From Methylotenera sp. (GTDB taxonomy: Bacteria > Pseudomonadota > Gammaproteobacteria > Burkholderiales > Methylophilaceae): 64,000 nucleotides of DNA. Positions within the stretch are counted from its first letter, which is position 1. Every line of letters begins with the position of its first letter. The notes beneath the pieces are model-generated. The model was not told the origin of the DNA. It did not search any database and saw only the letters and a program-made list of their open reading frames with translations. The position numbers and the translations under genes were made by a program. Shown here in pieces: positions 1 to 64,000 of this stretch. The stretch lies in the NCBI GenBank assembly GCA_046594885.1, contig JBKJRD010000014.1, forward strand, positions 9,901 through 73,900, given 5' to 3'.

Positions 1-1
1 G

Positions 2-2194
2 CGCATTAATATTGAGCTTTCTATTGATAATAAGCTTAAGTTGGTGGATGCTCTAGAAGCTTTTATGCAGACAGAATTGCCGCTGCAAGCCGATGAAGAT
101 GGCAATGCGGATGCAGAAATGGTGCATTCTAAGCAGTTAATGGCGTTGCAATTGCTGCGCGACTTGCGTGCAAAATGGCGTTTAATTTTAAATACGTTAG
201 ATAAGCCAGTAAGCGTATTAGGTGAGCTTGGCAAGCCGTATAGTCAATACGAAAATGTATTCCGCGCAGTGCAATCTTACGATTTACGCATCTCTTGGAA
301 GCGTGAACTGAAACGCCCGATGGCGGAAATTTTTGCAGGTCGTGAGTATCAAAAAATCTTGGCGCGTTTAGATGAAATTCATAAATCCGTATTGAAAAGC
401 CGCGTCTTTATTGCCTTGCATATGCATGCGGGCGATGGCAATGTACACACCAATATCCCTGTTAACTCTGACGATTACGGCATGATGAAGCAAGCACATG
501 ATGCGGTAGACCGCGTGATGGCGCTGGCTAAAGGCTTAAATGGCGTGATTTCTGGTGAGCATGGTATTGGTATTACCAAAATGGAATATTTAGACCAAGC
601 TACGATTGATAACTTTACCGCTTACAAAAATAAAGTTGACCCAAATGGTCACTTTAATAAAGGTAAATTATTGGCAGGTTCTGGACTTGATAACGCCTAC
701 ACGCCAAGCTTTGGCTTGTTAGAGCAAGAATCTATCATTATGGAGCAATCTGCCATTGGTGAGATTGCGGATGACATCAGCGATTGTTTACGTTGCGGAA
801 AATGTAAGCCTGTGTGTACAACGCATGTGCCGCGTGCGAATCTTTTGTACAGCCCGCGTAATAAGATTTTAGCGACATCCCTATTAATTGAAGCTTTTTT
901 GTACGAAGAACAAACACGTCGCGGTATCTCACTCAAACATTTTGATGAATTCAATGACGTAGCCGACCATTGTACGGTCTGCCATAAATGTTTAAATCCT
1001 TGCCCTGTAGATATTGATTTTGGAGACGTATCTATCAAAATGCGCAATTTCTTGCGTGTGCAAGGTAAAAAACAGTTTAACCCTGGCACTGCTGCGGGCA
1101 TGTGGTTTTTAAATGCCAAAGACCCTGCCACGATAAAGTTTATCCGTACAACCATGATTGGTTGGGGATTTAAAGCGCAAAATATCGCACACTTTATTGC
1201 AAAAAAATTCGGTTTGCTAAAAGATAAAATTCGTCCACCCGCAACTGTTGGTAAGCCAGAAATCAAAGCGCAGGTCATTCACTTTATCAATAGGCCGATG
1301 CCAAGAAAAATGCAATCTAAAACCTCACGCGCTATGCTAGGTGTAGAAGATAACAGCATGATTCCTGTCATTCGCAATCCGCAAAAAGTAACAGAAGATT
1401 CTGAAGCGGTATTTTACTTTCCAGGTTGTGGCTCAGAGCGCTTGTTTTCAAATGTGGGTTTAGCCACGCAAGCCATGTTGTATGAGGTAGGTGCCATCAC
1501 GGTATTGCCGCCTGGCTATTTGTGTTGCGGCTACCCACAAACATCAGCAGGCAATCACGATAAAGGCCAAGAAATCACCGCAGATAATCGTGTATTGTTC
1601 CACCGCGTGGCTAATACCTTAAATTACTTGGATATTAAAACCGTGATTGTGTCTTGCGGTACCTGTATGGACCAGCTGCAAAAATATGAATTTGAGAAAA
1701 TATTCCCCGGCTGCAGGCTGCTAGATATACACGAATATCTGATGGAAAAAGATATGCGTTTGCAAACAGTGACGGGTACGCGCTACATGTACCACGACCC
1801 ATGCCATAGCCCCATGAAAACCTATAAGCCGATGGAAGTGACTAATAAGTTAATGGGGCAAGATGTGCAATTGAATGACCGCTGTTGTGGTGAAAGCGGC
1901 ACGTTCGCCGCTGCGCGCCCCGATATTGCCACGCAAGTTAAATTCCGTAAGCAAGAAGAGCTAGAAAAAGGCATGCACAAAATGGGGTTGACGGTTGGCA
2001 AGCCTGAAGAAAATGTGAAAATTCTCACCAGTTGCCCAAGCTGCTTACAAGGATTGGCACGCTATGGCGATGATACGGGTATTGAAGCAGATTATATTGT
2101 GGTAGAAATGGCAAAGCATATTCTGGGTGAAAACTGGATGCAAGAGTATGTGGAGCGTGTCAATAATGGTGGCATTGAGAAAGTTTTATTGTAA
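2..2194 (+). CDS. FAD-linked oxidase C-terminal / 4Fe-4S (GlcF-like) oxidoreductase, 5'-truncated by the window edge
   Basis: Frame is open from base 2. Motifs HAGDGNVH and SGEHGIG (FAD-oxidase C-terminus), two CxxCxxCxxxC ferredoxin motifs, and cysteine-rich CCG domains (CCGYP, CCGES). Confidence 0.85.
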   Translation, partial: RINIELSIDNKLKLVDALEAFMQTELPLQADEDGNADAEMVHSKQLMALQLLRDLRAKWRLILNTLDKPVSVLGELGKPYSQYENVFRAVQSYDLRISWKRELKRPMAEIFAGREYQKILARLDEIHKSVLKSRVFIALHMHAGDGNVHTNIPVNSDDYGMMKQAHDAVDRVMALAKGLNGVISGEHGIGITKMEYLDQATIDNFTAYKNKVDPNGHFNKGKLLAGSGLDNAYTPSFGLLEQESIIMEQSAIGEIADDISDCLRCGKCKPVCTTHVPRANLLYSPRNKILATSLLIEAFLYEEQTRRGISLKHFDEFNDVADHCTVCHKCLNPCPVDIDFGDVSIKMRNFLRVQGKKQFNPGTAAGMWFLNAKDPATIKFIRTTMIGWGFKAQNIAHFIAKKFGLLKDKIRPPATVGKPEIKAQVIHFINRPMPRKMQSKTSRAMLGVEDNSMIPVIRNPQKVTEDSEAVFYFPGCGSERLFSNVGLATQAMLYEVGAITVLPPGYLCCGYPQTSAGNHDKGQEITADNRVLFHRVANTLNYLDIKTVIVSCGTCMDQLQKYEFEKIFPGCRLLDIHEYLMEKDMRLQTVTGTRYMYHDPCHSPMKTYKPMEVTNKLMGQDVQLNDRCCGESGTFAAARPDIATQVKFRKQEELEKGMHKMGLTVGKPEENVKILTSCPSCLQGLARYGDDTGIEADYIVVEMAKHILGENWMQEYVERVNNGGIEKVLL

Positions 2195-2414
2195 ATTTGC
2201 GCCTAAATACTGCAATAATTAATCAGTAGAACAGAGGTTTTTCAAGCAGCCTGCAAAGCTTCTGTTAGTAATGCGTTATTAACTACGCCTAAATTCTTAG
2301 ATTTATCTTGTAAGCACAGACTTGCTAAGTGGCTGTTGTGCTTAAAGCGCGCGCGGCGAAAAATGTGCATAAACTATGATGAGTTAACTCGCTTTTTTCT
2401 AGTAAAATCCCAGC

Positions 2415-4364
2415 ATGAAAAACTTTTACGCAACAATGATTCTGTTGCTATTTTTTTGCCAATCGCAGGCAATTCTTGCGGCAACGCTGGTGGGCTGGGC
2501 GGAGATGCCCATGCATACTTATGCACAGGGGCCAACTGCCGGGCAGTTTAATTATGGTGGCGATGTATCAAAAAATAAGCAGGTAGTTCAGGGTTTTTCG
2601 GCTGTATTGCAATCCGATGCAGAAAATCATTTTTATTTTTTAACCGATAATGGTTTTGGAAAGCGAAACAATTCTGCGGATGCGCTGCTTAGGTTGTACG
2701 AGGTGCACCTTGATTTTCGTACAAACCGCCAAAACAGTGATGCGGTAACACCACGGCGTTTTATAAATATTAAAGACCCCGACCGAAAGTTAACTTTCAG
2801 AGTACAGGCGGATTACAGCCATTATTATAATGACCTGCGTAACCCCGCGGTTGATAAAAATATTAGCAAAAATAAGTGGTTAACTGGCGCGGATATAGAC
2901 CCGGAGTCTGTACGTCTGGATAAAAATGGCAGTTTTTGGCTGGGAGATGAGTTTGGGCCATTTCTCATCAAGCTAGACGTAAGCGGCAAAGTGTTGCGCT
3001 CAGAAATTGCTTTACCAGATGTTATATCCGTAGATTACCCCAATGCCAGTACTGCTACTAAAGCGAATCTAGATTCCACCGCTGGCTTTGAAGGCATGGC
3101 AATTAACCCCTCTGGCGATATGCTCTACCCCATGCTGGAAGGCACTGTATTTGGCGACCCAGAAAAAACCTTAAGAATTTACCAATTTGATGTGAACACT
3201 GAGCGATATACAGATGTGCTATATCGCTATCAATTAGACGAACAAGCGACCAGTATTGGCGATTTTTTTGCGGTTAACGACCATGAGTTTTTGGTAGTAG
3301 AACGCAATGCAGCCACAAAACCGGCAGACAAGCCATGGAAGAAAGTTTATCGGATTGATATCAGGCAGATAAATAGTGAAAACTTGCTGCAAAAGCAAGA
3401 GTTGGTTGACCTGATGCAATTGCAAGACCCGTATGATTTGAACAACGATGGCCATTTGACCTACGCCTTTGCTTATTCACACATTGAAAACTTATTAATT
3501 GTGGATAAGGATACCTTGCTGCTTGCTAACGACAACAATTATGCTGGGCGCACCTACTTTATTAAAATTAAGCTAGATAGCGAATTGAATTTAGCCAGTT
3601 TTAGCCAGCCAACTATCCATAAGAATGATTGGTTAAACATTAGACCACAAGCTCTTGGATTTAATTTTGGCGACCATAGTTTGTTTGGCTGGGCGACAGT
3701 GCTGCTGTACTTTGTGTCTGCCATCAGAACCGGCTTTAAAGCCAAGCTTAACTATTACAATAAAGAGAACTGCTACTTCTGGCTAAGCTTAACCGTATTA
3801 TTAATTTTTCTTGGTTTAAATAAGCAGCTAGATTTGCAATCTAACTTAACAGATTGGTTGCGAACATCGGCAAAGCGCCATGGCTGGTACGAGCAGCGCA
3901 GAGCCTATCAATCCTTATTTTTGACCATTACCGGATTGGCTATCCCCATTTTACTGCTTTCCTTACGCGTTTTTTTATATCACTCATGGCAACGCTACAA
4001 ACTCACTTGGGTCGGTATTGTATTACTACTTATTTTTATTACGGTCAGAGCTGCTTCTTTTCATCATGTGGACATTATTTTTTACCAAACAATCGGTAGC
4101 CTTCGCTATTATCAAGCCCTAGAGCTATTGGCGATCAGCCTGATTATTGTAAGTACTTTTTTTGAAAACAAGCAAGTCAACCTTGCGAACAAGTCCTATA
4201 CTGCAACCAATACCATTGTGTATATTGATGCGGAAGGTGATGCGGTTTTTTGCCCCAATTGTGGTCAAAAACCTTTAGCGCAAGCCTTGCCTGGACGCAA
4301 ATTCAAGTGTAAGGCATGCCAGCACATATATGAAATACGTTTTTCGCAGGATTTAACTGATTAG
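2415..4364 (+). CDS. Secreted esterase-like/phytase-like beta-propeller domain fused to a multi-pass membrane domain and a C-terminal CxxC...CxxC zinc-ribbon-like tail
   Basis: Signal peptide; motifs GFSA, LTDNGFG, DPES, GDEFGP, GFEGMA and NDNNY typical of the phytase-like family; hydrophobic helices after about residue 420; CPNC...CKAC at the end. Confidence 0.7.
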   Translation: MKNFYATMILLLFFCQSQAILAATLVGWAEMPMHTYAQGPTAGQFNYGGDVSKNKQVVQGFSAVLQSDAENHFYFLTDNGFGKRNNSADALLRLYEVHLDFRTNRQNSDAVTPRRFINIKDPDRKLTFRVQADYSHYYNDLRNPAVDKNISKNKWLTGADIDPESVRLDKNGSFWLGDEFGPFLIKLDVSGKVLRSEIALPDVISVDYPNASTATKANLDSTAGFEGMAINPSGDMLYPMLEGTVFGDPEKTLRIYQFDVNTERYTDVLYRYQLDEQATSIGDFFAVNDHEFLVVERNAATKPADKPWKKVYRIDIRQINSENLLQKQELVDLMQLQDPYDLNNDGHLTYAFAYSHIENLLIVDKDTLLLANDNNYAGRTYFIKIKLDSELNLASFSQPTIHKNDWLNIRPQALGFNFGDHSLFGWATVLLYFVSAIRTGFKAKLNYYNKENCYFWLSLTVLLIFLGLNKQLDLQSNLTDWLRTSAKRHGWYEQRRAYQSLFLTITGLAIPILLLSLRVFLYHSWQRYKLTWVGIVLLLIFITVRAASFHHVDIIFYQTIGSLRYYQALELLAISLIIVSTFFENKQVNLANKSYTATNTIVYIDAEGDAVFCPNCGQKPLAQALPGRKFKCKACQHIYEIRFSQDLTD

Positions 4365-4393
4365 CTTTCTGAATTGAAAGTGATGAATATATT

Positions 4394-5410
4394 GTGAATT
4401 TATACCACCTAGCCCAATTTTTATTGTTTCAACTGGATGCCGAAAAAGCACATGATGTGACACTGGCCAGCTTGAAATGGGCTGAAAAAACAAATGCGCT
4501 TAGTTTGTATCCCAAACCACCCATATGTGCGCCTCGCCATGTGATGGGCATTCAGTTTCCTAATCCCGTTGGTTTGGCGGCGGGGTTGGACAAAAACGGC
4601 GCCGTGATTGACGGCATGGCCGCATTGGGGTTTGGTTTTATTGAGATAGGCACCGTCACGCCGCGTCCGCAATCAGGCAACCCCAAGCCTCGTTTGTTTC
4701 GCGTTACGCAAGCGCAGGGTGTGATTAACCGCTTTGGCTTTAATAATTTAGGTGTCGATAATTTAGTTAACAACGTAAAAGCAGCAAAATTTCAGGGCAT
4801 TTTGGGTATTAATATTGGCAAAAATGTGGATACACCTATTGAAAACGCCGTGGATGATTATTTAATTTGTATGCAAAAAGTGTATCAATATGCGAGTTAT
4901 ATCACGGTTAATATTTCGTCACCCAACACTAAAAATTTACGCGCGCTGCAAGAAAAACAAGCGCTATCTAGTTTGCTTGCGCGTTTGAAATTAGAACAAA
5001 GTAAACTAGCGCAACAATATGCTAAATATGTACCCATTACGCTAAAAATCGCGCCCGACTTAAGCCAAGAACAAGTGATTGAAATTGCCGATTTATTAAT
5101 GATACACAGAATAGATGGTGTAATTGCTACCAATACGACGCTGGCGCGCGACGCAATTAAAGGCATGAACAATGCCGACGAAACCGGTGGTTTATCTGGT
5201 GCGCCAGTGCGCAATCAATCTACCATTGTCATTCAACAACTTTCAAAGCAATTGCAAGGTGCGCTGCCGATTATTGGCGTGGGCGGCATTTTGAGCGGCG
5301 CAGATGCAGTTGAAAAAATAACAGCTGGGGCGAGTTTGGTGCAGGTTTACAGTGGTCTGATTTATAAAGGACCTAAGCTGATACATGAAATTTTTGAAAT
5401 ATTAGGATAA
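4394..5410 (+). CDS. pyrD: Dihydroorotate dehydrogenase (quinone), class 2
   Basis: Motifs [44 protein letters not shown] and GGLSG. Confidence 0.97.
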
Positions 5411-5421
5411 TGCAATCAAAT

Positions 5422-5459
5422 ACTTAACACTATTTTTTACCTAAAAAATAGTGTTAAGT
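5422..5459. repeat. Perfect 18-bp inverted repeat (ACTTAACACTATTTTTTA / TAAAAAATAGTGTTAAGT) after pyrD; probable terminator-like hairpin carrying two copies of the GTGTTAAGT motif
   Basis: Read directly from the sequence: arms 5422-5439 and 5442-5459. Confidence 0.9.
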
Positions 5460-5475
5460 CGTTTACGTAGGTAAA

Positions 5476-6081
5476 ATGCTGCCCATTCTATATTCATACC
5501 GTCGTTGCCCTTATGCCATGCGCGCCAGACTGGCGATTGATGCTGCTGATATTGCAGTTGAATTACGTGAAATATCGCTACGCGATAAACCAAAACACAT
5601 GTTGCAAGTGTCGCCAAAAGGCACAGTGCCAGTGCTGATACTGCCTAACGGTGCCGTTATTGAGCAAAGTTTAGAGATAATGTGTTGGGCTTTGCAACAC
5701 AATGACCCACAAAATTGGCTAGATGCAGATTTTGGCAAGATGCAGGCGTTAATCGCTAAAAACGATACGTCTTTTAAAAATGCCTTAGATGGTTATAAAT
5801 ATCCTGAGCGCAATTTACACACTCAAATGCATTATCGCCAGCAGGGTGAGATTTTTTTACAGCAACTAGACAGTTTACTCAATGTACATACCTATCTGCT
5901 TAAAGACACCGCCAGCTTGGTTGATATGGCAGTTTTTCCATTTGTGCGCCAGTTTGCGGCGGTTGATTCAGCTTGGTTTGGGGGAGCAAATTATCTCAAG
6001 TTAAAAATTTGGCTTGATGCTTTAGTTAACTCCGCATTATTTGAACGTGTGATGCAAAAACAGCCAACTTACATTGCATAA
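5476..6081 (+). CDS. Glutathione S-transferase family protein
   Basis: Motifs YSYRRCPYAMRARLA, SPKGTVPVL and EQSLEIM; C-terminal DMAVFPFVRQF. Confidence 0.9.
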   Translation: MLPILYSYRRCPYAMRARLAIDAADIAVELREISLRDKPKHMLQVSPKGTVPVLILPNGAVIEQSLEIMCWALQHNDPQNWLDADFGKMQALIAKNDTSFKNALDGYKYPERNLHTQMHYRQQGEIFLQQLDSLLNVHTYLLKDTASLVDMAVFPFVRQFAAVDSAWFGGANYLKLKIWLDALVNSALFERVMQKQPTYIA

Positions 6082-6103
6082 GTTGGCTGTTTTTGCATTA
6101 AAG

Positions 6104-8383
6104 CTACTGTGCCGTTTCTAACAAAGCGTCGCGCGAATGCTTATCTTGACTAAAAACTAGTTCCACTTGTTCGCTGTCATCAATATCGACATGCACCGCG
6201 CCACCATTACTCAAACGGCCAAATAACAATTCATCAGCCAAGGCTTTGCGAATCGTGTCTTGAATCAAGCGTGCCATTGGACGTGCGCCCATTTGCGGGT
6301 CGAAACCTTTTTTACCCAAGTAAGTTTTAAGCGCATCACTAAACGTCACATCCACTTTTTTCTCATGTAATTGGTCTTCTAATTGCATCAAGAATTTATC
6401 CACTACGCGGATAATAATGTCTTGCGATAAGCTGCCAAACGAAACGGTTGCATCTAATCGATTACGAAATTCTGGCGAAAATAAGCGTTTGATATCTGCC
6501 GCTTCATCACCTGCTTCTTTCAAATTCGTAAAGCCAATACTGGATTTAGCCAAGTTTTCAGCGCCAGCATTGGTGGTCATGATAATCGTCACATTTCTAA
6601 AGTCCGCTTTGCGGCCATTATTATCGGTGAGCGTGCCGTGATCCATGACTTGCAACAGGATATTAAAAATATCGGGATGCGCTTTTTCAATCTCATCCAA
6701 CAATAAAACGCTGTAAGGCTGTTTGGTGATTGCTTCGGTCATCAAGCCACCTTGCTCAAAACCCACGTAGCCAGGCGGCGCACCAATCAACCGACTTACC
6801 GCATGACGCTCCATATATTCACTCATATCAAAGCGAATCAATTCCACGCCCATAATGTAAGCCAATTGCTTGGCGACTTCGGTTTTACCCACACCAGTTG
6901 GCCCGCTGAATAAGAAACTACCAATAGGTTTATTGTTTTGACCCAAGCCACTGCGCGCCATTTTAACGGCAGATGTCAGCACTTCAATGGCTTTGTCTTG
7001 ACCAAAAACCACCGCTTTTAAATCACGCTCTAAAGTTTTTAGCGCACTGCGGTCATCGCTGGAAATATTTTTGGGCGGAATACGCGCAATTTTAGCGACG
7101 ATATCTTCAATCTCTTTATTGCCAATCACTTTTTTCTGCTTGTTTTTTGGCAAAATGCGCTGCGCTGCGCCTGCTTCATCAATCACATCAATTGCTTTAT
7201 CAGGCAAGTGGCGGTCATTTATATACTTAGCAGCTAGCTCTGCCGCAGTAGTCAACGCGCTAGCGCTATACTTAACACCGTGATGTTCCTCAAAACGCGA
7301 TTTTAAACCTTTTAAAATCTCAATGGTTTCAGCAATACTGGGTTCAACCACGTCTACTTTTTGAAAGCGGCGACTTAACGCGTGATCCTTCTCAAAAATA
7401 CCGCGATATTCTTGATAGGTTGTCGCGCCTATGCATTTAAGTGTGCCATTTGAAAGCGCTGGTTTTAGTAGATTGCTTGCATCCAAAGTGCCGCCACTAG
7501 CGGCGCCTGCACCAATTAAGGTATGAATTTCATCAATAAATAAAATCGCATCGGGTTTTTCGGCAAGTTGTTTCATCACCGCTTTTAAGCGTTGCTCAAA
7601 ATCACCGCGATATTTGGTGCCAGCCAATAGCGCACCCATATCCAATGAATACACGGTTGCGTTTGCCAATACTTCTGGAATTTCTTTTTCTACAATGCGA
7701 CGTGCTAAACCCTCGGCAATCGCCGTTTTACCTACACCTGCTTCACCCACTAAAAGCGGATTGTTTTTACGGCGACGGCAAAGTGTTTGAATCACGCGCT
7801 CGATTTCGGGGCCGCGACCAATTAGCGGGTCAATCTTTCCTGCTGCTACTTGCGCATTTAAATTAAGCGTAAAGTTTTCTAGCGCACCATTTGGCGCAGC
7901 TTCTGCTTCAGATTCAATTTCTGCGCCTTCAGGTTTCACGTCGCCTTCTGGTATTTTTGCAACGCCATGCGAAATGAAATTCACCACATCTAAACGTGTG
8001 ATGCCTTGTTGATGCAAGAAAAATACCGCGTGTGAGTCTTTTTCACCAAAAATGGCAACTAGCACATTGGCGCCAGTGACTTCTTTTTTGCCAGATGATT
8101 GCACATGTAACATGGCACGTTGAATCACGCGTTGAAAGCCAAGTGTTGGCTGCGTATCAACTTCATCGGTGCCGTTAACGATTGGCGTGTGTTCTTCAAT
8201 ATAATGATTTAACTCATTACGCAACACATCAAATTTTGCGCCGCATGCGCGCAAAACTTCCGCCGCAGTCGGGTTATCAATCATGGCTAATAGTAAGTGT
8301 TCAACCGTAATGAGTTCATGACGTTTTTGTCTTGCGTCCATAAATGCCATGTGCAAACTGACTTCAAGCTCTTGCGCGATCAT
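6104..8383 (-). CDS. clpA: ATP-dependent Clp protease ATP-binding subunit ClpA
   Basis: Two AAA+ modules (GEAGVGKT, GPTGVGKT). N-domain begins MIAQELEVSLH; start placed at 8383 rather than the track's 8425. Confidence 0.97.
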   Translation of the reverse strand: MIAQELEVSLHMAFMDARQKRHELITVEHLLLAMIDNPTAAEVLRACGAKFDVLRNELNHYIEEHTPIVNGTDEVDTQPTLGFQRVIQRAMLHVQSSGKKEVTGANVLVAIFGEKDSHAVFFLHQQGITRLDVVNFISHGVAKIPEGDVKPEGAEIESEAEAAPNGALENFTLNLNAQVAAGKIDPLIGRGPEIERVIQTLCRRRKNNPLLVGEAGVGKTAIAEGLARRIVEKEIPEVLANATVYSLDMGALLAGTKYRGDFEQRLKAVMKQLAEKPDAILFIDEIHTLIGAGAASGGTLDASNLLKPALSNGTLKCIGATTYQEYRGIFEKDHALSRRFQKVDVVEPSIAETIEILKGLKSRFEEHHGVKYSASALTTAAELAAKYINDRHLPDKAIDVIDEAGAAQRILPKNKQKKVIGNKEIEDIVAKIARIPPKNISSDDRSALKTLERDLKAVVFGQDKAIEVLTSAVKMARSGLGQNNKPIGSFLFSGPTGVGKTEVAKQLAYIMGVELIRFDMSEYMERHAVSRLIGAPPGYVGFEQGGLMTEAITKQPYSVLLLDEIEKAHPDIFNILLQVMDHGTLTDNNGRKADFRNVTIIMTTNAGAENLAKSSIGFTNLKEAGDEAADIKRLFSPEFRNRLDATVSFGSLSQDIIIRVVDKFLMQLEDQLHEKKVDVTFSDALKTYLGKKGFDPQMGARPMARLIQDTIRKALADELLFGRLSNGGAVHVDIDDSEQVELVFSQDKHSRDALLETAQ

Positions 8384-8479
8384 TTTGTACCAACTTTCAT
8401 TTACTTTTACATTCACTGCCAGCATTAGCTGGTACTTTTACATTTAATTAAATCTACAATTTTTTTAGTTGCCGCCAGC

Positions 8480-8791
8480 CTAGGCAGGCTCTATGACACA
8501 CTGCAACGGATGCTGCGATTCTTTGGCATACGTTAGCACCTGTTTCATTTTAGTTTCCGCGATGTCTTGCGGGTAAACACCACATACGCCAGCACCTTCT
8601 GTATGTACTTTGAGCATGATTTGCGTTGCTTGTTCACGAGTTTTATTAAAAAAACGTTCAATCGTTTCAACCACAAATTCCATCGGTGTGTAATCGTCAT
8701 TCAACAACAACACTTTATACATGGCAGGCAGTTTAGGTTTAACTGCGCTGGGCTTAATTGCAAGGTCTTGGTTAGGGTTTGTATTAGCCAT
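8480..8791 (-). CDS. clpS: ClpS adaptor
   Basis: Motifs [17 protein letters not shown] and HPLQC; immediately upstream of clpA. Confidence 0.97.
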
Positions 8792-8882
8792 TTGCTACTT
8801 TGTTAAATACTTAATTGTATTTTGAGCCGAATGCAGAAAATTTCAAGCCTAATATGCGTAGGGGATTAGAGATTAAACTGAA

Positions 8883-10166
8883 TTAAGGGAATATTTTAAC
8901 GCTTTTGACGATTCTGTCCTGCGTTTGCATGATTTCTAATCGGTGCGTATTGATTTTAAAACTGGTACCTGGTTCTGGGATATCTTCAAAATATTCGATA
9001 ATTAAGCCATTTAAGGTGCGCGGGCCATCTAAAGGTAAATTGATATTCAGCTTTTTGTTTAAATCGCGCAATGTACTACTGCCGTCTGCCAGCCAACTGC
9101 CATCTGTATTTTGACGATAATGACCAATTCGGCTTGGCGATTGCGTGGTGAAGTCGCCAATCACTTCTTCTAAAATATCTTCTAGCGTCACCAAACCTTT
9201 AAATTCGCCATATTCATCTACCACCAAAGCGATGCGTTCTTGATTTTCCTGGAATTGTTGAATCTGTGTGTAAAGCGGTGTTCCAGAAGGAATAAAATAA
9301 GGCTCACTCATCATGTCACGTAAGGTTTCTTTACTAGATTCTTGATTTATTTGCGCAGCTTGCTGATAACTGCGCAGTTGATTAATCACTTTGCGCACAT
9401 GAATAATACCAATAATTTCCTCTGCATCGCCTTCGCGCGCTGGCAAACGTGTGTGATGGCTAGTGGAAATGCGTTGCAAAATATCATCAATCGGCGCGTC
9501 AAAATCAATCACCTCAACCATTGTATGCGCTGTCATCACGTCATCTACGGTGATTTTCTCTAAATCAAACAGGTTAAGTAAAATGGTACGATGCTTTTTA
9601 GGCATAAAATGGCCAGCATCCGTCACAATACTGCGTAGTTCGTCCATCGTCAGCGATTGTGTACTTTCGCTAAAGTTGATATTCAGCCTAAATAATTTGA
9701 GCAAACCTTCTACAAATAAATTGACAAACCAAACAGCTGGGTAGAGCAATTTTAAAAGTGGATATAAAACATAGCTACATGCAATGCCTATTTTTTCTGG
9801 GTAGGCCGCCGCAATCACTTTTGGAGAAATTTCACTGAAAACCAGAATGGCGAATGTGACCGCTAAGGTACCAAACATTAACACCCATTCGCCTTCACCA
9901 AATAATTCGACGGTAATCACAGCGACAAGTGTTGCCGAAGCGGCATTTGCAAAGTTATTACACAGCAAAATAACACCAAGTAATTTATCGGTTTTTGCCA
10001 GCAAAGTATTGGCTAAACGCGCGCCACGATTGCCTTCTTTAACCAAATGCCGCAAACGATAACGGTTAAGCGACATTAAGCTGGTTTCGGCAATAGAGAA
10101 AAAACCAGAAATAAGTAGCAGCAAAGCTAGAACGCAAAGCTGTAGGGGAATGGGAATGTTATCCAA
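8883..10166 (-). CDS. HlyC/CorC (CNNM + CBS pair + CorC) family transporter, YfjD/CorB-like
   Basis: Motifs FFSIAETSL, ILVFSEISPK, HTRLP, VVDEYG and LEDILEE. Confidence 0.9.
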   Translation of the reverse strand: MDNIPIPLQLCVLALLLLISGFFSIAETSLMSLNRYRLRHLVKEGNRGARLANTLLAKTDKLLGVILLCNNFANAASATLVAVITVELFGEGEWVLMFGTLAVTFAILVFSEISPKVIAAAYPEKIGIACSYVLYPLLKLLYPAVWFVNLFVEGLLKLFRLNINFSESTQSLTMDELRSIVTDAGHFMPKKHRTILLNLFDLEKITVDDVMTAHTMVEVIDFDAPIDDILQRISTSHHTRLPAREGDAEEIIGIIHVRKVINQLRSYQQAAQINQESSKETLRDMMSEPYFIPSGTPLYTQIQQFQENQERIALVVDEYGEFKGLVTLEDILEEVIGDFTTQSPSRIGHYRQNTDGSWLADGSSTLRDLNKKLNINLPLDGPRTLNGLIIEYFEDIPEPGTSFKINTHRLEIMQTQDRIVKSVKIFP

Positions 10167-10183
10167 GTAGAGTGTAAATCAAC

Positions 10184-10214
10184 AATAAACAGGTAATCAG
10201 TTTACCTGTTTATT
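10184..10214 (-). terminator. 13-bp stem hairpin downstream of secF
   Basis: AATAAACAGGTAA-tcagt-TTACCTGTTTATT. Confidence 0.6.
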
Positions 10215-10281
10215 TATTTAAAAATCAAGCAGTTAAGTATAAGTTTCTTATTGATTAATTATTTATTAACTGGTTGTTAAC

Positions 10282-11241
10282 TTAAGAAATAGCTTCTGAG
10301 GTGTTGTCAGCCTCTTTTTTATTGCCGTCTTTCTTGTCAACATCGCCAATTAAGTTGGCACGATTAACACCTAAATACATCGCAATGGGGCAAGCGACCA
10401 GCACAGAGGAATAGATACCAAATAAAATACCAATGGTGAGTGCCAACGCAAAGTTATGCAACACTTCGCCGCCGAATAGCAACATAGAGCCGACCATGGT
10501 TTGTGTCATTAAATGCGTAATCACCGTACGTGACATGGTGCGCGTGATGGCATTATCAATGACTTGTACCACATTGGCCTTGCGCATTTTACGGAAATTT
10601 TCGCGTACACGGTCAAATACCACCACTGATTCGTTTACCGAATAACCTAAAACCGCCAGAATAGCGGCGAGTACTGTTAAGTTAAACTCCCACTGAAAGA
10701 ATGCAAAAAAACCTAAAATAATCACCACGTCATGCATATTGGCAATAATCGCCGCCACCGCAAAACGCCACTCAAAACGTATCGCCAAATAAGCCATAAT
10801 ACCTACACAAACCAATAGCAAGGCTAATCCGCCACTTGCATATAGCTCATCACCCACTTGAGAGCCGACAGATTCTACGCGGCGCACTTGGGCGCTTGGA
10901 TCTGCAACTTGTAAAGCTTTAGTCACTGTTTCAGAGAGTTGCGCAATCGACATCTCTTTTTTGAGTGGCAGACGAATCAATACATCGTGGCTGGTACCAA
11001 AATTCTGCACGGTGGCATCTTTTAAACCGATTGAATCAACCGCTTCACGAATGTTTTCAATGTTGGCGGTTTGCGGATAATTCACTTCCATTACCGTGCC
11101 GCCCGTGAAATCCACGCCGTAATTCAAGCCTTTAGTGCCAAGAAAGAATATCGCTAGCAAAAACGTGATGAGTGATATCGCCGTGGTTAAGCGACCGTAG
11201 CTCATAAACGGGATATCTTTTTTAATTCTGAATAATTCCAT
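10282..11241 (-). CDS. secF: Protein translocase subunit SecF
   Basis: Motifs GVDFTGGT, YSVNESVVVFDRVRENF and GIYSSV; follows secD. Confidence 0.97.
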   Translation of the reverse strand: MELFRIKKDIPFMSYGRLTTAISLITFLLAIFFLGTKGLNYGVDFTGGTVMEVNYPQTANIENIREAVDSIGLKDATVQNFGTSHDVLIRLPLKKEMSIAQLSETVTKALQVADPSAQVRRVESVGSQVGDELYASGGLALLLVCVGIMAYLAIRFEWRFAVAAIIANMHDVVIILGFFAFFQWEFNLTVLAAILAVLGYSVNESVVVFDRVRENFRKMRKANVVQVIDNAITRTMSRTVITHLMTQTMVGSMLLFGGEVLHNFALALTIGILFGIYSSVLVACPIAMYLGVNRANLIGDVDKKDGNKKEADNTSEAIS

Positions 11242-11297
11242 ATTTTGTACTCTAAAAAGGGTTAACTATTGATTAGCGCCACCAACAATATGCGTAC

Positions 11298-13142
11298 TTA
11301 AGCTTTGTATATCTGGCCAATTGATAAGTTGCTGACTTTACGACGATAACCATAAATCAAATTGACAATTGCGCGTGATACCAAAACTGCACTAAACATT
11401 GACGTTAATATGCCCAGCACATGCACGACAGCAAAGCCTTTAATGGGTCCTGTGCCAAACATAAACAGTGCCAAACCAGCGATTAAGGTCGTTACGTTAG
11501 AGTCTAAAATCGTATCGAACGCTCTGTCGTAACCTGCATGAATACTGGCTTGTGGCGTATTGCCATTGCGTAATTCTTCACGAATGCGCTCATTAATGAG
11601 TACGTTAGCATCAATCGCCATGCCTAATGCCAACGCAATCGCCGCCAAGCCGGGTAGGGTGAGCGTAGCTTGTAACATAGATAATAGCGCTACCAGCAAT
11701 AGCAGATTAATGCCTAACGCCAATACAGAAACGCCGCCAAAAACCATGTAATAAATCATCATCATGACCGCAATCGCGGCAAACCCCCATAGCGTGGAAT
11801 GCACACCGCGCTTGATATTTTCTTCACCCATGCTCGGGCCAACGGTACGTTCTTCAATGATTTCCATTGGCGCCGCCAGCGCACCAGCACGCAAAAGTAG
11901 CGCAATGTCTGTGGCTTCTTGCGTGTTATCCATGCCAGAAATCTGCACACGTCCGCCACCAATTTCTTCATTAATCACTGGCGCAGTAATTACTTCGACG
12001 CTGCCTTTTTCAATCAGCAAAATTGCCATGCGTTTGCCCACGTTATCACGGGTTACATTTTTAAAAATACCCGCACCGCGACCATCTAAAGTCACATTGA
12101 CAACCGATCTGCCAGTTTGATTATCCACGCCTGGCCCTGCATCGGTAATGCGATCACCAGTTAGCACCACGTTTTTTTTCACTAAAATAGGGTTGCCATC
12201 ACGATCTTTATACACCTCATCGCCAAATGGCACTTGGCCTTTGGCTGCGGCTTCCAGTGTCGCTAAATCTTTTTTATCTTCGTCTACCAAACGAATTTCA
12301 AGCGTTGCGGTGCGGCCTAAAATCTCTTTGGCTTTGGCGGTATCTTGCACGCCTGGCAATTGCACCACAATACGGTCGAAACCTTGTTGCTGCACGATGG
12401 GTTCTGCAACGCCCAGCTCGTTGATGCGATTATGCAAAGTTTGTAAATTTTGTTTGAGCGCAAATTCTTGAATTTTCCGTTTTGCCGCTTCACCGATAGT
12501 CGCCGTTAATACTTGCTCTTTACCATCCGTTGAGTCGTTCAGTGTCAAATCAGGATAATCTTTACTCAACACTTTACGTGCGGCTTCTAAGTCTTTTTGT
12601 TCACTAAAGCGCACTTCTACTTTTTGGCCTTCGCGCGAAATACCAAAATAATTCACTTTTTCACGACGTAGCGTTGTGCGAAAATCGCCCACGCTACTTT
12701 CGGCTGATTTATCTAATGCCGCTTTCATATCTACTTGCAATAGAAAATGCACGCCGCCGCGTAAATCTAAACCCAAATACATGGGTTTTGCACCAATGCT
12801 CAACAACCAATTTGGCGTTTGCGATAATAGATTTAATGCAACCGTGTAATCTTTACCTAAATTAGCGATTAGCTTATCTTTGGCTTTAATTTGCGCTTCA
12901 GGGTCGGCAAAGCGCACTTTTACGCCATTGGCATCCAAGTAAATACCATTGAAAGGCACGTTGGCTAATGTAAGCGTCGCCTCTACTTTGCTTAATAATG
13001 CCGCATCTGCTTTTAAGGATGTTTTGGCGGGGCTTACTTGCACAGCGGGCGATTCACCAAAAAAATTGGGTATGGTATACAGCAGGCCAATCAGAAAAAT
13101 AAAGCCGATTAAAATGTATTTCCAGGTAGGGTAGCGGTTCAT
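11298..13142 (-). CDS. secD: Protein translocase subunit SecD
   Basis: Motifs LGLDLRGGVHF, RINELGVAEP, VGPSMG and IDANVLINERIREE. Confidence 0.98.
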   Translation of the reverse strand: MNRYPTWKYILIGFIFLIGLLYTIPNFFGESPAVQVSPAKTSLKADAALLSKVEATLTLANVPFNGIYLDANGVKVRFADPEAQIKAKDKLIANLGKDYTVALNLLSQTPNWLLSIGAKPMYLGLDLRGGVHFLLQVDMKAALDKSAESSVGDFRTTLRREKVNYFGISREGQKVEVRFSEQKDLEAARKVLSKDYPDLTLNDSTDGKEQVLTATIGEAAKRKIQEFALKQNLQTLHNRINELGVAEPIVQQQGFDRIVVQLPGVQDTAKAKEILGRTATLEIRLVDEDKKDLATLEAAAKGQVPFGDEVYKDRDGNPILVKKNVVLTGDRITDAGPGVDNQTGRSVVNVTLDGRGAGIFKNVTRDNVGKRMAILLIEKGSVEVITAPVINEEIGGGRVQISGMDNTQEATDIALLLRAGALAAPMEIIEERTVGPSMGEENIKRGVHSTLWGFAAIAVMMMIYYMVFGGVSVLALGINLLLLVALLSMLQATLTLPGLAAIALALGMAIDANVLINERIREELRNGNTPQASIHAGYDRAFDTILDSNVTTLIAGLALFMFGTGPIKGFAVVHVLGILTSMFSAVLVSRAIVNLIYGYRRKVSNLSIGQIYKA

Positions 13143-13292
13143 AAATGCGGCTCAAAAATACTAAAAATGCACATTAAATTAAGTGACAATTTTAGTTTAA
13201 GTAAAGTGATTAGGTTAAAAAGTTAACACTTTTAAATGGTTAAGTTTTATTAAAACAGCTAGATGCAAACGTTTATAGCGTTTAATTGACAA

Positions 13293-13607
13293 TTAAATAC
13301 CTTTAATCGTGCCCGGCGGTAATAATGTTTGCACAGCGTGTTTTTGTACATGAATAGTGGTATTGCTCGCAATTTCAATGCTCACAAAGCTATCGCCCAC
13401 TTTGCTTATTTTGCCAACCACACCGCCAGTAGTCGCCACTTCATCGCCAGCTTTTAAGCTTTCAATCATGGCTTTTTGCTGCTTGGCTTGCTTCATTTGC
13501 GGACGAATGAGCATAAAATAAAACAAAGCGAAAATGATTAAAATCGGTAAAAAACTCATTAAATCGCCACCTGGACCAGGCGCTGCGTATGCATTGCTAA
13601 TAAACAT
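13293..13607 (-). CDS. yajC: Preprotein translocase subunit YajC
   Basis: MFISNAYAA...FYFMLIRPQMK...GDEVATTGG; an AGGA ribosome-binding site precedes the ATG at 13607. Confidence 0.95.
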   Translation of the reverse strand: MFISNAYAAPGPGGDLMSFLPILIIFALFYFMLIRPQMKQAKQQKAMIESLKAGDEVATTGGVVGKISKVGDSFVSIEIASNTTIHVQKHAVQTLLPPGTIKGI

Positions 13608-13816
13608 AGTTAATTTTCCTAATGAATGGATATCATAATTTTTTGAATATATGATTTTAACATACACTATCTTCTTAAGAAGATGAATTTAATACTAGGC
13701 GTGTTTGGTGATTTAGTTATCTAAATTAATATAGATACATCTGGTTTAAATTGTATATTTTTTTGCCAAATATGGCGCTTGCATGATTAGTGTGAAGAGT
13801 TTTCAGGAGAATTGAA

Positions 13817-16038
<2,222 letters not shown>

Positions 16039-16121
16039 TTAATTTTAAGCCGCGATACTAACATACCAGCGCACTTAGCTTAAAATGGCGCAATAAAGCG
16101 TTTGCATGGCTGCGATATTGC

Positions 16122-16152
16122 AAAACTTAACCCATAAAAAGGGTTAAGTTTT
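16122..16152. repeat. 12-bp inverted repeat AAAACTTAACCC-N7-GGGTTAAGTTTT in the tgt/pssA divergent region
   Basis: Read directly; contains two copies of the GGGTTAAGT motif. Confidence 0.85.
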
Positions 16153-16221
16153 TAATTATAACGAGCAAAACCAACATGCTTTGCTATACTGAACATTCAT
16201 TTTATTAGCAGGCTAACCATT

Positions 16222-17007
16222 ATGGCTATTGTTAAATCACGCGCAACGCGCAAACCAGTCGAAGCATTAAAATCACGCGGCATTTATTTGCTGCCTAATT
16301 TATTTACTTCTGCCGCTTTATTTGCGGGCTTTTACGCCATTGTGCAAGCCATGAACTTTAACTTTGAGCAATCTGCGATTGCCATTTTTATTGCCATGGT
16401 GATGGACGGTTTGGATGGCCGCGTCGCGCGTATGACCAATACCACCAGCGCATTTGGTGCAGAGTACGACAGTTTGTCCGATATGGTGTCTTTTGGCGTA
16501 GCGCCAGCGTTAATCATGTATGTTTGGGCACTCAAACCGATGGGAAAACTAGGCTGGATTGCCGCATTTATTTACTGCGCCTGCGCAGCGTTAAGGTTAG
16601 CGCGTTTTAATACCAAGTTAGAAGACGAACATCAAGATAAACGCTACTTTCAGGGCTTGCCAAGTCCTGCAGCTGCGGCGTTGTTGGCCGGTTTTGTGTG
16701 GGTTTCGTACGAATATAATGTGGATGGACGCGAAATATTTTTTGGCGCGATTCAAATTAAATGGTTGGCATGGGGCTTAACAGTATTTGCGGCAGGCAGC
16801 ATGGTAAGCGATCTTAAATTTTACAGTGCAAAAGATGTTAACTTGAAAGAAAGCGTACCATTTGTGGCTATTTTAGCCATTGTCATGGCATTCGTTTTAG
16901 TTTCATATAGCCCGCCAGAAGTGCTGTTTACGGTGGTTTTGGTCTATGCGTTATCAGGCTATTATTTATGGGCTAAATCCAGATTAAGTAAAAAAATAAA
17001 AATTTAA
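16222..17007 (+). CDS. pssA: CDP-diacylglycerol--serine O-phosphatidyltransferase
   Basis: CDP-alcohol phosphotransferase motif DGLDGRVARMTNTTSAFGAEYDSLSDMVSFG; ALRLARFN. Confidence 0.93.
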   Translation: MAIVKSRATRKPVEALKSRGIYLLPNLFTSAALFAGFYAIVQAMNFNFEQSAIAIFIAMVMDGLDGRVARMTNTTSAFGAEYDSLSDMVSFGVAPALIMYVWALKPMGKLGWIAAFIYCACAALRLARFNTKLEDEHQDKRYFQGLPSPAAAALLAGFVWVSYEYNVDGREIFFGAIQIKWLAWGLTVFAAGSMVSDLKFYSAKDVNLKESVPFVAILAIVMAFVLVSYSPPEVLFTVVLVYALSGYYLWAKSRLSKKIKI

Positions 17008-17021
17008 TCACTGTTAACTGC

Positions 17022-17050
17022 TTGAAAGTTAATCGTTAAATCCCTATACT
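17022..17050 (+). promoter_or_regulatory. Sigma70-type promoter of the leuA leader (TTGAAA-N17-TATACT)
   Basis: -35 at 17022-17027, -10 at 17045-17050; predicted +1 near 17057. Confidence 0.7.
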
Positions 17051-17056
17051 ATTGAT

Positions 17057-17179
17057 ATGTTGAATTCATTCACATTTCAAATTACACCATTTCACGCTGG
17101 CTTATTATTAAGTCTAGTGCTGCTGCGCTCTACATTTGCGCTACGCTCAGCTTCGCTGCTGCGCGGTAGCGCACACTAA
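17057..17179 (+). CDS. leuL: Leucine-rich leader peptide of leuA (40 aa, 10 Leu), not in the ORF track
   Basis: Translated by hand: MLNSFTFQITPFHAGLLLSLVLLRSTFALRSASLLRGSAH*; lies directly upstream of leuA and is followed by alternative hairpins. Confidence 0.8.
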   Translation: MLNSFTFQITPFHAGLLLSLVLLRSTFALRSASLLRGSAH

Positions 17180-17328
17180 ACCTACACCTAAAAATTAAGT
17201 TTTTACGCTCGCTGATTTTCTAGTTGGATAATTTCTAACTGGATAGTTAGAAAGGCAGCAGCTAAAATTATTGCAATTGCATTTTGCGGCGTTAAAACGC
17301 TTGCCGCAAACATTAGGAATATAAAATC

Positions 17329-18882
17329 ATGGAAACAGTGAACCATAAACCAAACCAAATTATTATTTTTGACACCACTTTGCGTGATGGCGAACAAAGC
17401 CCGGGTGCGTCGATGACCAAAGAAGAAAAAATCCGTATCGCCCGTCAGCTTGAAAAATTGGGCGTTAATGTGATTGAAGCAGGCTTTGCCGCTGCCAGCC
17501 CAGGGGATTTTGAGGCGATTTCAGAAATCGCCAGAATCATTAAAAACTCAACCGTTTGCTCACTTGCGCGCGCCAGTGAGAATGATGTGCGTCGCGCTGG
17601 TGAGGCGATTAAACACGCAGCTTCTGGCCGTATTCATACGTTTATTGCCACCAGCAAAATCCATATGGAAAACAAATTAAGAATGACCGAAGACCAAGTG
17701 GTGGAACGCGCTGTGCAAGCTGTGAAATGGGCGTTGGAATATACGCCCGACGTGGAATTTTCTGCCGAAGACGCCGTGCGTTCAGAAATTGATTTTTTAG
17801 TGCGTGTGTTTGATGCGGTGATCGAAGCGGGTGCCAAAACCATTAATGTGCCCGATACCGTGGGTTATTCAATTCCTGCGCCATGGGGCGAAACCATGAA
17901 GACTTTAATTAGTCGCGTTAAAAACAGTGACCAAGTCGTTTGGAGTACGCATTGCCATAATGATTTGGGCATGGCGGTAGCCAATTCATTGGCCGCAGTA
18001 ATGGGTGGCGCGCGTCAAGTGGAATGTACGATTAACGGTTTGGGTGAGCGTGCAGGTAATGCCAGTTTAGAAGAAGTGGTGATGGCGTTACGCACACGTA
18101 AAGATATTTTTAATTTAGAGACCAGTATTGACACCACGCAAATTGTGCCAACCTCTAAATTGGTTTCCACCATCACTGGCTACCCAGTGCAACCGAATAA
18201 GGCGATTGTGGGTGCGAATGCCTTTGCGCATGAAAGCGGCATTCACCAAGATGGCGTTTTAAAACATCGCGAAACCTATGAAATTATGCGCGCAGAAGAT
18301 GTGGGCTGGAATGCGAACAAATTAACTTTGGGTAAATTATCTGGTCGCAATGCGTTTAGAACGCGCTTGGGTGAATTGGGCATTGAGTTGCAATCAGAAG
18401 ATGCGATGAACGCCGCTTTTGCGCGATTTAAAAATTTAGCCGATAAAAAATCAGAAATTTTTGATGAAGATTTGCATGCATTGGTGAGTGGCGAATTTGT
18501 ACACCAAACTAGCGAAAATTATAAATTGGTGTATTTGCAAGTGGCTAGCCAAACCGGCGAAGTGCCACACGCCATGATTACTTTATCGGATAACAGCGTA
18601 GAAAAACGCGCCGAAGCCGATGGCGGCGGGCCAGTGGATGCTACGTTCAAAGCGATTGAAAGTATGGTGAATAGCGGCGCTGAGTTGCAATTATATTCTG
18701 TGAATAATATTACCAGCGGCACCGATGCGCAGGGTGAAGTAACCGTGCGTTTAGCAAAAGGCGGCCGCATTGTGAATGGGCAGGGCGCAGATACCGATAT
18801 TGTAGTGGCTTCAGCTAAGGCTTATTTGAATGGATTAAATAAATTGTATTCAAAAAATGAGAAGATGAACCCACAACTTTGA
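17329..18882 (+). CDS. leuA: 2-isopropylmalate synthase
   Basis: Motifs [32 protein letters not shown] and HESGIHQDG; C-terminal regulatory domain present. Confidence 0.98.
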
Positions 18883-19005
18883 TTTTTGGATTTTATTGTG
18901 TGTAGTAAATAGCTGAAACTTAAAAACAATTATAAATGGAATCGCATAACGTTTAGTGCGACGCCATTTCTTTACATGGTTTTTAACTAAAAAACGCTAA
19001 TGATC

Positions 19006-19683
19006 TTACTGCAACACGAATAGCATGGTTGCATACAGCATTAAGCTGGCACCAAACATTTCCAGGCCTTCTTCTATAGCAACCTCCAGCAGATACCATG
19101 TTTTTAGCTCATCTACGTGTAAATATTCATAGCCGATAATTTCGAGTACCACACCGCCCAATAAAAATGCTATTAAGCCAGCGGCAAAAATAGTCAGTTG
19201 TTTGCGATAATATTGCCATAAATCCATAATTGAATTTCTGAAAACAAGCATAAAGCTAACCACTAATAACAAATAAACAGGAATCCACAGACCGTTATTG
19301 TTTTTGAATCTGGGCAGCCATTCAATTGAGATAAACTGAAAACTTAATTTTTCATGAAAGCTGACCGCCTCATCTAGTGACAAAAATATAAAACCGATAG
19401 CCACCAAGCTCAAAAATAGCTGCGAAAAACGTTTGGGCTGAGGTATTTTATAATGACGAATAAGCAATAAAAAACCAACGCAAAAAAGCTGAATGCTTGA
19501 AAACCAAGAGGGGAAAGTAAGCTCCCCGTCTAAATCAATGATTTCGTGGGGTTTGCCAAATAACAGAAAAATATGGTTCATCACATAAAATGTGACGATA
19601 CAAAACTCAATCATGATGAGACTTAAAAAAGCGCACTTAGCATGAACTTTATTCAAGTTAAGAACTAAATTTTGGTCGGACAT
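19006..19683 (-). CDS. Multi-pass membrane protein of unknown function
   Basis: About 6 hydrophobic segments; motifs FLSLDEAVSFHE and IEEGLEMFG. Confidence 0.65.
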   Translation of the reverse strand: MSDQNLVLNLNKVHAKCAFLSLIMIEFCIVTFYVMNHIFLLFGKPHEIIDLDGELTFPSWFSSIQLFCVGFLLLIRHYKIPQPKRFSQLFLSLVAIGFIFLSLDEAVSFHEKLSFQFISIEWLPRFKNNNGLWIPVYLLLVVSFMLVFRNSIMDLWQYYRKQLTIFAAGLIAFLLGGVVLEIIGYEYLHVDELKTWYLLEVAIEEGLEMFGASLMLYATMLFVLQ

Positions 19684-19807
19684 GATTGTTTCCTTATTTT
19701 TACTTATAACTATAATATATGTAAGCAGCGCTCATATGAGCACAATATAATCGTGGCTATACTCAGTATAGCTACTTGCGCATAACTTTTAGAAAATACA
19801 CGAAAAT

Positions 19808-20689
19808 TTGCTCAAAAATAAAAATCAACTGTTGCTGATTGTCGTAGCACTGTTTTGCACCTACTTTATTTGGGGTTCGACTTACTTAGCCATCAAATTT
19901 GGCATTGAAAGTTTTCCGCCATTTTTGATGGCTGGTATACGTTTTGCGGTAGCTGGTGCTATGTTGTATGTGGTCATGCGTTTTCTCGGTTCGCCGAACC
20001 CAACCAAACAGCAGTGGCTGGGCGCAATAGCAGTCGGCATTTTGTTGCCTGCGTTGGGTAACGGCACGGTGTGCTATGTGCAGCAAACGGTTTCGTCCAG
20101 TGTAGCGGCACTTTCAATTGCTACTGCACCCATCTGGATGGCGATTTTTTCATCGATTTGGGGGCATAAAATCACGCGGCAGGAATGGCTGGGCATTGCG
20201 GTTGGTTTGGTTGGTATTGTGCTATTAAATGTGGGTGGCAGTTTGCATGGCCAGTTATTTAGCGCGCTATTGTTGATTTTTGCGGCGGCCAGCTGGTCAT
20301 TTGGCTCGGTCTGGGGCAAGCATTTAAGCATGCCTTCTGGCTTAATGGCGCCCGCCTGCCAGATGTTGATGGGTGGTATTGCTTTACTCCTATTTAGCGC
20401 TTTTCAAGGCGAACAGTATCCAAGCGTGATTAGTGTAAAATCTTGGGCGGCTATGTTGTTTTTAATTGTGTTGGGTTCGCTGGTGGCGTATAGCGCGTAT
20501 CAATATTTGCTTAAAACGGTGCGCCCGCTTGTTGCCAGCAGTAATACCTTTGTGAATCCAATCGTGGCATTTGCGCTGGGTATTTGGTTGGCAAATGAAC
20601 AGGTTTCGCCAACTGAGTATACTGCGCTGGCGGTGATTTTAGTCGGTGTATTTTTGGTGCTTACGGCTGGCAATCAGAAATTAGGCTAA
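19808..20689 (+). CDS. EamA/DMT family drug-metabolite exporter, YedA-like
   Basis: Motifs YFIWGSTYLAIK, PPFLMAGIRF and YSAYQYLL...NPIVA. Confidence 0.9.
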   Translation: MLKNKNQLLLIVVALFCTYFIWGSTYLAIKFGIESFPPFLMAGIRFAVAGAMLYVVMRFLGSPNPTKQQWLGAIAVGILLPALGNGTVCYVQQTVSSSVAALSIATAPIWMAIFSSIWGHKITRQEWLGIAVGLVGIVLLNVGGSLHGQLFSALLLIFAAASWSFGSVWGKHLSMPSGLMAPACQMLMGGIALLLFSAFQGEQYPSVISVKSWAAMLFLIVLGSLVAYSAYQYLLKTVRPLVASSNTFVNPIVAFALGIWLANEQVSPTEYTALAVILVGVFLVLTAGNQKLG

Positions 20690-20755
20690 AAAAAGTGTTA
20701 AGTTGCTTTGTTTTAATCTCTTTTTTACTATTTTAATTTACATATTATGGAGTAA

Positions 20756-21421
20756 ATGTTGAATTTAGCTTTATTTGATTTGGATAACACTTTATTAGCA
20801 GGCGATTCTGATTACAACTGGAGTTTGTTTTTGATTGACCAAGGGTTGCTGGATGCCAATACGCATCACGACCGCAATGAACAATTTTACTTGGATTATA
20901 AAAATGGCAACTTAGATATTTTTGCTTTTTTAAAATTTCAACTGCAACCTCTAAGTCAACATCCTAAAGATTTTTTAGATCAATTACACATTAAGTATAT
21001 GCAGAATGTGATTAAGCCGATGATGACAGACAAAGCGCAAGCCTTGGTGAATCAGCATAAAACGGCAGGAGATTTATGCGTGGTGATTACTGCGACGAAC
21101 AGTTTTGTCACCAAACCAATCGCTACCGCTTACGGCATTGAGCATTTAATCGGCACCGACCCTGAAATGCTCAATGGGCAATTTACCGGCGGCGTGACTG
21201 GCGTGCCGAGTTTTCAACAAGGTAAAGTGACACGGATAAACCTATGGTTGGCAGAACGCGGAAAAAGCTTAAATGATTTTGAGAAAAGCTATTTTTACAG
21301 CGATTCGCACAATGATTTGCCATTGATGCAATTGGTGACGCATCCTATCGCGGTGGATGCAGATGCGACTTTAACCACGTACGCACAACAAAATAATTGG
21401 CCAATTATTAGCCTGCGCTGA
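20756..21421 (+). CDS. HAD-IB family hydrolase (SerB-like / histidinol-phosphatase-like)
   Basis: Motifs FDLDNTLLAGDSD, TATN and YSDSHNDLPLM. Confidence 0.88.
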   Translation: MLNLALFDLDNTLLAGDSDYNWSLFLIDQGLLDANTHHDRNEQFYLDYKNGNLDIFAFLKFQLQPLSQHPKDFLDQLHIKYMQNVIKPMMTDKAQALVNQHKTAGDLCVVITATNSFVTKPIATAYGIEHLIGTDPEMLNGQFTGGVTGVPSFQQGKVTRINLWLAERGKSLNDFEKSYFYSDSHNDLPLMQLVTHPIAVDADATLTTYAQQNNWPIISLR

Positions 21422-21451
21422 GTGTTAAGTCGATAATGTTACTTATTCAAT

Positions 21452-22288
21452 CTAGCGATTTAGTAATACTTCTAAAATAAATTTACTGCCCAAATAAGCC
21501 AGTAATAACAGCACAAAACCAATTAGCGTCCAGCGAATGGCTTTAACGCCGCGCCAGCCAAATTGGTAGCGTCCGTATAATAGCCAGCCATAAATCAGCC
21601 AAGAGGCGATTGAAAAAATAGTTTTGTGATTAAACTGCAATGGTTTGCCAAAAATATGCTCGCTAAACAGCATGCCACTCAACAATGTTAAGGTAAGTAA
21701 AAAGAAGCCAATTGCAATCACTCTAAATAGCAAACTTTCCATCACCATTAACGGCGGAAAACTGGGTAGTTTAAAGGGCGTTGGCTTGTTGTGTAAGCTG
21801 CGCTCTGCCACCGCCATCAACAGCGCGTGTAACGCGGCAAAAGTGAATAAGCTATATGCCAAAATAGCAATGGCAATATGCGCGATAAATAATCCATTGT
21901 CTACTTCGGCAAAATAGTGATTTTTGATGGCGAATGCAGGCAATAAAACAAAAACTGCCGCGGGCGGCAACACAAACGCTTGCAAGCTTTGCAATTGATG
22001 TTTTAAGCTGGCCAGCCAGTAAATGAGCACCGTTAACCAAAAAATGGCCGATAGTGCATAATAAAAGCCTAAATTAATGTTACCAACACTCAACATGTCG
22101 CGATACAGCAACCAACCATGCAACATTAAACCCAGCGCAATAATAGCAGAATGCAGTTTAGATGAATCGGCATAATGACTTAACTTAGCTTTGCGCCAGA
22201 AATCGGCTGCAACGGCGATATAAATAAAAGCCACAACCAAATAAGGAATGAACAAATAAGGAATGGAATAGTGCAGGGAGTTTTGCAT
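21452..22288 (-). CDS. YpjD / CcsA-like inner-membrane protein
   Basis: About 8 TM helices; HKTIFSIASWLIYGWLL and AYLGSKF; divergent from ffh as in many proteobacteria. Confidence 0.88.
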   Translation of the reverse strand: MQNSLHYSIPYLFIPYLVVAFIYIAVAADFWRKAKLSHYADSSKLHSAIIALGLMLHGWLLYRDMLSVGNINLGFYYALSAIFWLTVLIYWLASLKHQLQSLQAFVLPPAAVFVLLPAFAIKNHYFAEVDNGLFIAHIAIAILAYSLFTFAALHALLMAVAERSLHNKPTPFKLPSFPPLMVMESLLFRVIAIGFFLLTLTLLSGMLFSEHIFGKPLQFNHKTIFSIASWLIYGWLLYGRYQFGWRGVKAIRWTLIGFVLLLLAYLGSKFILEVLLNR

Positions 22289-22382
22289 ATGACAATTATG
22301 GCAAAACTCGTCTAATTAGCATAGCTTGATGTAAAATTAGTGTGTATTTTCATTCAAGCAATTTTAAAGGTCATCCCCCAAC

Positions 22383-23747
22383 ATGTTAGAAAACTTAACT
22401 GGGCGCTTACAGGGCGTCATCAAAAACCTGCGCGGCCAAGCGCGATTAACGGAAGAAAATATGAGTGATGCCATGCGCGAAGTGCGCATGGCTTTATTAG
22501 AGGCCGATGTGGCTTTGCCAGTGGTAAAAGACTTTATTACCAAAGTAAAAGAGCGCGCGCAGGGCAAAGACGTGCTGCAAAGCTTAACGCCAGGGCAAGC
22601 AGTGATTGAGGTGGTGAATCAAGAGCTGACAGAGTTGATGGGTAAAGCCAATGTTGGTTTAAATTTAGCCACACAACCACCGGCAATTATCCTCATGGCG
22701 GGTTTACAGGGCTCTGGTAAAACAACCACATCAGCCAAATTAGCAAAGCTATTAAAAGAGCAAAAGAAAAAAGTGCTGCTGGCGAGTGCCGATATTTATC
22801 GTCCAGCGGCAATCACGCAACTGCAAACATTGGCTAAGCAATTAAATATTGATTGTTTTGATAGTAACGTTAATCAAAAGCCGCTTGATATTGCGCACGA
22901 TGCGTTGGCTTTTGCTAAGCGCGGCTACTATGACGTTTTAATTTTTGATACCGCAGGCCGTTTGGGTATTGATGAAGCCATGATGGCGGAAATTAAAGCG
23001 CTGCATGATTACCTAAAACCAATCGAAACCTTATTCGTAGTGGATGCCATGCAAGGTCAAGATGCGGTGAATACCGCTAAGGCTTTTGGCGAAACCTTAC
23101 CCTTAACTGGCGTGGTATTAACCAAATTAGATGGTGATGCACGTGGCGGCGCCGCATTGTCCGTGCGGCAGGTGACAGGCAAGCCGATTAAGTTTATCGG
23201 CGTAAGCGAAAAAGTAGATGGATTAGAGCCGTTTTACCCAGACCGTATGGCTGGACGCATATTGGGCATGGGCGATGTGCTGGGCTTGATTGAGCAAGCG
23301 CATAAAAACGTTGATATGCTTGAAGCACAAAAGGTTGCCGATAAAATAAAATCAGGCAGTAAATTTGATCTGGAAGATTTTAAAAGCCAAATGAGTCAGA
23401 TGCGAAAAATGGGCGGCATGGGCGCGTTAATGGATAAAATGCCCGCACAGATGGCCAATATGGCGGCTAAGGTCAACAATGAAGATGCTGACAAATCGTT
23501 GCGGCGCATTGAAGGAATCATCAACAGCATGACGCCGCTTGAGCGTAAAAAACCAGAGTTGATTAAAGCCACCCGCAAAAAACGCATTGCCGCGGGCAGC
23601 GGGGTACAAGTGCAAGAAGTGAATCGTTTATTAAAACAGTTTGAAGAAACGCAAAAAATGATGAAAATGTTCAGCAAAGGTGGCATGGCAAAAATGATGC
23701 GTGGTATGGGCAGCATGATGGGCGCAAAATTACCGGGCATGCGTTAA
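22383..23747 (+). CDS. ffh: Signal recognition particle protein
   Basis: Motifs GLQGSGKTT, DTAGR and TKLDGDARGG; Met-rich M domain. Confidence 0.98.
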   Translation: MLENLTGRLQGVIKNLRGQARLTEENMSDAMREVRMALLEADVALPVVKDFITKVKERAQGKDVLQSLTPGQAVIEVVNQELTELMGKANVGLNLATQPPAIILMAGLQGSGKTTTSAKLAKLLKEQKKKVLLASADIYRPAAITQLQTLAKQLNIDCFDSNVNQKPLDIAHDALAFAKRGYYDVLIFDTAGRLGIDEAMMAEIKALHDYLKPIETLFVVDAMQGQDAVNTAKAFGETLPLTGVVLTKLDGDARGGAALSVRQVTGKPIKFIGVSEKVDGLEPFYPDRMAGRILGMGDVLGLIEQAHKNVDMLEAQKVADKIKSGSKFDLEDFKSQMSQMRKMGGMGALMDKMPAQMANMAAKVNNEDADKSLRRIEGIINSMTPLERKKPELIKATRKKRIAAGSGVQVQEVNRLLKQFEETQKMMKMFSKGGMAKMMRGMGSMMGAKLPGMR

Positions 23748-23958
23748 AGCTATCAAGCTAGCTGCAAGTTAATTCAAACTAAGCATTCTGCAAACAAATT
23801 CAAACACCTTAGACACTTTATTATTGCAAAACTAGCTTATTGCTAGGTTTGAATTTATCTGTTTTGATGCGTTAACTTAAAAACGACCACTGTTTTATGG
23901 TGGGTGCTTGCGTAAAAATGAAAGAATATAAAAAGATAATTTATTTAGCAGCATAGCA

Positions 23959-23987
23959 TTGACCAAAGCCGGAGATTCTTGCATAAT
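23959..23987 (+). promoter_or_regulatory. Stable-RNA-type sigma70 promoter for tRNA-Lys (TTGACC-N17-CATAAT followed by a GC-rich discriminator)
   Basis: -35 at 23959-23964, -10 at 23982-23987, then TGCGCCC. Confidence 0.7.
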
Positions 23988-24070
23988 TGCGCCCTTTCGT
24001 GAGTGATGTAAATCAAGTGCGAAAATGACCAGAATCACAGATTTACCCATTAGCAATCAGTTGTAAAAAT

Positions 24071-24146
24071 GGGGCGTTAGCTCAGCTGGTAGAGCAGCGG
24101 ACTTTTAATCCGTTTGTCGTGGGTTCGATCCCCGCACGCCCTACCA
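24071..24146 (+). tRNA. tRNA-Lys (anticodon TTT)
   Basis: 76-nt cloverleaf: acceptor GGGGCGT/ACGCCCT, D arm AGCTCAGCTGGTAGAGC, anticodon loop CTTTTAA, T loop GTTCGATC, encoded CCA. Confidence 0.97.
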
Positions 24147-24181
24147 ATTCAGTGTTTTGCAAAGTATCAGAACACATCTAG

Positions 24182-24207
24182 AACCCGCCTAAGAGCGGGT
24201 TTTTTAT
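24182..24207 (+). terminator. Intrinsic terminator after tRNA-Lys
   Basis: AACCCGC-ctaaga-GCGGGTT followed by a T tract. Confidence 0.8.
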
Positions 24208-24243
24208 TGCCTGTGACTTTTGAAGATTTGAGCCAGAGCTTGA

Positions 24244-24275
24244 GACTCATAATCCGTTGGTACTGTGTTCAACTC
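24244..24275 (+). pseudogene. Degenerate fragment of a CAT-anticodon tRNA (Met/Ile2 type), anticodon arm to T arm
   Basis: GACTCATAATCCGTTGGT-ACTGTGTTCAACTC resembles the anticodon loop (CTCATAA), variable loop and T arm; no acceptor or CCA end; followed by a hairpin and T tract. Confidence 0.6.
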
Positions 24276-24337
24276 GTAGAGAAAAGACGACTTAGGGAGA
24301 AATCTCTAGGTCGTTTTTGTATATGAGTGATGCATAT

Positions 24338-24381
24338 TGAAAATCCGCGTGTCGCAGGTTAGATTCCCACTCCAGCCACCA
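24338..24381 (+). pseudogene. Degenerate 3' half of tRNA-Phe (GAA)
   Basis: TGAAAATCCGCGTGTCGCAGGTTAGATTCCCACTCCAGCCACCA: anticodon loop, T-arm-like segment and CCA end, with no 5' half. Confidence 0.7.
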
Positions 24382-24499
24382 GTATTTAAAAGCCTACAGA
24401 AATATGGGTTTTTTCTCATTTTGGGGTGAAAGAAATTATAATGCAGTCATCAAACCTAGTGTTTGGAATCGAAGCCAATAAACATTTTATAGGATTTAA

Positions 24500-25033
24500 A
24501 TGAAAAGCATTATTTACCTACTTGCCATCCTAATATGTCTCAATTCAATCAGCGTAGGGGCTTCAACAAAAATTGCGCTTGAAAACAAGCGTCATTCTAA
24601 TGCCCAAAAATCATCACAATTTGTCCCAGTTTATCGAATTGAAATTGGTTACCCTAGCGTTACCATGGCAATTAATGCAGTGAAAGAGCGCAAAGATACA
24701 ATAATAAAAGTTAACAACAAGCCCTTTGGTTGGCAAGAGCGCACTGGGCCGTGGTATGTTGTTAAAGAAGGTCAGCATATTGAATGGGCGTTTACCGAAG
24801 GCGGGCATTACGCACACCCTAGTGTGATTAAACGAATCATAGACGTTGGATCAAAAAGTCACGTGAGTGTGGATATGGCTTTTAAATGTGAAGCTCCACG
24901 CAAAGATGACTGTTATAAATTGTTAGGCGAGTTTAAAGAAGTTAAAACACTTATCTTTAATGTCTACAGAAAGAAATTTATCACACACCCAAATGCAGTG
25001 TCGATATGGAAAGGCGTTGATAGCTTAGAATAA
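24500..25033 (+). CDS. Hypothetical secreted protein, the only cargo of the tRNA-Lys islet
   Basis: 177-aa ORF with an N-terminal signal-like segment; AT-rich. Confidence 0.6.
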   Translation: MKSIIYLLAILICLNSISVGASTKIALENKRHSNAQKSSQFVPVYRIEIGYPSVTMAINAVKERKDTIIKVNNKPFGWQERTGPWYVVKEGQHIEWAFTEGGHYAHPSVIKRIIDVGSKSHVSVDMAFKCEAPRKDDCYKLLGEFKEVKTLIFNVYRKKFITHPNAVSIWKGVDSLE

Positions 25034-25168
25034 ATTATCAACTGATTTCTTAATGGGAGAGCTAAAAGTAGATTCTAGCAACACTAAGAAATGGACAATT
25101 TATGATTTTTAACACCTGCTTTAAATTGAGTAAATTCTTCAAATATGATTAAACGTGACAATATTGAC

Positions 25169-25228
25169 GAGAATTAGTGAGAATTAGCGAATAAGGGCGG
25201 ATTTATTTCTATAATAATCAATAGGTTA
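25169..25228 (+). promoter_or_regulatory. att-arm-like region: tandem GAGAATTAG repeats and an IHF consensus site
   Basis: GAGAATTAG at 25169-25177 and 25179-25187; AATCAA-TAGG-TTA at 25216-25228 matches WATCAANNNNTTR; lies just upstream of the tRNA-Lys repeat. Confidence 0.55.
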
Positions 25229-25235
25229 AATCAAA

Positions 25236-25282
25236 TTTTAATCTGCTTTTCGTGGGTTCGATCCCCGCACGCCCTACCAATT
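25236..25282 (+). repeat. Second copy of the tRNA-Lys 3' half (attR-like)
   Basis: TTTTAATC-tgcttt-TCGTGGGTTCGATCCCCGCACGCCCTACCAATT, followed by a terminator-like hairpin at about 25311-25337. Confidence 0.9.
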
Positions 25283-25817
25283 TCAAGTTCTAGCAGATTC
25301 AAAAACGTATAAAAACCCACCACAGTGCGGGTTTTTTATCTTCTGTAGTTTCACTGATTTATCTAGACTTTACAGAGGATACAGCTTAAAGCCGCCTGTA
25401 TTACTCGTACAAAGGCTATCGAAAGATAAATCTCTAAGTTGTTCTAATTGTATTGCCTACAAATCATGCTATGCCATCCCCTTAATCACTTATTCACAAT
25501 AGTTTTTATAAGTGATGCCGAGCAGATACTTACGTAAATAATAAGAGCATAATGGGTCGTTGACAACACCTTGTGAAATATTCAAATGCAAATTCGCTGT
25601 GCGGAAATCTCATCATACCAATGCCAAAGTTTTAGCTCATGAAAGTAGAGAGCAATCATGAGAGCACATTAAGCAAAGTAAGTGATGTGGTGAACGCTTT
25701 ATGGGCTGTCCACTTTAGAAGCTTGAAGCCAACAGATGGCGTCCTTAGAATTTATGAAACCACTATTTGTGCCGCATACTTACTTTAATTCTAATATTGA
25801 TGCGCTAAGTTGGATTA

Positions 25818-28067
25818 ATGAATACCACTAAAAAACTCTGGCTATATTTAGCGATACTACTTGTCGCTTCTTTTACTGTCCTGCTTTGGGTGGGCTCAGA
25901 GGTCTACCGTCAAGCGCCTCCCATGCCTGAGAGAGTCATTAGCAGCAATGATAAAGTCATCTACACCCGTGCTGACATCGAGCAGGGACGCCAGGTATGG
26001 CAATCCATAGGCGGTATGCAGCTTGGGTCTATCTGGGGGCACGGCAGTTATGTTGCGCCCGACTGGAGTGCCGACTGGCTACACCGTGAGGCAATGGCGG
26101 TTCTTGATATTTGGGCGCAAAGCAATGCCGGCACCACCAGTTACCAGCAATTGTCCGCTGAACAACAGGCCTCGCTACGCGGGCGTCTTCAGATCAGAAT
26201 TCGCCAGAATACCTACGATGCAGATAGCCAGGTCATCACGCTCGACCATGATCGCACCGCCGCAATTCTCACAGTAGCCAGCCATTACCAGAGCCTGTTT
26301 GGCAACGATGCCGCAACGGCTGAACTGCGTGAAGCCTATGCCATGAAAAACAATACCGTGTCCAATGCAGAGCATCGCCATGCGTTGACGGCTTTTTTCT
26401 GGTGGACTTCCTGGGCCGCTGTGACCGAACGCCCAGGGAGTGCCATCAGCTATACCAGTAACTGGCCCGGAGAGCCGCTGGTTGGCAATAGCCCGCCATC
26501 CAGCACTTATGTCTGGTCTGCGTTCAGTGTTCTGTTTCTCATTGCTGGTATTGCATTGCTGGGCTGGCATCATGCAGTTTCGGAAGGGCGCCGACCTGAA
26601 ACCCACACACTACCTGACTCGGATCCGATGCGGTCGATCCGCATAACGCCTTCGATGCTGGCTACCGCCAAATATTTCTGGCTTTTGCTGGGCATGTTCT
26701 TGCTGCAGATATTATTGGGCAGCATCACTGCGCATTATCAGATTGAAGGCCAACATCAGTACGGATTTAATCTGTCGGATGTTTTACCGTATGCTCTGAC
26801 CCGCACCTGGCATACCCAGCTTGCCGTGTTGTGGATAGCGACTGCATGGCTGGCCACTGGTCTTTACATAGCGCCGGCAATTTCCGGGCATGAGCCAAGG
26901 TTTCAGCGCCTGGGCGTCAATGTACTTTGGGTTTGCCTGATCATCATTGTTGTCGGCGCCTTTACCGGGCAATGGTTCGCCGTCATGCAAAAAATGGGGC
27001 TGGAATATAACTTCTGGTTTGGTCATCAAGGCTGGGAATATTCGGATATGGGCCGTTTCTGGCAATGGTTTCTGTTCATCGGACTGGTTTTATGGCTGGT
27101 TCTGGTTGGCCGCGCGCTTTGGCCAGCGCTGCGTACCAGAAGTGAATCGCGATCCATCATTGCCTTGCTTATGCTATCCACCACTGCCATCGGCCTATTT
27201 TATGCGGCCGCCTTAATCTCAAATGAACATAGCCATCTATCAACCATTGAATATTGGCGATGGTGGTTGGTGCATCTTTGGGTTGAAGGGTTTTTTGAAG
27301 TTTTCGCCACGGCAGTGCTTGCGATCATTTTCACGCGTCTCGGCTTGTTGCCCATCAAGACGGCAACCATAGCGGTGCTGTTCGCCACCATTATTTTTAT
27401 GGCAGGCGGGGTGCTTGGCACATTACATCATCTTTATTTTAGCGGTACGCCCATGGCGGTACTCGCACTAGGTGCGAGTTTTTCTGCGCTTGAGGTGGTA
27501 CCGCTTGCGTATATTGGATTTGAGGCTTATCACCATTACAAAATAGGCATGGCAGTGCCCTGGATGCAGCGTTATCACTGGCCTGTGATGTTTTTCCTGG
27601 CGGTTTCCTTCTGGAATATTATTGGCGCTGGGCTATTGGGGTTTCTCATCAATCCGCCGCTTTCGCTTTACTATATGCAAGGCCTGAACCTGACACCTTT
27701 GCATGGCCATACCGCCTTGTTCGGCGTGTACGGCATGCTAGGCATTGGTCTCGTCCTGTTTTGTCTGCGCGGCCTCAAGCCCAATCTGATCTGGGACGAG
27801 CGTATCCTCAAGGTCAGCTTCTGGTCGTTCAATATCGGGCTGGCATTGATGGCTGTATTGACATTGCTGCCTATCGGCACACTGCAGCTTTTGGCGGCGC
27901 TGGATCACGGCTACTGGTATGCACGTTCGGCAGAATTTATGCAACAACCCTTAATAGAAACATTGGTATGGATGCGAGTGCCTGGGGATGTTATTTTTAG
28001 CATTGGGGCATTGGCTCTATGTTGGTTCTTTGTGGGTTTATGGGTTAAACCAAAGCACGAAGATTAG
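25818..28067 (+). CDS. norB: Quinol-dependent nitric oxide reductase (qNor, single long subunit)
   Basis: 749 aa; N-terminal GSIWGHGSYVAPDWSADWLH; ligand motifs RTWHTQL, WWLVHLWVEGFFE, GTLHHLYF and HGHTALFG. Confidence 0.95.
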   Translation: MNTTKKLWLYLAILLVASFTVLLWVGSEVYRQAPPMPERVISSNDKVIYTRADIEQGRQVWQSIGGMQLGSIWGHGSYVAPDWSADWLHREAMAVLDIWAQSNAGTTSYQQLSAEQQASLRGRLQIRIRQNTYDADSQVITLDHDRTAAILTVASHYQSLFGNDAATAELREAYAMKNNTVSNAEHRHALTAFFWWTSWAAVTERPGSAISYTSNWPGEPLVGNSPPSSTYVWSAFSVLFLIAGIALLGWHHAVSEGRRPETHTLPDSDPMRSIRITPSMLATAKYFWLLLGMFLLQILLGSITAHYQIEGQHQYGFNLSDVLPYALTRTWHTQLAVLWIATAWLATGLYIAPAISGHEPRFQRLGVNVLWVCLIIIVVGAFTGQWFAVMQKMGLEYNFWFGHQGWEYSDMGRFWQWFLFIGLVLWLVLVGRALWPALRTRSESRSIIALLMLSTTAIGLFYAAALISNEHSHLSTIEYWRWWLVHLWVEGFFEVFATAVLAIIFTRLGLLPIKTATIAVLFATIIFMAGGVLGTLHHLYFSGTPMAVLALGASFSALEVVPLAYIGFEAYHHYKIGMAVPWMQRYHWPVMFFLAVSFWNIIGAGLLGFLINPPLSLYYMQGLNLTPLHGHTALFGVYGMLGIGLVLFCLRGLKPNLIWDERILKVSFWSFNIGLALMAVLTLLPIGTLQLLAALDHGYWYARSAEFMQQPLIETLVWMRVPGDVIFSIGALALCWFFVGLWVKPKHED

Positions 28068-28258
28068 ATTAATCTAGAACATACAAGCAACCGGCTCCAA
28101 TGCGGGATTTTTCATCGTGATACTATAAGTTGATGCAATATTTTGCTTAAGTCGCAGAAGGCTTTATTTGGTGTCAGGCATGACTAGTTGTGATTAAATA
28201 CAAGTTGGCGTGATGCAAGCCAATGATTGAACAGCCAATGCTGATATAAGCAGACTTT

Positions 28259-29035
28259 ATGATGATACTTAACCATCAAATTTACCCAATTTTTTTATCT
28301 TTACTACTTTTTTTTTCTGTGAGTGTAAACGCTGCTGAGGCAAATCAAAAAGTAGTTATTTTTGCCGCAGCCAGCTTAACAGATGCGATTAATGCAATCG
28401 CGGATAGTTATGAAAAGCAAAATAATATTGAAATTCAAACTTCATTTGCCGCTTCATCAACGCTGGCTAAACAAATAGAAAACGGCGCACCTGCTGATAT
28501 TTTTATTTCGGCAGACACAAAGTGGATGCAGTATTTAACAGATAAAAATGTGTTAAGTAATACACCTATAATCAATTTGTTGGGTAATCATCTGGTTTTA
28601 ATCGCCCCCAAAGGGCGCGGTTTTAAAGTTAACATGCAAAAATCATTCAATTTTGCGGGCGCCTTTCAAGGTAAGCTTTGTACGGGTGAAACAGAATCGG
28701 TGCCAGTGGGTATTTACGCAAAACAGGCGCTTCAAACTTTGGGTTGGTGGGCTGCAATTAAATCGCGAATGGTGGGTACGCAAGATGTGCGGGCGGCTTT
28801 GGTATTGGTGGAGCGTGGCGAGTGCGCGGCAGGCATTGTTTATAAGACAGATGCTAAAGTTTCAGCTAAAGTAGATATATTGTCGGTTTTTCCCAACAAT
28901 AGCCACGACCCTATTGTTTACCCTTTAAGTTTAACTAAACAATCCAATCCAAACGCAATACATTTTTATAGCTACTTAAAATCAAAACAAGCAAAAGCGA
29001 TTTTTATACAATATGGTTTTCATTTTTTAGAGTAG
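28259..29035 (+). CDS. modA: Molybdate ABC transporter substrate-binding protein
   Basis: Motifs FAAASL, AASSTLAKQIENGAPADIFISA, VPVGIYA and DVRAAL. Confidence 0.95.
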   Translation: MMILNHQIYPIFLSLLLFFSVSVNAAEANQKVVIFAAASLTDAINAIADSYEKQNNIEIQTSFAASSTLAKQIENGAPADIFISADTKWMQYLTDKNVLSNTPIINLLGNHLVLIAPKGRGFKVNMQKSFNFAGAFQGKLCTGETESVPVGIYAKQALQTLGWWAAIKSRMVGTQDVRAALVLVERGECAAGIVYKTDAKVSAKVDILSVFPNNSHDPIVYPLSLTKQSNPNAIHFYSYLKSKQAKAIFIQYGFHFLE

Positions 29036-29045
29036 TAATAAAGCC

Positions 29046-29756
29046 ATGCAAGCCTTTTTAAGTTTTACGCCAGCAGAATTAGCCATTGTCTGGCTCTCTG
29101 TCAAAGTGGCGCTGTTGTGTGTGCTGATTATTCTTATTCCCGGTATCGCGGTGTCATGGCTGTTGGCCAGAAAGTCTTTTTTTGGCAAATCGTTACTAGA
29201 TAGCTTGGTGCATTTGCCTTTGGTGTTGCCACCCGTTGTGCCTGGTTTTTTACTGCTTTTATTATTGGGTAATCAAGGGCTTATTGGCAAACATCTGCAT
29301 ACCTATTTTGGTTTTAGCCTTGCTTTCACCTGGATGGGCGCGGTGGTTGCCTCTGCGGTAATGGCGTTTCCATTAATGGTGCGCTCCACCCGCCTAGCCA
29401 TTTCACAGGTAGACCAACATCTAGAAATCGCCGCGCAATCGCTAGGCGCACATCCCTTAAAAGTATTTTTCACTATCACCTTGCCGCTGGCAATGCCAGG
29501 CGTTATTACCGGCTTGATATTGGCTTTTAGCCGCAGTTTGGGCGAGTTTGGCGCAACCATTACCTTTGTTGGTAATATTGAAAATGAAACGCGCACATTG
29601 CCGTTGGCCATTTACAGTTATACGCAAATCCCCAATGGTGATTGGCCCGCAATACGTTTGGTGATTTTAAGCATGCTGTTAGCGCTTGGTGCATTAATGT
29701 TGAGCGACCATCTAGAACGTAAAGCCAATCAAAAAATTGGCCGTGGGCATGACTAA
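29046..29756 (+). CDS. modB: Molybdate ABC transporter permease
   Basis: Motifs LPLVLPPVVPG, FSRSLGEFGATI and TRTLPLAIY. Confidence 0.95.
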   Translation: MQAFLSFTPAELAIVWLSVKVALLCVLIILIPGIAVSWLLARKSFFGKSLLDSLVHLPLVLPPVVPGFLLLLLLGNQGLIGKHLHTYFGFSLAFTWMGAVVASAVMAFPLMVRSTRLAISQVDQHLEIAAQSLGAHPLKVFFTITLPLAMPGVITGLILAFSRSLGEFGATITFVGNIENETRTLPLAIYSYTQIPNGDWPAIRLVILSMLLALGALMLSDHLERKANQKIGRGHD

Positions 29757-29789
29757 ATACTTAACACGACCATATGACTGAAATTCCAG

Positions 29790-30428
29790 ATGATTGAAAT
29801 TCAAGCCAAGCTGCAACGCAGCCATTTTAATCTGGATGTGTCATTACAAATAAATACGCGGGTGACGGCCATATTCGGCCCTTCTGGTTCTGGCAAAAGT
29901 ACAGTGCTCAACATGATTGCAGGTATTACGCTGCCTGATAGCGGACGTATTGTCATCGGCGGCGAATGTGTTTTTGACAGTCAATTAGGCATTAACAAAC
30001 CGATTCATCAACGCAAACTAGGCTTGGTATTTCAAGATGGCAGGCTGTTTCCGCACATGACTGTTGCGCAGAATCTGGCTTATGCGTATCAATTAAATGC
30101 CTCACATAAGCAAGCTATTAGCTTAACTGAGGTGCTTGATTTACTAGAATTGAGTGCGCTAAAACAACAATATCCGCGTCAACTATCTGGTGGCGAAAAA
30201 CAGCGTGTTGCTTTGGGGCGCGCGCTATTAAGTTCGCCAACATTATTGATGTTAGACGAGCCATTGGCCTCGCTAGATGAACAATTAAAAGCACAAATTC
30301 TGCCTTATCTAACATTGGTTGCTGAACATATTCAGATTCCGATGCTTTATGTCAGCCATAGCAAAGCCGAGATTTTGCAATTAACCGAGCATATTGTGTA
30401 TATTAAAGATGGCCAGATTGTGCGTTAA
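29790..30428 (+). CDS. modC: Molybdate ABC transporter ATP-binding protein (short form, no TOBE domain)
   Basis: Motifs GPSGSGKST, FQDGRLFPH, LSGGEKQRVA and MLDEP. Confidence 0.9.
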   Translation: MIEIQAKLQRSHFNLDVSLQINTRVTAIFGPSGSGKSTVLNMIAGITLPDSGRIVIGGECVFDSQLGINKPIHQRKLGLVFQDGRLFPHMTVAQNLAYAYQLNASHKQAISLTEVLDLLELSALKQQYPRQLSGGEKQRVALGRALLSSPTLLMLDEPLASLDEQLKAQILPYLTLVAEHIQIPMLYVSHSKAEILQLTEHIVYIKDGQIVR

Positions 30429-30474
30429 CTAGAGTATTGATAATTGCTTGCAAAGTTGAGTGATGATGCAGCTA

Positions 30475-30517
30475 TGTGCGATGACGTACAGAAAATGCAT
30501 CGCGTTTGCAATAGTGT
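30475..30517 (+). promoter_or_regulatory. Candidate Crp/Fnr-family site A plus -10 element, upstream of asmA
   Basis: TGTGCG-ATGA-CGTACA (30475-30490), 21 nt, TAGTGT (30512-30517). Confidence 0.7.
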
Positions 30518-30583
30518 TCAGTTTGTAAGCGGATACCACTTTATAAGCTTATGCCCACCAATATGACGCTTAGTCACTTGCTT

Positions 30584-30611
30584 TAGTCTGTTGCCCTAGT
30601 CTGTTGCCCTA
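30584..30611 (+). repeat. 13-bp tandem duplication (TAGTCTGTTGCCC x2) in the asmA leader
   Basis: Units at 30584-30596 and 30597-30609, then TA. Confidence 0.85.
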
Positions 30612-30694
30612 ATTTGATGCGCTAGTCTCATGCATTAGCTAGGGTCAAGCACCCAGTACAATTACTAAATAGTGCAATTACCAAATAAGGCAAT

Positions 30695-32752
30695 ATGAAT
30701 AATCGCACAAAATTATGGAATATGCTGGCTGTTTTAATTGCCGCTTTAATCATTGCAATTGCGCTGTGCGAGCGCGCTGGCTGGCCTTTTTTAGCCGCGC
30801 CACTTGAAAAACAACTTTCTAGTTTGCTTAAACGCGATATCAGTTTTGACAGTAAAAATAGTGTTAACTCAGTTGAAAAAACGGCTATTAAAAACGGCAG
30901 CGTTACACATTCCCCGCCTGAACCGCAAGCATTTCAAATCAGATTCTTGGGTGGATTAAGATTAAATACGGCAAATCTGCTTATTGCCAAGCCCACTTGG
31001 AGTACAAAGCCTTATTTTCTACAAGTGGAAAACCTTGCGCTTAAACTGCGCTACATCGATGTATGGCGCGCGTATTATGGGCAACCTATTCACATCAAAA
31101 GCTTACAGGCACAAAAACTAGAAGGCTATATCGAGCGCTTAGCTGATGGCCGTGCCTCATGGCAATTTAAAGATAAGCCAGATGACCCAGATAAGCCAAT
31201 TAAATTGCCGTCTTTTGATGAGTTGACTTTAATCAACGGCTTGCTGCACGTGAATGACGCGCCACTCAAAGCCAAAATCGAAGCCAAGTTGTCACTTGAA
31301 AATCGCACGCTTGAAAATGGCCATATAGATAATCAAACGGTTAAGCAAAAAAAATACGCAAAACTAGACACTAGATTGACAGCAACGGCAAATGGTCGTT
31401 ATCAAGACTTACCGTTGAAAATTGATCTGGTTAGTATTGGTGCGCTATCTGGGGCTGATACTTCAGCAGAGCTGCCTGTGGCGCTAAAGCTTAATGCAAG
31501 CATTGGCCGCGCGCATTTACGCTTTAAAGGTAAAACCAAAGACATTATGCAACTGGATTATTTTGTCGGTAGTTATACGCTAAAAGGCACATCGTTAGCT
31601 GCGGTTGGTGATTTATTTGGGGTAACGCTGCCGACAACGGCAGCATTTAATACCAATGGCAATATTGAAAAGCAAGACTTGCTGTGGCGCGTCAAGGTTA
31701 ATCATTTATTGATTGGCGATAGTGATTTAAATGGGCAATTCACCTATGATCGATCGCCTAAAACGCCATCGCTAAAAGGCAAGCTAGGTGGTAAAAAGTT
31801 AGTTATTACCGATTTAGGCCCAGCGTTTGGTGCAACGGCAAAGGCTAAAAATACAGGGAAAGTATTGCCAACACGTCCGTTTGATTTGGCTTCACTGCGT
31901 CGCATGAATGCTGACCTGCTGATTGATATTCAATACCTAGATTTAAAAACGCGCATATTACAACCGTTAAAGCCGCTGCAAGGCCATTTAAAATTAAACA
32001 ATGCGGTATTAACACTCAACAATATTTACGCGTCTACTGCCGATGGTTTGCTAAAAGGCGATATGCGCTTAGATGGGCGGGGTAATCAAGCATTGTGGGA
32101 TGCGGATTTACGCTGGAGTGGGGTGCGATTAGAGCGCTGGATTAAGCAGTCGCGCGAAAAAGGTTCTCCACCTTACATTGCCGGAAAACTGCATGGCAGC
32201 GCAAAATTAAAAGGCCAGGGTAAATCGACAGCAGCCATATTGGCTAGTTTAAGTGGCGATGTGCGTAGCGAATTGCAAGATGGTGCAGTTTCACATTTGG
32301 CGATAGAAGTGGCTGGTTTAGATTTAGCGCAATCTGTTGGCGTAATATTTAAAGGCGACGATGCGTTGCCCGTGCAATGTGCAATAGCCGATTTACATGC
32401 CCAAAAAGGCACGTTTACGCCAAAGGTATTGGTGGTGGACACAGAAGATACGACGCTGTGGGTAACTGGCTCTTTGTCTTTAGCAACAGAAACACTTAAT
32501 TTGCGTGCTGTGGCGCTACCCAAAGATTTTAGCCCATTAACGGTGCGCGTACCTGTCAATGTGACGGGGCCTTTTGCGCATCCACAGGTGTCGCTAGAGA
32601 AAAAACCAGTGGGTTTAAAATTGGCCGCTTCAGCTTTGTTGGCGCTGGTGAATCCGCTGGCCGCGGTGATCCCACTATTAGATAATGGCGATACTAAACT
32701 TGCCAAACAGCGCGCAAGCCGATGCGCGAGTTTGATGAAAAAGCCCACTTAA
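30695..32752 (+). CDS. AsmA family protein (YhjG-like)
   Basis: N-terminal TM anchor and long beta-rich body; C-terminal DFSPLTVRVPVNVTGPF and LVNPLAAVIPL. Confidence 0.85.
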   Translation: MNNRTKLWNMLAVLIAALIIAIALCERAGWPFLAAPLEKQLSSLLKRDISFDSKNSVNSVEKTAIKNGSVTHSPPEPQAFQIRFLGGLRLNTANLLIAKPTWSTKPYFLQVENLALKLRYIDVWRAYYGQPIHIKSLQAQKLEGYIERLADGRASWQFKDKPDDPDKPIKLPSFDELTLINGLLHVNDAPLKAKIEAKLSLENRTLENGHIDNQTVKQKKYAKLDTRLTATANGRYQDLPLKIDLVSIGALSGADTSAELPVALKLNASIGRAHLRFKGKTKDIMQLDYFVGSYTLKGTSLAAVGDLFGVTLPTTAAFNTNGNIEKQDLLWRVKVNHLLIGDSDLNGQFTYDRSPKTPSLKGKLGGKKLVITDLGPAFGATAKAKNTGKVLPTRPFDLASLRRMNADLLIDIQYLDLKTRILQPLKPLQGHLKLNNAVLTLNNIYASTADGLLKGDMRLDGRGNQALWDADLRWSGVRLERWIKQSREKGSPPYIAGKLHGSAKLKGQGKSTAAILASLSGDVRSELQDGAVSHLAIEVAGLDLAQSVGVIFKGDDALPVQCAIADLHAQKGTFTPKVLVVDTEDTTLWVTGSLSLATETLNLRAVALPKDFSPLTVRVPVNVTGPFAHPQVSLEKKPVGLKLAASALLALVNPLAAVIPLLDNGDTKLAKQRASRCASLMKKPT

Positions 32753-32857
32753 AACATATGGGCATCAAACTTAACCCTTAAATTCGCTTAAAAATCGCGC
32801 GCTAAACGCGCATATTAAACTAACTTAACCCTATTTTTTCCTCAAAAAAATAGCGGG

Positions 32858-33511
32858 TTATTTCACTACTAATCTTGCTTTCGCTGCGCTTTCAGCAGCA
32901 AAAATACTCAATTTTTTCAGTACATTATCCACTGCCAAATTCGCTGCATTGACGCCGCCAATCGGGTTGTCGCTGGCGGCCATTACTTTTTCGTCGAATT
33001 CTTGTGAATCGATTATTTTGCCTGTAGCACTATCAATCACAACCACACGTAACGTAAAGCGCACAACGCTGGGCTGTTGTTCAAACAGTTGCACCAAACG
33101 AATCACTTCTGCTTCTAATCTTAAATCGGTTTTAACGGCGCCTAATTTTGGAATCACAGCGCTAAATTGCCCTGAATTTTTAATTGCCGAAATCATCAGC
33201 GGTTGCAACATGTTCGCTGGCGTATCCACCCATTCATTGCGCGCAAAGTATTCTAGCTGATGCGGTGAACGCGTATACATCATGCGGCGCGTGTCATATC
33301 CAGCAGCAGCTGTGGGCGTGTTAACAATCAACGTAGGCAAGGTTTTATCAGTGGTTAAAAGTTTATTTTGTTGCGTGTTCGTTGACAATTCACTCAATGA
33401 GAAATAAGTGGTTTGCACCGATTGCTTCTTAAGTAAGCCCGAGCAAGCGGATATTGACGACAAAGCCAACAGCAAAAACAAAGTTAACCATTTATTTGAC
33501 ATCATATTCAT
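32858..33511 (-). CDS. ABC-type transport auxiliary lipoprotein (PqiC-like)
   Basis: Lipobox ISAC; motifs YDTRRMMY and EYFARNEWVDTP; last gene of the MCE operon. Confidence 0.85.
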   Translation of the reverse strand: MNMMSNKWLTLFLLLALSSISACSGLLKKQSVQTTYFSLSELSTNTQQNKLLTTDKTLPTLIVNTPTAAAGYDTRRMMYTRSPHQLEYFARNEWVDTPANMLQPLMISAIKNSGQFSAVIPKLGAVKTDLRLEAEVIRLVQLFEQQPSVVRFTLRVVVIDSATGKIIDSQEFDEKVMAASDNPIGGVNAANLAVDNVLKKLSIFAAESAAKARLVVK

Positions 33512-34503
33512 CGCGATGGGCTTTCAGAAGATTCACCAGGACCGTCAGGCACGGGCGTTTTGCCGCGTAACAAGCTGGCTGGATCGCGTTCGGTTTGTTC
33601 ACTTAAGCGTTTTAGCGAAGCGGATAGCGCGTTTAATTCACTTAATAAGCGTTGCACTTCTGGCAAGGTTTCTTGCGTATAGCGCTCTATATTTGCGCCA
33701 ACCGATTCTACGGTTTTGCCCGCACTGGTGCTGGCTGTTGCTGCCGCACTGCCAGCTTTTTCAATAGCAATTGCACTGCGGTTAATCTGCTCAATGGTCA
33801 CACTAAGTTGATCCATGACCGGCGCGATTTTATTCAGCAGCGGGTTCAATTTTTCACTCGCGCGTGCGGTGTTATCGGCGGTGCGGGCTACATTCACAAT
33901 GCTGGCATCAATCAACATTTTGCGTTCAGCAATGGTTTTTGAAATGATAGCGATATCGGCCAATGTGCTTTTAAATGCCTGCTTATTTTCTGCACTTAAT
34001 AAAGAATCAATGGTGCTAGAAGTATTATCCAATTTAGCCAATACGGTGGTGAGCACATTTTCTAGGCGTGTACTAAGCGATGGTTTAGTTTGAATCACTG
34101 GATATTTTTCATCACCAGTAGCAAGCAAGGGCGGCGCTGTGCTTGCGCCACCATCTAATTCTACATAAGCAATGCCAGTTAAACCTTGTGTTTTTAACAC
34201 GGCAAAAGTATCCACTTTAATGGGCGTGCCTGTTTCTATCGCCAACATAATTCTGACAATCTCGGGGTTACTAGTATCGAGTTGAATATCTTTGACTTTA
34301 CCCACATCCACACCGTGATATTTGACAGGCGCGTTTAGGTTAAGTCCCGCAACAGATTCTTCTACAATAGCTAAATACAAATCGTATTGTTTTTGTAGCG
34401 CGCCGCCAGATGCCAACCATAAAATGGTCGCAATCAGTATCGCGCCTAATAACAGTACAAAAGCACCAACAACTGCATAATTTACCTTGGTTTCGATGAT
34501 CAA
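33508..34503 (-). CDS. MCE/MlaD family protein with a long helical tail
   Basis: N-terminal TM; motifs VAGLNLNAPVKYHGVDVGKV and QGLTGIAYVEL. Confidence 0.9.
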   Translation of the reverse strand: MIIETKVNYAVVGAFVLLLGAILIATILWLASGGALQKQYDLYLAIVEESVAGLNLNAPVKYHGVDVGKVKDIQLDTSNPEIVRIMLAIETGTPIKVDTFAVLKTQGLTGIAYVELDGGASTAPPLLATGDEKYPVIQTKPSLSTRLENVLTTVLAKLDNTSSTIDSLLSAENKQAFKSTLADIAIISKTIAERKMLIDASIVNVARTADNTARASEKLNPLLNKIAPVMDQLSVTIEQINRSAIAIEKAGSAAATASTSAGKTVESVGANIERYTQETLPEVQRLLSELNALSASLKRLSEQTERDPASLLRGKTPVPDGPGESSESPSR

Positions 34504-34546
34504 TCCTTAATCAGTTAACAATAAATAAAAGTGAATTTTAGCCTAA

Positions 34547-35362
34547 TTACGCCGTTTTTTTACTGGTGCCTTGAGCGTGGGCTAATCGACTGCGCGGCCC
34601 ATCAAAAAAAGCTTTAACCATCGGATTATCGCTTTTAGATAGTGCGAGCATCGAATCCACCGCTTGCACTTTGCCATCGCCCAATACTGCCACGCGGTCG
34701 GTCACTTGCCACAACAAATCCAAATCATGCGTAATAATCACAATGGTTAAGCCAAACTGGTCGCGCAATTGTAAAACCAATTCATCTACGCCTGCCGCGC
34801 TCACTGGGTCTAAGCCAGCAGTCGGTTCGTCTAAAAATAATAATTCTGGCTCAAGCGCCATCGCACGTGCCAGCGATGCGCGTTTAATCATGCCGCCACT
34901 GAGTTCTGATGGATATTGCTGGCTGGCTTCTATTTTTAAACCTGTCATGGCTAATTTAATTGCAGCAATTTCATCAATTAAGTTTTCCGATAAATCGGTA
35001 TGTTCGCGCAAAGGCAAGCCCACGTTCTCTTTCACTGTAAGCGAACCGAATAAACCACCATGTTGAAACATGACACCCCAGCGTTTACGCAAACTTAACG
35101 CCTGTTTTTCGTTAATATCTTTTAGCTCAGTGCCCAGCATGCGAATCGAGCCACTGTTGGGTTGATGCAGCAAAATCATCTCGCGTAATAAGGTTGATTT
35201 ACCAGAGCCACTGCCACCAATAATGGCAAAAATTTCCGCTCGGCGCACTTCCAAGTTAATATCGCTATGCACAATTTTTTCGCCAAAACGAGTAGAAACG
35301 TTGCATAGTTCAATGACAATTTCATCAGAATCTGGTGCAGTATTTTTAACTGTTGTTTGCAT
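34547..35362 (-). CDS. MlaF/Ttg2A-like ABC ATP-binding protein
   Basis: Motifs GGSGSGKST, ELSGGMIKRASLARA and LDEPTAGLDP. Confidence 0.92.
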   Translation of the reverse strand: MQTTVKNTAPDSDEIVIELCNVSTRFGEKIVHSDINLEVRRAEIFAIIGGSGSGKSTLLREMILLHQPNSGSIRMLGTELKDINEKQALSLRKRWGVMFQHGGLFGSLTVKENVGLPLREHTDLSENLIDEIAAIKLAMTGLKIEASQQYPSELSGGMIKRASLARAMALEPELLFLDEPTAGLDPVSAAGVDELVLQLRDQFGLTIVIITHDLDLLWQVTDRVAVLGDGKVQAVDSMLALSKSDNPMVKAFFDGPRSRLAHAQGTSKKTA

Positions 35363-35371
35363 GTTAAGTCG

Positions 35372-36535
35372 TTACAGATTGAGTAAGCTAAATGCCACCG
35401 AAAATATCGCATCGGCCACAATAACTAAAAAAATGGATTGCACTACACTGCGCGTAGTTTGGCGGCCAACACTATCTGCGCCGCCTTTAGTGCGAAAACC
35501 TTGATAGCAACCCACCATGGCGATAATGACGGCGAAAATGGGTGCTTTGCCCACGCCAACCATAAACGCGGTTGGGCTAACGGCTTTGACGAAACGGTCT
35601 AAAAACTCTACAAAGCCCACATCTAACTGTTGATAAGCCATTAACATACCACCAAAAACGCCGAGTATATCGGCAAATACGGTTAACAAAGGCAGCGCGA
35701 TAAAGAGCGCGATGACTTTTGGAATCACCAGTAATTCTTGCGGATTGATGCCCAGCGTTTGCATGGCGTCAATTTCTTCTGTGACCGCCATGGTGCCAAT
35801 TTGGGCGGCATAAGCAGAGCCTGAACGCCCGGCAATAATAATCGCGGTGATGAGCGGGGCGAATTCGCGCAACATCGACAAACCAACTAAATCGGCCACA
35901 AAAATATTGGCGCCATATTGTTTTAATTGGCCTGCGCCCTGGTAAGCCACAACCACGCCCAATAAAAATGCCAATAGTCCGACGATGGGTATTGCATCAA
36001 AACCTGCGCTGCGGATATTAAACAAAATGGGTCGCCAGCGAATGCGTTGTGGATCTGCAATACTTTTGGCTAATGCAATTGCGGTTTCGCCCACAAAACT
36101 CAGCGCACCCATTAATTGCTGCGCAAATTGCACGGTATTTTTGCCGATACGCTCAACAAAGTTTGGTTGCGGATTTAATGCAGATTTGAGGCTATTTTGC
36201 GGGTTAAGTATTGAATTATTTGCAGGCGCATCTGCTAATTGCATGCGGATAATATCTAACCTTTTTTGAAAAACTGGGGTAAGCTGATGCAGCGCTATTA
36301 CGCTATTTTGTTGCGCACAATCTTGTAATAATTTTTGCAAACACCAAGCGCCTACACTATCTAAACTTTCAATTTTGGCACAATTTGCAATGATATCAGC
36401 GTTGGCTGGTAGCGCAATCAACGCCAGTTGCTGCTCAGTTGCCGTTAAATATTGCGCATCCCAGCGGCCAGATAGCTGCAGCTCTGTAGGGCTAAGCTGC
36501 GTAATCGTTGCTGTTTGCTGAGGTTGATGCGACAT
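35372..36535 (-). CDS. MlaE family permease with an N-terminal STAS-like domain
   Basis: Motifs REFAPLITAIIIAGRSGSAYAAQIGTM and EEIDAM; N-terminal LDSVGAW. Confidence 0.92.
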   Translation of the reverse strand: MSHQPQQTATITQLSPTELQLSGRWDAQYLTATEQQLALIALPANADIIANCAKIESLDSVGAWCLQKLLQDCAQQNSVIALHQLTPVFQKRLDIIRMQLADAPANNSILNPQNSLKSALNPQPNFVERIGKNTVQFAQQLMGALSFVGETAIALAKSIADPQRIRWRPILFNIRSAGFDAIPIVGLLAFLLGVVVAYQGAGQLKQYGANIFVADLVGLSMLREFAPLITAIIIAGRSGSAYAAQIGTMAVTEEIDAMQTLGINPQELLVIPKVIALFIALPLLTVFADILGVFGGMLMAYQQLDVGFVEFLDRFVKAVSPTAFMVGVGKAPIFAVIIAMVGCYQGFRTKGGADSVGRQTTRSVVQSIFLVIVADAIFSVAFSLLNL

Positions 36536-36553
36536 ATTTGTGCTACTGGATAA

Positions 36554-37501
36554 TTACTTAACCATATTTTGTCGTTGATATTCTTTTCGTTTAATCTGCA
36601 TATAATCATCGCGTTCCAATTCATGCAATTGCAGCGCGTATTCTTCTGTGCTATCAAACCAGCCTTGCAGTCTTTTTTCGAGCTGTTTATCAGCAGGTTG
36701 ATTAAGCGATGCTAGATAAGCGTCGATGGTTAAATAGTAACGCATGGTATTGCGCTCAACTACGCCGCGCACGCCTTGAATATAGTCTGGTTGCGCGTTG
36801 CTAGCTGCGTTGACCCGCGTAAATCCGACTTTGTCTTTGCCAATTGTAGCCAAATAACCTTTCATGGCAATGCGTCCTGCTAAACCAAAAGAATACGCGT
36901 AGGTAAAGTGTAAAAAAGTCTGGTTTTTATTGAGCGGCGTGGCTTCTACCACGATGCGATAATCACTGGTACCCAACGGGCCTTCATTGGCCTTCAGTTG
37001 CACCGAAAAATAGTCAGCCGCAGAGGCTATTTGCTGATAATTAAAGGTAGCTTTATAAGTGTCTGCCAATTCTTGATCGTCTTTTTTACCTAAATTTAAA
37101 TGTAGTAAACTGTTATTTTGGCTATTTTCCGCACCACAGTATTTAACATTTAAATGCAAAATCAGCGCATCACACCAATGCGCAGGATTATTTAGCGCAA
37201 CATTCACCATTGAAAATGGATGATCAAGCACTGCGTATATTTCGCCTTTTAACTGCGCTGGCGATTCGGTCGATTGCAGTACAATTGGACGCTTAAACGG
37301 GTTATCCGATAAGGCTTGTGCTAACGATTGATGCTGATTGAGTAATGTGCTTGCCTGAAGATTAGTTTTTGATTGCGCATTATCCGCCGCTACAGCATTG
37401 GCATCAATTAACAATAAAGCCAACAAAATGGCGCATATATTGTGCAGGTAGCGATTGAATGTTGGCTGTTTAAGTATAGTTAACCCGTTAAAAATCGTCA
37501 T
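36554..37501 (-). CDS. Hypothetical exported protein inside the cls-MCE operon
   Basis: ATG at 37501 preceded by AGGAG; signal-like hydrophobic segment; the track start at 37621 overlaps cls and is unlikely. Confidence 0.7.
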   Translation of the reverse strand: MTIFNGLTILKQPTFNRYLHNICAILLALLLIDANAVAADNAQSKTNLQASTLLNQHQSLAQALSDNPFKRPIVLQSTESPAQLKGEIYAVLDHPFSMVNVALNNPAHWCDALILHLNVKYCGAENSQNNSLLHLNLGKKDDQELADTYKATFNYQQIASAADYFSVQLKANEGPLGTSDYRIVVEATPLNKNQTFLHFTYAYSFGLAGRIAMKGYLATIGKDKVGFTRVNAASNAQPDYIQGVRGVVERNTMRYYLTIDAYLASLNQPADKQLEKRLQGWFDSTEEYALQLHELERDDYMQIKRKEYQRQNMVK

Positions 37502-37571
37502 TTTACTCCTATAAAAAAAGCATTTAAAAATGTCATTTATTGCTATAAAAACGCAATGATTGCACTCAATA

Positions 37572-39008
37572 TTACAAAAGACGCGCCCATAAACGTGCCG
37601 CCTTTTCTTTAATGCGCGCACTAATTGGCCGTCTGCGCCAATTATTTAGCGTCATTTGGTGCGATACTTGTAAATCCTCATAAAACATACGTTGCATTTG
37701 ATCGCCGAAATCTTGCCCTAATATCACTGCGTTGATTTCTTGGTTATTCACAAAGCTGCGCCAATCCAAATTCGTGGAGCCAATAGTTGACCAAACACCA
37801 TCGATTAACGCTGTTTTGGCATGCAAAATGCCCACTTTATGTTCGTAAATCTGCACACCAGCGCTCAATAGCTCATCGTAATAAGAGCGTGATGCGTAGA
37901 AAACCAAATCCGAATCGGTCTTTTCTGGCAGCAATAATTTAACCGCCACGCCGCGCGCAACGGCGTCTTTTAAAGTAGTCAATAATTGCGGATCAGGCAC
38001 AAAGTAAGCATTGGTTAAATAAACCTGGGTCTCTGCACTATTAATGGCTGAAATTAAAGTCGCATAAATCTGGCTATAGGGCTCATTGGGCGAGCTGCCA
38101 ATAGCACTAACTACCTCTTTGCCTTGGCTGGTTAAAGTTGGAAAATATTGTTTAGGTGCTAAAGCGTCGCCTTTTTGCAATGCCCAAGTCGCCATATACA
38201 TTTTTTGAAACTCAGCGACCACGGGGCCAGTCATTTTTAAATGTGTATCACGCCAAGGCAAGCCTTCGATTTCTGATTTAGCTGCATTTACTTTAGGCGC
38301 CTTCTTTTTAGGGCTGCTTCTTGAGCCGCCAAATGAGCCGCTAGAGCTAGAATATACGCTACTAATGTTAATGCCGCCCACAAACGCAATATTGCCATCT
38401 ATCACCAATAGCTTACGATGGTCGCGCTCATTTAAGTTCCAGCCTTTTCGTAGATTGGCAGGGTTAATCGGGTTAAATTCCAACACATTGATGCCGGTTG
38501 CTCTTAAGGAATCAAAAAATTCTTTTGGCGTGTTGATAGAGCCTACGCTATCGTAAATTAAATTAACTTGTACGCCGCTACTTTGTTTTTGCATCAAGCG
38601 CACAGCGAACTCATGACCTACTTCGTCATCCTCAAAAATAAAAGTTTCCATATTAATATGGTCTTTTGCGTTATCAATCGCGCTTAACATCGCAGCATAA
38701 GTCGCAGGCCCATCGATTAATAAATCCACTTTATTGCCAACAATCAGTGGGCTACCCGCCACTTCGCTAATTAATGCCAAATGCCTGTCAAAAATACTGG
38801 TTTCAACACCATCTTTTTGAATGCGGGCAAGAATTTTTTTGCTTTGCTGTGCGCTCATTGGGCCGCGTGCATTTTCTAATACTGGCGGCTTCGATGATTG
38901 CATCGCCATGTCAGGCACCATAATGGGTATAGAGGTGCAAGCAAACAGTGTTGTAGCGCTTAATACACAAGCCCACCTAAAAAAACGGGCGATATTTGTT
39001 TTTATCAT
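37572..39008 (-). CDS. Cardiolipin synthase / phospholipase D family protein with a lipoprotein-type signal
   Basis: Two HKD motifs (DHRKLLVIDG, LHAKTALIDG), GSTNLDWRS, and an N-terminal TLFAC lipobox-like sequence. Confidence 0.9.
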   Translation of the reverse strand: MIKTNIARFFRWACVLSATTLFACTSIPIMVPDMAMQSSKPPVLENARGPMSAQQSKKILARIQKDGVETSIFDRHLALISEVAGSPLIVGNKVDLLIDGPATYAAMLSAIDNAKDHINMETFIFEDDEVGHEFAVRLMQKQSSGVQVNLIYDSVGSINTPKEFFDSLRATGINVLEFNPINPANLRKGWNLNERDHRKLLVIDGNIAFVGGINISSVYSSSSGSFGGSRSSPKKKAPKVNAAKSEIEGLPWRDTHLKMTGPVVAEFQKMYMATWALQKGDALAPKQYFPTLTSQGKEVVSAIGSSPNEPYSQIYATLISAINSAETQVYLTNAYFVPDPQLLTTLKDAVARGVAVKLLLPEKTDSDLVFYASRSYYDELLSAGVQIYEHKVGILHAKTALIDGVWSTIGSTNLDWRSFVNNQEINAVILGQDFGDQMQRMFYEDLQVSHQMTLNNWRRRPISARIKEKAARLWARLL

Positions 39009-39075
39009 GGTGCCTAGTATATGAATATCGCGCATTTATGTAACCCAAATAAGCTCAATATAAGCTTTTGGCAAA

Positions 39076-39118
39076 ATATTAGCTATAAAGAAATAATAAT
39101 TTAGTACGGAAACGCACA
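39076..39118 (-). promoter_or_regulatory. Candidate Crp/Fnr-family site E plus -10 element, upstream of the cls-MCE operon
   Basis: On the minus strand TGTGCG-TTTC-CGTACT (39118-39103), 21 nt, TAATAT (39081-39076). Confidence 0.7.
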
Positions 39119-39228
39119 CAGCTAAAAAATGACAGTTAATACAGCTGCAATTTTGTGGGCATTTTTTAGCTTAAACAGTCTATATGTGTGGCTTGATTAC
39201 TGCTTAGAACCTAACTTTTATTAGCATT

Positions 39229-39271
39229 TGTGCGCTAGCGAACCGATAGCCAGTTTAACTTTCGGTAATGT
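39229..39271 (+). promoter_or_regulatory. Candidate Crp/Fnr-family site B plus -10 element, upstream of csbD
   Basis: TGTGCG-CTAG-CGAACC (39229-39244), 21 nt, TAATGT (39266-39271). Confidence 0.65.
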
Positions 39272-39317
39272 TTGTTTTATTAAATAGAAAGTGATTTGTG
39301 ATTAAAAGGGGTGAGCG

Positions 39318-39518
39318 ATGGAATGGAACCAAGTGCGCGAAAATTGGCCGCAATTTCAATATGCTGTTCAGCATGAATGGAGCAGATTGTTAGATTTTCA
39401 ATTAGAAGTAATCGCAGGTGATCGCAATCAACTCATTGCAAAAGTGCAGTTGATGTATCAAATCTCTTTAACTGAAGCGCAGGCGCAGGTTGCAAATTGG
39501 CAGAATTGCAAAACTTAA
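39318..39518 (+). CDS. CsbD/YjbJ family stress protein
   Basis: Pattern W-N-x-x-x-x-N-W-x-Q-F...W...L...IAGDRNQLI-x-K-x-Q-x-x-Y; GGGG ribosome-binding site. Confidence 0.8.
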   Translation: MEWNQVRENWPQFQYAVQHEWSRLLDFQLEVIAGDRNQLIAKVQLMYQISLTEAQAQVANWQNCKT

Positions 39519-39602
39519 AGTCTGATGCGCATTTTTATGCGTTTATTTTGTGTTTTTTAGGCATATTTACATTTAAAAAACAATTCATGTTTTGTTGAGA
39601 TA

Positions 39603-39857
39603 GTGATGATGAAAATTTTAAATCGCGCAAAAACGCACTTTATGCAAAAAAGTGAACACGGTACACATCAGGTTAAATTTGGTAAAGTGAAAGATGTGCA
39701 AGCATCAATTGACGATATTTTAGATGGTGAAAACCATCAAAATAAAGTAGACGCGAACAATTTAACTAGTAATAAGCAGGTGATGAAAAAGCCAGACATA
39801 AACAAACCACGGTCAGGTAAGTTACGCAATATCGTTAAAACACCAGAATCTCATTAA
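39603..39857 (+). CDS. Small hypothetical protein
   Basis: 84-aa ORF co-oriented between csbD and the next gene; no recognisable motif. Confidence 0.45.
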   Translation: MMMKILNRAKTHFMQKSEHGTHQVKFGKVKDVQASIDDILDGENHQNKVDANNLTSNKQVMKKPDINKPRSGKLRNIVKTPESH

Positions 39858-39938
39858 GCCTGAATAATATAAAGTGATATACTCATTTCACTGTTGCATT
39901 ACTTTATGCGACACAAAACCAGAAAAGGGTGCATCATC

Positions 39939-40436
39939 ATGCATTTAAAATTACGCTATTTGCTGCCCAATATTAAAGTAGCTCATCAAGCAAACGATGC
40001 AATGTTATTAGCAAAGGTTGAACCTAGACATGTTAGTTTTTTAGCGAACGAGAATATAGATTTAGGTGATTTGCAGCCAGCCAGCACGATTGAGGCGACT
40101 AATACCTTGCATGAAGGCATGAAAGGCATATTGATGGGCGCTGGGTTGGGGTTGCTTGGTGGTTTATATGTGCTTTATTTTCCTGTTTGGTTTACGGATT
40201 CGCCGGTATGGTTTACTGATGCAAGTTGGTATGTAATATTGGGTGTGACCATGTTACTAGGTGCAGTAGCAGCAGCATTTGGCGCAGCATTGCTAGGGTT
40301 TAATATTCACAATACAGATTTACAGCGCTACCAAAAAAGAATTGATGATGGCGCAATTTTAATGATTGTTTCAGTGCCGTTTAATCGCGCGAAAGAAATC
40401 CGCAAAATAGTTAGCAAGCTACATTTGAAATTTTAA
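39939..40436 (+). CDS. DUF1269-like two-TM membrane protein
   Basis: LRYLLP start, Gly-rich GAGLGLLGGL and GAVAAAFGAALLG segments, C-terminal GAILMIVSVP. Confidence 0.7.
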   Translation: MHLKLRYLLPNIKVAHQANDAMLLAKVEPRHVSFLANENIDLGDLQPASTIEATNTLHEGMKGILMGAGLGLLGGLYVLYFPVWFTDSPVWFTDASWYVILGVTMLLGAVAAAFGAALLGFNIHNTDLQRYQKRIDDGAILMIVSVPFNRAKEIRKIVSKLHLKF

Positions 40437-40788
40437 TGTTTATTAAGCCTAATTGCTGGTTGCAAATTCTTCATAGCTAACAATTGTTTTGCAGATCAAC
40501 AATTAATCTGCAAATTTTCAAGCGCTTAGTGGATGGCAAAAAAGTATTATTAGGCTTCTTCACAATCTTTTTTTTAAGAGTTCTAGTTGTGTTTGATTTG
40601 GACACCATCATCAATCACCTTTAACTTAAGGCTATTGCCCATATTAATTAAAATCATGATTTTTGCTGATAATGTACGTTAAAACTAGGTAACAATTTAT
40701 TTAATTTGTTAATCACAACATTCGTTTTAATGACAACTTTTTGCTTAGATATGAGTGTTAAGAGTCTAAATTTTAACAAGCCATCTTT

Positions 40789-40832
40789 AGTGCGATAACG
40801 TACAGAGTTAATCAGCCTGTAGAGCGTAAAGT
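40789..40832 (+). promoter_or_regulatory. Candidate Crp/Fnr-family site C plus -10 element, upstream of the small lipoprotein / DUF3309 / dehydrogenase genes
   Basis: AGTGCG-ATAA-CGTACA (40789-40804), 22 nt, TAAAGT (40827-40832). Confidence 0.7.
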
Positions 40833-40862
40833 TGGGTTCCTACTAATCTAAAGAGATATACC

Positions 40863-41090
40863 ATGAATAAATTAATGTTAAGTGCTACCGTAATTGCATT
40901 ATTAACCCTGAGCGCTTGCGACAAGCCAACAGTGGTTAACGTGCCAGCTGAAACTGTTGTAGTGCCAGTTCCAGGACCAGCAGGCCCTGCAGGCGCAGAC
41001 GGCGAAGCTGGCCAATCTGGCGCAAAAGGTGAAACAGGTGGTGATACAACCATCATTGTTGCACCAGAAGAAACACCAACAACACCATAA
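40863..41090 (+). CDS. Small lipoprotein with a short collagen-like Gly-X-Y run
   Basis: Lipobox LSAC; GPAGPAGADGEAGQSGAKGETGG. Confidence 0.8.
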   Translation: MNKLMLSATVIALLTLSACDKPTVVNVPAETVVVPVPGPAGPAGADGEAGQSGAKGETGGDTTIIVAPEETPTTP

Positions 41091-41153
41091 TAATGGCAGC
41101 CTAATTCAGTCATATTTTTATCGTCAATTTTAATTCTGTTCAAGGGGAACATC

Positions 41154-41312
41154 ATGGGTTTAAGTACAATCGTTATAATTGTGTTGGTTTTAATATTAAT
41201 AGGTGCATTACCAAGCTGGGGCCACAGTAAAAACTGGGGTTACGGGCCAAGTGGTGGCATCGGTTTAGTATTGGTAATATTGATCGTTTTATTATTAATG
41301 GGTCGCATATGA
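41154..41312 (+). CDS. DUF3309 family small membrane protein (52 aa), not in the ORF track
   Basis: Translated by hand: [52 protein letters not shown]; GGGGA ribosome-binding site; stop overlaps the next ATG. Confidence 0.9.
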
Positions 41313-42673
41313 TAGAAAAAACAAACACCGCGTTAGATAATCGTCTGTCTGAATTTAACGCGCTGTGTTTGACAGTATTATTGTTTGGGGCATTGTTTTT
41401 TCTAGCTGCTTGTGGCGAAGTGGCTAGATTGCCTGCTTCTGCAGGTGTTGGTACAAACCCTGTTTTACCAGCACCTAACAAAGCACTTATTCCCACAGTC
41501 AATATTGCGCCAGCAAAGGGTTGGCCAGAAAAAACGCTGCCAACTGCTGTTACTGGCACGCGCGTAGCGGCTTTTGCAAAAGATTTAGACCATCCGCGCT
41601 GGATCACCGTATTGCCCAATGGAGATGTGCTAGTTGCGGAAACTAACGCGCCACCAAAACCTGAGGGTGCCAGTGGAGGAATAAGAGGCTGGGTAATGGG
41701 TTTGGTGATGAAGCGTGCTGGTGCTGGCGTGCCAAGTGCAAACCGCATTACCCTGTTACGTGATGCAGATGGCGATGGCGTGGCAGATGTACGGCTAGCG
41801 TTTTTAGAGGGCTTATCTTCACCTTTTGGTATGTCATTGATTGGTAACCACTTTTATGTAGCCAATGCCGATGCGATTGTGCGATTTAATTATGCAGAAG
41901 GCGCTAAGCAAATAGATCAACCAGGTGAAAAAATGATTGATTTGCCTAGCGGCATTAATCATCATTGGACTAAAAACATGATTGCAAATGCCGATGGAAG
42001 CAAGCTGTATGTTACTGTGGGTTCAAATAGTAATGTTGCAGAAAATGGCATGGACATTGAGTTTGAACGTGCTGCAATTTGGGAAGTAGATGTAAAAACG
42101 GGACAGCATCGTATTTTTGCTTCGGGTTTGCGTAACCCAAACGGTTTAGCTTGGGAAAATAAATCCAAAACTTTATTTACAGTGGTGAATGAGCGCGATG
42201 AAATTGGTAGCGATTTGGTGCCCGATTATTTAACTTCGGTTAAAGAGGGTGCGTTTTATGGCTGGCCTTACAGCTATTATGGCCAAAATGTAGATGCGCG
42301 TGTGCAACCACAACAGCCAGATTTGGTGGCAAGTGCAGTGGTGCCTGATTATGCTTTGGGCGCACACACCGCATCATTAGGCCTTGCTGCATCTACTGGC
42401 AATACCTTGCCAGAACAATTTGCCAATGGCATGTTTGTAGGCCAACACGGTTCATGGAATCGTAAACCGCTGAGTGGCTATAAAGTGATTTTTGTTCCGT
42501 TTACAAATGGCAAGCCTACAGGTGCGCCAATTGACGTGTTAACAGGCTTTGTGAGTAAAGAAGGCAATGCTTATGGCAGGCCAGTGGGTGTTGCGCTAGA
42601 TAAAAGTGGCGCTTTGTTGGTAGCCGATGATGTGGGCAATACGATTTGGCGCGTCACGGCGAGTACGCCCTAG
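41309..42673 (+). CDS. Sorbosone dehydrogenase family (PQQ-type sugar dehydrogenase-like beta-propeller) lipoprotein
   Basis: Lipobox LAAC; motifs [27 protein letters not shown] and GRPVGV. Confidence 0.88.
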
Positions 42674-42739
42674 ATTACTTTTTTTGCTATAAAATACAGT
42701 TAGGTTGCGTGAATATCGATTAATCTTAACGGAAAAATA

Positions 42740-43156
42740 ATGCCCATTTTATTCAAGTTTTTACCCGCGTATCTCGTTATTATGCTGGTTATGTTCGTGT
42801 TGGATATTGTGTGGTTGGGTACGATTGCGCGGCCAATGTATCAGCAAGGCATTGGCCATTTAATGGCACAACAGCCTAATTTATTTTTTGCTGCGCTGTT
42901 TTATTTGGTTTATGCACTGGGTTTAATGTGGTTTGCGCTTTTGCCAAACCGTCATCATAGAGGGCTTAAAAGTACATTCGCCGCAGCAGCTAGTTTTGGA
43001 TTTTTTGTGTATGCCAGTTACGATTTAACCAATTTAGCCATGCTAAAAGATTGGCCGTTAAAATTAGCTTTGATCGATATCACCTGGGGAACATGGTTAA
43101 GCGGCGTCAGTGCGACATTGGGGAAATGGGTGTTTAATCGCGTCAACCGCATTTAG
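42740..43156 (+). CDS. DUF2177 family membrane protein
   Basis: Motifs LDIVWLG, YASYDLTNLAMLKDW and DITWGT. Confidence 0.85.
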   Translation: MPILFKFLPAYLVIMLVMFVLDIVWLGTIARPMYQQGIGHLMAQQPNLFFAALFYLVYALGLMWFALLPNRHHRGLKSTFAAAASFGFFVYASYDLTNLAMLKDWPLKLALIDITWGTWLSGVSATLGKWVFNRVNRI

Positions 43157-43176
43157 CAGAAACAAATTGCCTTAGC

Positions 43177-44337
43177 TTAGCGCTCGTTAGAATAGCCAAT
43201 CAGCCCTAAAAAACCGCGTACCAAAGCATATACAAACCATGAAATACAGCGTTTTGTTAAGCTGCTTTTGGTCCACTCATCTGCCGATACCTGATACGCA
43301 TTGTTGCGGATAGATGCAATTATTTCTGTGCGCAATTCACTCGCAAACGCGCTATCTTGGACCACAATATTGGCTTCACGCGCCAACATCATACTAAACG
43401 GATCAATGTTAGATGAACCGACAGTTGCCCAGTAACTGTCAATGACCGCTACTTTGCAATGCATAAAACTTTGACGATACTCGAATATTTCAATATTATT
43501 TTTAAGAAAAACACTGTAAAAAGCATGCGTCGCAAACATTAAAAAATATTCCATGCGGCCTTGTAACAGTAACTCAATTTTAACGCCACGTTTGGCGGCT
43601 TTAATGAGCGCTTGTCTAAAACGTCTGCCTGGAATAAAGTAGGCGTTAGCGATTATAATTTCAAACTTTGCCGCATGAATCGCAGTGAGATAAGCTTTCT
43701 CTATATCCCGTCTATGCAGCAGATTATCGCGTAATACAAAAGCCGCTTTAACGCCTTTTTTGATGCTTTTTTGGGTGTTAAGTAGGCTTTTGCTTTTCCC
43801 AACATTTGGGCTTTTTAAATGCGTAATCGCTATTCTGCGCCATAATTTTTGCGCACTTTCTGTCATGCTGGGCACTAAAGCGCCTTCAACTTTCACCGCG
43901 TAATCAAGCCTTGGCGGCATATTGTTCGGAACATTATTGTCATCAATAATATTAATGCCGCCCACAAAGCCGATTTGATTATCAATCACCGCAATTTTAC
44001 GATGCAAACGGCGTAAGCGATTTTTTTTGAGTGTCCAAGGCGAAACCTTAGGCCGATAAAACATGATTTGCACGCCTGCTTGTTTAAGCGCTTTTACAAA
44101 ATCTCTGGGCATATTTTTACAGCCAAAACCATCTAGCAATACGCGCACAATAACGCCACGTTGCGCCGCGGCTTTTAACGCATCGGCAATTTGAATACCG
44201 GCCGCATCTGACTCAAATATATAACTTTGTAAATAAACGCTTTGCTTGGCCTGTGTTATGGCTTTAGCCAGCGCAGGAAAAAACGCTGTGCCATTGCGCA
44301 GGAGCTCAATATGGTTGCCAGCAACAAAGTTAATCAT
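43177..44337 (-). CDS. clsB: Cardiolipin synthase B
   Basis: Motifs LHRKIAVIDNQIGFVGGINI and MHCKVAVID, GSSNIDPFS; downstream of a ybhP-like gene as in E. coli. Confidence 0.9.
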   Translation of the reverse strand: MINFVAGNHIELLRNGTAFFPALAKAITQAKQSVYLQSYIFESDAAGIQIADALKAAAQRGVIVRVLLDGFGCKNMPRDFVKALKQAGVQIMFYRPKVSPWTLKKNRLRRLHRKIAVIDNQIGFVGGINIIDDNNVPNNMPPRLDYAVKVEGALVPSMTESAQKLWRRIAITHLKSPNVGKSKSLLNTQKSIKKGVKAAFVLRDNLLHRRDIEKAYLTAIHAAKFEIIIANAYFIPGRRFRQALIKAAKRGVKIELLLQGRMEYFLMFATHAFYSVFLKNNIEIFEYRQSFMHCKVAVIDSYWATVGSSNIDPFSMMLAREANIVVQDSAFASELRTEIIASIRNNAYQVSADEWTKSSLTKRCISWFVYALVRGFLGLIGYSNER

Positions 44338-44346
44338 AAAAGAGTG

Positions 44347-45099
44347 TTAAGTTTTGAGTAACGAAGTGGTTAATATGGCATGATCAGACACTTTTACAAA
44401 GCGTGAGCCAGCATGTACTTGTACGTGCTTAATCTGAAAGCCGCGCACGTAGATGCGATCTAAGCGTAACATAGGCAACCACGAAGGAAATGAGCGTGCC
44501 GATTTGCCAGCATGTTGCTCGAACACTTCTTTAAGATGTAAGCGCGCTGCAAAAATGCGGCCTGCACGTGAGCTCCAATCATTAAAATCGCCAGCGATAA
44601 TCAAAGGCGCATCTGCTGCAATATGCTGTTCAATATAATCTGCCACGGCATTGAGCTGTTGTTGCCGCCACTGTGCAAATAAACCTAAATGGATGCAAAC
44701 AGCGTGTAAAGGCACATCCCAATCGGGTATTTGGATTTCGCAATGCAACATGCCGCGCTTTTCTGATTTGTGCGCAGAGATATCCAAATTGGTGGTCTTG
44801 ATTATCGGAAACTTTGACAGTAAAGCGTTACCATGATGGCCATCAGGATAGGCTGAGTTTTTGCCGTAAGCAAACTCTGACCAAATACTATCTGCTAAAA
44901 ACTCCACCTGGCCCGAAACAGGCCATGCGGAAAAACGCTTGCTATGCAATAAATGCTCATCTTGTACTTCTTGTAGAAAAATCACGTCGGCATGTAAATG
45001 CCGTAATAAATCGCGTTGCTTATGCAGTGAAAAATGGGCGTTAAAGTGACTAAAACCTTTGTGTATGTTGAAGGTGGCAATGCGTAGGGTGTTTGACAA
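44347..45099 (-). CDS. Endonuclease/exonuclease/phosphatase family protein, YbhP-like
   Basis: Motifs TFNIHKG, FLQEVQ, HHGNALLS, AGDFNDW, LDRIY and SDHA. Confidence 0.9.
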   Translation of the reverse strand: MSNTLRIATFNIHKGFSHFNAHFSLHKQRDLLRHLHADVIFLQEVQDEHLLHSKRFSAWPVSGQVEFLADSIWSEFAYGKNSAYPDGHHGNALLSKFPIIKTTNLDISAHKSEKRGMLHCEIQIPDWDVPLHAVCIHLGLFAQWRQQQLNAVADYIEQHIAADAPLIIAGDFNDWSSRAGRIFAARLHLKEVFEQHAGKSARSFPSWLPMLRLDRIYVRGFQIKHVQVHAGSRFVKVSDHAILTTSLLKT

Positions 45100-45191
45100 A
45101 TTGAGCTCATTTATTTAGATAGTTTAAATCGCTTGTTTCTAGGATGCTAACTATATGATAGCAATAATGCGGCAAACAATTATAGGCATTA

Positions 45192-45261
45192 ATTGTATGA
45201 TTTTAAGGGTTAAGTCTGTGTACGATAGCGCACAGCGCACAACGGATTATAAAGCTAAAGT
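45192..45261. promoter_or_regulatory. Candidate bidirectional Crp/Fnr-family site D between ybhP-clsB and the regulator gene
   Basis: TGTACG-ATAG-CGCACA (45219-45234). TAAAGT lies 21 nt downstream on + (45256-45261) and TACAAT 21 nt downstream on - (45197-45192). Confidence 0.75.
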
Positions 45262-45385
45262 GTGTCAACTGATGTTAATCCATTTTACAGACGTAGGACA
45301 ATGATGACATCACAATCCGCTAGTTCCTGATAAAAAATCACGACCTCAAAACGCATCATGGAATCCTCAAGAAAAGGGGAATGAT

Positions 45386-46213
45386 ATGGGCATCGTAGCG
45401 CAACAATTCAAACACAAAGCGGCTTCACCTCAGTACAACCAATTAACGGCAAATATGCACGAATATTTGCCGCATTTCAATCACCCTATGATTGAAATGC
45501 CGAATTCTTTACGTCATCAAAATCATTTATTAGCAGCCATGTCAGAACAAGAATGGCAGCAATTGCAACCTGATTTAGAAGCAGTAGATCTGAAGCTCAA
45601 TCAGGTGCTGTATGAATCAGGCAAAGCACCAACTTATATGTACTTTCCTACTACGGCCATGGTTTCATTATTGTATGTGACCCAAAGTGGCGCTTCGTCT
45701 GAAGTGGCGGTGGTGGGTAACGATGGTGTTGTGGGCGTTTCATTATTGCTAACTGGCAGCCAAACACCCAACCAAGCTTTGGTGCAAAGTGCTGGCAAAG
45801 GCTACAGAATACGTGCCCAAGCTGCAAGAAATGCACTTAATCGCGGTGGTGCAATGCTCAATATTTTATTGCATTCATCGCAAGCGATGATCACGCAAAT
45901 GACACAAAATGCGGTTTGCAATCGCCACCATTCTATTGATCAACAATTAAGTCGTCGCTTATTGCTGAGTTTGGATCGCTTGCCTTCTAACCAAATCGCC
46001 ATGACGCATGAAATGCTGTCTTTTATGTTGGGTGTCAGGCGCGAAAGCATTACAGATTCTGCCCTCAAACTGCAAGAGGCGGGCATCATCAGTTACAAAC
46101 GTGGCCAAATTACCGTGCTTAATCGTGAAGGTTTAGAGGCGCGCAGCTGTGAGTGTTACGCAATTGTGAAAAATGAACAGCAACGTTTACAAAAAATGTT
46201 ATTTAATGCTTGA
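45386..46213 (+). CDS. Crp/Fnr family transcriptional regulator
   Basis: cNMP-like beta-barrel (YFPTTAMVSLL, EVAVVGNDG); HTH MTHEMLSFMLGVRRESIT; C-terminal CECY. Confidence 0.93.
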   Translation: MGIVAQQFKHKAASPQYNQLTANMHEYLPHFNHPMIEMPNSLRHQNHLLAAMSEQEWQQLQPDLEAVDLKLNQVLYESGKAPTYMYFPTTAMVSLLYVTQSGASSEVAVVGNDGVVGVSLLLTGSQTPNQALVQSAGKGYRIRAQAARNALNRGGAMLNILLHSSQAMITQMTQNAVCNRHHSIDQQLSRRLLLSLDRLPSNQIAMTHEMLSFMLGVRRESITDSALKLQEAGIISYKRGQITVLNREGLEARSCECYAIVKNEQQRLQKMLFNA

Positions 46214-46339
46214 TGACTGAGTTTAGCGAGTGATGGGCTTATTAAGGCAGGCAATGATACGTTAAGCCATTATTTGCAATAGAAATGCCTAATAAATACA
46301 GTATGATGGCGTTTTTAAACATCAAATAAAGCATTAAAC

Positions 46340-47359
46340 ATGGCGATTTTAATCACAGGCGGCGCAGGTTATATTGGTTCACATACCTGCGTGCAAATGC
46401 TGGCGGCAGGGCAAGAAATTGTGGTGCTGGATAATTTATCCAACAGCTCAGCAGAGTCGCTTAAACGCGTTACGCAAATTTCTGGCAAAAAATTCCCGTT
46501 TATTCAAGCCGATATTCGCGATAAAACCGCCCTGCGCGAAATTTTTAAAGGTCATGCAATTAGCGCAGTCATTCACTTTGCAGGGCTTAAAGCGGTAGGT
46601 GAATCCGCCGAAAAACCGCAACTATATTACGATAATAACGTGGTTGGCAGCCTTAATTTGTTTGAGGTGATGGCCGAACTTAACGCTAAAAACATTGTGT
46701 TTAGCTCATCAGCCACCGTGTATGGCGATCCACAATCAGTGCCCATTAAAGAAGATTTTCCACTTAGCGCGACGAATCCTTATGGTCGTAGCAAGCTGAT
46801 GATTGAAGATATTTTGCGCGATTTGCACAAAGCCGACAACACTTGGCGCATCGCTTTGCTGCGCTACTTTAACCCAATTGGCGCGCATGATAGCGGCCTG
46901 ATTGGCGAAGACCCCAATGGCATTCCTAATAATTTATTGCCTTATGTGGCGCAAGTAGCCGTGGGCCGTTTGGCCAAATTGCGCATATTTGGTAACGATT
47001 ATGCAACGCATGACGGCACAGGCGTACGTGACTATATTCATGTGATGGATTTGGCAGATGGCCATGTGGCTGCCCTGGATTATTTGTCAAAAAATCAAGC
47101 TATGATGACGGTTAACTTAGGCACTGGCATTGGTTACAGTGTGCTAGACGTGGTACAAGCCTTTGCAAAAACCAGCACAAAAAATATACCGTATGAAATA
47201 TTACCCAGACGTATGGGCGATGTGGCCATTAACTATGCCGATGCAACAGTGGCTAAAACACTGTTAGGCTGGCAGGCAACCCGTAATTTAGACGATATGT
47301 GCCGCGATACTTGGCACTGGCAATCTAGCAACCCGAATGGGTTTGCAAAAAAAGTTTAG
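46340..47359 (+). CDS. galE: UDP-glucose 4-epimerase
   Basis: Motifs GGAGYIGSH, HFAGLKAVGES, YGRSK, LRYFNP and DGTGVRDYIHV. Confidence 0.97.
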   Translation: MAILITGGAGYIGSHTCVQMLAAGQEIVVLDNLSNSSAESLKRVTQISGKKFPFIQADIRDKTALREIFKGHAISAVIHFAGLKAVGESAEKPQLYYDNNVVGSLNLFEVMAELNAKNIVFSSSATVYGDPQSVPIKEDFPLSATNPYGRSKLMIEDILRDLHKADNTWRIALLRYFNPIGAHDSGLIGEDPNGIPNNLLPYVAQVAVGRLAKLRIFGNDYATHDGTGVRDYIHVMDLADGHVAALDYLSKNQAMMTVNLGTGIGYSVLDVVQAFAKTSTKNIPYEILPRRMGDVAINYADATVAKTLLGWQATRNLDDMCRDTWHWQSSNPNGFAKKV

Positions 47360-47574
47360 TTGGCGCTGCAATGCAAAATGCTAATTTGCAAATTGCGGTG
47401 CTCCACATTTAAACGCATAATGTCATCTATAGTTGTGGTGCCCACGCCAATGCTATGTAAACAGTCATCATCCAATGCCTGCGTATCGCGATAGGCGTAC
47501 GCATGTTCATCTAATGTATATGTGTTTTGGTCATGTTCTTCGCGCAATTCACGCAATCGATTCAATAATTTCAT
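47356..47574 (-). CDS. Small acidic hypothetical protein
   Basis: 72-aa ORF convergent with galE; no recognisable motif. Confidence 0.4.
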   Translation of the reverse strand: MKLLNRLRELREEHDQNTYTLDEHAYAYRDTQALDDDCLHSIGVGTTTIDDIMRLNVEHRNLQISILHCSAN

Positions 47575-47735
47575 TTTTAAATGCCTTAAACCATTATTTA
47601 AAAATGCATTATCGTTTTTGAATATGACAACTTGATTGTATTAATATGTCAATTTAATGCAATTGATAGTTAATTAAATAAGCTAAAATAGACGGCAGTC
47701 ATCAGGCTAATAGGCTCAATTTACAAGGATATAGC

Positions 47736-47924
47736 ATGTCGGAAACAGAAAAACATTCAGCGCCAGCAGGCAACAGCATGTTGCTAAAACTAGAGCAATT
47801 AGTGGCTCATAGTTGTGCCTGTAAATTGCGTGAACATTGCCCTGATAAAACCAGCCCAGATTGCCTAAAACACCGCAATTTATATGCAGAAGCGATGCAG
47901 ACGCACAACCATATTAATGGTTAA
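47736..47924 (+). CDS. Small Cys/His-rich hypothetical protein
   Basis: AAGGA ribosome-binding site; HSCACKLREHC...DCLKH. Confidence 0.5.
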   Translation: MSETEKHSAPAGNSMLLKLEQLVAHSCACKLREHCPDKTSPDCLKHRNLYAEAMQTHNHING

Positions 47925-47957
47925 TACAGTCTAATTTTAATCGATTCAGCTATTGCG

Positions 47958-48527
47958 TTAAAACAAAAGAGATTGTACGTTTGGCTGCTTGTTAGCAACT
48001 TTGCACTGCACACTATCACCCAACTGTAATTCGCCACCCACTAACACTTTTGCATTCACGCCGCCGTGTCCACGCATCGCGTTATAAGCGCCATTGCCTA
48101 AAGCAGTTTCCATTTTGCTGCAAGGTTCGCACGGGCCAGTGATTTCTAATACCACCTCGCCAATACACAATTGCATAGGCTGGTCTCTAAACAAAGCTTT
48201 AGCAGCCAATAAATTGATGTTTGATACCACCAAATTACGCCTTAACCAAGCGGCATCTATTGGTTTGTTTAAAAAGGCCGCAATCACCGCAATATGCTCA
48301 GCTTGTATCAACGTCACTTGCCTATTCGAACCAAATGGATTGCGTGATTGCGATTTGAGCACCCTGTCGCCAATTAAGCCTTGACCAGCGATGGCTATCG
48401 CGCTATTAGCTTGCACACATGCAACGCCGCGCGCAGGGCGCAAATAAATGGCATCTAACTGGCCATTTTGAGCGAATTGCGCTATAAGCGTGCGCAAGTC
48501 TGAATTTGTTGCTGGTATTGTGGTCAT
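47958..48527 (-). CDS. MOSC domain-containing protein
   Basis: Motifs RQVTLIQAEH, LRRNLVV, ITGPCEPC and GHGGVNA; start placed at MTTIP. Confidence 0.9.
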   Translation of the reverse strand: MTTIPATNSDLRTLIAQFAQNGQLDAIYLRPARGVACVQANSAIAIAGQGLIGDRVLKSQSRNPFGSNRQVTLIQAEHIAVIAAFLNKPIDAAWLRRNLVVSNINLLAAKALFRDQPMQLCIGEVVLEITGPCEPCSKMETALGNGAYNAMRGHGGVNAKVLVGGELQLGDSVQCKVANKQPNVQSLLF

Positions 48528-48557
48528 GATGCATGCTATTTTACAGAGGAAAAAGCC

Positions 48558-48722
48558 ATGCAACTTAACCATTCAAATCAAACAGAAAAAAATGTACAGC
48601 TCAGCGCTATTGAAAACCAATTAAAAATCATTAATCAAAATCTGCTTAAGGTATTTTGGATAGTCGGTTTTTTTGCCTGTTTATATTTTGGCTTGATGAT
48701 TTATTTCATGTTTTTGCGTTAA
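48558..48722 (+). CDS. 54-aa single-TM small protein, not in the ORF track
   Basis: GAGG ribosome-binding site; translated by hand: MQLNHSNQTEKNVQLSAIENQLKIINQNLLKVFWIVGFFACLYFGLMIYFMFLR*. Confidence 0.55.
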   Translation: MQLNHSNQTEKNVQLSAIENQLKIINQNLLKVFWIVGFFACLYFGLMIYFMFLR

Positions 48723-48778
48723 TTCAAGCTACACTTTTACCTATTGGTCATATCAAACATCATTTTTTGGTTTAACAC

Positions 48779-50185
48779 TTGCTACCATCCATCACTTATT
48801 TAGATCTTGAAACCACAGGCGCCACGCCGCTACGTGACCGTATTACCGAAATTGCTTTGGTGCGTTTCGATAATGGTATTGAGACTGCACGCTGGCAAAC
48901 TTTAGTCAATCCAGAGCAGCCGATTCCTGCATTCATTCAACAACTTACTGCTATTAACAATCAGATGGTCGCCACCGCACCACTTTTTAAAGAGGTGGCC
49001 GATACCTTATTAAGTTTTTTAGAAGGCAGCGTTTTAGCAGCACACAATGTGCGCTTTGATCATGGTTTTATTAAGGCCGAGTTTAAACGCATTGGCATTA
49101 CGCTGCGCCAAAAAGTGATTTGCACGGTTAAGCTTTCGCGATTGCTTTATCCACAGCACAAAAGCCACGGTTTAGATGCGATTATGCAGCGCCACAATCT
49201 CACCACCATCGCGCGCCATCGCGCTATGGGCGACGTAGAAGTGATGCTGGGATTTATAGAGTCGGCGCAATTAGAGTTAGGCGATGCTGCCATTAAAAAT
49301 GCGGCTGCAAAATTGATGAGCGCGCCCAGTTTGCCATCGCATTTAGATGCCAATATATTAGACGACATGCCTGAAACGCCTGGCGTTTATTTGTTCTATG
49401 GCGAAAACGAATTGCCACTGTATATTGGCAAAAGTGTCAATATTCGCGCCCGCGTACTCAGCCATTTTAGTAGTGACCACGCCAGCACCAAAGAAATGCG
49501 TATTTCGCAAGAGATTAAGCGCGTGGAATGGATGACTACCGCAGGCGATTTCAGCGCATTATTATTAGAATCAAAGCTAGTGAAAGCACGCCAACCCATC
49601 TATAACCGCCAATTACGTCATGAGCGGCAACTATGCAGCTGGAAACTTAACCCTCATTTTCAAGCAAAAAACTTATTAGAATTAGTACGCGAAAGCGATA
49701 TCAACCCAATGGAGTTAGGCCAATTATTTGGTACCTTTAAAAGCAAGTACCAAGCAGTAGAGAGTTTACGCAGTATTGCCGAAGCGCATCAACTGTGTCC
49801 GCGTTATTTAGGCTTAGAAGCCGCAGGTAGTGGCGCTTGTTTTTCTAGCCAAATCAAACGCTGCAAAGGCGTATGTTGTGGCAAAGAAGCACCTGAAATA
49901 CATTATTTGCGCCTGCAACAAGCCTTAATTGCGCACCGCTTAAAAAATTGGCCGTATGCTGGCAAAATTGGTATTCGCGAACACAGCAGCGAAAACGACC
50001 AAACGCAGTTGCATATATTTGAATATTGGACCTATTTAGGCATGGTTGAAAATGAAGCCGACTTAACTGAAAAACTACAAGAAAATACTGCATTTAAGTT
50101 TGATTTGGATACCTACAAACTGCTTTTAAAAGCGTTTAACAACCCCAAAACACAAGTAATTCAGTTTGCTAATGTAGTCAATTAA
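48779..50185 (+). CDS. DEDDh 3'-5' exonuclease (DnaQ-like) fused to a GIY-YIG (UvrC/Cho-like) nuclease
   Basis: Exonuclease motifs DLETTG, HNVRFD and HRAMGD; nuclease motif PGVYLF...LYIGKSVNIRARV. Confidence 0.9.
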   Translation: MLPSITYLDLETTGATPLRDRITEIALVRFDNGIETARWQTLVNPEQPIPAFIQQLTAINNQMVATAPLFKEVADTLLSFLEGSVLAAHNVRFDHGFIKAEFKRIGITLRQKVICTVKLSRLLYPQHKSHGLDAIMQRHNLTTIARHRAMGDVEVMLGFIESAQLELGDAAIKNAAAKLMSAPSLPSHLDANILDDMPETPGVYLFYGENELPLYIGKSVNIRARVLSHFSSDHASTKEMRISQEIKRVEWMTTAGDFSALLLESKLVKARQPIYNRQLRHERQLCSWKLNPHFQAKNLLELVRESDINPMELGQLFGTFKSKYQAVESLRSIAEAHQLCPRYLGLEAAGSGACFSSQIKRCKGVCCGKEAPEIHYLRLQQALIAHRLKNWPYAGKIGIREHSSENDQTQLHIFEYWTYLGMVENEADLTEKLQENTAFKFDLDTYKLLLKAFNNPKTQVIQFANVVN

Positions 50186-50238
50186 TTTTAGATTAGATGT
50201 AAGCTTTTGCCTAAAGGCTGGCAGGCAGGCAGTGTACA

Positions 50239-52086
50239 ATGTATGCCATGACAGCCTCTCACGCGCAGCAGCGCCTGCAACAAATATTCGGTTACTCTAC
50301 ATTTCGCGGTGAGCAGCAGGCCATTATTGAGCATGTAACGGCAGGCGGAGATGCGTTGGTGTTAATGCCAACCGGCGGCGGAAAATCGTTGTGTTATCAA
50401 TTGCCTGCCTTGCTGCGCGATGGCGTCACCATTGTGGTTTCACCATTGATTGCGCTGATGCAAAACCAAGTAGAAGCCTTGCAGCAACTGGGTGTAAAGG
50501 CAGCATTTTTAAATTCTAGCCAAGAAGCGCAACAAGCGCGTGAAGTGACATCACTATTACTTCAAGGCGAGTTGGATATTCTGTATGTTGCGCCAGAGCG
50601 CCTGTTATTAAGCGGATTTTTAGCACAACTTGAACAGATTGAAATGCACACAGGTATTGCGCTATTTGCTATTGATGAGGCGCATTGCGTATCCGAATGG
50701 GGTCATGATTTTCGGCCAGAATATCGCAAGTTGACGGTTTTGCATGAGCAGTTTCCCGGTGTGCCGCGCATTGCGCTAACCGCTACCGCAGATGCGCCAA
50801 CGCGCGCCGAAATTGTAGAGCGTTTATCGCTAGAAAATGCGCGCCAGTTTGTGGCGAGTTTTGACAGGCCCAATATTCGCTATCGCGTCACCCATAAATT
50901 AAAAGCGCGTGAGCAATTAGAAGCGTTTTTAGCAGAAGAACACGCCAATGATGCGGGTATTGTATATTGCTTATCACGCAAAAAAGTAGAAGAAACCGCC
51001 AGTTGGCTTAAACAACGTGGTTGGGATGCGCTGCCTTATCATGCTGGTTTAGATGCCAACATTCGTAGCCAAAACCAGCGCCGATTTTTGCGCGAAGAGG
51101 GCGTGATAATTGTCGCGACCATTGCGTTTGGCATGGGTATCGACAAGCCTAACGTTAGATTCGTCGCGCATTTAGATTTACCCAAAAGTATGGAAAGTTA
51201 TTACCAAGAAACCGGTCGCGCAGGACGTGACGGCTTGCCAGCCAACGCTTGGATGACTTTTGGATTGGGCGATGTCGTGAGTATGCGCCAAATGTTAGAT
51301 AGCGGCGATGCGCCAGAAGCACGCAAGCAAGTTGAGCGACAAAAGTTGGATGCGCTGCTGGGATTTTGCGAATCGACCGCTTGCCGCCACCAAACCTTAC
51401 TGCGCTATTTTGGCGAGCAGCATGCAGGCAATTGCAGCCAGTGCGATAACTGCCTAAATCCAGTGGATACTTGGGATGCGACGCAAGCCGCGCAAATGGC
51501 AATGTCTGCGGTGTACCGCACGGGGCAGCGTTTTGGCGTGGTACATCTAATGGATGTGTTGATGGGTAAAACCAATGCAAAAATTGCACAGTTTAATCAC
51601 CAGCAGCTAAGCGTATTTGGTGTTGGTAAAAGTATGACAGGCACGCAGTGGAGCAGCATTTTTAGGCAGCTAGTGGCCGCTGGCTATTTAGAAGCCGATC
51701 TTCAAGCCTATGGCGGATTAAAATTGACAGAAGCCGCGCGTCCCATCTTAAAAGGCTTAGCCCAAGTGTGGTTAAGGCGCGATGTTGAAGCAGCAGGAAA
51801 AGCAAAAGCTAGCTTAAGCAAAGCGCAGCGTAGCTCAAACGCCAAAGCCGCTTATGATGGGCTCAGTGACGACCCACTATGGCAGGCGCTTAAAGCCAAA
51901 CGCTTAAATCTAGCGCGCGAGCAAGGCGTGCCGCCTTATGTGATTTTTCATGATAGTACACTGCTGGAAATCTTAAATAATCGCCCGCAAAGTTTGACGC
52001 AAATGAGCCGCATCATGGGCGTTGGTCAAGCGAAATTAGACCGTTATGGCGATGATTTTTTGCAGGTATTAGAAGAGCATGTGTAA
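50239..52086 (+). CDS. recQ: DNA helicase RecQ
   Basis: Motifs [27 protein letters not shown] and [10 protein letters not shown]; RQC and HRDC domains. Confidence 0.98.
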
Positions 52087-52153
52087 ATAGCAGTCATCAG
52101 CGCATTAACGCGTCAACATTAAGCGCTACTTAACACATCAATTGATGCAATAT

Positions 52154-52681
52154 TTACTGCGGGTTCACCGCGCCACAGATAGCGTTCAGCCATTTCCCGT
52201 TAATATCCGCTTGGCCGCTAACTGGTTGGTTGCCTTGTGCTACGCCATCAAATTGGGTTTGTCCTGAAAAACTTTCTGGGCTAGTAATGGTGCCATGCGC
52301 TGTTCCATTGCCAGTTAGCTCATTGCTGGCGCACGAAAAATCCAATTGGTAGTTATTGCCAGAGCGCGTGGCCTTACTTGCCGTGCAACCCAGTTGGTTT
52401 TGATCAAAAGCAGGGAAGCTGTTTTGATTGGCCATTTCTTGCGTGATGCAGGCGGTTGATATTGCCGCACCATTTTCAACTTGCGGTAACTCAAAACCAT
52501 ATTCATTGGCTAAATCTTTAATATTTTGCATTTGATCGGGCGGAATTTGACCCGCGAACCACAACAAATCAGAAGAGGTGGTTATTTCCCATAATCCAGG
52601 CCGCATATTGATATCCACCGCGTTAGCGCTCGTAGTTAACCATAAAAAACCAGCAAAAAAAGTGCGTAAAATTTTATGCAT
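52154..52681 (-). CDS. DUF3617 family exported protein
   Basis: Signal peptide; PGLWEIT; paired Cys; C-terminal GKWLNAICG. Confidence 0.8.
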   Translation of the reverse strand: MHKILRTFFAGFLWLTTSANAVDINMRPGLWEITTSSDLLWFAGQIPPDQMQNIKDLANEYGFELPQVENGAAISTACITQEMANQNSFPAFDQNQLGCTASKATRSGNNYQLDFSCASNELTGNGTAHGTITSPESFSGQTQFDGVAQGNQPVSGQADINGKWLNAICGAVNPQ

Positions 52682-52959
52682 GTAATCTCCAAAAAATTAA
52701 TCATAGCACTTTGAGCGTCAGTTGAATCAACTCAATTTTGGGCAAAGCACCTATTCGGATTGCAGTAATTGCTGGGTTAAGCTTTAAAGCTTAGCGCAAG
52801 CAACGCGCATTTTAAGCCAGCTTTGATTAAGCCGACCAGGCAATGACAAATAGCCGCCTTTTGCGCCAAGTGAGTGGGATAAAGTTATAATGACTATTTT
52901 GTGACAATCACTGCAACGCTGTGTTGTGGTGATTTAAACGCCAACAAGATTGCAATCAA

Positions 52960-54483
52960 ATGCTCGCTCAGCAACAAATTATCCATAATCGATACAGACA
53001 TTTTTTAAGAGCGACCATTCGATTTCTCACTTATTTTAGCGCATTGTTTCTGGTGAGCATTGCCAATTGGGTCACCTCTAACTTTGGCAAAGCCTCGTTA
53101 GAACAAGTGTTATATCACGCTCAGTTTGGCACAAACGGCTTAGTCGATACCGATATTGGTATCATCAAAAGTTTTGTCAATTTATGTTTGCTGTTGCCGT
53201 TGACTGCCTCTTTGCTCTTGGTTTTACTAGAATATTCTATCGCGCTGTATTTGGTGCACAGTGCAACGCATTGGTTGGCAAAGCCAATGCAAGTATTTAA
53301 TCAACGTAGCTTAAAAGTTTTTTACTGGTTTATCGGCCATCGCGCGCCTTTATATACCTTGATTGCCTGCTTTAGCTATTTTGCATTTCAATTTTCGATG
53401 CATACTTTTGTGCATAACCAATTTGGTCAAGACTACTTTGGCGAGCATTATGTGAACCCTAAAAGTGTTCATGTGCAAGCAATTAAGCCTAAAAACTTGG
53501 TGCTGATTTATGTAGAATCTTTAGAGGATACGTACAAAAACCCAGCATTATTTGGCAAAAATTTGCTGCAGCCATTAGATGATTTAAAAGGCACAAGCTT
53601 TAATGCGTTTAAGCAAGCGCCGGGTACGCATTGGACAATTGCTGGCATCACTTCAACACAGTGTGGTTTGCCGCTCAAGAATGTCAGTCTGTACGATGGC
53701 AATGATCAAGGCGAAAAAATTCAATCTTTTTTGCCTAATGCGATTTGCTTAGGTGATATTTTGCATGATGCTGGTTATTACAATGTCTATATGGGCGGCG
53801 ACGCGTTGGCTTTTTCAGGCAAGGGAAAATTTTTTCGCGACCATCACTACGATGAAATCTATGGAAAACAAGAGTTAAAACATGGCTTGAGCGATGATGA
53901 AATGAACGCTTGGGGCCTGTATGACGATGATTTGTTCGTGCAAGTTAAAGCCAAGCTCAAACAATTGCGCGCCAAATCGCAGCCGTTTAATTTAACTATT
54001 ACTACTATCGATACTCATGGCCCTGATGGGCATTTTTCAAACTATTGTAAAAGCCGTGGTGTAACTGAATTTAAAGGAATCGTTACCTGTACGGCGAATC
54101 AAGTGGCGAGCTTTGTGCAGTTTATGCAAAAAAACGGCTACCTGAAGAATACCAACGTGGTTATTTTGGGCGACCATTTAGCCATGTGGAACCCTTTACA
54201 CAAAGCGCTGGATAGTGCCAAACAGCGGCACATTTACAATCGATTCATTTCAATAACGCCCATAGACAAAAATCGTGAAAATATCCTGCATTTTGATTTA
54301 TTTCCCACTATTCTAGAATTGATCGGTTTTCAAGTAACAGGTGGCAAGTTGGGTTTAGGTTTTAGCGCGATTAACCAGCATATGGAATTGCCACCAGCCA
54401 GCATTTTGGATGATATGCATAAAGATTTGCTCAACCAATCGGCAACCTATTTAAATTTGTGGAAAGAAAATAGCGCAGAATAA
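52960..54483 (+). CDS. LTA synthase/sulfatase family protein, phosphoglycerol transferase OpgB(MdoB)-like
   Basis: N-terminal TMs; motifs NLVLIYVESLE, WTIAG (catalytic Thr), TIDTHGPDG and GDHLAM. Confidence 0.85.
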   Translation: MLAQQQIIHNRYRHFLRATIRFLTYFSALFLVSIANWVTSNFGKASLEQVLYHAQFGTNGLVDTDIGIIKSFVNLCLLLPLTASLLLVLLEYSIALYLVHSATHWLAKPMQVFNQRSLKVFYWFIGHRAPLYTLIACFSYFAFQFSMHTFVHNQFGQDYFGEHYVNPKSVHVQAIKPKNLVLIYVESLEDTYKNPALFGKNLLQPLDDLKGTSFNAFKQAPGTHWTIAGITSTQCGLPLKNVSLYDGNDQGEKIQSFLPNAICLGDILHDAGYYNVYMGGDALAFSGKGKFFRDHHYDEIYGKQELKHGLSDDEMNAWGLYDDDLFVQVKAKLKQLRAKSQPFNLTITTIDTHGPDGHFSNYCKSRGVTEFKGIVTCTANQVASFVQFMQKNGYLKNTNVVILGDHLAMWNPLHKALDSAKQRHIYNRFISITPIDKNRENILHFDLFPTILELIGFQVTGGKLGLGFSAINQHMELPPASILDDMHKDLLNQSATYLNLWKENSAE

Positions 54484-54558
54484 ACACTTAACCTATTTTT
54501 TTAGCCAATTTTTGGCGTACTTAAGGCTTAAAATTAGGCAAAAAACTCGCCTTAAAAT

Positions 54559-57165
54559 TTAAGCGTTTATCATCGGCTTTTGTTCAATGACATTGGCTAG
54601 TTCTGGATCGGACGTTTGCGCAAGCAACTGACAAATCAGCGCGCTTACATAAGGCAGTGATTGCAAAGCCAACAACGCCACCCAAAGTTGCGCATCAAAA
54701 TTTTGCATGCCTCTGGTCGCTATCATGGCAATCGCGCAAATAACCAAAGCAATCAGCAAGACGAACTCTTCCATGATGGCACTTAAAATGGCAGGTTTTT
54801 GAGTGGTTAACTTACCTTTTGTGGTGACTTTAAACACACCATTTTTTTGAATAATGCCCATAATAATGCCGCGTGCAATAGCGTGAGATAAACCTAAACT
54901 TGCTAATGAAGCACCAAAAATATCTTTCCATGCGCAGTGCATGGTTTTGCGATACAAAATAGGGCCAAGCGCAGCCTTGATGAATAGAAAAGCTACAATC
55001 GGCGCAATCATGATACTCACGGGCAGAGAGAAATCTTTAGGAAAGGCAATCATGGCAATGCTCCAGCCAATAGAGCCGATGGTGAAAATAAGTTGTAGCG
55101 CATCGCCCAGCCAAGCAAACCAGCCGGTTAAAAAGTGGTAGCGCTGCCCAAAACTTAAAGTGGATTTACCGAGCAATTTGGGCATGTGATGTTTTAAAAT
55201 CTGCATCGCGCCAAACGCCCAGCGTGAACGCTGCGATTTTAGCGCCTTAAAATCAGAAGGTGTTAAGCCGCGCCCAAAAGTATCATCAATATAGCGCAGC
55301 TCGTAACCGTTTTCTAACAGCCTTAGCCCCAATTCCGTATCTTCGCAAATACACCATTCTGACCACGAGCCGCTGTTCAATAACGCTTCGCGCCGAATCA
55401 GTGTCATGGTGCCATGTTGAATCAAAGCATTGCGTTCGTGCCGGTGATGCATGCCGATGCGAAAAAATCCTTCAAACTCCCAATTGCTCATGCGTCTAAA
55501 AAAGTTATTTTCCCATTCGCGATGTGCTTGTGGCGCTTGCACCACCGCCACTTTTGGTTCGCTAAAATGCGGTACTAAATCAGAAAGCCAATCGGGCGTC
55601 ACAATATAATCCGCATCGACTACACCAATTACTGCTGCTTGCGGATGGGTTTTGCTCAAAGCAAAATTTAAAGCACCCGCTTTGAATCCAGGCCATTGCG
55701 GTAAGTGATAAAAGTGAAAATGGCTTGGCAAAGTCGCCATAAAAGCTTCAATCGGTTTCCACTTGGCTGCATCTTTAGTATTGTTATCCACCACAATCAC
55801 TTCGAAATGGGTGTAGTTTAATTGCAGAAAGCTTTGAATGGTTTCAATCACCATTTCGGGTGGCTCGTTGTAACAAGCCAGATGAATCGACACCAATAAT
55901 TCTGCATTGCTGGGCAATGGTTTAGCGCGTTGATACACGCGCCAGCCGCGTTTTTTAAACATCACTTCGCTAAACTCAACGCCATAAATCATCAAAACAG
56001 CCGAGGTTAAAAACATGCCGATGATGAGCGCGATTAAAACGCTGAAATCTCTGATGGAATAATAATAATCGCCAGGTAGATTCCAAGCGACCACTAAAAT
56101 AGTGACGCAAGCTTGCAATAAAATGGCGAGCGAAATTCTGCCACCTAAACCCCAGTTTCTAAAACGATAGGCAATAAATAAAATGGGGAAAAAAGCGATA
56201 CAACTCGCCCATAGTGCTTTGTTAATCCAGCGCACATCTTTTGGTACCGCACCTTGCAGAGAATATTTTAATGTGCGATCTGCTGAAAACATGCCCCAAT
56301 AAGCGCCAGCCCAACCTTCAATGTTTTTCTTCCAAGGCTGGTCAAAAGCTTCCATTAAAAAATAGTCATAATTTTTATAAGCGGTTTTTGCAAGAAACTC
56401 TCTCACAAATTGTGCTTGATTGATTTTGGATGGAATAGAGGCGCCAATCGCAGGGCCTTCGCTGGGCCAACCTACTTCGGAAATCACAATTTTTTTTCGT
56501 GGAAATGCAGCCATTAATTCCTTATATTTGGCTAACGAATAATCCACCGCTTGATCAACGGGCAAGCCTTCGTGATACGGCAATAAATGTACCGCAATAT
56601 AATCGACATGCTGGACTAACTCGGGGTTTTTTAGCCAAATATGCCAAGGCTCAGCAGTAGAAATAGGCGTTGCGGTTGCCAGACGAACAGCATCCAGATA
56701 GGCATACAAATCCGCTTTTGGCATGTCGTTGCGCAGTAAGACTTCGTTACCCACAATGGCACGCTCAATGCTGGAATAAAATAGTAACTGCGCTTTCAAC
56801 GCATTGATTTCGCGCGTGTTTGATGTTTTATCTGCGCCTAGCCAAGCGCCTGCGGTTATGTCAAAACCTAATTTTGCTGCAAGAGGCGTCGTTTCGCTGT
56901 TATCTAATGCGCTGTAAATGCGTATTCGGCTAGTTAACGGCTTCATTAAGCGTAAATCTGCCGATAACTCAGCGGTGCTGGGGAAGTTTCTCTCAAGCGG
57001 GCTTTGCTTTTCCTGAAAGCCGCTATAGGCAAAGCCGCTGACGATGCCAGGTGCGTTGATTAACGGTAATGTACGATTCAATATCGCCCAGGCGCTAAAG
57101 TGAATTAAGCTGACCACCAATGTAAAAAATAAAGGCGTAATCCAGTTTTTTTTGAATAAAATCAT
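54559..57165 (-). CDS. GH17-GT2 fusion, NdvB-like beta-(1,3)-glucan synthase
   Basis: GH17 motifs VGNEVLLR and ISEVGWPS; GT2 motifs DNN, VDAD, CEDTELG and QRSRW; flanking TM helices. Confidence 0.88.
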   Translation of the reverse strand: MILFKKNWITPLFFTLVVSLIHFSAWAILNRTLPLINAPGIVSGFAYSGFQEKQSPLERNFPSTAELSADLRLMKPLTSRIRIYSALDNSETTPLAAKLGFDITAGAWLGADKTSNTREINALKAQLLFYSSIERAIVGNEVLLRNDMPKADLYAYLDAVRLATATPISTAEPWHIWLKNPELVQHVDYIAVHLLPYHEGLPVDQAVDYSLAKYKELMAAFPRKKIVISEVGWPSEGPAIGASIPSKINQAQFVREFLAKTAYKNYDYFLMEAFDQPWKKNIEGWAGAYWGMFSADRTLKYSLQGAVPKDVRWINKALWASCIAFFPILFIAYRFRNWGLGGRISLAILLQACVTILVVAWNLPGDYYYSIRDFSVLIALIIGMFLTSAVLMIYGVEFSEVMFKKRGWRVYQRAKPLPSNAELLVSIHLACYNEPPEMVIETIQSFLQLNYTHFEVIVVDNNTKDAAKWKPIEAFMATLPSHFHFYHLPQWPGFKAGALNFALSKTHPQAAVIGVVDADYIVTPDWLSDLVPHFSEPKVAVVQAPQAHREWENNFFRRMSNWEFEGFFRIGMHHRHERNALIQHGTMTLIRREALLNSGSWSEWCICEDTELGLRLLENGYELRYIDDTFGRGLTPSDFKALKSQRSRWAFGAMQILKHHMPKLLGKSTLSFGQRYHFLTGWFAWLGDALQLIFTIGSIGWSIAMIAFPKDFSLPVSIMIAPIVAFLFIKAALGPILYRKTMHCAWKDIFGASLASLGLSHAIARGIIMGIIQKNGVFKVTTKGKLTTQKPAILSAIMEEFVLLIALVICAIAMIATRGMQNFDAQLWVALLALQSLPYVSALICQLLAQTSDPELANVIEQKPMINA

Positions 57166-57324
57166 TGAATCAATCAGATGCTATTGGATATCAGCAAAAA
57201 AACTGTAGTGAGAACCGTGTAGTTATGCATAAAGTTGGTGTTTTTTTAGTGTTAAGTAAAAGAGTTGTTTTTAAAATTTCAAGCATCAAATGACAGGCGC
57301 TAGGTTACAATTTGGGTTAATTAA

Positions 57325-57825
57325 ATGTTAGAAATGAATATGCATAAAAGATTTTTAGTTGGGATTACAATTTTTGCAATACATGCTTTATTCTCGATTA
57401 ACGCGCTAGCTGCGCCCAAAAAATTTACTGGTATCAATTATAGTGGAGTCTACGCATGCAAAGGGAGTAATGTAAAAATTGGTAGCTACGAATTAGTGGT
57501 TACATTCACCATGAATAAGGCGAACAGCCGTGGCAAGATTGGCAGTTACGATCTCACCATAGAGACTGAAAACGCCACTCAATATAACGGTCGGGCAATT
57601 GCCAACGGTAAAGATTTGGCTATGACCATTGCAATTGTGGATGGCGATACCCTGACTTACAGCACAGGTATTGCCATCATGCAGCCGGTCAATTCCAAGC
57701 GTTTTAGCTATGTGAATCAGTATTACGAATCTAAACAAACAACGCTTACCTCGGATAACACAGACGCTGGTAATTACGGTTTTGAGCGTTGCATGATGTT
57801 AAAGCCAAAAGTTAAGCAAAATTGA
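57325..57825 (+). CDS. Hypothetical exported protein
   Basis: Signal peptide; beta-rich body; YSGVYACKG. Confidence 0.65.
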   Translation: MLEMNMHKRFLVGITIFAIHALFSINALAAPKKFTGINYSGVYACKGSNVKIGSYELVVTFTMNKANSRGKIGSYDLTIETENATQYNGRAIANGKDLAMTIAIVDGDTLTYSTGIAIMQPVNSKRFSYVNQYYESKQTTLTSDNTDAGNYGFERCMMLKPKVKQN

Positions 57826-57904
57826 GTGTTAAGTTTGCACTATTGAGCCAGCTTATGTCGAAGGGTTACTTTTTGAGCATGGTTAAATCTGTTCAGTCTG
57901 CATG

Positions 57905-58822
57905 TTAATTAGCGCTAGCGCTTGTAGCAGGTTTGATCGCAGAAAGTTGGCTAAATTGCACAATATAATTCTCTAGCCAATTTTGAGCGTGCTGCTTTTG
58001 TTTGCTGTCCGTGCTGGCATGCAGCTCAGCAATGGTATTGCAAATATTTTGCTTATGCTGGTCAGCATAACGTTGATAATCTGCATTTGGGCTATTAGTT
58101 AAGCGCTCAAAACCCGCCTTAATCAATTGCGATTTATCTTCAAAACTAAGCTCGGCACTGGATGATGGACTTTGCAATAGGCCAATAATGTGTTTGGCAT
58201 CGTTGTGTCGTCTTAATATTTCAGCATAGCTTAATGCTGGCTTAAATGGAATTTCATTCAGTTTTAGCTTGAGCATATCTAGTTGAGATTGATTTAGCCT
58301 GCCATAGATTTTTTCAGCATAATCTTGCATTTTCTCAAGCCTAACCGCCAATTGTTCTTGCGGCGAATCTTGCCACCAATCATCTTTCCAATCATTAGCA
58401 CGATCATCTAATTTGTGTTCAAAATATTGCAATTGTTGATTGCTTAATAAAGGCGCCATTTCAATCATCGTCGGGATGGATTCTATGCGAATCTGATTAA
58501 AACTTGCGCTTAATTCATCTAGCTTTTCACAAACTAAACTAGGCGTTATTTGCGGCTGGCTCAGGCTATTTTGTATGTCTTGTAGCTGCATAACATAAGT
58601 AGGCAATTGCTGTTGACGATGCCAATCATGTAAGCGATGTAAGGCAGGATTTAACGCTGCTTTTTGGGCGCGCGTAAAATCGAAGTAATGATCTAACCAC
58701 CAACTTAACGCTTGCGGCGCATTGTTATAGGCGGTTTTAACCAGCGCACAGCTATTGATTGAGCAGGCCAGCAACAGCACAAAAACCAGTTGAATATAAC
58801 GCATATGTTTACGACCCGACAT
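57905..58822 (-). CDS. Lipoprotein, DUF6279-like
   Basis: Lipobox-like INSC; AYNNAPQALSWWLDHYFDF...HDWHR. Confidence 0.7.
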   Translation of the reverse strand: MSGRKHMRYIQLVFVLLLACSINSCALVKTAYNNAPQALSWWLDHYFDFTRAQKAALNPALHRLHDWHRQQQLPTYVMQLQDIQNSLSQPQITPSLVCEKLDELSASFNQIRIESIPTMIEMAPLLSNQQLQYFEHKLDDRANDWKDDWWQDSPQEQLAVRLEKMQDYAEKIYGRLNQSQLDMLKLKLNEIPFKPALSYAEILRRHNDAKHIIGLLQSPSSSAELSFEDKSQLIKAGFERLTNSPNADYQRYADQHKQNICNTIAELHASTDSKQKQHAQNWLENYIVQFSQLSAIKPATSASAN

Positions 58823-59045
58823 TGTTTAGCTAGTTTAACTGAGTCTAGTTTAATTCAATCTAGCTGAATTAAGCTTAGTTTGAATACATGCAATGTAAAG
58901 CAAGCCAATAATGACACTTTGCATCAAAAAAAGTTATCAATATGCAGCCATTTAAAGGGTTAAGTCGCTTGCATTAAACGTACTTGAGTTTAGTTTTGCT
59001 AAACTATTGCGCGCGATAAGGTTAATATAAGGCCTGTCTATTCTG

Positions 59046-61316
59046 TTGTGTTTTGGGTGTATTAAAAAAATGAGCAATAAAATAATGACGCAGTTTTATT
59101 CGGGTGAATCCGAAAAAGAAATGGCCAGGCTTTCTGCGTTAAGACGTTATAACCTGTTAGATGCGCAGCCTAATATTTCGCTAGATATGCTAACAAAATT
59201 AGCTGCTAATATGATCGGCACACCAATTGCGCTGATGGATTTGGTAGATGAAAACCGTGTCTGGTCGAAATCGCATTTTGGTACCGAAGTCACCGAATAT
59301 GGCATCAATCTGGGATTTTGTTCATCGCTTATTTTGGGTGATGCGCCTTATATCATTGAAGATGCAAAGTCTGATCCGCGCACGGCTGATCACCCTTTGG
59401 TGATAGAAAGCGGCGTTAGGTTTTATGCAAGCGTGCCACTTAAAACGCATGATGATTTCAATATTGGCACCTTATGTGTGATTGGCTTTGAACCACGCAC
59501 TATTTCGGATGCTGAAATACACATGCTGCAAGCGTTAGCGGTGATTGCCATGGAAACCCTTGAGTTTTTAGCTAAAGACAACCGTACTCATGATATTTTG
59601 GATATTGAACAGAAGTTTAAGTTAAAAGAATTGCAAAACCAGCTGATTTTAAATTCAACCATTGAAGGCATTCATGTGATTGATTTAAATGGCGTTATTG
59701 TAGTAGAAAATTCAGCTGCGGTTAAATTGCTGGGCAGAGAGCAGGGCGATTTACTGGGTCGACATGCGCATCAAACATTGCATCATCATCATGCAGATCA
59801 ATCCGAGTACCCAGTGTCAGATTGCCCAATTTATAAAACATTAAGTGATGCTCAACCACGCAACGTAACAAGTGAGGTGTTTTGGCGAAAAGATGGTAGT
59901 AGCTTTCCTGTTGAATATAGTACCTCGCCTTTGATGGATTTGAATGGCGAATTAAGTGGCGTTACGGTGGTTTTTAGGGATATTACCGATAGAAAAGCGA
60001 ACGAAGCTAAAATTCAATATTTGGCCTATTTTGATGCGTTAACTCATCTGCCCAACCGCTCTTTATTTTTAGATAGACTTGATCAGGCCATTAAAAAATC
60101 GCGACGCAATCATACGCATCTGGCATTAATTTATATTGATTTAGATCGCTTTAAAGAAATTAATGACACATTGGGACACGATGTGGGCGATCGGCTTTTG
60201 CAACAAGCGGCAAATCGCCTGCAAGCTTGTGTGAGAACTAGCGATACAGTTGCCAGATTGGGCGGAGATGAATTTACCATCACAGTGGGCGATTTAAGTG
60301 AACCAGGATTAGAAAAACAGATTGTGCAGAAAATACTCATCGCATTAGCCGAACCATTTGTGCTAAATAACGAAGCGCTTTATTTATCGGCCAGCATTGG
60401 CGTTACTGTGTATCCAAATGATGCGTTAACGGGTGAGGATCTGCTTAAAAACGCCGATCAATCGATGTATGCCGCCAAAAAAGCGGGCCGCAATCGCTAT
60501 CACTATTTTACCCAATCGATGCAAGAGCAAGCCGATACGCGTTTGCGCCTGATCACTGATTTGCACGATGCCATCAAAAATAAAGCATTTTTTCTGATGT
60601 ATCAGCCAATTATGCATCTCGCAACAGGTGCCATTAATAAAGCAGAGGCATTGATTAGATGGCAACATCCCAAAAAAGGCATTATCAGCCCGTTAGAATT
60701 TATTCCAGTGGCAGAAGAGGTTGGTTTGATTAACGAGATTGGGCAGTGGGTATTTGAAGAATCGGTGCGGCAAGTAAAAAGCCTGCAAGCATTAACCCTG
60801 CAACCGTTTCAAATGAGTGTGAACAAGTCACCCGTACAATTTGGCGCAGCTGATTACGTTAACGCTGGCTGGATTAACCATTTAAAATCGCAAGGTTTAG
60901 CAGGCGAAAATATTTGTATAGAAATTACTGAAGGCCTGCTTTTAGATACTTCAAAAGGCATAAAACAAAAATTACTGTCTTTTCAGGCAGACGGTATTCA
61001 AATTGCTTTAGATGATTTCGGCACAGGCTACTCTTCGCTGTCGTATTTAAACCAGTACGCAATTGACTATATTAAAATAGACCGCTCGTTTGTGTGTAAT
61101 TTAGCGGCAGGATCAAGTGATTATGCGCTGTGCGAGGCGATGATTGCAATGGCGCATAAATTAAATATCAAAGTCATTGCAGAGGGAATCGAAACCGAAT
61201 CTCAATTAAGGTTATTAACCGAGGCAGGTTGTGATTATGGTCAGGGTTACTATTTATCGAAACCTTTAAACCAAAAAGACTTTCAGTTATTTCTCGCTGA
61301 AAGGCAAAAATTATAA
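59046..61316 (+). CDS. GAF-PAS-GGDEF-EAL c-di-GMP signalling protein
   Basis: GAF (RFYASVPL, IGTLCV); PAS (FWRKDGSSFPVEY); intact GGDEF; EAL; DDFGTGYSSL. True start may be about 59070. Confidence 0.93.
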   Translation: MCFGCIKKMSNKIMTQFYSGESEKEMARLSALRRYNLLDAQPNISLDMLTKLAANMIGTPIALMDLVDENRVWSKSHFGTEVTEYGINLGFCSSLILGDAPYIIEDAKSDPRTADHPLVIESGVRFYASVPLKTHDDFNIGTLCVIGFEPRTISDAEIHMLQALAVIAMETLEFLAKDNRTHDILDIEQKFKLKELQNQLILNSTIEGIHVIDLNGVIVVENSAAVKLLGREQGDLLGRHAHQTLHHHHADQSEYPVSDCPIYKTLSDAQPRNVTSEVFWRKDGSSFPVEYSTSPLMDLNGELSGVTVVFRDITDRKANEAKIQYLAYFDALTHLPNRSLFLDRLDQAIKKSRRNHTHLALIYIDLDRFKEINDTLGHDVGDRLLQQAANRLQACVRTSDTVARLGGDEFTITVGDLSEPGLEKQIVQKILIALAEPFVLNNEALYLSASIGVTVYPNDALTGEDLLKNADQSMYAAKKAGRNRYHYFTQSMQEQADTRLRLITDLHDAIKNKAFFLMYQPIMHLATGAINKAEALIRWQHPKKGIISPLEFIPVAEEVGLINEIGQWVFEESVRQVKSLQALTLQPFQMSVNKSPVQFGAADYVNAGWINHLKSQGLAGENICIEITEGLLLDTSKGIKQKLLSFQADGIQIALDDFGTGYSSLSYLNQYAIDYIKIDRSFVCNLAAGSSDYALCEAMIAMAHKLNIKVIAEGIETESQLRLLTEAGCDYGQGYYLSKPLNQKDFQLFLAERQKL

Positions 61317-61351
61317 TGTTGCCTGAATTACGACTTTTAATTAGCTGTAGT

Positions 61352-61465
61352 TTAGCAATTGCCTTTTTTTGCTTGCCCTGGCGGGCAGTGATGGCCAAAA
61401 TGATGGCAACCAGTCAATGCAAAAACGATCAAAAGTAAAACTAGAATTGATATTTTTTTCATCAT
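61352..61465 (-). CDS. 37-aa lipoprotein with a His/Cys-rich CPPGQAKKGNC tail, not in the ORF track
   Basis: Translated by hand: MMKKISILVLLLIVFALTGCHHFGHHCPPGQAKKGNC*; lipobox LTGC. Confidence 0.8.
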   Translation of the reverse strand: MMKKISILVLLLIVFALTGCHHFGHHCPPGQAKKGNC

Positions 61466-61613
61466 TATAGTTTATCATTAGTTTAAGGCAAAGTTATATT
61501 AAATTTGGCATTAAATAATTCAATAATGATATAAAAATATGTCTTCTAACGTATTTAAATCATATAAAATTTAGTGGTAAATACTTACGTTCCGTTAAAA
61601 CAGGAAAACAATT

Positions 61614-62777
61614 GTGGAAACCTCTGTGGATAGCAATTTAAATACCATCAACACGGAGTTAGAAAACAATGTTTTGCCCAGCAACGATGCATTACAGGTC
61701 AGGAATGTTGCTTTGGTTATTATCTCAACCATTCTAGTCATTTATGCATTGCAGTGGGCTCAAAGTTTTATCATCACAATGTTGCTGGGTGTGCTTCTAG
61801 CCTATGCATTAAATCCACTTGTATTACATCTCGAAAATATAAAAGTTAACCGAGTAATTGGTTCAACAATTGTTATTCTGGCGTTGATCGCTAGTATAGC
61901 TTTCTCTGCCTATGCATTGCGTGGGCAAGTGCAATCAATTATCTCAAGTTTGCCAGAAGCTGCAACCAAACTCACCTCTTCATTTATCAGTAAGCGTGGC
62001 CAACCATTAACCAATATGCAAAAAATGCAGATGGCTGCAACTCAGGTCGAATCTGCTGCTAGTTCAGCCGAAGAAAATATACCGACTAAAAAGAAACCCA
62101 CTATGCGAGTCATTGTTGAGGAACCTAAATTTAATATCAGTGATTTTCTTTGGCGTGGATATTTAGGCGTATTTGGCTTTTTAGCGGAAACAATTACGAT
62201 GATATTTCTTGCGTATTTTCTGCTCCTGTCAGGAAATATATTCAAACGTAAATTAGTCAATATTACTGCGCCAACATTAACGCGTAAAAAAATTACGGTC
62301 AACATATTGGATGATATTGGTATATCAATTCAACGCTATTTAATGATGTTGGTCATCACCAATGTTATCGTTGGTATAGTTTCCTGGATAGCGTATAGAT
62401 TGATCGGTTTAGAAAATGCAGGCGCTTGGGGATTTTTTTCAGGCTTCATGCATATTATTCCCTATTTTGGGCCAGTTGCGACTGCAGCTGTAACTGGTAT
62501 GGCGGCTTACATGCAATTCAATTCAATTTTCATGGCGCTAATGGTTGCAGGTGCATCCATATTAATTTCGACTATTATTGGGGTATTTGTCACAACCTGG
62601 ATGACTGGTCGTATTGCGAAAATGAATTCAGCAGCAGTTTTTATATCGCTCATCTTTTTTTCATGGTTATGGGGACTCTGGGGCATGTTGCTTGGAATAC
62701 CTGTCATCTTCATTTTAAAAGTAGTATGCGAACGAATTGATCATTTGCAACCGATAGCCGAACTACTAGGTGAATGA
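61614..62777 (+). CDS. AI-2E family (PerM-like) transporter
   Basis: Motifs LAYALNPLV, FMHIIPYFGP and WLWGLWGMLLGIP. Confidence 0.9.
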   Translation: METSVDSNLNTINTELENNVLPSNDALQVRNVALVIISTILVIYALQWAQSFIITMLLGVLLAYALNPLVLHLENIKVNRVIGSTIVILALIASIAFSAYALRGQVQSIISSLPEAATKLTSSFISKRGQPLTNMQKMQMAATQVESAASSAEENIPTKKKPTMRVIVEEPKFNISDFLWRGYLGVFGFLAETITMIFLAYFLLLSGNIFKRKLVNITAPTLTRKKITVNILDDIGISIQRYLMMLVITNVIVGIVSWIAYRLIGLENAGAWGFFSGFMHIIPYFGPVATAAVTGMAAYMQFNSIFMALMVAGASILISTIIGVFVTTWMTGRIAKMNSAAVFISLIFFSWLWGLWGMLLGIPVIFILKVVCERIDHLQPIAELLGE

Positions 62778-63120
62778 GGTTAACAAGATGATGCTAATTT
62801 TCGCAATTTTTGCTGTTAGACTTAACGTTGAAAAGACACGAATAACTGATGTGATGTGTTAAGAGCTCCTTGCCTATCAGTCAATTAAATAAAATCCTAC
62901 CGAGGCTAATATATAACAAGTATCAGAAACATTAGCTGTTGAAAATAAGGTGCACTTATTATTGTAATATGAGCTTGCTGAGTGGGTTAAACCTTATGAA
63001 ATGTTAAAGCTGCGTATGTTGGATAATTTGCGATGTCAGCCTAAGTTTGATAAAAGGCATGGTATTTTATAAGCAATAGGCCACTTTGGTAAGTGGCCCT
63101 ATTTAACTCAAGTACAAAAA

Positions 63121-63633
63121 CTATCCGTAGATATGTTGACCATTGTTAGAGGTCCAATCACTTTTGAATCTATCTCTGTCTTCATCCGTTTTAGAGTTAA
63201 CACCAATCACTATTCCACCATCTTTTAAGCCAGTTTCATATTCTTTCAAAGTGTCTTCTGGGATGGCCCATCCAACTAAAGCACCAATTAAACCAGCACT
63301 CACGCCTCCAGCCCCAGCACCTGCAATAGCTGCTGCAACAGGGCCAGCAACAACTAGGCCTAATCCAGGTAACACCAATACAGTACCTACCGCTGCAACG
63401 GCCGCCGCAATAGCACCCACTGTTGCACCAATTGCACCGCCAATCGCTGCGCCCTCAGCTGATTTGTTACCAACTTCAGTCTCAAGCGTTGTATTTTTGC
63501 CATAATAGCGCTCACGTGTTTCTTCACTCATAATGACATCGATGTCGTTCCTACTATATCCTGAATCTAGGGCTGATTTATAAGCGCGCTCCGCACTATC
63601 TTGATCATTAAACAAACCTGTTACTGTAGCCAT
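63121..63633 (-). CDS. General-stress-protein-like membrane protein with a Gly/Ala-rich helical hairpin
   Basis: MATVTGLF...AERAY, GAAIGGAIG, LVVAGPVAAAIAGAGAGG and YETGLKDGGIVIGV. Confidence 0.75.
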   Translation of the reverse strand: MATVTGLFNDQDSAERAYKSALDSGYSRNDIDVIMSEETRERYYGKNTTLETEVGNKSAEGAAIGGAIGATVGAIAAAVAAVGTVLVLPGLGLVVAGPVAAAIAGAGAGGVSAGLIGALVGWAIPEDTLKEYETGLKDGGIVIGVNSKTDEDRDRFKSDWTSNNGQHIYG

Positions 63634-63864
63634 AATTTTTTCCCTTAAATATTTTATACAGGAAAATCCTGTTAACTCAATATTAAGATAATCTTTGATT
63701 GTGAAATGTGAGTTGAATGCGCATAATGTTGTAGGAATTGGCTTAGCAATCTGCGCTTCAAATTATCGAAAGCTGCTAAGCAATCGTATGCATAACCATC
63801 TTTAATCAATTTTTAATCTAAATGTTTTATCTAAAGCCAGATTAATCACTATGAAAATGAATAA

Positions 63865-64000
63865 ATGAATTTTTTCAAAAAAAACATCAAGATAATTTTA
63901 ATTACAGTCATTATTACTATTATATCCATTCTAATTTTCATGAATTTTGTGACGGGTGAGAAAGAAATAGAACGTATTCTTCATCAACATTATTCAATTA
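63865..64000 (+). CDS. 5' fragment of a probable phospholipase D / cardiolipin synthase-like gene, cut by the window edge
   Basis: Open frame MNFFKKNIKIILITVIITIISILIFMNFVTGEKEIERILHQHYSI...; the TM followed by NFVTGEKxIE resembles, from memory, the N-terminus of a proteobacterial PLD subfamily; no catalytic motif is visible. Confidence 0.45.
   Translation, partial: MNFFKKNIKIILITVIITIISILIFMNFVTGEKEIERILHQHYSI

Follow-up and report, generated by a model that had tools for sequence, protein, structure and literature searches.

A two-part DNA element at high density in a Methylotenera lineage: a candidate DNA-uptake signal

A 64-kb stretch of Methylotenera sp. DNA, referred to here as the window, has been found to carry 46 sites of a sharply defined two-part element, which corresponds to a density of ~0.7 per kb or about one site per 1.4 kb (Table 1). 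This element most likely works, in our still tentative assessment, as a DNA-uptake signal analogous to the USS of Pasteurellaceae and the DUS of Neisseriaceae. The data comprise the window together with about 130 kb of relatives' loci rather than whole genomes, and all of the evidence is distributional.

The sequence-only reading of this DNA had listed 20 exact copies of the 9-mer GKGTTAAGT, both strands together, and our recount has returned the same coordinates and strands, with about 1 copy expected, as well as the one-mismatch copies named at 13237, 35361, and 54486. Dinucleotide shuffles have yielded a mean of 0.92 and a maximum of 3 copies, and none of 100 has attained 20. The excess persists in Markov models up to order 5, as GTGTTAAGT occurs 12 times vs. 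0.4-1.7 and GGGTTAAGT 8 times vs. 0.3-1.9 predicted by orders 0-5. It is absorbed at orders 6-7 because the 64-kb training data include the copies themselves. When all k-mers are ranked with Markov models of order 3 and order 4, first place at k = 7, 8, 9, and 10 goes to the motif and its sub-words, with ACTTAACAC reaching P = 2e-12 in this unbiased ranking, and the 7-mer core is spread over all three thirds of the window with 14 copies per third. One-mismatch variants of the central GTTAA have shown no enrichment in the window. A weight matrix for the longer element finds its 46 sites vs. 0.45-2 expected, depending on the threshold, and 45 sites vs. 0.45 expected at 15 bits or more.

Within this longer element, wwwwTTRnnn-W7-n-(G/T)GGTTAA(G/C)T, which extends over ~27 bp, the 9-mer forms the core. 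A short A/T run comes first, followed by T-T-R at -14 to -12, three bases of mixed identity, an A/T tract of 7 bp, a single base, and (G/T)G-GTTAA-(G/C)-T. Two A/T tracts spaced by 10-11 bp are placed on one side of the 9-bp core. The T at -14 is present in all 20 exact copies and in 147 of 299 GTTAA sites (about 86 expected), and 17 of the 20 have TTA, TTG, or TGA as their upstream triplet. GTTAACT has been identified as an equivalent core beside GTTAAGT; the palindrome GTTAAC and GTTAAG are each enriched about twofold, which does not hold for CTTAAG. When the core is read in reverse, a T run often comes next. The element is a recognition element in double-stranded DNA. The two-part structure with its invariant T at -14, the GTTAACT core, and the presence in close relatives had been overlooked in the sequence-only reading.

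Table 1. Sites of the element in the window. The first 20 rows derive from an exact-match scan of both strands and the following 26 from a weight-matrix scan; scores are weight-matrix scores.
Positions	Strand	Core	Score (bits)	Context
5422..5430	-	GTGTTAAGT	26.9	intergenic pyrD/GST-like; left arm of inverted pair 5422-5459
5451..5459	+	GTGTTAAGT		right arm of pair 5422-5459; start codon at 5476, 17 nt on
7270..7278	-	exact		within clpA, sense; reads G-V-K-Y
16125..16133	-	GGGTTAAGT		left arm of palindrome AAACTTAACCC-N7-GGGTTAAGTTT; divergent tgt/pssA region
16141..16149	+	GGGTTAAGT		right arm of tgt/pssA palindrome; 72 nt upstream of pssA
20695..20703	+	exact		6 nt past eamA stop
21422..21430	+	exact		abuts TGA of HAD gene, last codons forming the element's upstream half; window-lineage-specific
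28550..28558	+	exact		within modA, sense (V-L-S)
29759..29767	-	exact		2 nt past modB stop, ahead of modC
32769..32777	-	exact	29.7	convergent intergenic
32823..32831	-	exact		degenerate inverted partner at 32855-32863
36201..36209	+	exact		within mlaE-like gene, antisense (L-N-P)
43775..43783	+	exact		within cls-like gene, antisense; orthologous place in L195 without copy
44344..44352	+	exact		TTA of the core supplies the stop codon (TAA, - strand) of gene 44347-45099; L195 without copy
45207..45215	+	exact		divergent intergenic; GTTAAGT core kept in L195
49645..49653	-	exact		within exonuclease/Cho-like gene, antisense; orthologous L195 copy has GTG for GGG
52128..52136	-	exact		convergent region, 42 nt past recQ stop; L195 without copy
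57249..57257	+	exact		divergent intergenic
57826..57834	+	exact		abuts TGA of gene 57325-57825
58957..58965	+	exact		divergent intergenic
2877..2885	+	TGGTTAACT	22.0	in gene
4765..4773	-	TTGTTAACT		in pyrD, antisense
11259..11267	+	GGGTTAACT	22.9	intergenic secF/secD
13221..13229	-	GTGTTAACT		imperfect inverted pair with 13237; fold of the pair not significant
13237..13245	+	TGGTTAAGT		intergenic secD/yajC; orthologous copy in L183
16835..16843	+	ATGTTAACT		in pssA; arose by window-specific ATT>GTT (I>V)
23869..23877	+	GCGTTAACT		intergenic, past ffh
28144..28152	+	TGCTTAAGT	15.5	weaker site; upstream of modA
28267..28275	-	TGGTTAAGT		modA start, antisense
28627..28635	-	ATGTTAACT		in modA, antisense
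30861..30869	+	GTGTTAACT		in asmA-like gene
33482..33490	-	TGGTTAACT		in gene, sense
34513..34521	-	TTGTTAACT		intergenic
35093..35101	-	GCGTTAAGT		in mlaF-like gene
36556..36564	-	TGGTTAAGT		runs into stop codon (GTT AAG TAA); orthologous L183 site is CCGTTAACT
37478..37486	-	GGGTTAACT		in gene
40755..40763	+	GTGTTAAGA	15.3	weaker site; intergenic, low-GC stretch
47109..47117	+	CGGTTAACT		in galE
48563..48571	-	TGGTTAAGT		MOSC gene start; L195 without copy
52634..52642	-	TGGTTAACT		in gene
54486..54494	-	AGGTTAAGT	22.9	2 nt past a stop codon
54519..54527	-	GCCTTAAGT	19.2	weaker site; convergent region shared with 54486 site
60036..60044	+	GCGTTAACT		in GGDEF/EAL gene
61844..61852	-	CGGTTAACT		in gene; sole site in the window's low-GC right end
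10199..10207	-	AGGTAAACT		doubtful; within ordinary 13-bp hairpin 10184-10214, probably no member
13206..13214	+	GTGATTAGG	13.1	doubtful; barely over threshold

Regarding placement, 14 of the exact copies are intergenic, one lies over a stop codon (44344), and five are in genes according to our own gene model, which bears out the fifteen intergenic or stop-overlapping copies counted earlier. The full set divides into 25 intergenic sites and 21 sites in genes, the latter in several reading frames, and the intergenic density is 7-8 times that in genes. The densest placement has been observed in convergent 3' regions, which hold 8 sites in 1.8 kb; several sites adjoin or provide stop codons, some copies are located 50-90 nt upstream of start codons, and both motif orientations occur after genes. 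The in-gene sites, of which 12 are sense and 9 antisense, avoid frames that contain a stop codon, and the peptides they encode are unrelated. A strand bias, for which a check had been proposed, is absent (24 sites on the + and 22 on the - strand), and the sites of both strands are interleaved along a cumulative GC skew that mostly rises across the window. At 49645, the relative L195 has kept the DNA motif even though the encoded peptide differs. Since the strands are even, sense and antisense are mixed in genes, the peptides are unrelated, and DNA rather than peptide is kept at 49645, the motif is a signal at the level of DNA and neither of RNA nor of protein.

The excess is not confined to the window, as close relatives also carry the motif, and in unrelated A/T-rich genomes, even in related ones, the motif is rarer. 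It recurs less densely on the contigs of the five nearest relatives, with about 0.2-0.4 sites per kb vs. 0.7 per kb in the window lineage. At 15 bits or more, 45 sites in the window compare with 7 in L183 and 4 each in L181, L184, and L185 (null 0-0.15), and L195 has 9 sites at a threshold of 12.4 bits. L189 and L192, like ten Methylophilaceae loci at greater distance, have 0-1 sites, and loci with 82-86% HAD-protein identity have zero; in 20-kb samples of the more distant loci, which are of limited power, no differing dialect has been seen. A single clade carries the motif, at graded densities. Its positions turn over quickly between relatives while the number stays: comparing L195 with the window (78% nucleotide identity), one of seven window sites is fully shared and four of five L195 sites are private. 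New copies arise even through amino-acid changes in conserved proteins, as in PssA, where D-I-N-L is kept in six relatives and D-V-N-L in the window creates the core at 16835. The eamA site at 20695 has an orthologous motif copy in L181 and L183, and a GC, terminator-like hairpin at the same place in L184 and L185, from which the motif differs by five substitutions within 9 bp. The palindrome between tgt and pssA has conserved arms and a variable loop in L181 and L183, and its right arm in L185 is TGGTTAACT. At orthologous sites, G and C interchange.

Three foreign-looking stretches had been described as free of exact copies, which holds; the absence is not significant on its own, as only about 2.3 of the 20 copies would be expected there. 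Four compositionally atypical stretches (10.1 kb), two of which are accessory or strain-variable, contain 2 of the 46 sites vs. 7.3 expected (Poisson P about 0.02, small sample), and this scarcity in atypical and accessory DNA has been counted, with the same reservation about sample size, for the uptake reading.

Among the three readings offered previously, the analogy to uptake signals has gained strength, a DNA-binding-protein site has been retained as a rival, and a REP-like element has been given up. The analogy is strengthened because the strands are equally used, in-gene copies lie in several frames, and copies are enriched at gene 3' ends, with a few inverted pairs, and likewise because a sharp core, flanking A/T tracts resembling those of USS, restriction to one clade, and quick positional turnover are observed. 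By analogy, the competence machinery would bind the core through a DNA receptor at the surface or in the periplasm, the phased A/T tracts beside it would ease bending of the DNA into the pore, motif-bearing DNA of the same species would be preferentially taken up and then recombined, and uptake and recombination would drive up the copy number of the motif at every place that tolerates it; competence, receptor, uptake bias, and drive, i.e., every mechanistic step, we infer. It is possible, at somewhat less than an even chance, that a Methylotenera-like soil and freshwater sub-clade has independently evolved sequence-specific DNA uptake as the third known bacterial lineage, after Pasteurellaceae and Neisseriaceae, and the first outside host-associated bacteria, in which case wwwwTTRnnnW7n(G/T)GGTTAAST would be converging on the layout of the USS, with phased A/T tracts beside a core, and would have been caught while expanding. 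Several observations count against the uptake reading: the T at -14 is a stricter distal constraint than the A/T tracts of the USS, the palindrome upstream of pssA is kept in place in a divergent promoter region and looks like an operator, the more distant relatives have shown no dialect of their own, unlike the family-wide dialects of Neisseriaceae, no competence gene, pilin, or receptor has been found in the window or the fetched relatives' loci, and the literature has yielded no report of natural transformation in Methylophilaceae. Nor has a description of such a motif in this family been found.

The main rival, less likely in our view, is a site for an abundant clade-specific chromosomal protein (nucleoid-associated, chromosome-organising, or self-marking) that would contact GTTAAS and T(-14) over a bent A/T spacer, with selection acting on density and not on exact position. 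The invariance of T at -14 (20/20), stricter than in USS tracts, suggests a two-point protein contact, and a cytoplasmic DNA-binding protein fits this equally well. A two-part motif with an A/T tract between its parts, orientation-independent sites both in and between genes, and the palindromic double site conserved in the tgt/pssA promoter region agree with such a protein, and readers of GTTAAGT arrays exist, as an IMG/VR contig carries an iteron-like GTTAAGTTTnn array with an 11-bp period. Nucleoid proteins described so far, however, bind degenerate sites and are not known to raise a single 9-mer to first rank among a genome's words. Such proteins are, moreover, usually family-wide, yet zero sites are present at 82-86% HAD-protein identity, and the preference for convergent 3' regions together with quick turnover is atypical of sites with an architectural or regulatory role. 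The analysis has brought up no candidate protein.

Considerably less probable is a by-product of biased mutation, repair, or methylation, in which a clade-specific methyltransferase or mismatch-repair activity at GTTAAS would turn near-matches into matches, comparable to the word biases that VSP repair drives in E. coli or to cyanobacterial HIP1 palindromes. The joint twofold enrichment of GTTAAC and GTTAAG without CTTAAG, the G/C interchange at orthologous sites, new cores made by one-base changes (e.g., ATT>GTT), and the graded density within one clade all agree with it, but a short-patch bias does not account for the invariant T at a distance of 14 bp, for the A/T tract, or for the G(G/T) preference before the core, nor for the 7-8-fold intergenic excess and the pile-up at gene ends, and the eamA motif is five substitutions in 9 bp away from the relatives' hairpin.

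A structural RNA or DNA element, i.e., a REP/BIME-like extragenic palindrome spread by RAYT or a shared intrinsic-terminator stem, is largely refuted and very improbable. The two hairpins proposed from the sequence are real, with folding energies of -18.3 kcal/mol (z -6.3) for 5422-5459 and -14.9 kcal/mol (z -4.8) for 16122-16152, and with the pair 32823/32855-32863 (-9.4 kcal/mol, z -3.9) they make up all three foldable pairs. Together with the many copies right past stop codons and in convergent regions and the T run that often adjoins the reverse-oriented core, they are what a structural element has in its favor. Against it, 40 of the 46 sites have no inverted partner beyond what random positions provide (15 of the 20 exact copies equal the random null), single copies fold no better than shuffles (z about 0), 21 sites are in genes, no transposase is encoded in the window, and one perfect pair is placed between two divergent gene starts, where a terminator would be needless; both orientations past genes exclude a common transcript-level reading. 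An intrinsic terminator has been rejected, as only pairs fold, one of them between divergent starts, and single copies occur in both orientations. Least probable of all is a promoter or global-regulator operator (a TTG-like -35 element at -14 with TAAGT as -10, or a half-site for a response regulator or Crp-family protein), which would fit the TTA, TTG, or TGA triplet, the copies 50-90 nt before start codons, and the conserved double site upstream of pssA, but whose parts would be 12 instead of 17 +/- 1 bp apart with no -10-like hexamer past the core, with 8 of 25 intergenic sites pointing into convergent 3' ends and 21 in genes, at positions unconserved between relatives and at a density far too high for a regulon. 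The 12-bp spacer and the many sites in convergent spacers and genes rule out a sigma-70 promoter.

To our knowledge, sequence-specific DNA uptake has been known for more than forty years from two families only, both of them animal commensals or pathogens, and the origin of uptake self-recognition is debated between molecular drive and selection. An uptake signal in free-living methylotrophs would be a third, independent case, and its density gradient among close relatives, with the motif overwriting conserved residues and terminators, would offer a natural series for testing the origin and spread of such signals. Natural transformability would also be predicted for a group that is used in C1 biotechnology and now has no genetic tool of this kind. 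Should the element instead be bound by an abundant DNA-binding protein, it would represent a new and unusually specific chromosome-wide protein-DNA system. Under either reading, the motif is a sharp genomic marker of the clade and may serve to separate native from acquired DNA within it.

Compared with known systems, Chi/KOPS-type polar words are likewise over-represented all along the chromosome but are co-oriented with replication, and a strand-polar word of this type is ruled out by the nearly equal, interleaved use of both strands. Cyanobacterial HIP1 (GCGATCGC) is also a lineage-specific short word hugely over-represented in coding and non-coding DNA, but is a perfect palindrome tied to methyltransferases, whereas the GTTAAGT core is non-palindromic and the element two-part and asymmetric. 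REP/BIME elements with their RAYT transposases share the short repeats common past genes and sometimes in inverted pairs, but each REP is a 20-40-bp imperfect palindrome and extragenic, whereas single units here are unfolded and 46% of the sites are in genes. The density of uptake sequences in the genomes of Haemophilus influenzae and N. meningitidis is about 0.8 per kb, and ComN/PpdA is the predicted uptake receptor in Pasteurellaceae. The USS core has been counted 1,465 times in H. influenzae and the DUS 1,892 times in N. meningitidis, and the USS has been described as a core with two flanking A/T tracts (PMC7811141); about half of the uptake sequences reportedly lie in terminators, and those between genes frequently form inverted repeats (bioRxiv 10.1101/2025.10.24.684340). 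Membership in either sequence family is ruled out by the core, G(G/T)GTTAAGT or GTTAACT vs. GCCGTCTGAA, AAGTGCGGT, and ACAAGCGGT, and the element is an analogue at most. The Neisseriaceae DUS (AT-GCCGTCTGAA and dialects, ComP receptor) differs in its sequence, in being without a two-part structure, and in a family-wide dialect series not seen in the more distant Methylophilaceae loci, but resembles the element in its betaproteobacterial hosts, the strong intergenic and 3'-end bias, inverted pairs able to act as terminators, lineage restriction, and a possible depletion in acquired DNA (here 2 vs. 7.3 sites, in a small sample). The Pasteurellaceae USS (Hin type AAGTGCGGT, Apl type ACAAGCGGT) has an unrelated core, a much weaker intergenic bias, and loosely conserved tracts, unlike the invariant distal T at -14 of the motif in Methylotenera, a betaproteobacterial methylotroph. 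It shares with the element a sharp 9-bp core flanked on one side by two A/T tracts in helical phase, a density of roughly 0.7-0.8 per kb on both strands, placement in genes as well as in intergenic DNA, with some gene ends carrying inverted pairs, and the avoidance of frames with a stop codon.

The word G(G/T)GTTAAGT occurs 20 times on the two strands of the window (G+C 42.4%), and a pattern search has exactly reproduced the coordinates and strands of the 20 copies counted by hand in the sequence-only reading. The enrichment over composition claimed there survives stricter nulls, as dinucleotide shuffles of the window yield a mean of 0.92 GKGTTAAGT (maximum 3), and Markov models of order 0 to 5 predict 0.4-1.7 copies of GTGTTAAGT (12 observed) and 0.3-1.9 of GGGTTAAGT (8 observed); orders 6 and 7 come near the observed counts only because they are fitted, in 64 kb, to the copies themselves. 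In a ranking of all 7- to 10-mers of the window by Poisson P (order-3 and order-4 models), the top place at each length went to the motif and its sub-words. The excess is not local, since ACTTAAC is present 14 times in every 21-kb third. GTTAAG and GTTAAC both occur at about twice the expected frequency, and unlike them CTTAAG shows no such excess in the window. Among one-mismatch variants, an excess is confined to changes of the two outermost 5' bases and to G>C at position 8, with no enrichment in the window of variants inside GTTAA.

Alignment of the 20 exact copies in motif orientation has revealed a longer, two-part element, in which negative offsets denote bases 5' of the core. All 20 copies carry T at -14 and A or T at -17 and -16; position -13 is T or G and -12 is A or G, and the triplet reads TTA in nine copies, TTG in five and TGA in three. 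Between this triplet and the core lie a mixed triplet leaning towards G/C (-11 to -9) and an A/T tract (-7 to -1) that runs as A's or as T's, with an A/T share of 85-95% at -7 to -3 and 65-80% at -2 and -1. G is never found directly 3' of the core. The distal T is also found in 22 of 30 GTTAACT copies, 13 of 21 other NNGTTAAGT copies and 147 of 299 GTTAA sites of the window (∼86 expected, chi-square 66). Codon periodicity has been rejected as its source, since the positions of the same codon phase (-17, -11 and -8) show no excess of T. A weight matrix was refined iteratively, starting from the 20 copies, at a cutoff that admits two false hits in a window simulated at order 3; it converges at 46 sites, of which 10199 and 13206, with poor cores, are probably false; at 15 bits the simulations yield 0.45 sites for the 45 in the window.

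The 46 sites are interleaved along the window, 24 on the forward and 22 on the reverse strand, and the cumulative GC skew is mostly rising. The strand-bias check proposed earlier, to separate KOPS- or Chi-like from DUS-like words, has thus found no polarity, and a Chi- or KOPS-like polar word is ruled out. According to a gene model from the ORF list (window 87% coding), 25 sites are intergenic (∼2.9 per kb) and 21 genic (∼0.4 per kb). Convergent spacers are the densest (8 sites in 1.8 kb); divergent spacers hold 5 sites per 2.4 kb in total and co-directional ones 12 per 4.3 kb. For the exact copies, fifteen had been described as intergenic or overlapping a stop, and the gene model agrees, with 14 intergenic, one supplying a stop codon and five in genes. 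Sites 21422 and 57826 lie directly 3' of a TGA stop, 20695, 29759 and 54486 lie 2-6 nt past a stop codon, and 44344 and 36556 supply one or run into one; at gene ends the upstream half of the element falls inside the last codons. The genic copies (12 sense, 9 antisense) occupy all frames not reading TAA and encode unrelated peptides, namely (W/G/A)-L-(T/S), V-(K/N) and (L/V)-N. Given both orientations and such varied peptides, the signal resides in the DNA and not in a transcript or protein.

Two distant sets of loci, one from one-genome-per-species contigs (RecQ, ≤83% identity) and one from JGI metagenomes (507-aa protein, ≤68% identity), contain in their 100 loci neither the motif nor an over-represented word of their own. 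Closer relatives, found by protein searches, have been compared with the window contig by contig (L-numbers) and are syntenic over clpS-corC-secF-secD-yajC-tgt-pssA-leuA-eamA-HAD-ccsA-ffh and over GSDH-cls-EEP-crp-galE-MOSC-exo-recQ. Their counts are tabulated, the simulation null of their loci for the extended matrix at 15 bits being 0-0.15. The exact 9-mers listed in L181-L184 all have T at -14, and L195 (labelled Methylotenera sp., RecQ 90% identical) contains 9 sites in 21.8 kb at a 12.4-bit threshold, three of them exact 9-mers. Sites are thus present in near relatives and few or absent in distant ones, and the element belongs to a small clade as a whole. Within the stretch syntenic with L181-L185 the window holds ∼0.65 sites per kb vs. 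0.2-0.34 in the relatives; the element is densest in the lineage of the window and is no oddity of the window alone.

Core and matrix counts, stretches of atypical composition and copies of a further word
Feature	Location	Strand	Value
GTTAAGT, observed/expected	window		41 / 10.1
GTTAAGT, observed/expected	L183		15 / 3.9
GTTAAGT, observed/expected	L181		9 / 2.0
GTTAAGT, observed/expected	L184		9 / 2.3
GTTAAGT, observed/expected	L185		10 / 3.2
GTTAAGT, observed/expected	L189		8 / 3.1
GTTAAGT, observed/expected	L192 (Methylophilaceae bacterium 11)		5 / 2.2
Extended matrix, 15 bits	window		45 sites
Extended matrix, 15 bits	L183		7 sites
Extended matrix, 15 bits	L181, L184, L185		4 sites each
Extended matrix, 15 bits	L189, L192		0 sites
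Extended matrix, 15 bits	ten more distant loci		0-1 sites
Atypical composition	13-15 kb		G+C 0.35
Atypical composition	26-28 kb		G+C 0.52
Atypical composition	39-41 kb		G+C 0.36
Atypical composition	61-64 kb		G+C 0.37
AAGGTTTCG copies	6301, 12377, 23024, 23090, 44041, 61258	-	

The positions of the sites turn over. A palindrome AAACTTAACCC-N7-GGGTTAAGTTT lies 72 nt upstream of pssA. The window, L181 and L183 have it with identical arms and a varying loop; L185 has TGGTTAACT as the right arm, L184 has TGATTAACT, and L189 and L192 lack the palindrome. The site 6 nt past the eamA stop is common to the window, L181 and L183. At this place L184 and L185 carry GCAGCAAGCTGC and then TTTGTT, which make up a small hairpin of terminator type; five of the nine positions depart from the motif, and the flanks align. 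The secD|yajC site is shared by the window and L183. The alignment with L195 spans 10.6 kb (77.7% identity) and contains seven window sites, of which one is shared in full, two have kept the core and four are private to the window; of the five L195 sites, four are private to L195. The shared site, 49645, is genic and has kept its core, A/T tract and TTG over the peptides K-L-N-P-H-F-Q and K-L-N-T-N-F-E, the sole change in the core being the permitted G/T alternation. PssA reads D-I-N-L (GAT ATT AAC/T) in six relatives and D-V-N-L (GAT GTT AAC T) in the window alone, by which a core has been created. The count of sites is being kept up and is growing, but their positions are not kept, which argues against position-specific roles (operators, promoters, terminators) and favours a genome-wide force.

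The 10.1 kb of atypical or strain-variable DNA contain 2 of the 46 sites vs. 7.3 expected (P ∼0.02); the depletion in foreign-looking DNA described earlier therefore holds in direction, with only modest support.

Several observations concern gene content and gene order. The gene at 13817-14902 (361 aa, G+C 0.35, without an NCBIfam match, between yajC and tgt) is missing there in all syntenic relatives (L181-L192); of two soil-metagenome strains compared, X2 is without 13.7-15.0 kb, with almost no depth over the gene, which is a recent insertion. In X2, 61.3-62.4 kb is also missing or diverged, and at 58978-58990, just downstream of motif copy 58957, X1 and X2 both show two small deletions and four substitutions in 13 nt relative to the window, which makes this a locally hypervariable spot. 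A 31-nt repeat of the 3' end of tRNA-Lys (24071-24143) stands in direct orientation at 24118-24148 and 25251-25281, 1.1 kb apart, bracketing a small insert (24.1-25.3 kb) with one secreted-protein gene (24500-25033); the insert has the look of a remnant or scar left by an integrated element. Directly after ffh, L183 and L189 have the orthologues of window genes 36554-39035; the window has 12.8 kb in between (∼23.7-36.5 kb: tRNA-Lys, norB-like, modABC, asmA-like, mla-like operon), of which the part beyond 28 kb has many motif sites and so looks like a rearrangement of native DNA, and the part at 24.1-28.07 kb, with the norB-like gene (G+C 0.52), has zero motif sites. A T6SS Tle1-like lipase gene, absent from the window, L181 and L183, lies between HAD and ccsA in L184 (10770-11944), L185, L189 and L192; at its upstream junction, both L184 and L185 have a motif site. 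At 52960-57165, genes for a 507-aa sulfatase-like protein and an 868-aa glycosyltransferase are convergent, with motif sites 54486 and 54519 in their spacer, vs. co-directional and adjacent in more distant relatives (L087-L098), which implies an inversion.

Other repeated words have been noted. AAGGTTTCG is present six times vs. 0.3 expected, always on the reverse strand (CGAAACCTT on the forward), and is a candidate strand-polar word; GCAATTGCA, in part the palindrome TGCAATTGCA, has 14 copies vs. ∼3.5 expected (e.g., 3415, 17272, 36624). In the 165-kb viral contig IMGVR_UViG_3300021399_000107, ∼30 copies of GTTAAGT at ∼6250-7250 form a non-coding array, mostly of tandem 11-bp units GTTAAGTTT(A/G)(G/T), much as in iterons or centromeres; the array has the same core as the window, with no evident clade link. 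Apart from this array, a scan of viral contigs for inverted motif pairs has returned mostly chance matches.

The element thus combines a sharp core, ∼0.7 sites per kb, no strand polarity, genic copies in several frames, a pile-up at 3' ends, inverted pairs among a minority of copies, confinement to a single clade, a modestly supported depletion in acquired DNA, positional turnover with a kept or growing number, and overwritten conserved residues. We know of no other class with all these features together. This combination is the known signature of uptake sequences (bioRxiv 10.1101/2025.10.24.684340; PMC7811141), and on this ground we tentatively rank a DNA-uptake signal first, a reading held with rather less than even confidence and of which we infer every mechanistic step. 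The window holds no competence gene. The main rival, less likely, is a site for a cytoplasmic protein that binds DNA at two points; it accounts for the invariance of the distal T and for the conservation of the double site upstream of pssA as well as an uptake signal does. A bias of repair or methylation appears improbable.

A structural element is more doubtful still. Perfect inverted pairs are limited to 5422/5451 and 16125/16141; 32823 has a degenerate inverted partner, 13221/13237 is an imperfect pair, and the remaining exact copies have, within 70 nt, no inverted partner better than those of random positions. The two hairpins named in the sequence-only reading and the pair at 32823 do fold (-18.3, -14.9 and -9.4 kcal/mol; z -6.3, -4.8 and -3.9, respectively), and single copies and 13221/13237 fold no better than their shuffles, a result that tells against the REP-type option raised earlier. 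One perfect pair lies between the divergent starts of tgt and pssA, where a terminator would be of no use. Rfam matches only the tRNA-Lys in the window, and a simple promoter and terminator scan has returned noise only.

A promoter or regulator site is the least credible alternative, the sigma-70 promoter being rejected by a TTR-to-TAAGT spacing of 12 bp, no -10-like hexamer 3' of the core and eight intergenic sites pointing into convergent genes. Among other known sites, those of IHF and Fis, the CtrA and PrfA boxes, CIRCE, the DnaA box, promoters of the sigma-E and sigma-54 types, and type I restriction sites misfit in sequence or spacing, and the XerD arm of dif has been rejected despite a 7/9 match; to our knowledge, none of them is found at about one per kb.

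In the literature searched, the four 9-mers appear only as incidental fragments of primers and the like. No uptake sequence and no competence or transformation report was found there for Methylophilaceae, in line with the earlier remark that no such signal was known from this group, nor were uptake sequences outside Neisseriaceae and Pasteurellaceae. Among known systems, the element lacks the hallmarks of REP sequences, terminators, promoters and Chi/KOPS words, and by sequence it differs from DUS and USS and belongs to neither. By its distribution it shows those features of the uptake-sequence class that came out clearly here, namely a sharp and abundant core, no strand polarity, and copies in and between genes with a concentration at 3' ends. 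Its layout, a 9-bp core and then two A/T tracts 10-11 bp apart, resembles that described for the USS, a core with two A/T tracts beside it; those tracts are believed to make the DNA easier to kink at the secretin (PMC7811141).

Follow-up and report, generated by a model that had tools for sequence, protein, structure and literature searches.

The window, i.e., the whole stretch of Methylotenera sp. DNA that was analyzed, spans 64 kb and contains a single tRNA gene, an intact tRNA-Lys(UUU) at positions 24071-24146 of the forward strand (the strand of all the islet features given below), which is called by ARAGORN and by the Rfam tRNA model RF00005 with 69.2 bits. This gene is located behind ffh (22383-23747), whose protein is 93% identical to its counterpart on a Methylophilaceae chromosome and whose close matches all come from Methylotenera or Methylophilus. 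The placement of tRNA-Lys behind ffh is kept in five of the compared loci (L001, L004, L005, L007, and L014), and the genes upstream of ffh are syntenic across the relatives; the DNA downstream of tRNA-Lys varies genome by genome. Neighboring genes in the window are those for qNOR, an ABC transporter, and AsmA and Mla-type proteins.

The tRNA-Lys gene is the integration target of a small islet and forms its left boundary. The right boundary is a direct repeat of the attR type at 25236-25282, which runs from T33 of the anticodon loop to the CCA end plus 3 nt; this 47-nt repeat is identical to the gene at 44 of 47 positions, including 31 exact bases (25252-25282, equal to 24119-24149), and the repeat-to-repeat distance is 1133 bp. 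By standard att logic, the 3′ part of the present tRNA-Lys, from about 24103 onward, is the part supplied by the element. Both 3′ halves are followed by a terminator, namely terminator 1 at 24152-24207, a double hairpin with a T tract (fold -20.9 kcal/mol, z -4.9), and terminator 2 at 25311-25341, a partly decayed inverted repeat with a T tract behind the displaced Lys 3′ half, whose region (25283-25345) folds at just -8.7 kcal/mol (z -1.2). The two terminators are 79% identical over 33 nt and make up repeat family D5. Between terminator 1 and the next feature there is a spacer (24208-24243) that matches nothing in the compared loci and is possibly the remnant of an older element's arm; two weak motifs were read in it by eye, GACTTTT (24215-24221), which resembles the Lys anticodon loop, and AGAGC (24235-24239), which resembles a D-stem. 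No integrase is present in the 1.1-kb islet, and tblastn with the integrases of two relatives, L001 and L101, returned no match in the 64-kb window. The sole long open reading frame within the islet encodes a protein of 177 amino acids and is referred to as ORF177.

Two further tRNA pieces are found between these boundaries. The first, fragment A (24244-24281), covers tRNA(CAU) from about position 30 to position 66, i.e., the anticodon loop, the variable region, and the T arm, and 35 of its 38 positions agree with the tRNA(CAU) gene of the Methylophilaceae, whereas 100 shuffles gave no match. An earlier note on this DNA had placed a CAT-anticodon fragment behind tRNA-Lys and its terminator, at 24244-24275; the fragment is there and is slightly longer than was noted. 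Over the first 36 positions it agrees with tRNA(CAU) at 33 but with the genome's own tRNA-Lys at 22, and the reading of fragment A as a decayed tRNA-Lys copy was ruled out on these counts. Hairpin A, with its T tract, follows at 24283-24318 (fold -21.2 kcal/mol, z -6.5), as the same note had described, and it is of the terminator type that stands behind intact tRNA(CAU) in the Methylophilaceae. It is identical at 35 of 35 positions to the hairpin of L125 (Methylotenera versatilis 7), which, like those of L115 and L132, lies behind an intact tRNA(CAU), shows 92-97% identity to those of L115, L119, L132, and L129, and is near-identical in six genomes besides L125; it still looks like an efficient terminator. 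Fragment A lacks the acceptor 3′ strand and the CCA end, about 12 nt having been deleted (GGGCCACCA and a spacer), and A and hairpin A together therefore correspond to tRNA(CAU) with its terminator, beginning at the anticodon loop and minus these ~12 nt.

The tRNA(CAU) gene itself is called as Met by ARAGORN. Its acceptor stem, GGCCCCT/AGGGGCC, is presumably that of E. coli ileX, by which the gene probably encodes the lysidine tRNA-Ile2. A scan of one genome per species for A-type sequence gave 55 stretches with 56 copies, in the Methylophilaceae only. Most of the copies (45 of 56) stand behind a tRNA(CAU) 5′ half, forming the full, 79-nt gene, and three are cut at the end of the locus. The remaining eight have an unrelated left flank, and for this reason they mark islands in tRNA(CAU); in these eight, identity mostly starts from A31/C32, reaching further 5′ in L120 and L142. 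Variants of the A/hairpin A joint were also found in metagenomes, where the T arm is undamaged, with G at the position of 24271 and CA at that of 24276-7, and compared with these variants, the copy of A in the window has decayed further. A galE homolog is present in the window (46340-47359), and galE lies behind tRNA(CAU) in L132 and L098. A chromosomal rearrangement joining the tRNA(CAU) and tRNA-Lys loci was considered on this basis and dropped, as no tRNA fragment is found near galE in the window.

The second piece, fragment B (24337-24381), extends from position 32/33 of tRNA-Phe(GAA) to the CCA end, with damage in the T-loop and the T-stem. It matches the Sulfuriferula-type tRNA-Phe 3′ half (L081-L083), a reference that is not the host's own gene, at 43 of 45 positions, and matches no shuffle; other matches are to L088 (41/45), L087 (39/45), and L085 (36/45). 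Two substitutions, C to A in the T-loop and G to A in the T-stem, are seen, with the loss of the conserved T-loop C and of two T-stem pairs. The exact B-type 3′ half occurs in no Methylophilaceae species representative (one genome per species), and no copy was found among viral contigs. The metagenome contigs that could be placed on the Sulfuriferula tRNA-Phe are a mixture of many species. Behind fragment B, at 24388-24413, comes the decayed terminator of the tRNA-Phe module, a homolog of the intact one in L085, with a fold of -6.8 kcal/mol. The tRNA-Phe 3′ half with CCA and the weak hairpin behind it are thus as first described.

ARAGORN finds no complete tRNA gene that contains either fragment, and both fail as functional tRNA genes, having no complete cloverleaf. 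With the generic Rfam model they yield weak, 5′-truncated matches in the correct register (13.1 bits for B and 10.9 bits for A, against a gathering score of 29); these scores being insignificant, the case for A and B rests on their specific matches to real tRNA genes, which shuffled sequence never reproduced. In tRNA numbering, identity starts at T33 in the Lys repeat, at G30 in fragment A, and at T32/33 in fragment B, i.e., at the 5′ edge of the anticodon loop. The common start of the three at the anticodon arm, which had been noticed before, is hence borne out, with all three falling within positions 30-33.

Directly 3′ of the tRNA-Phe module is ORF177 (24500-25033), whose 177-residue product has a signal-peptide-like N terminus and which is cargo traveling with the tRNA-Phe 3′ half. 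Its relatives, drawn from genome and metagenome scans only, occur in three genomes and one metagenome contig, with amino acid identities of 90% (L085), 71% (L088), 70% (L086), and 65% (L087), and in all four contexts found the gene stands directly 3′ of a tRNA-Phe 3′ half and its terminator. It is full-length in all four lineages with a dN/dS of 0.18-0.25, and thus it is a real gene kept by selection. No match was found in Pfam, NCBIfam, PHROGs, or the PDB, nor were relatives found among viral contigs; the single-sequence AlphaFold model has a pLDDT of 38 and is unusable. At the nucleotide level, positions 24336-25043 of the window, comprising B, its terminator, and ORF177, are 90% identical over 716 nt to positions 7830-8543 of L085. 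This alignment starts in the anticodon loop and stops 10 nt past the ORF177 stop codon. In L085 and L087, ORF177 stands directly behind an intact tRNA-Phe and ahead of a repeat of the tRNA-Phe 3′ part that runs from T33 and includes the terminator. This repeat is an exact copy over 82 nt in L085, that of L087 has decayed, and no integrase is present between the repeats in either locus. In L086 and L088, the ORF177 unit is accompanied by the 3′ half only, with a degenerate 5′ part before it.

A junction segment (25034-25147) follows, within which the homology to the tRNA-Phe locus of L085 stops, at 25043 according to the BLAST boundaries. The last 88 nt before the Lys repeat (25148-25235) are a P-type arm of an integrative element of the L101 family. 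Over 81 nt, they share 73% identity (E 3e-10) with the arm on the left of the tRNA(CAU) repeat in L101, and that arm meets the CAU loop at exactly the point where the arm in the window meets the Lys loop. Shorter matches to the same segment were obtained with L124 and L127. The arms in the window and in L101 being homologous, members of a single arm family thus stand next to a Lys half in the islet and next to CAU halves in other genomes.

In the relatives, tRNA-Lys, tRNA(CAU), and tRNA-Phe are all integration hot spots, with direct repeats that run from the anticodon loop through the terminator. At tRNA-Lys, L001 has a tyrosine integrase (PF00589) directly behind the gene, in L004 a 4-kb islet separates the gene from a 47-nt stretch that repeats its 3′ part exactly, starting from C32, and L007 shows neither an integrase island nor a tRNA-Lys repeat within 8 kb; the site is therefore an integration hot spot, empty or differently occupied from one relative to another. 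At tRNA(CAU), a 7.3-kb island with a PF00589 integrase is found in L101, and repeat-bounded islets of 0.35-2.3 kb are common. The viral relatives of the L101 integrase (L144 and L145) have no tRNA or tRNA fragment nearby and are uninformative on its target range.

Another arrangement that combines the three tRNAs is found in L132, where hairpin A stands behind an intact tRNA(CAU) and is succeeded by a 17-nt spacer and then by GGATTGAAAATCCGTTTGTTGTGAGTTCGGTTACCGCACGCCCTACCA, a Phe anticodon loop on a tRNA-Lys 3′ half; the Phe-loop part is GGATTGAAAA, fused to the Lys half. L132 and the window share the order of CAU half, hairpin A, spacer, and Phe loop, and the next part of L132 is a Lys half, in the place taken in the window by the Phe half, ORF177, the arm, and the Lys repeat. 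The structure of L132 is what recombination between fragment B and the Lys repeat would leave. As the window and L132 both hold all three, the Lys, CAU, and Phe tRNAs co-occur in two independent stacks. These three tRNAs have in common TAGAGCAGCGGA directly 5′ of the loop and TCCG on its 3′ side, with identical anticodon stems, and around the crossover Lys and CAU differ at 2 of 27 positions; the Arg and Ser tRNAs, in a sample with few others, have different anticodon stems. L132 also resembles the arrangement in the window minus the ORF177 segment, and it is the sole hint of excision or integration in trans.

The fragments in the islet are thus att-type modules, each a tRNA 3′ half with its terminator, of three different tRNA genes, and the outer pair is cognate. 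Our preferred reading, to which we assign a probability of roughly 0.7, is that 24103-25282 is a degenerate, integrase-less islet of tyrosine-integrase att modules that were joined by non-cognate recombination and then reduced by deletions. Elements of the Methylophilaceae would carry a copy of the 3′ half and the terminator of their target tRNA, with the crossover at the 5′ edge of the anticodon loop, and their integration would restore a complete and terminated gene. The outer sites, namely the intact tRNA-Lys and the displaced Lys 3′ half, are cognate, and B with its terminator and ORF177 is the module of a small element of the kind that sits in tRNA-Phe of the sister genomes. Related integrases may occasionally recombine non-cognate att sites, for which the shared TAGAGCAGCGGA and TCCG would provide the basis. 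The safest route would be integration at the displaced, non-essential 3′ half, by which the working tRNA-Lys would never be interrupted, and accretion there would account for the order seen, in which the L101-type arm is beside the Lys half and the CAU half lies at the opposite end. The integrases and the bulk of the cargo would have been lost later, by deletion. The islet may stem from three successive insertions at this locus or from one ready-made composite element that brought the inner relics with it; the layout of A, hairpin A, spacer, and Phe loop that is shared with L132 favors a composite arm that moved. The proposal of the earlier note, in which the site holds att scars of at least three tRNA specificities from nested or recombined islands, is supported by the hot spots, the Phe unit in sister genomes, the L101-type arm, and the L132 hybrid. 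To this we add that each fragment travels with the terminator type of its own gene and B also with a conserved cargo gene.

Several observations stand against the preferred reading. The islet is without an integrase, and for this reason no recombinase can be assigned to these joints. The anticodon differs in the presumed overlap, at 2 of 7 nt between Lys and CAU and at more in the case of Phe, and heterology in the overlap is normally inhibitory to tyrosine recombinases. The flanks to the left of A (24208-24243) and of B (24319-24336) match no known arm in the compared loci. In addition, the homology to the Phe locus ends 10 nt past ORF177 at a joint, 25043/25044, that is not att-like, and at least one illegitimate deletion is therefore needed. 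Finally, a terminator similar to terminator 1 is found behind tRNA-Lys in L007, a locus with no repeat within 8 kb, and either terminator 1 or terminator 2 may be the native one.

The same joint behind ORF177 is among the points in favor of a different explanation, according to which the inner modules moved without any integrase, by homologous or microhomology recombination, gene conversion, or template switching between tRNA loci. The 12-nt tRNA core TAGAGCAGCGGA and TCCG would be available for such exchanges, and so would the terminators, which are alike (families D5 and D6), with hairpins like terminator 1 present behind other tRNAs. However, identity in A, B, and the Lys repeat begins past the shared 12-nt block, at positions 30-33, where the repeats of the integrase-bearing island L101 and of the islet in L004 start as well, and the L101-type arm abuts the Lys loop exactly as it does the CAU loop in L101; we hence regard movement without integrase as unlikely. 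Much less credible is that A and B are pseudogenes of an ancestral tandem cluster of Lys, CAU, and Phe tRNA genes that decayed in place. Their same orientation, close spacing, and individual terminators would fit such a cluster, but the relatives carry tRNA-Lys alone behind ffh, tRNA(CAU) in the Methylophilaceae lies behind rpoD and tRNA-Phe elsewhere, both fragments are without a 5′ half and broken at the same loop position, and the gene downstream of B belongs to the tRNA-Phe locus of the relatives; we give this reading almost no credence.

Retention of A and B for a function, as spare landing pads, decoy att sites, or templates of small RNAs resembling tRNA halves, had also been put forward, the latter two in the note mentioned above. 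Hairpin A is a strong and fully intact terminator, its joint with A is retained in diverged metagenome variants, and each module is closed by a hairpin and T tract, all of which could speak for a function. Decay nevertheless affects both fragments, B having lost the T-loop C and two T-stem pairs with its terminator decayed, and A having lost the acceptor strand and changed beyond the variant copies; moreover, no convincing promoter lies before A, and terminator 1 upstream is strong. With both fragments decaying and no convincing promoter before them, A and B appear to be inert, a present function is unlikely, and the idea of decoys or small RNAs, finding no support here, is quite improbable. 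Highly improbable, too, is an assembly artifact, i.e., a chimera formed where tRNA sequence is repeated, the genome having been derived from a metagenome. The Lys repeat and the gene share 31 exact bases, matching the word length used for the public unitigs, and a 31-mer graph is blind to which terminator follows which copy, just as short reads cannot phase terminators 1 and 2; all runs containing the sequence are, furthermore, soil metagenomes. Against a chimera, the unitigs of an independent run tile 24120-24264 and 24235-25279 with no mismatch and at a depth similar to that of the flanks, A and B share too little with tRNA-Lys for misjoins, and the alternative phasing would be a 1.1-kb circle, i.e., the excised form of the same element.

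Returning to the islet of att modules as the preferred reading, the structure is a classical tDNA-fragment signature with anticodon-centered att sites, in the form of a CIME-like remnant. Islander, the resource on islands bounded by tDNAs, searches each tDNA for cognate fragments only, and it needs an integrase and a length of 2-200 kb (PMC4383910). The signature described there is alike in its intact tRNA and displaced direct 3′ fragment, in the element-supplied 3′ part, and in identity that begins from the anticodon loop, and tandem arrays and damaged fragments are known among these islands, but the present islet differs in holding fragments of two other tRNAs and in repeats that extend into the terminator (PMC4383910). 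Measured by the same features, the window has a full tRNA with a cognate 3′ fragment on the same strand (44/47), a start at a recognized crossover sublocation, as have L004, L085, and L101, and a site that is empty or differently occupied in relatives (L007, L001, and L004), and it has no tyrosine integrase inside its 1133 bp, which is below the length range.

CIMEs, known from the ICESt1/ICESt3 family of Streptococcus, are short att-flanked elements without recombination and transfer genes, and their accretion, in which a further element integrates at one att site of a resident element, gives rise to composite arrays with internal att relics. The islet is likewise att-flanked and devoid of integration and transfer genes, as is the ORF177 unit in L085 and L087. 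Unlike CIME accretion, in which the att sites are all of one kind, the internal sites of the islet come from different tRNA genes. Integrases of the lambda type use, at low frequency, secondary sites that resemble attB but have a different overlap sequence, and the junctions that result are hybrids, of which the Phe-loop/Lys-body site of L132 may be an example. The alternative sites here would be, if the analogy holds, other tRNA genes or displaced halves.

The nearest described case of side-by-side att halves of differing specificity is ICE3 of Mesorhizobium, whose regions reportedly end in att halves that differ in specificity, tRNA-Phe and tRNA-Met targets being among them. The chromosomal regions of this tripartite element are formed by recombination via several different site-specific recombinases (PMC5882170). 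As portrayed there, it is a working system in which three recombinases and three directionality factors reassemble one circle (PMC5882170), whereas the islet has no integrase and its sites are decayed. An element of this type has several cognate integrases and directionality factors, and in the 64-kb window tblastn with two integrases of the family gave no match.

The departures from what is usual are thus the non-cognate stack behind one tRNA, the Phe/Lys hybrid in a sister genome, and the occurrence of one arm family on two tRNAs, and they suggest that mobile elements of the Methylophilaceae sometimes recombine between non-matching tRNA targets. If this is true, recombination of non-cognate att sites through a shared anticodon arm would offer a concrete route by which integrases change their target tRNA, it would explain the reshuffling of attP arms and small cargo between loci, and it would provide a natural set of close att sites for the study of integrase specificity. 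A broader and tentative idea, which we consider possible though doubtful, is that the Methylophilaceae harbor a guild of related tyrosine integrases that cross-recombine the att sites of Lys-UUU, CAU, and Phe-GAA, with the stack as a fossil record of target switching. Elements would then be able to move from one tRNA target to another, acquire modules of 3′ half and terminator ahead of the older ones, and shuttle cargo such as ORF177 between loci, and the L132 hybrid would be another frame of the same history.

Partial tRNAs left by the integration of mobile elements have been reported as widespread in prokaryotes and as mis-annotated as tRNA genes (PMC9897764). The fragments are ascribed in that report to integration into tRNA genes, and stacks of mixed isotype behind one gene are not mentioned in the passages searched (PMC9897764). 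Pipelines like Islander would miss remnants of the present kind because cognate fragments and an integrase are demanded. With regard to annotation, fragments A and B are to be entered as att relics rather than as tRNA pseudogenes, and ORF177 as a conserved gene.

A second stack with the same three tRNA types as the one in the window is present at the comparison locus L132 (2740-2926, minus strand), where an intact tRNA(CAU) is followed in order by hairpin A, the terminator type that follows intact tRNA(CAU) genes in Methylophilaceae, then by a hybrid fragment in which the Phe anticodon loop (TTGAAAA) is joined to a decayed tRNA-Lys 3' half, and finally by a terminator and galE. The galE gene lies directly 3' of the tRNA(CAU) locus both here and in L098, and the window carries a homolog at 46340-47359, with 71.5% nucleotide identity to these two genes; no tRNA fragment is found near this homolog, which is therefore probably unrelated to the tRNA-fragment stack.

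Two displaced tRNA(CAU) fragments, in L110 (minus strand, near 475) and L113 (6865), share the loop CTTATAA, which is one step from the CAU loop (CTCATAA) and equally one step from the Lys loop (CTTTTAA), and which could reflect either mere decay or an overlap region of mixed origin. In the window itself, the spacer to the left of fragment A, the tRNA(CAU) half, contains GACTTTT (24215-24221), which resembles the anticodon loop of tRNA-Lys, and AGAGC (24235-24239), which resembles the 3' strand of the D-stem; although statistically weak, these two motifs may be what is left of one more att site in an advanced state of decay.

Regarding tRNA-Phe, homologs of ORF177, the conserved 177-aa gene behind the Phe half in the window, occur at this tRNA in three loci (L085, 7800-8725; L087, 7758-8700; L088, 700-2190) as mini-islets of about 0.85 kb, with the terminator contained in the direct repeats. 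In L088 and L086, a degenerate 5' half of tRNA-Phe is found at the ORF177 unit, with another partial copy of tRNA-Phe 1.4 kb downstream. In the window, ORF177 is separated from the decayed Phe terminator by a stretch with a promoter-like site (24413-24442) composed of TTCTCA, 18 nt, and TATAAT; the TATAAT is also kept in L085, and its conservation suggests that ORF177 has its own predicted promoter.

At tRNA-Lys, L004 (9620-16945) has a 4-kb islet with porin-like and adenylate-forming-enzyme-like proteins and a HigB/HigA-like pair, and past the repeat, an integrase N-terminal fragment and a protein with a Fic motif (HPFREGNGR); together, these contents, named as read off the translated ORFs, suggest a putative tandem array of remnants. 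At tRNA(CAU), an IMG/VR provirus contig (L084, 8341-12527) has repressor-like genes and a gene for a Mu-like transposase of 688 aa. The contig's end adjoins an intact tRNA(CAU) of the host, which is identical to that in the soil metagenome containing the window.

Directly downstream of the Lys repeat, the window encodes a quinol-type nitric oxide reductase (qNOR; 25818-28067) with a NorB cytochrome-c-like domain and COX1. The G+C content of this gene is 50-57%, versus about 38-45% on either side, and the gene is absent behind ffh/tRNA-Lys in all the close relatives compared. It was probably acquired horizontally and is perhaps an older layer of the same tRNA-Lys hot spot; beyond it, the window shows no distal tRNA fragment. 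The qNOR gene is followed by ABC-transporter genes for a solute-binding protein, a permease, and an ATPase (28259-30428), and in strain KB13 (L014, 9530-11450) these genes are located directly behind tRNA-Lys, in the opposite orientation.

Follow-up and report, generated by a model that had tools for sequence, protein, structure and literature searches.

A 64,000-nt stretch of Methylotenera sp. DNA (the window) carries a regulator gene of the Crp/Fnr family and five palindromes in front of genes for envelope-lipid and stress proteins, raising the question of whether regulator and palindromes belong together and, if so, how the one would act through the other. The organism of the window was found only in soil DNA metagenomes. 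An initial annotation had described the palindromes as intergenic sites with a common 16-bp core, and all five are present at the following positions, where the bit scores come from a weight matrix trained on other genomes only:

45386-46213, plus strand: Crp/Fnr-family regulator gene, 275 aa (Pfam PF00027 and PF13545)
30475-30490, plus strand: site A, TGTGCGATGACGTACA, facing asmA; exact match, 24.6 bits, the top matrix score in the window
39103-39118, minus strand: site E, TGTGCGTTTCCGTACT (minus-strand reading), facing cls; one mismatch, weak at 12.6 bits
39229-39244, plus strand: site B, TGTGCGCTAGCGAACC, facing csbD; two mismatches to the 16-mer, 21.4 bits with the 20-bp matrix
40789-40804, plus strand: site C, AGTGCGATAACGTACA, facing lipoprotein-DUF3309-dehydrogenase; one mismatch, 18.4 bits
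45219-45234, no strand assigned: site D, TGTACGATAGCGCACA; exact match, 23.3 bits; predicted operator common to the divergent ybhP-clsB and regulator promoters

The five-site observation is confirmed and lies far beyond chance. The window is 88% coding and none of the sites lies within a coding region. With at most one mismatch to the 16-mer the window holds five matches against 0.69 expected, a number reached in 0 of 100 shuffles; exact matches number two against 0.03 expected. When two mismatches are allowed the enrichment is gone (six matches, 8.1 expected), so that the case for site B is made by the extended motif and by conservation rather than by the 16-mer alone, its score of 21.4 bits being due to T at position -1, TA at the centre and A at +18. 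An additional match, absent from the initial annotation, occurs ahead of leuA at 17160-17175 (19.9 bits), inside a Leu-rich leader ORF and hairpin; it has no TAnnnT at 21 nt and is most plausibly a look-alike by chance, forming part of the leuA leader hairpin. This look-alike lends something to the reading that the matches at large, whether palindromes by chance, repeat elements or RNA hairpins, lack a regulatory role. That reading is nevertheless barely credible in view of the shuffles, the intergenic positions, the conserved flanking and central bases, the fixed spacing to -10 hexamers and the placement kept in relatives; moreover, the region matches no Rfam family.

The genes that the sites face, whose identities had been given correctly as judged by Pfam and NCBIfam, are these:

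30695-32752, plus strand: AsmA-family gene, 685 aa (Pfam PF05170)
32858-39035, minus strand: cls run, a probable operon, its extent judged from overlaps and short gaps
37572-39035, minus strand: cardiolipin synthase, cls (Pfam/NCBIfam)
36554-37621, minus strand: hypothetical gene of the cls run, 355 aa
35372-36535, minus strand: MlaE-like permease with STAS (Pfam/NCBIfam)
34547-35362, minus strand: ABC ATPase, MlaF (Pfam/NCBIfam)
33508-34503, minus strand: MlaD/MCE (Pfam/NCBIfam)
32858-33511, minus strand: ABC auxiliary lipoprotein (Pfam/NCBIfam)
39318-39518, plus strand: csbD-like gene, 66 aa (NCBIfam PRK10428), with a terminator-like hairpin 3' of it at 39527-39542 in a terminator scan
40863-43156, plus strand: lipoprotein-DUF3309-dehydrogenase-DUF2177, a probable operon, its extent judged from spacing only
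40863-41090, plus strand: small lipoprotein-like ORF, first in this probable operon
41154-41312, plus strand: DUF3309 (Pfam)
41309-42673, plus strand: glucose/sorbosone-dehydrogenase-like protein (Pfam)
42740-43156, plus strand: DUF2177 (Pfam)
44347-45099, minus strand: ybhP-like endonuclease/exonuclease/phosphatase (EEP) gene (Pfam/NCBIfam)
43177-44337, minus strand: clsB (Pfam/NCBIfam)

The proposal of a lipid-remodelling and general-stress regulon is supported, as PLD/cardiolipin synthase, CsbD, BON and fatty-acid desaturase or hydroxylase families recur with sites elsewhere; it is to be widened by signalling proteins (PAS hybrid histidine kinases, REC proteins and GGDEF/EAL proteins), which are recurrent targets as well. 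The site is carried by the EEP family in 6 of 8 loci and by the CsbD family in 6 of 8, target-family counts that are approximate owing to crude gene calls in high-GC loci.

Each site had also been described as followed, 21-22 nt away, by a TAnnnT hexamer pointing at a gene, and all of these predicted -10 hexamers are in place:

30512-30517, plus strand: TAGTGT (asmA), 21 nt from the site A core
39081-39076, minus strand: TAATAT (cls), 21 nt from site E; TAAAAT in L001 and TATTAT in L005, at 21 nt
39266-39271, plus strand: TAATGT (csbD), 21 nt from site B; TAAAAT in L001 and TAATCT in L005, at 21 nt
40827-40832, plus strand: TAAAGT (lipoprotein-DUF3309-dehydrogenase), 22 nt from site C
45197-45192, minus strand: TACAAT (ybhP-clsB), 21 nt from site D
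45256-45261, plus strand: TAAAGT (regulator gene), 21 nt from site D; TATAGT in L001, at the same offset

Here L001, L005 and similar handles denote individual loci from other genomes; on the ybhP side, TACAAT or TAAAAT lies at 21-22 nt from the site in L001, L003, L004 and L005. None of the six predicted hexamers forms part of a full -35/-10 consensus promoter detected in a promoter scan. Class II activation by CRP, FNR and NtcA is characterised by a fixed distance of 21 nt to the -10 element and by the lack of a -35 consensus. Across the loci, 57 of 187 flanks have TAnnnT at exactly 21 nt from the core, where the background is about 3, in agreement with the class II spacing proposed earlier, and in an independent set of perfect sites it falls at 21 nt 29 times and at 22 nt 14 times, against about 4. 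By these counts the 21-nt spacing has class II geometry, which puts the centre of the site at a predicted -41.5, and it is conserved across phyla. With a TAnnnT -10 hexamer 21 nt downstream of the site, the regulator would act as a class II activator. It is unlikely that the regulator, bound at the sites, chiefly represses by promoter occlusion or has a dual role: the site does overlap the -35 region, a position equally suited to a repressor, many perfect sites have no TAnnnT at 21 nt, and a complete rival sigma70-like promoter (TTAAAA-16-TATAAT, 45206-45179) overlaps the ybhP side of site D, yet repressor sites have no need of such exact phasing, and the fixed distance without a -35 consensus is kept across phyla. 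Genome-wide, TAnnnT at exactly 21 nt accompanies only about a quarter of the perfect sites, so that some sites may nonetheless repress or act at other distances.

The variant site first proposed, TGTRC-N6-GYACA, was right in that the palindrome tracks the regulator, but is better written as the 20-bp palindrome TnTGTGCGnTAnCGCACAnA, that is, T-n-TGTGCG-nTAn-CGCACA-n-A, in which positions outside the search pattern are conserved as well (T at -1 in 104 of 140, TA at the centre in 93 of 140, and A at +18). Scans of the kind suggested by the initial annotation bear out this association: the window-derived 16-mer has 65 matches in 47 loci with relatives of the regulator (at least about 40% identity) as opposed to 2 in 33 alphaproteobacterial loci, and with the matrix 110 matches versus 1 reach 15 bits or more, counts that are partly circular in the regulator loci, which formed the training set, whereas the seed-pattern counts are not. 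By these numbers the motif accompanies the regulator subfamily and not its alphaproteobacterial sister clade. In the reverse direction, 35 of 120 8-kb loci picked solely by a perfect 20-mer encode a homologue of the regulator, with GVRREG[VI]T in almost every case, and the regulator is the commonest gene adjoining perfect sites (14 of 89 ORFs). The pair recurs in beta- and gammaproteobacteria and in Acidobacteria, and the regulator family extends beyond the betaproteobacteria named in the initial annotation. A literature search found no published description of the motif-regulator pair.

The predicted autoregulation, which had been proposed from site D, is the most conserved feature, as a site lies at most 400 nt upstream of the regulator gene in 22 of 52 cases with a VRRE helix versus 0 of 28 with an ANRK helix. 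The GVRRE recognition helix pairs with TGTGCG-N4-CGCACA and the GANRK helix of the sister clade with TGAGCA-N4-TGCTCA, for which the reciprocal comparison gives 31 matches in the ANRK clade versus 2, so that helix and palindrome change together between sister clades. It is very unlikely that the palindromes are operators of another transcription factor encoded elsewhere, with the Crp/Fnr gene merely one target. Co-occurrence alone cannot prove the identity of the binder, and the regulator lies within 8 kb in only 35 of the 120 perfect-site loci; however, this 29% far exceeds the fraction of a percent expected for a gene assumed to have one or a few copies in each genome, the site bears a Crp-family signature (TGTG-N8-CACA, 16-bp core, class II spacing), and helix and palindrome covary in two sister clades, each clade having a palindrome of its own before its own gene.

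Among Methylotenera relatives, where the comparison covers sites B to E, the sites before cls, csbD, the lipoprotein-DUF3309-dehydrogenase cluster and ybhP/regulator are conserved. L001, L003, L004, L005 and L006 each have a counterpart of site D in the ybhP-regulator intergenic region, and L001, L005 and L024 one of site C before their orthologue of the lipoprotein/DUF3309/dehydrogenase cluster; in L013 and L021 the site lies in the corresponding intergenic region with the 21-nt TAnnnT on the opposite side. Site B has counterparts in L001 and L005; a cls-proximal site corresponding to E, with csbD on the other side, is found in L001, L005 and L021, the last showing only this site in its cls/csbD region, and L005 and L021 also share the synteny of cls with the 355-aa gene.

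Taken as a whole, the best explanation, which we regard as probable, is a regulator of this subfamily that recognizes the 20-bp site and controls an envelope-lipid and stress regulon by class II activation; the analysis supports the initial interpretation, every testable part of which held in silico. A regulator dimer would presumably bind the 20-bp palindrome directly, its centre near -41.5 standing in for a -35 element, and would probably activate rather than repress. The five sites would drive six promoters, tentatively that of asmA and further those of cls-hyp-mlaE-mlaF-mlaD-lipoprotein, csbD, lipoprotein-DUF3309-dehydrogenase(-DUF2177), ybhP-clsB and the regulator gene, site D giving positive autoregulation. 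The likely output is envelope-lipid remodelling, through two cardiolipin synthases, an Mla/MCE-type lipid transporter and AsmA, together with what may be a general-stress response through small proteins.

The regulator combines a cNMP-binding-like domain with HTH_Crp_2 (Pfam) and, by its translation, has the recognition helix GVRRESIT (R218 R219 E220), a hinge C178-N-R-H181-H182 that is conserved among homologues, and a C-terminal extension with C255-E-C257-Y. By these sequence features it is a member of an uncharacterised Crp/Fnr subfamily with helix G-V-R-R-E-[GS]-[VI]-T, hinge C-N-R-H-H and C-terminal C-E-C-Y. As a working guess, the conserved residues C178, H181 and H182 of the hinge and C255 and C257 of the tail could form a putative redox or metal sensor that would set the position of the DNA-binding domain; the structure model has low confidence (pLDDT 59.9). 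The FNR-type N-terminal Cys cluster was rightly said to be missing from the regulator sequence. In a provisional alignment with CRP, the R180-E181 pair is retained, R185 is not, and the cAMP-pocket residues E72, R82 and S83 have no equivalents, in line with what had been claimed of the pair and of the pocket signature; cAMP is an unlikely signal. That the protein is the cAMP-CRP of its lineage, exerting ordinary catabolite control through a drifted site, is highly improbable: domain architecture, R-E pair and site geometry are CRP-like, but the cAMP-contacting residues are lacking, the genes targeted concern envelope lipids, stress and signalling rather than catabolism, and the CECY extension is extra to CRP. 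In a PDB search the nearest solved structure is NtcA, at E = 1e-4 only, which places the regulator nearer to NtcA than to CRP and close to neither, and its 20-bp motif shares the TGTG-N8-CACA geometry of the CRP site but has CG in place of A/T at half-site positions 5-6.

The five 16-bp palindromes of the form TGTRCG-N4-CGYACA that were reported in the initial annotation are all found in the window (G+C 42%), and on the side of each that faces a gene start lies a TAnnnT hexamer, at a distance of 21 nt or, for site C, 22 nt. The genes around them had also been identified correctly, and the features are as follows.

Candidate operators and neighboring genes (window positions)
30475-30490 (+), site A
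30695-32752, AsmA
39035 down to 32858 (-), cardiolipin synthase, 355-aa hypothetical protein, MlaE-STAS, ABC ATPase, MlaD/MCE and auxiliary lipoprotein
39103-39118 (-), site E
39229-39244 (+), site B
39318-39518, CsbD-like protein
40789-40804 (+), site C
40863-43156, small lipoprotein-like ORF, DUF3309, glucose/sorbosone-dehydrogenase-like protein and DUF2177
45099 down to 43177, ybhP-like EEP and ClsB
45219-45234 (both ways), site D
45386-46213 (+), Crp/Fnr regulator (275 aa)

With up to one mismatch, TGTRCG-N4-CGYACA is matched five times compared with 0.69 expected, a count that none of 100 shuffles reaches, and exact matches number 2 compared with 0.03 expected. The matches are all intergenic although 88% of the window is coding, and no Rfam family was found over the sites. 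The five-site observation itself is confirmed. When two mismatches are allowed in the 16-mer, the enrichment is gone, hence site B needs support from elsewhere; it is rescued by carrying all the extra features of the longer, 20-bp operator described below. On a matrix of that operator trained without the window, the sites score 24.6 (A), 23.3 (D), 21.4 (B), 18.4 (C) and 12.6 bits (E). LexA, Fur and NrdR-type boxes as well as REP-like repeats were dropped as candidates, as their spacing and sequence do not fit the sites.

A sixth match (17160-17175, 19.9 bits) was rejected as an operator, since it is one hairpin arm in the Leu-rich leader preceding leuA and a TAnnnT hexamer at the 21-nt distance is missing. 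The match falls within a 40-aa leader ORF (17057-17179, MLNSFTFQITPFHAGLLLSLVLLRSTFALRSASLLRGSAH*), and the leader (17057-17330), which is directly upstream of leuA (17329-18882), is strongly structured (z = -4.75). This leader looks like a leucine attenuator, and a search of Rfam gave no match to it.

The motif is also present in relatives, where its full extent can be seen. Among 80 loci encoding relatives of the regulator, which were scanned with the window-derived 16-mer pattern, 65 matches occur in the 47 loci with a regulator at least ~40% identical, namely those from beta- and gammaproteobacteria, Acidobacteria and one cyanobacterium, and 2 occur in the 33 alphaproteobacterial loci, which have similar G+C and regulators of 34-39% identity. 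In the aligned matches, positions left unconstrained by the pattern are conserved as well, with T two bases ahead of the core in 104/140, a central TA in 93/140 and a conserved A two bases past the core. CG occupies half-site positions 5-6 in 125-138 of the 140 symmetrised half-sites, and position 4 is preferentially G (98/140) or else A (29/140). Since conservation extends to positions that the search did not constrain, the operator is best described as a 20-bp palindrome, T-n-TGTGCG-nTAn-CGCACA-n-A; the 16-bp motif first proposed is real and recurs in relatives, but it was drawn too short.

In the Methylotenera relatives, gene order is kept, the proteins are 60-90% identical and sites are located in the same intergenic regions. 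Between cls and csbD, two loci (L001, a Methylotenera MAG, and L005) have the arrangement of the window, with E facing cls and B facing csbD, and in L021 the cls-proximal site is present alone; this conservation supports the weak site E. One or more sites precede the lipoprotein/DUF3309/dehydrogenase genes in L001, L005 and L024, and L013 (Methylotenera versatilis 7) and L021 carry a site in this intergenic region with the 21-nt hexamer facing the opposite way. Site D, between the divergent ybhP and regulator genes, has counterparts in L001, L003, L004, L005 and L006. For AsmA, a search of genome and metagenome collections found a single relative (47% identity) in a high-GC Burkholderiaceae MAG, where the nearest site is ~950 nt upstream of asmA, apparently before another gene. 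The asmA leader of the window (30569-30694) contains tandem repeats, namely ~3.5 copies of a 13-bp unit, TAGTCTGTTGCCC, at 30584-30628 and ~2 copies of a 16-bp unit at 30655-30694. Directly after the regulator gene, where the window has a galE-like epimerase, three Methylotenera MAGs encode a giant ORF of ~2,800-2,900 aa (L002:3317-11716, L004:9607-18054 and L006:3744-12554), each with a 22-25-bit site ahead of it.

The proposed class II spacing is borne out across these loci, as, of 187 flanks of sites scoring at least 18 bits, 57 have a TAnnnT beginning precisely 21 nt from the core, compared with ~3 at other offsets. In the perfect-site set, the matches listed contribute 29 hexamers at 21 nt and a further 14 at 22 nt, compared with a background of ~4. 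A core-to-hexamer distance of 21 nt places the center of the site at about -41.5, and a site at this position followed by a -10 hexamer is the class II activator architecture of CRP, FNR and NtcA. Crp/Fnr proteins bind palindromes of about 16-22 bp as dimers, and at the promoters they activate the site is centered near -41.5 or -61.5. The spacing supports a model in which the regulator would act at class II promoters in the manner of NtcA or CRP. In a promoter scan, none of the six predicted -10 hexamers was contained in a full -35/-10 consensus promoter. Site D has hexamers 21 nt away on both sides (TACAAT and TAAAGT), and its counterpart in L001 is two-sided as well (TACAAT and TATAGT), with a hexamer on the ybhP side in L003-L005. 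Also on the ybhP side of D, a sigma70-like near-consensus promoter, TTAAAA-16-TATAAT (45179-45206, -), follows 13 nt downstream of the -10 hexamer predicted for activator-dependent transcription, and ybhP-clsB may be transcribed from a basal promoter as well as from an activated one. Repression or other modes of action at some sites are possible: this sigma70-like promoter is a rival to the activated one, and the exact 21-nt spacing is found in only about one quarter of the perfect sites elsewhere (among the matches listed). Activation is nevertheless the mode to which the peak at 21 nt points. The window sequence was matched in soil DNA metagenomes only; this, with the close similarity of its regulator to one from a Methylotenera MAG, assigns the window to a betaproteobacterium of the Methylophilaceae. 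In metatranscriptomes M. versatilis 7 is represented only by long assembled contigs of flat depth, in which 5' ends are not resolved.

The palindrome is probably bound by the Crp/Fnr protein encoded next to it, for which there are four arguments. Site D is located upstream of the regulator gene, 151 nt from its ATG, and a site of at least 15 bits within 400 nt upstream is found for 22 of 52 regulators with the VRRE recognition helix, in line with the earlier proposal that the regulator's own gene is preceded by a site; among 28 regulators with the ANRK helix of an alphaproteobacterial sister clade, the number is 0. A scan of all GTDB species genomes for the perfect 20-mer gave at least 120 loci, from which 8-kb stretches were taken, and those among the matches listed are nearly all from Betaproteobacteria, Gammaproteobacteria and Acidobacteria. 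A homologue of the regulator is present in 35 of the 120 listed 8-kb loci, its helix being nearly always GVRREG[VI]T, and the gene most commonly adjoining the perfect sites encodes a Crp/Fnr protein (14 of 89 flanking ORFs among the matches listed). The geometry of the palindrome, TGTG-N8-CACA, is of the Crp-family type.

The sister clade resembles the window clade in its CNxxH hinge, its CECY tail and a palindrome of 6-N4-6 form ahead of its own gene, but this palindrome reads TGAGCA-N4-TGCTCA and its loci lack the TGTGCG motif. This palindrome lies ~100-160 nt upstream of the regulator gene (L048-L080; gene at ~10001), and with up to one mismatch it has 31 matches in the 33 alphaproteobacterial loci compared with 2 in the 47 beta/gamma loci. 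The recognition helix reads G-V-R-R-E-[GS]-V-T in the motif-associated proteins and G-A-N-R-K-S-V-T in the sister clade, so that helix and operator change together between the two clades, which is the fourth argument for the adjacent protein as the binder. In six loci (L009, L010, L011, L015, L036 and L020), two or three paralogous regulators are encoded in tandem, with helices VRRE, VRRE and VRRV, and TGTGCG-type sites precede several of them, which suggests a regulatory cascade or heterodimers. A few perfect sites come from unexpected phyla, namely a Treponemataceae MAG (L147), in which a 53%-identical GVRREGVT regulator adjoins the site, and Clostridia MAGs (L107, L130, L146); these could reflect horizontal transfer or binning error.

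The window regulator, which is 75% identical to that of L001, consists of an N-terminal cNMP-binding-like beta-barrel domain (PF00027, E = 5e-8, residues 69-152) and a C-terminal Crp-type helix-turn-helix (PF13545, E = 1.4e-11, residues 191-252). The hallmarks of the proposed subfamily, G-V-R-R-E-[GS]-[VI]-T, C-N-R-H-H and C-E-C-Y, are all present as GVRRESIT, C178-N-R-H-H182 and C255-E-C257-Y. What had been said of its binding residues stands: in a pairwise alignment with the CRP sequence, the R-E pair of CRP is kept and the cAMP-pocket residues are absent, the positions of E72, R82 and S83 being V/S, P/T and N, and the position of R185 is D in the window regulator and E or A in relatives. 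The FNR-type N-terminal Cys cluster is likewise absent, as the first 177 residues contain no Cys. Two sets of residues are conserved in both clades: a Cys that ends the long central helix, with N-R-H-H after it (C178, H181, H182), and C-E-C-Y (C255, C257), with which an extra C-terminal helix begins. An AlphaFold2 model built from 30 close homologues is poor (pLDDT 59.9); at this low confidence its secondary structure follows the Crp pattern, with two further helices at the C terminus, and the top matches in a fold search with it are all generic Crp/Fnr proteins. Our working guess is that the hinge could serve as a redox or metal sensor.

The wider regulon was approached by clustering the ORFs of 168 loci and counting the family members with an upstream site, operons allowed for. 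As the genes were called with a crude, GC3-filtered ORF caller, the counts are approximate.

Recurrent target families (members with a site upstream/members; approximate counts)
Regulator, 47/96
PAS hybrid histidine kinase, 8/11
PLD/cardiolipin synthase, 9/13
CsbD, 6/8
BON-domain protein, 6/7
ybhP-like EEP, 6/8
274-aa REC protein, 6/7
Small Gly-rich protein, 5/6

Further recurrent targets are a fatty-acid desaturase or hydroxylase, GGDEF/EAL proteins and an AI-2E transporter, and the predicted theme of the regulon is envelope lipids, small stress proteins and signaling. Perfect sites were also seen before genes for a type III polyketide synthase (L091:6042-7136), a fatty-acid hydroxylase (L128:2734-3366), hemB (ALAD; L119:2641-3708) and a COX1/FixS-type oxidase subunit (L089:1480-3096), a hint that the content of the regulon differs widely from lineage to lineage and may extend to respiration.

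Several independent comparative tests agree in supporting the interpretation put forward in the initial annotation. The Crp/Fnr proteins are among the best-understood bacterial transcription factors, yet to our knowledge neither site nor regulon nor signal has been described for most of their subfamilies. Judged by sequence comparison, the GVRRE/CECY proteins would constitute a new specificity subfamily within this very well-known family rather than a new kind of system. From sequence alone, the subfamily gains a precise operator of 20 bp, a promoter architecture, a helix that determines specificity and a core regulon, and the sister clade illustrates how helix and operator co-vary. Its hosts include methylotrophs, nitrifiers (Nitrosomonas, Nitrotoga), iron oxidisers (Gallionellaceae), Polaromonas/Rhodoferax, Paraburkholderia, Halomonas, methanotrophs and Acidobacteria. 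Since the regulon joins lipid genes (two cardiolipin synthases, an Mla/MCE lipid transporter and AsmA) to CsbD- and BON-type stress proteins, it offers a handle on envelope remodeling under stress in environmentally important bacteria, in which the subfamily is broadly distributed, and should interest those who specialize in bacterial gene regulation and envelope stress. Regulons in thousands of genomes and MAGs can now be annotated with the matrix, and the conserved Cys/His set provides a concrete hypothesis for the signal.

A bolder reading, to which we give roughly one chance in four's worth of credence and which we thus regard as rather unlikely, is that the GVRRE/CECY proteins are master activators of an unrecognised stress or dormancy program across phyla (Betaproteobacteria, many Gammaproteobacteria and Acidobacteria), comprising envelope-lipid remodeling, CsbD and BON proteins, and PAS kinases with c-di-GMP enzymes. 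They would sense through the Cys/His cluster of hinge (C178, H181, H182) and tail (C255, C257) and not through a nucleotide pocket, and the sister clade with TGAGCA-N4-TGCTCA would combine the same sensor with a different operator. If true, this would be a new sensing mode for the Crp/Fnr family.

In the open full-text literature, no description of TGTGCG-N4-CGCACA, the sister motif or the regulon was found. The publication on Bcam1349, a c-di-GMP-binding Crp/Fnr protein of Burkholderia cenocepacia, does not define its operator.

Among the well-characterized members of the superfamily, FNR/FixK/Dnr proteins share with the subfamily frequent autoregulation and common tandem paralogues. In FNR, a [4Fe-4S] cluster is held by an N-terminal Cys cluster and a central Cys, whereas the conserved Cys of the window regulator are C178, C255 and C257; its helix is VRRESIT with no E--SR, and the motif is TGTGCG-N4-CGCACA, not TTGAT-N4-ATCAA. 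Hence, by its sequence the regulator is not an FNR. With E. coli CRP/CAP (orthologues Vfr, GlxR and Clp) it has in common the two-domain architecture, equivalents of R180-E181, an operator of the type TGTG-N8-CACA with central TA, and class II spacing. Unlike CRP, it is without the cAMP-pocket residues and has Asp, Glu or Ala at the equivalent of R185, half-site positions 5-6 are CG and not the A-T/N of TGTGA-N6-TCACA, and the regulon is not catabolic; the missing pocket and R185 equivalent together with the different half-site argue that the regulator is not a CRP.

Of the solved structures, NtcA, the cyanobacterial global nitrogen regulator, comes nearest by sequence (E = 1e-4), with no close relation, and its identity in the fold search, 22-24%, exceeds that of the other matches. 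Promoters activated by NtcA are of class II, with TGTA-N8-TACA centered at -41.5 and a TAN3T -10 box, an architecture that the window sites resemble, and the R = A variants TGTACG-N4-CGTACA contain GTA-N8-TAC. Only these position-4 A variants fit the NtcA site (29/140 symmetrised half-sites, with G in 98/140), the preferred half-site being TGTGCG with strongly conserved CG at positions 5-6. The recognition helix aligns as RRE[GS][VI]T compared with RVTVTR in NtcA, the subfamily is found in proteobacteria and Acidobacteria, its regulon has to do with envelope and stress rather than nitrogen, and there is a C-terminal CECY extension. As helix, hosts and regulon differ, the regulator is probably not an NtcA. 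The closest functional analogy is SdrP of Thermus thermophilus, a cAMP-independent stationary-phase/stress activator of the Crp family that acts at class II promoters. SdrP has no CECY tail and no specific sequence relationship to the regulator, and its site, TTGTG-N9-CNC, differs; the Thermus CRP-family structure TTHB099 (3b02), which we take to be SdrP, is a generic fold match only. By analogy, the physiological role of the GVRRE/CECY regulators may resemble that of stress activators such as Thermus SdrP.
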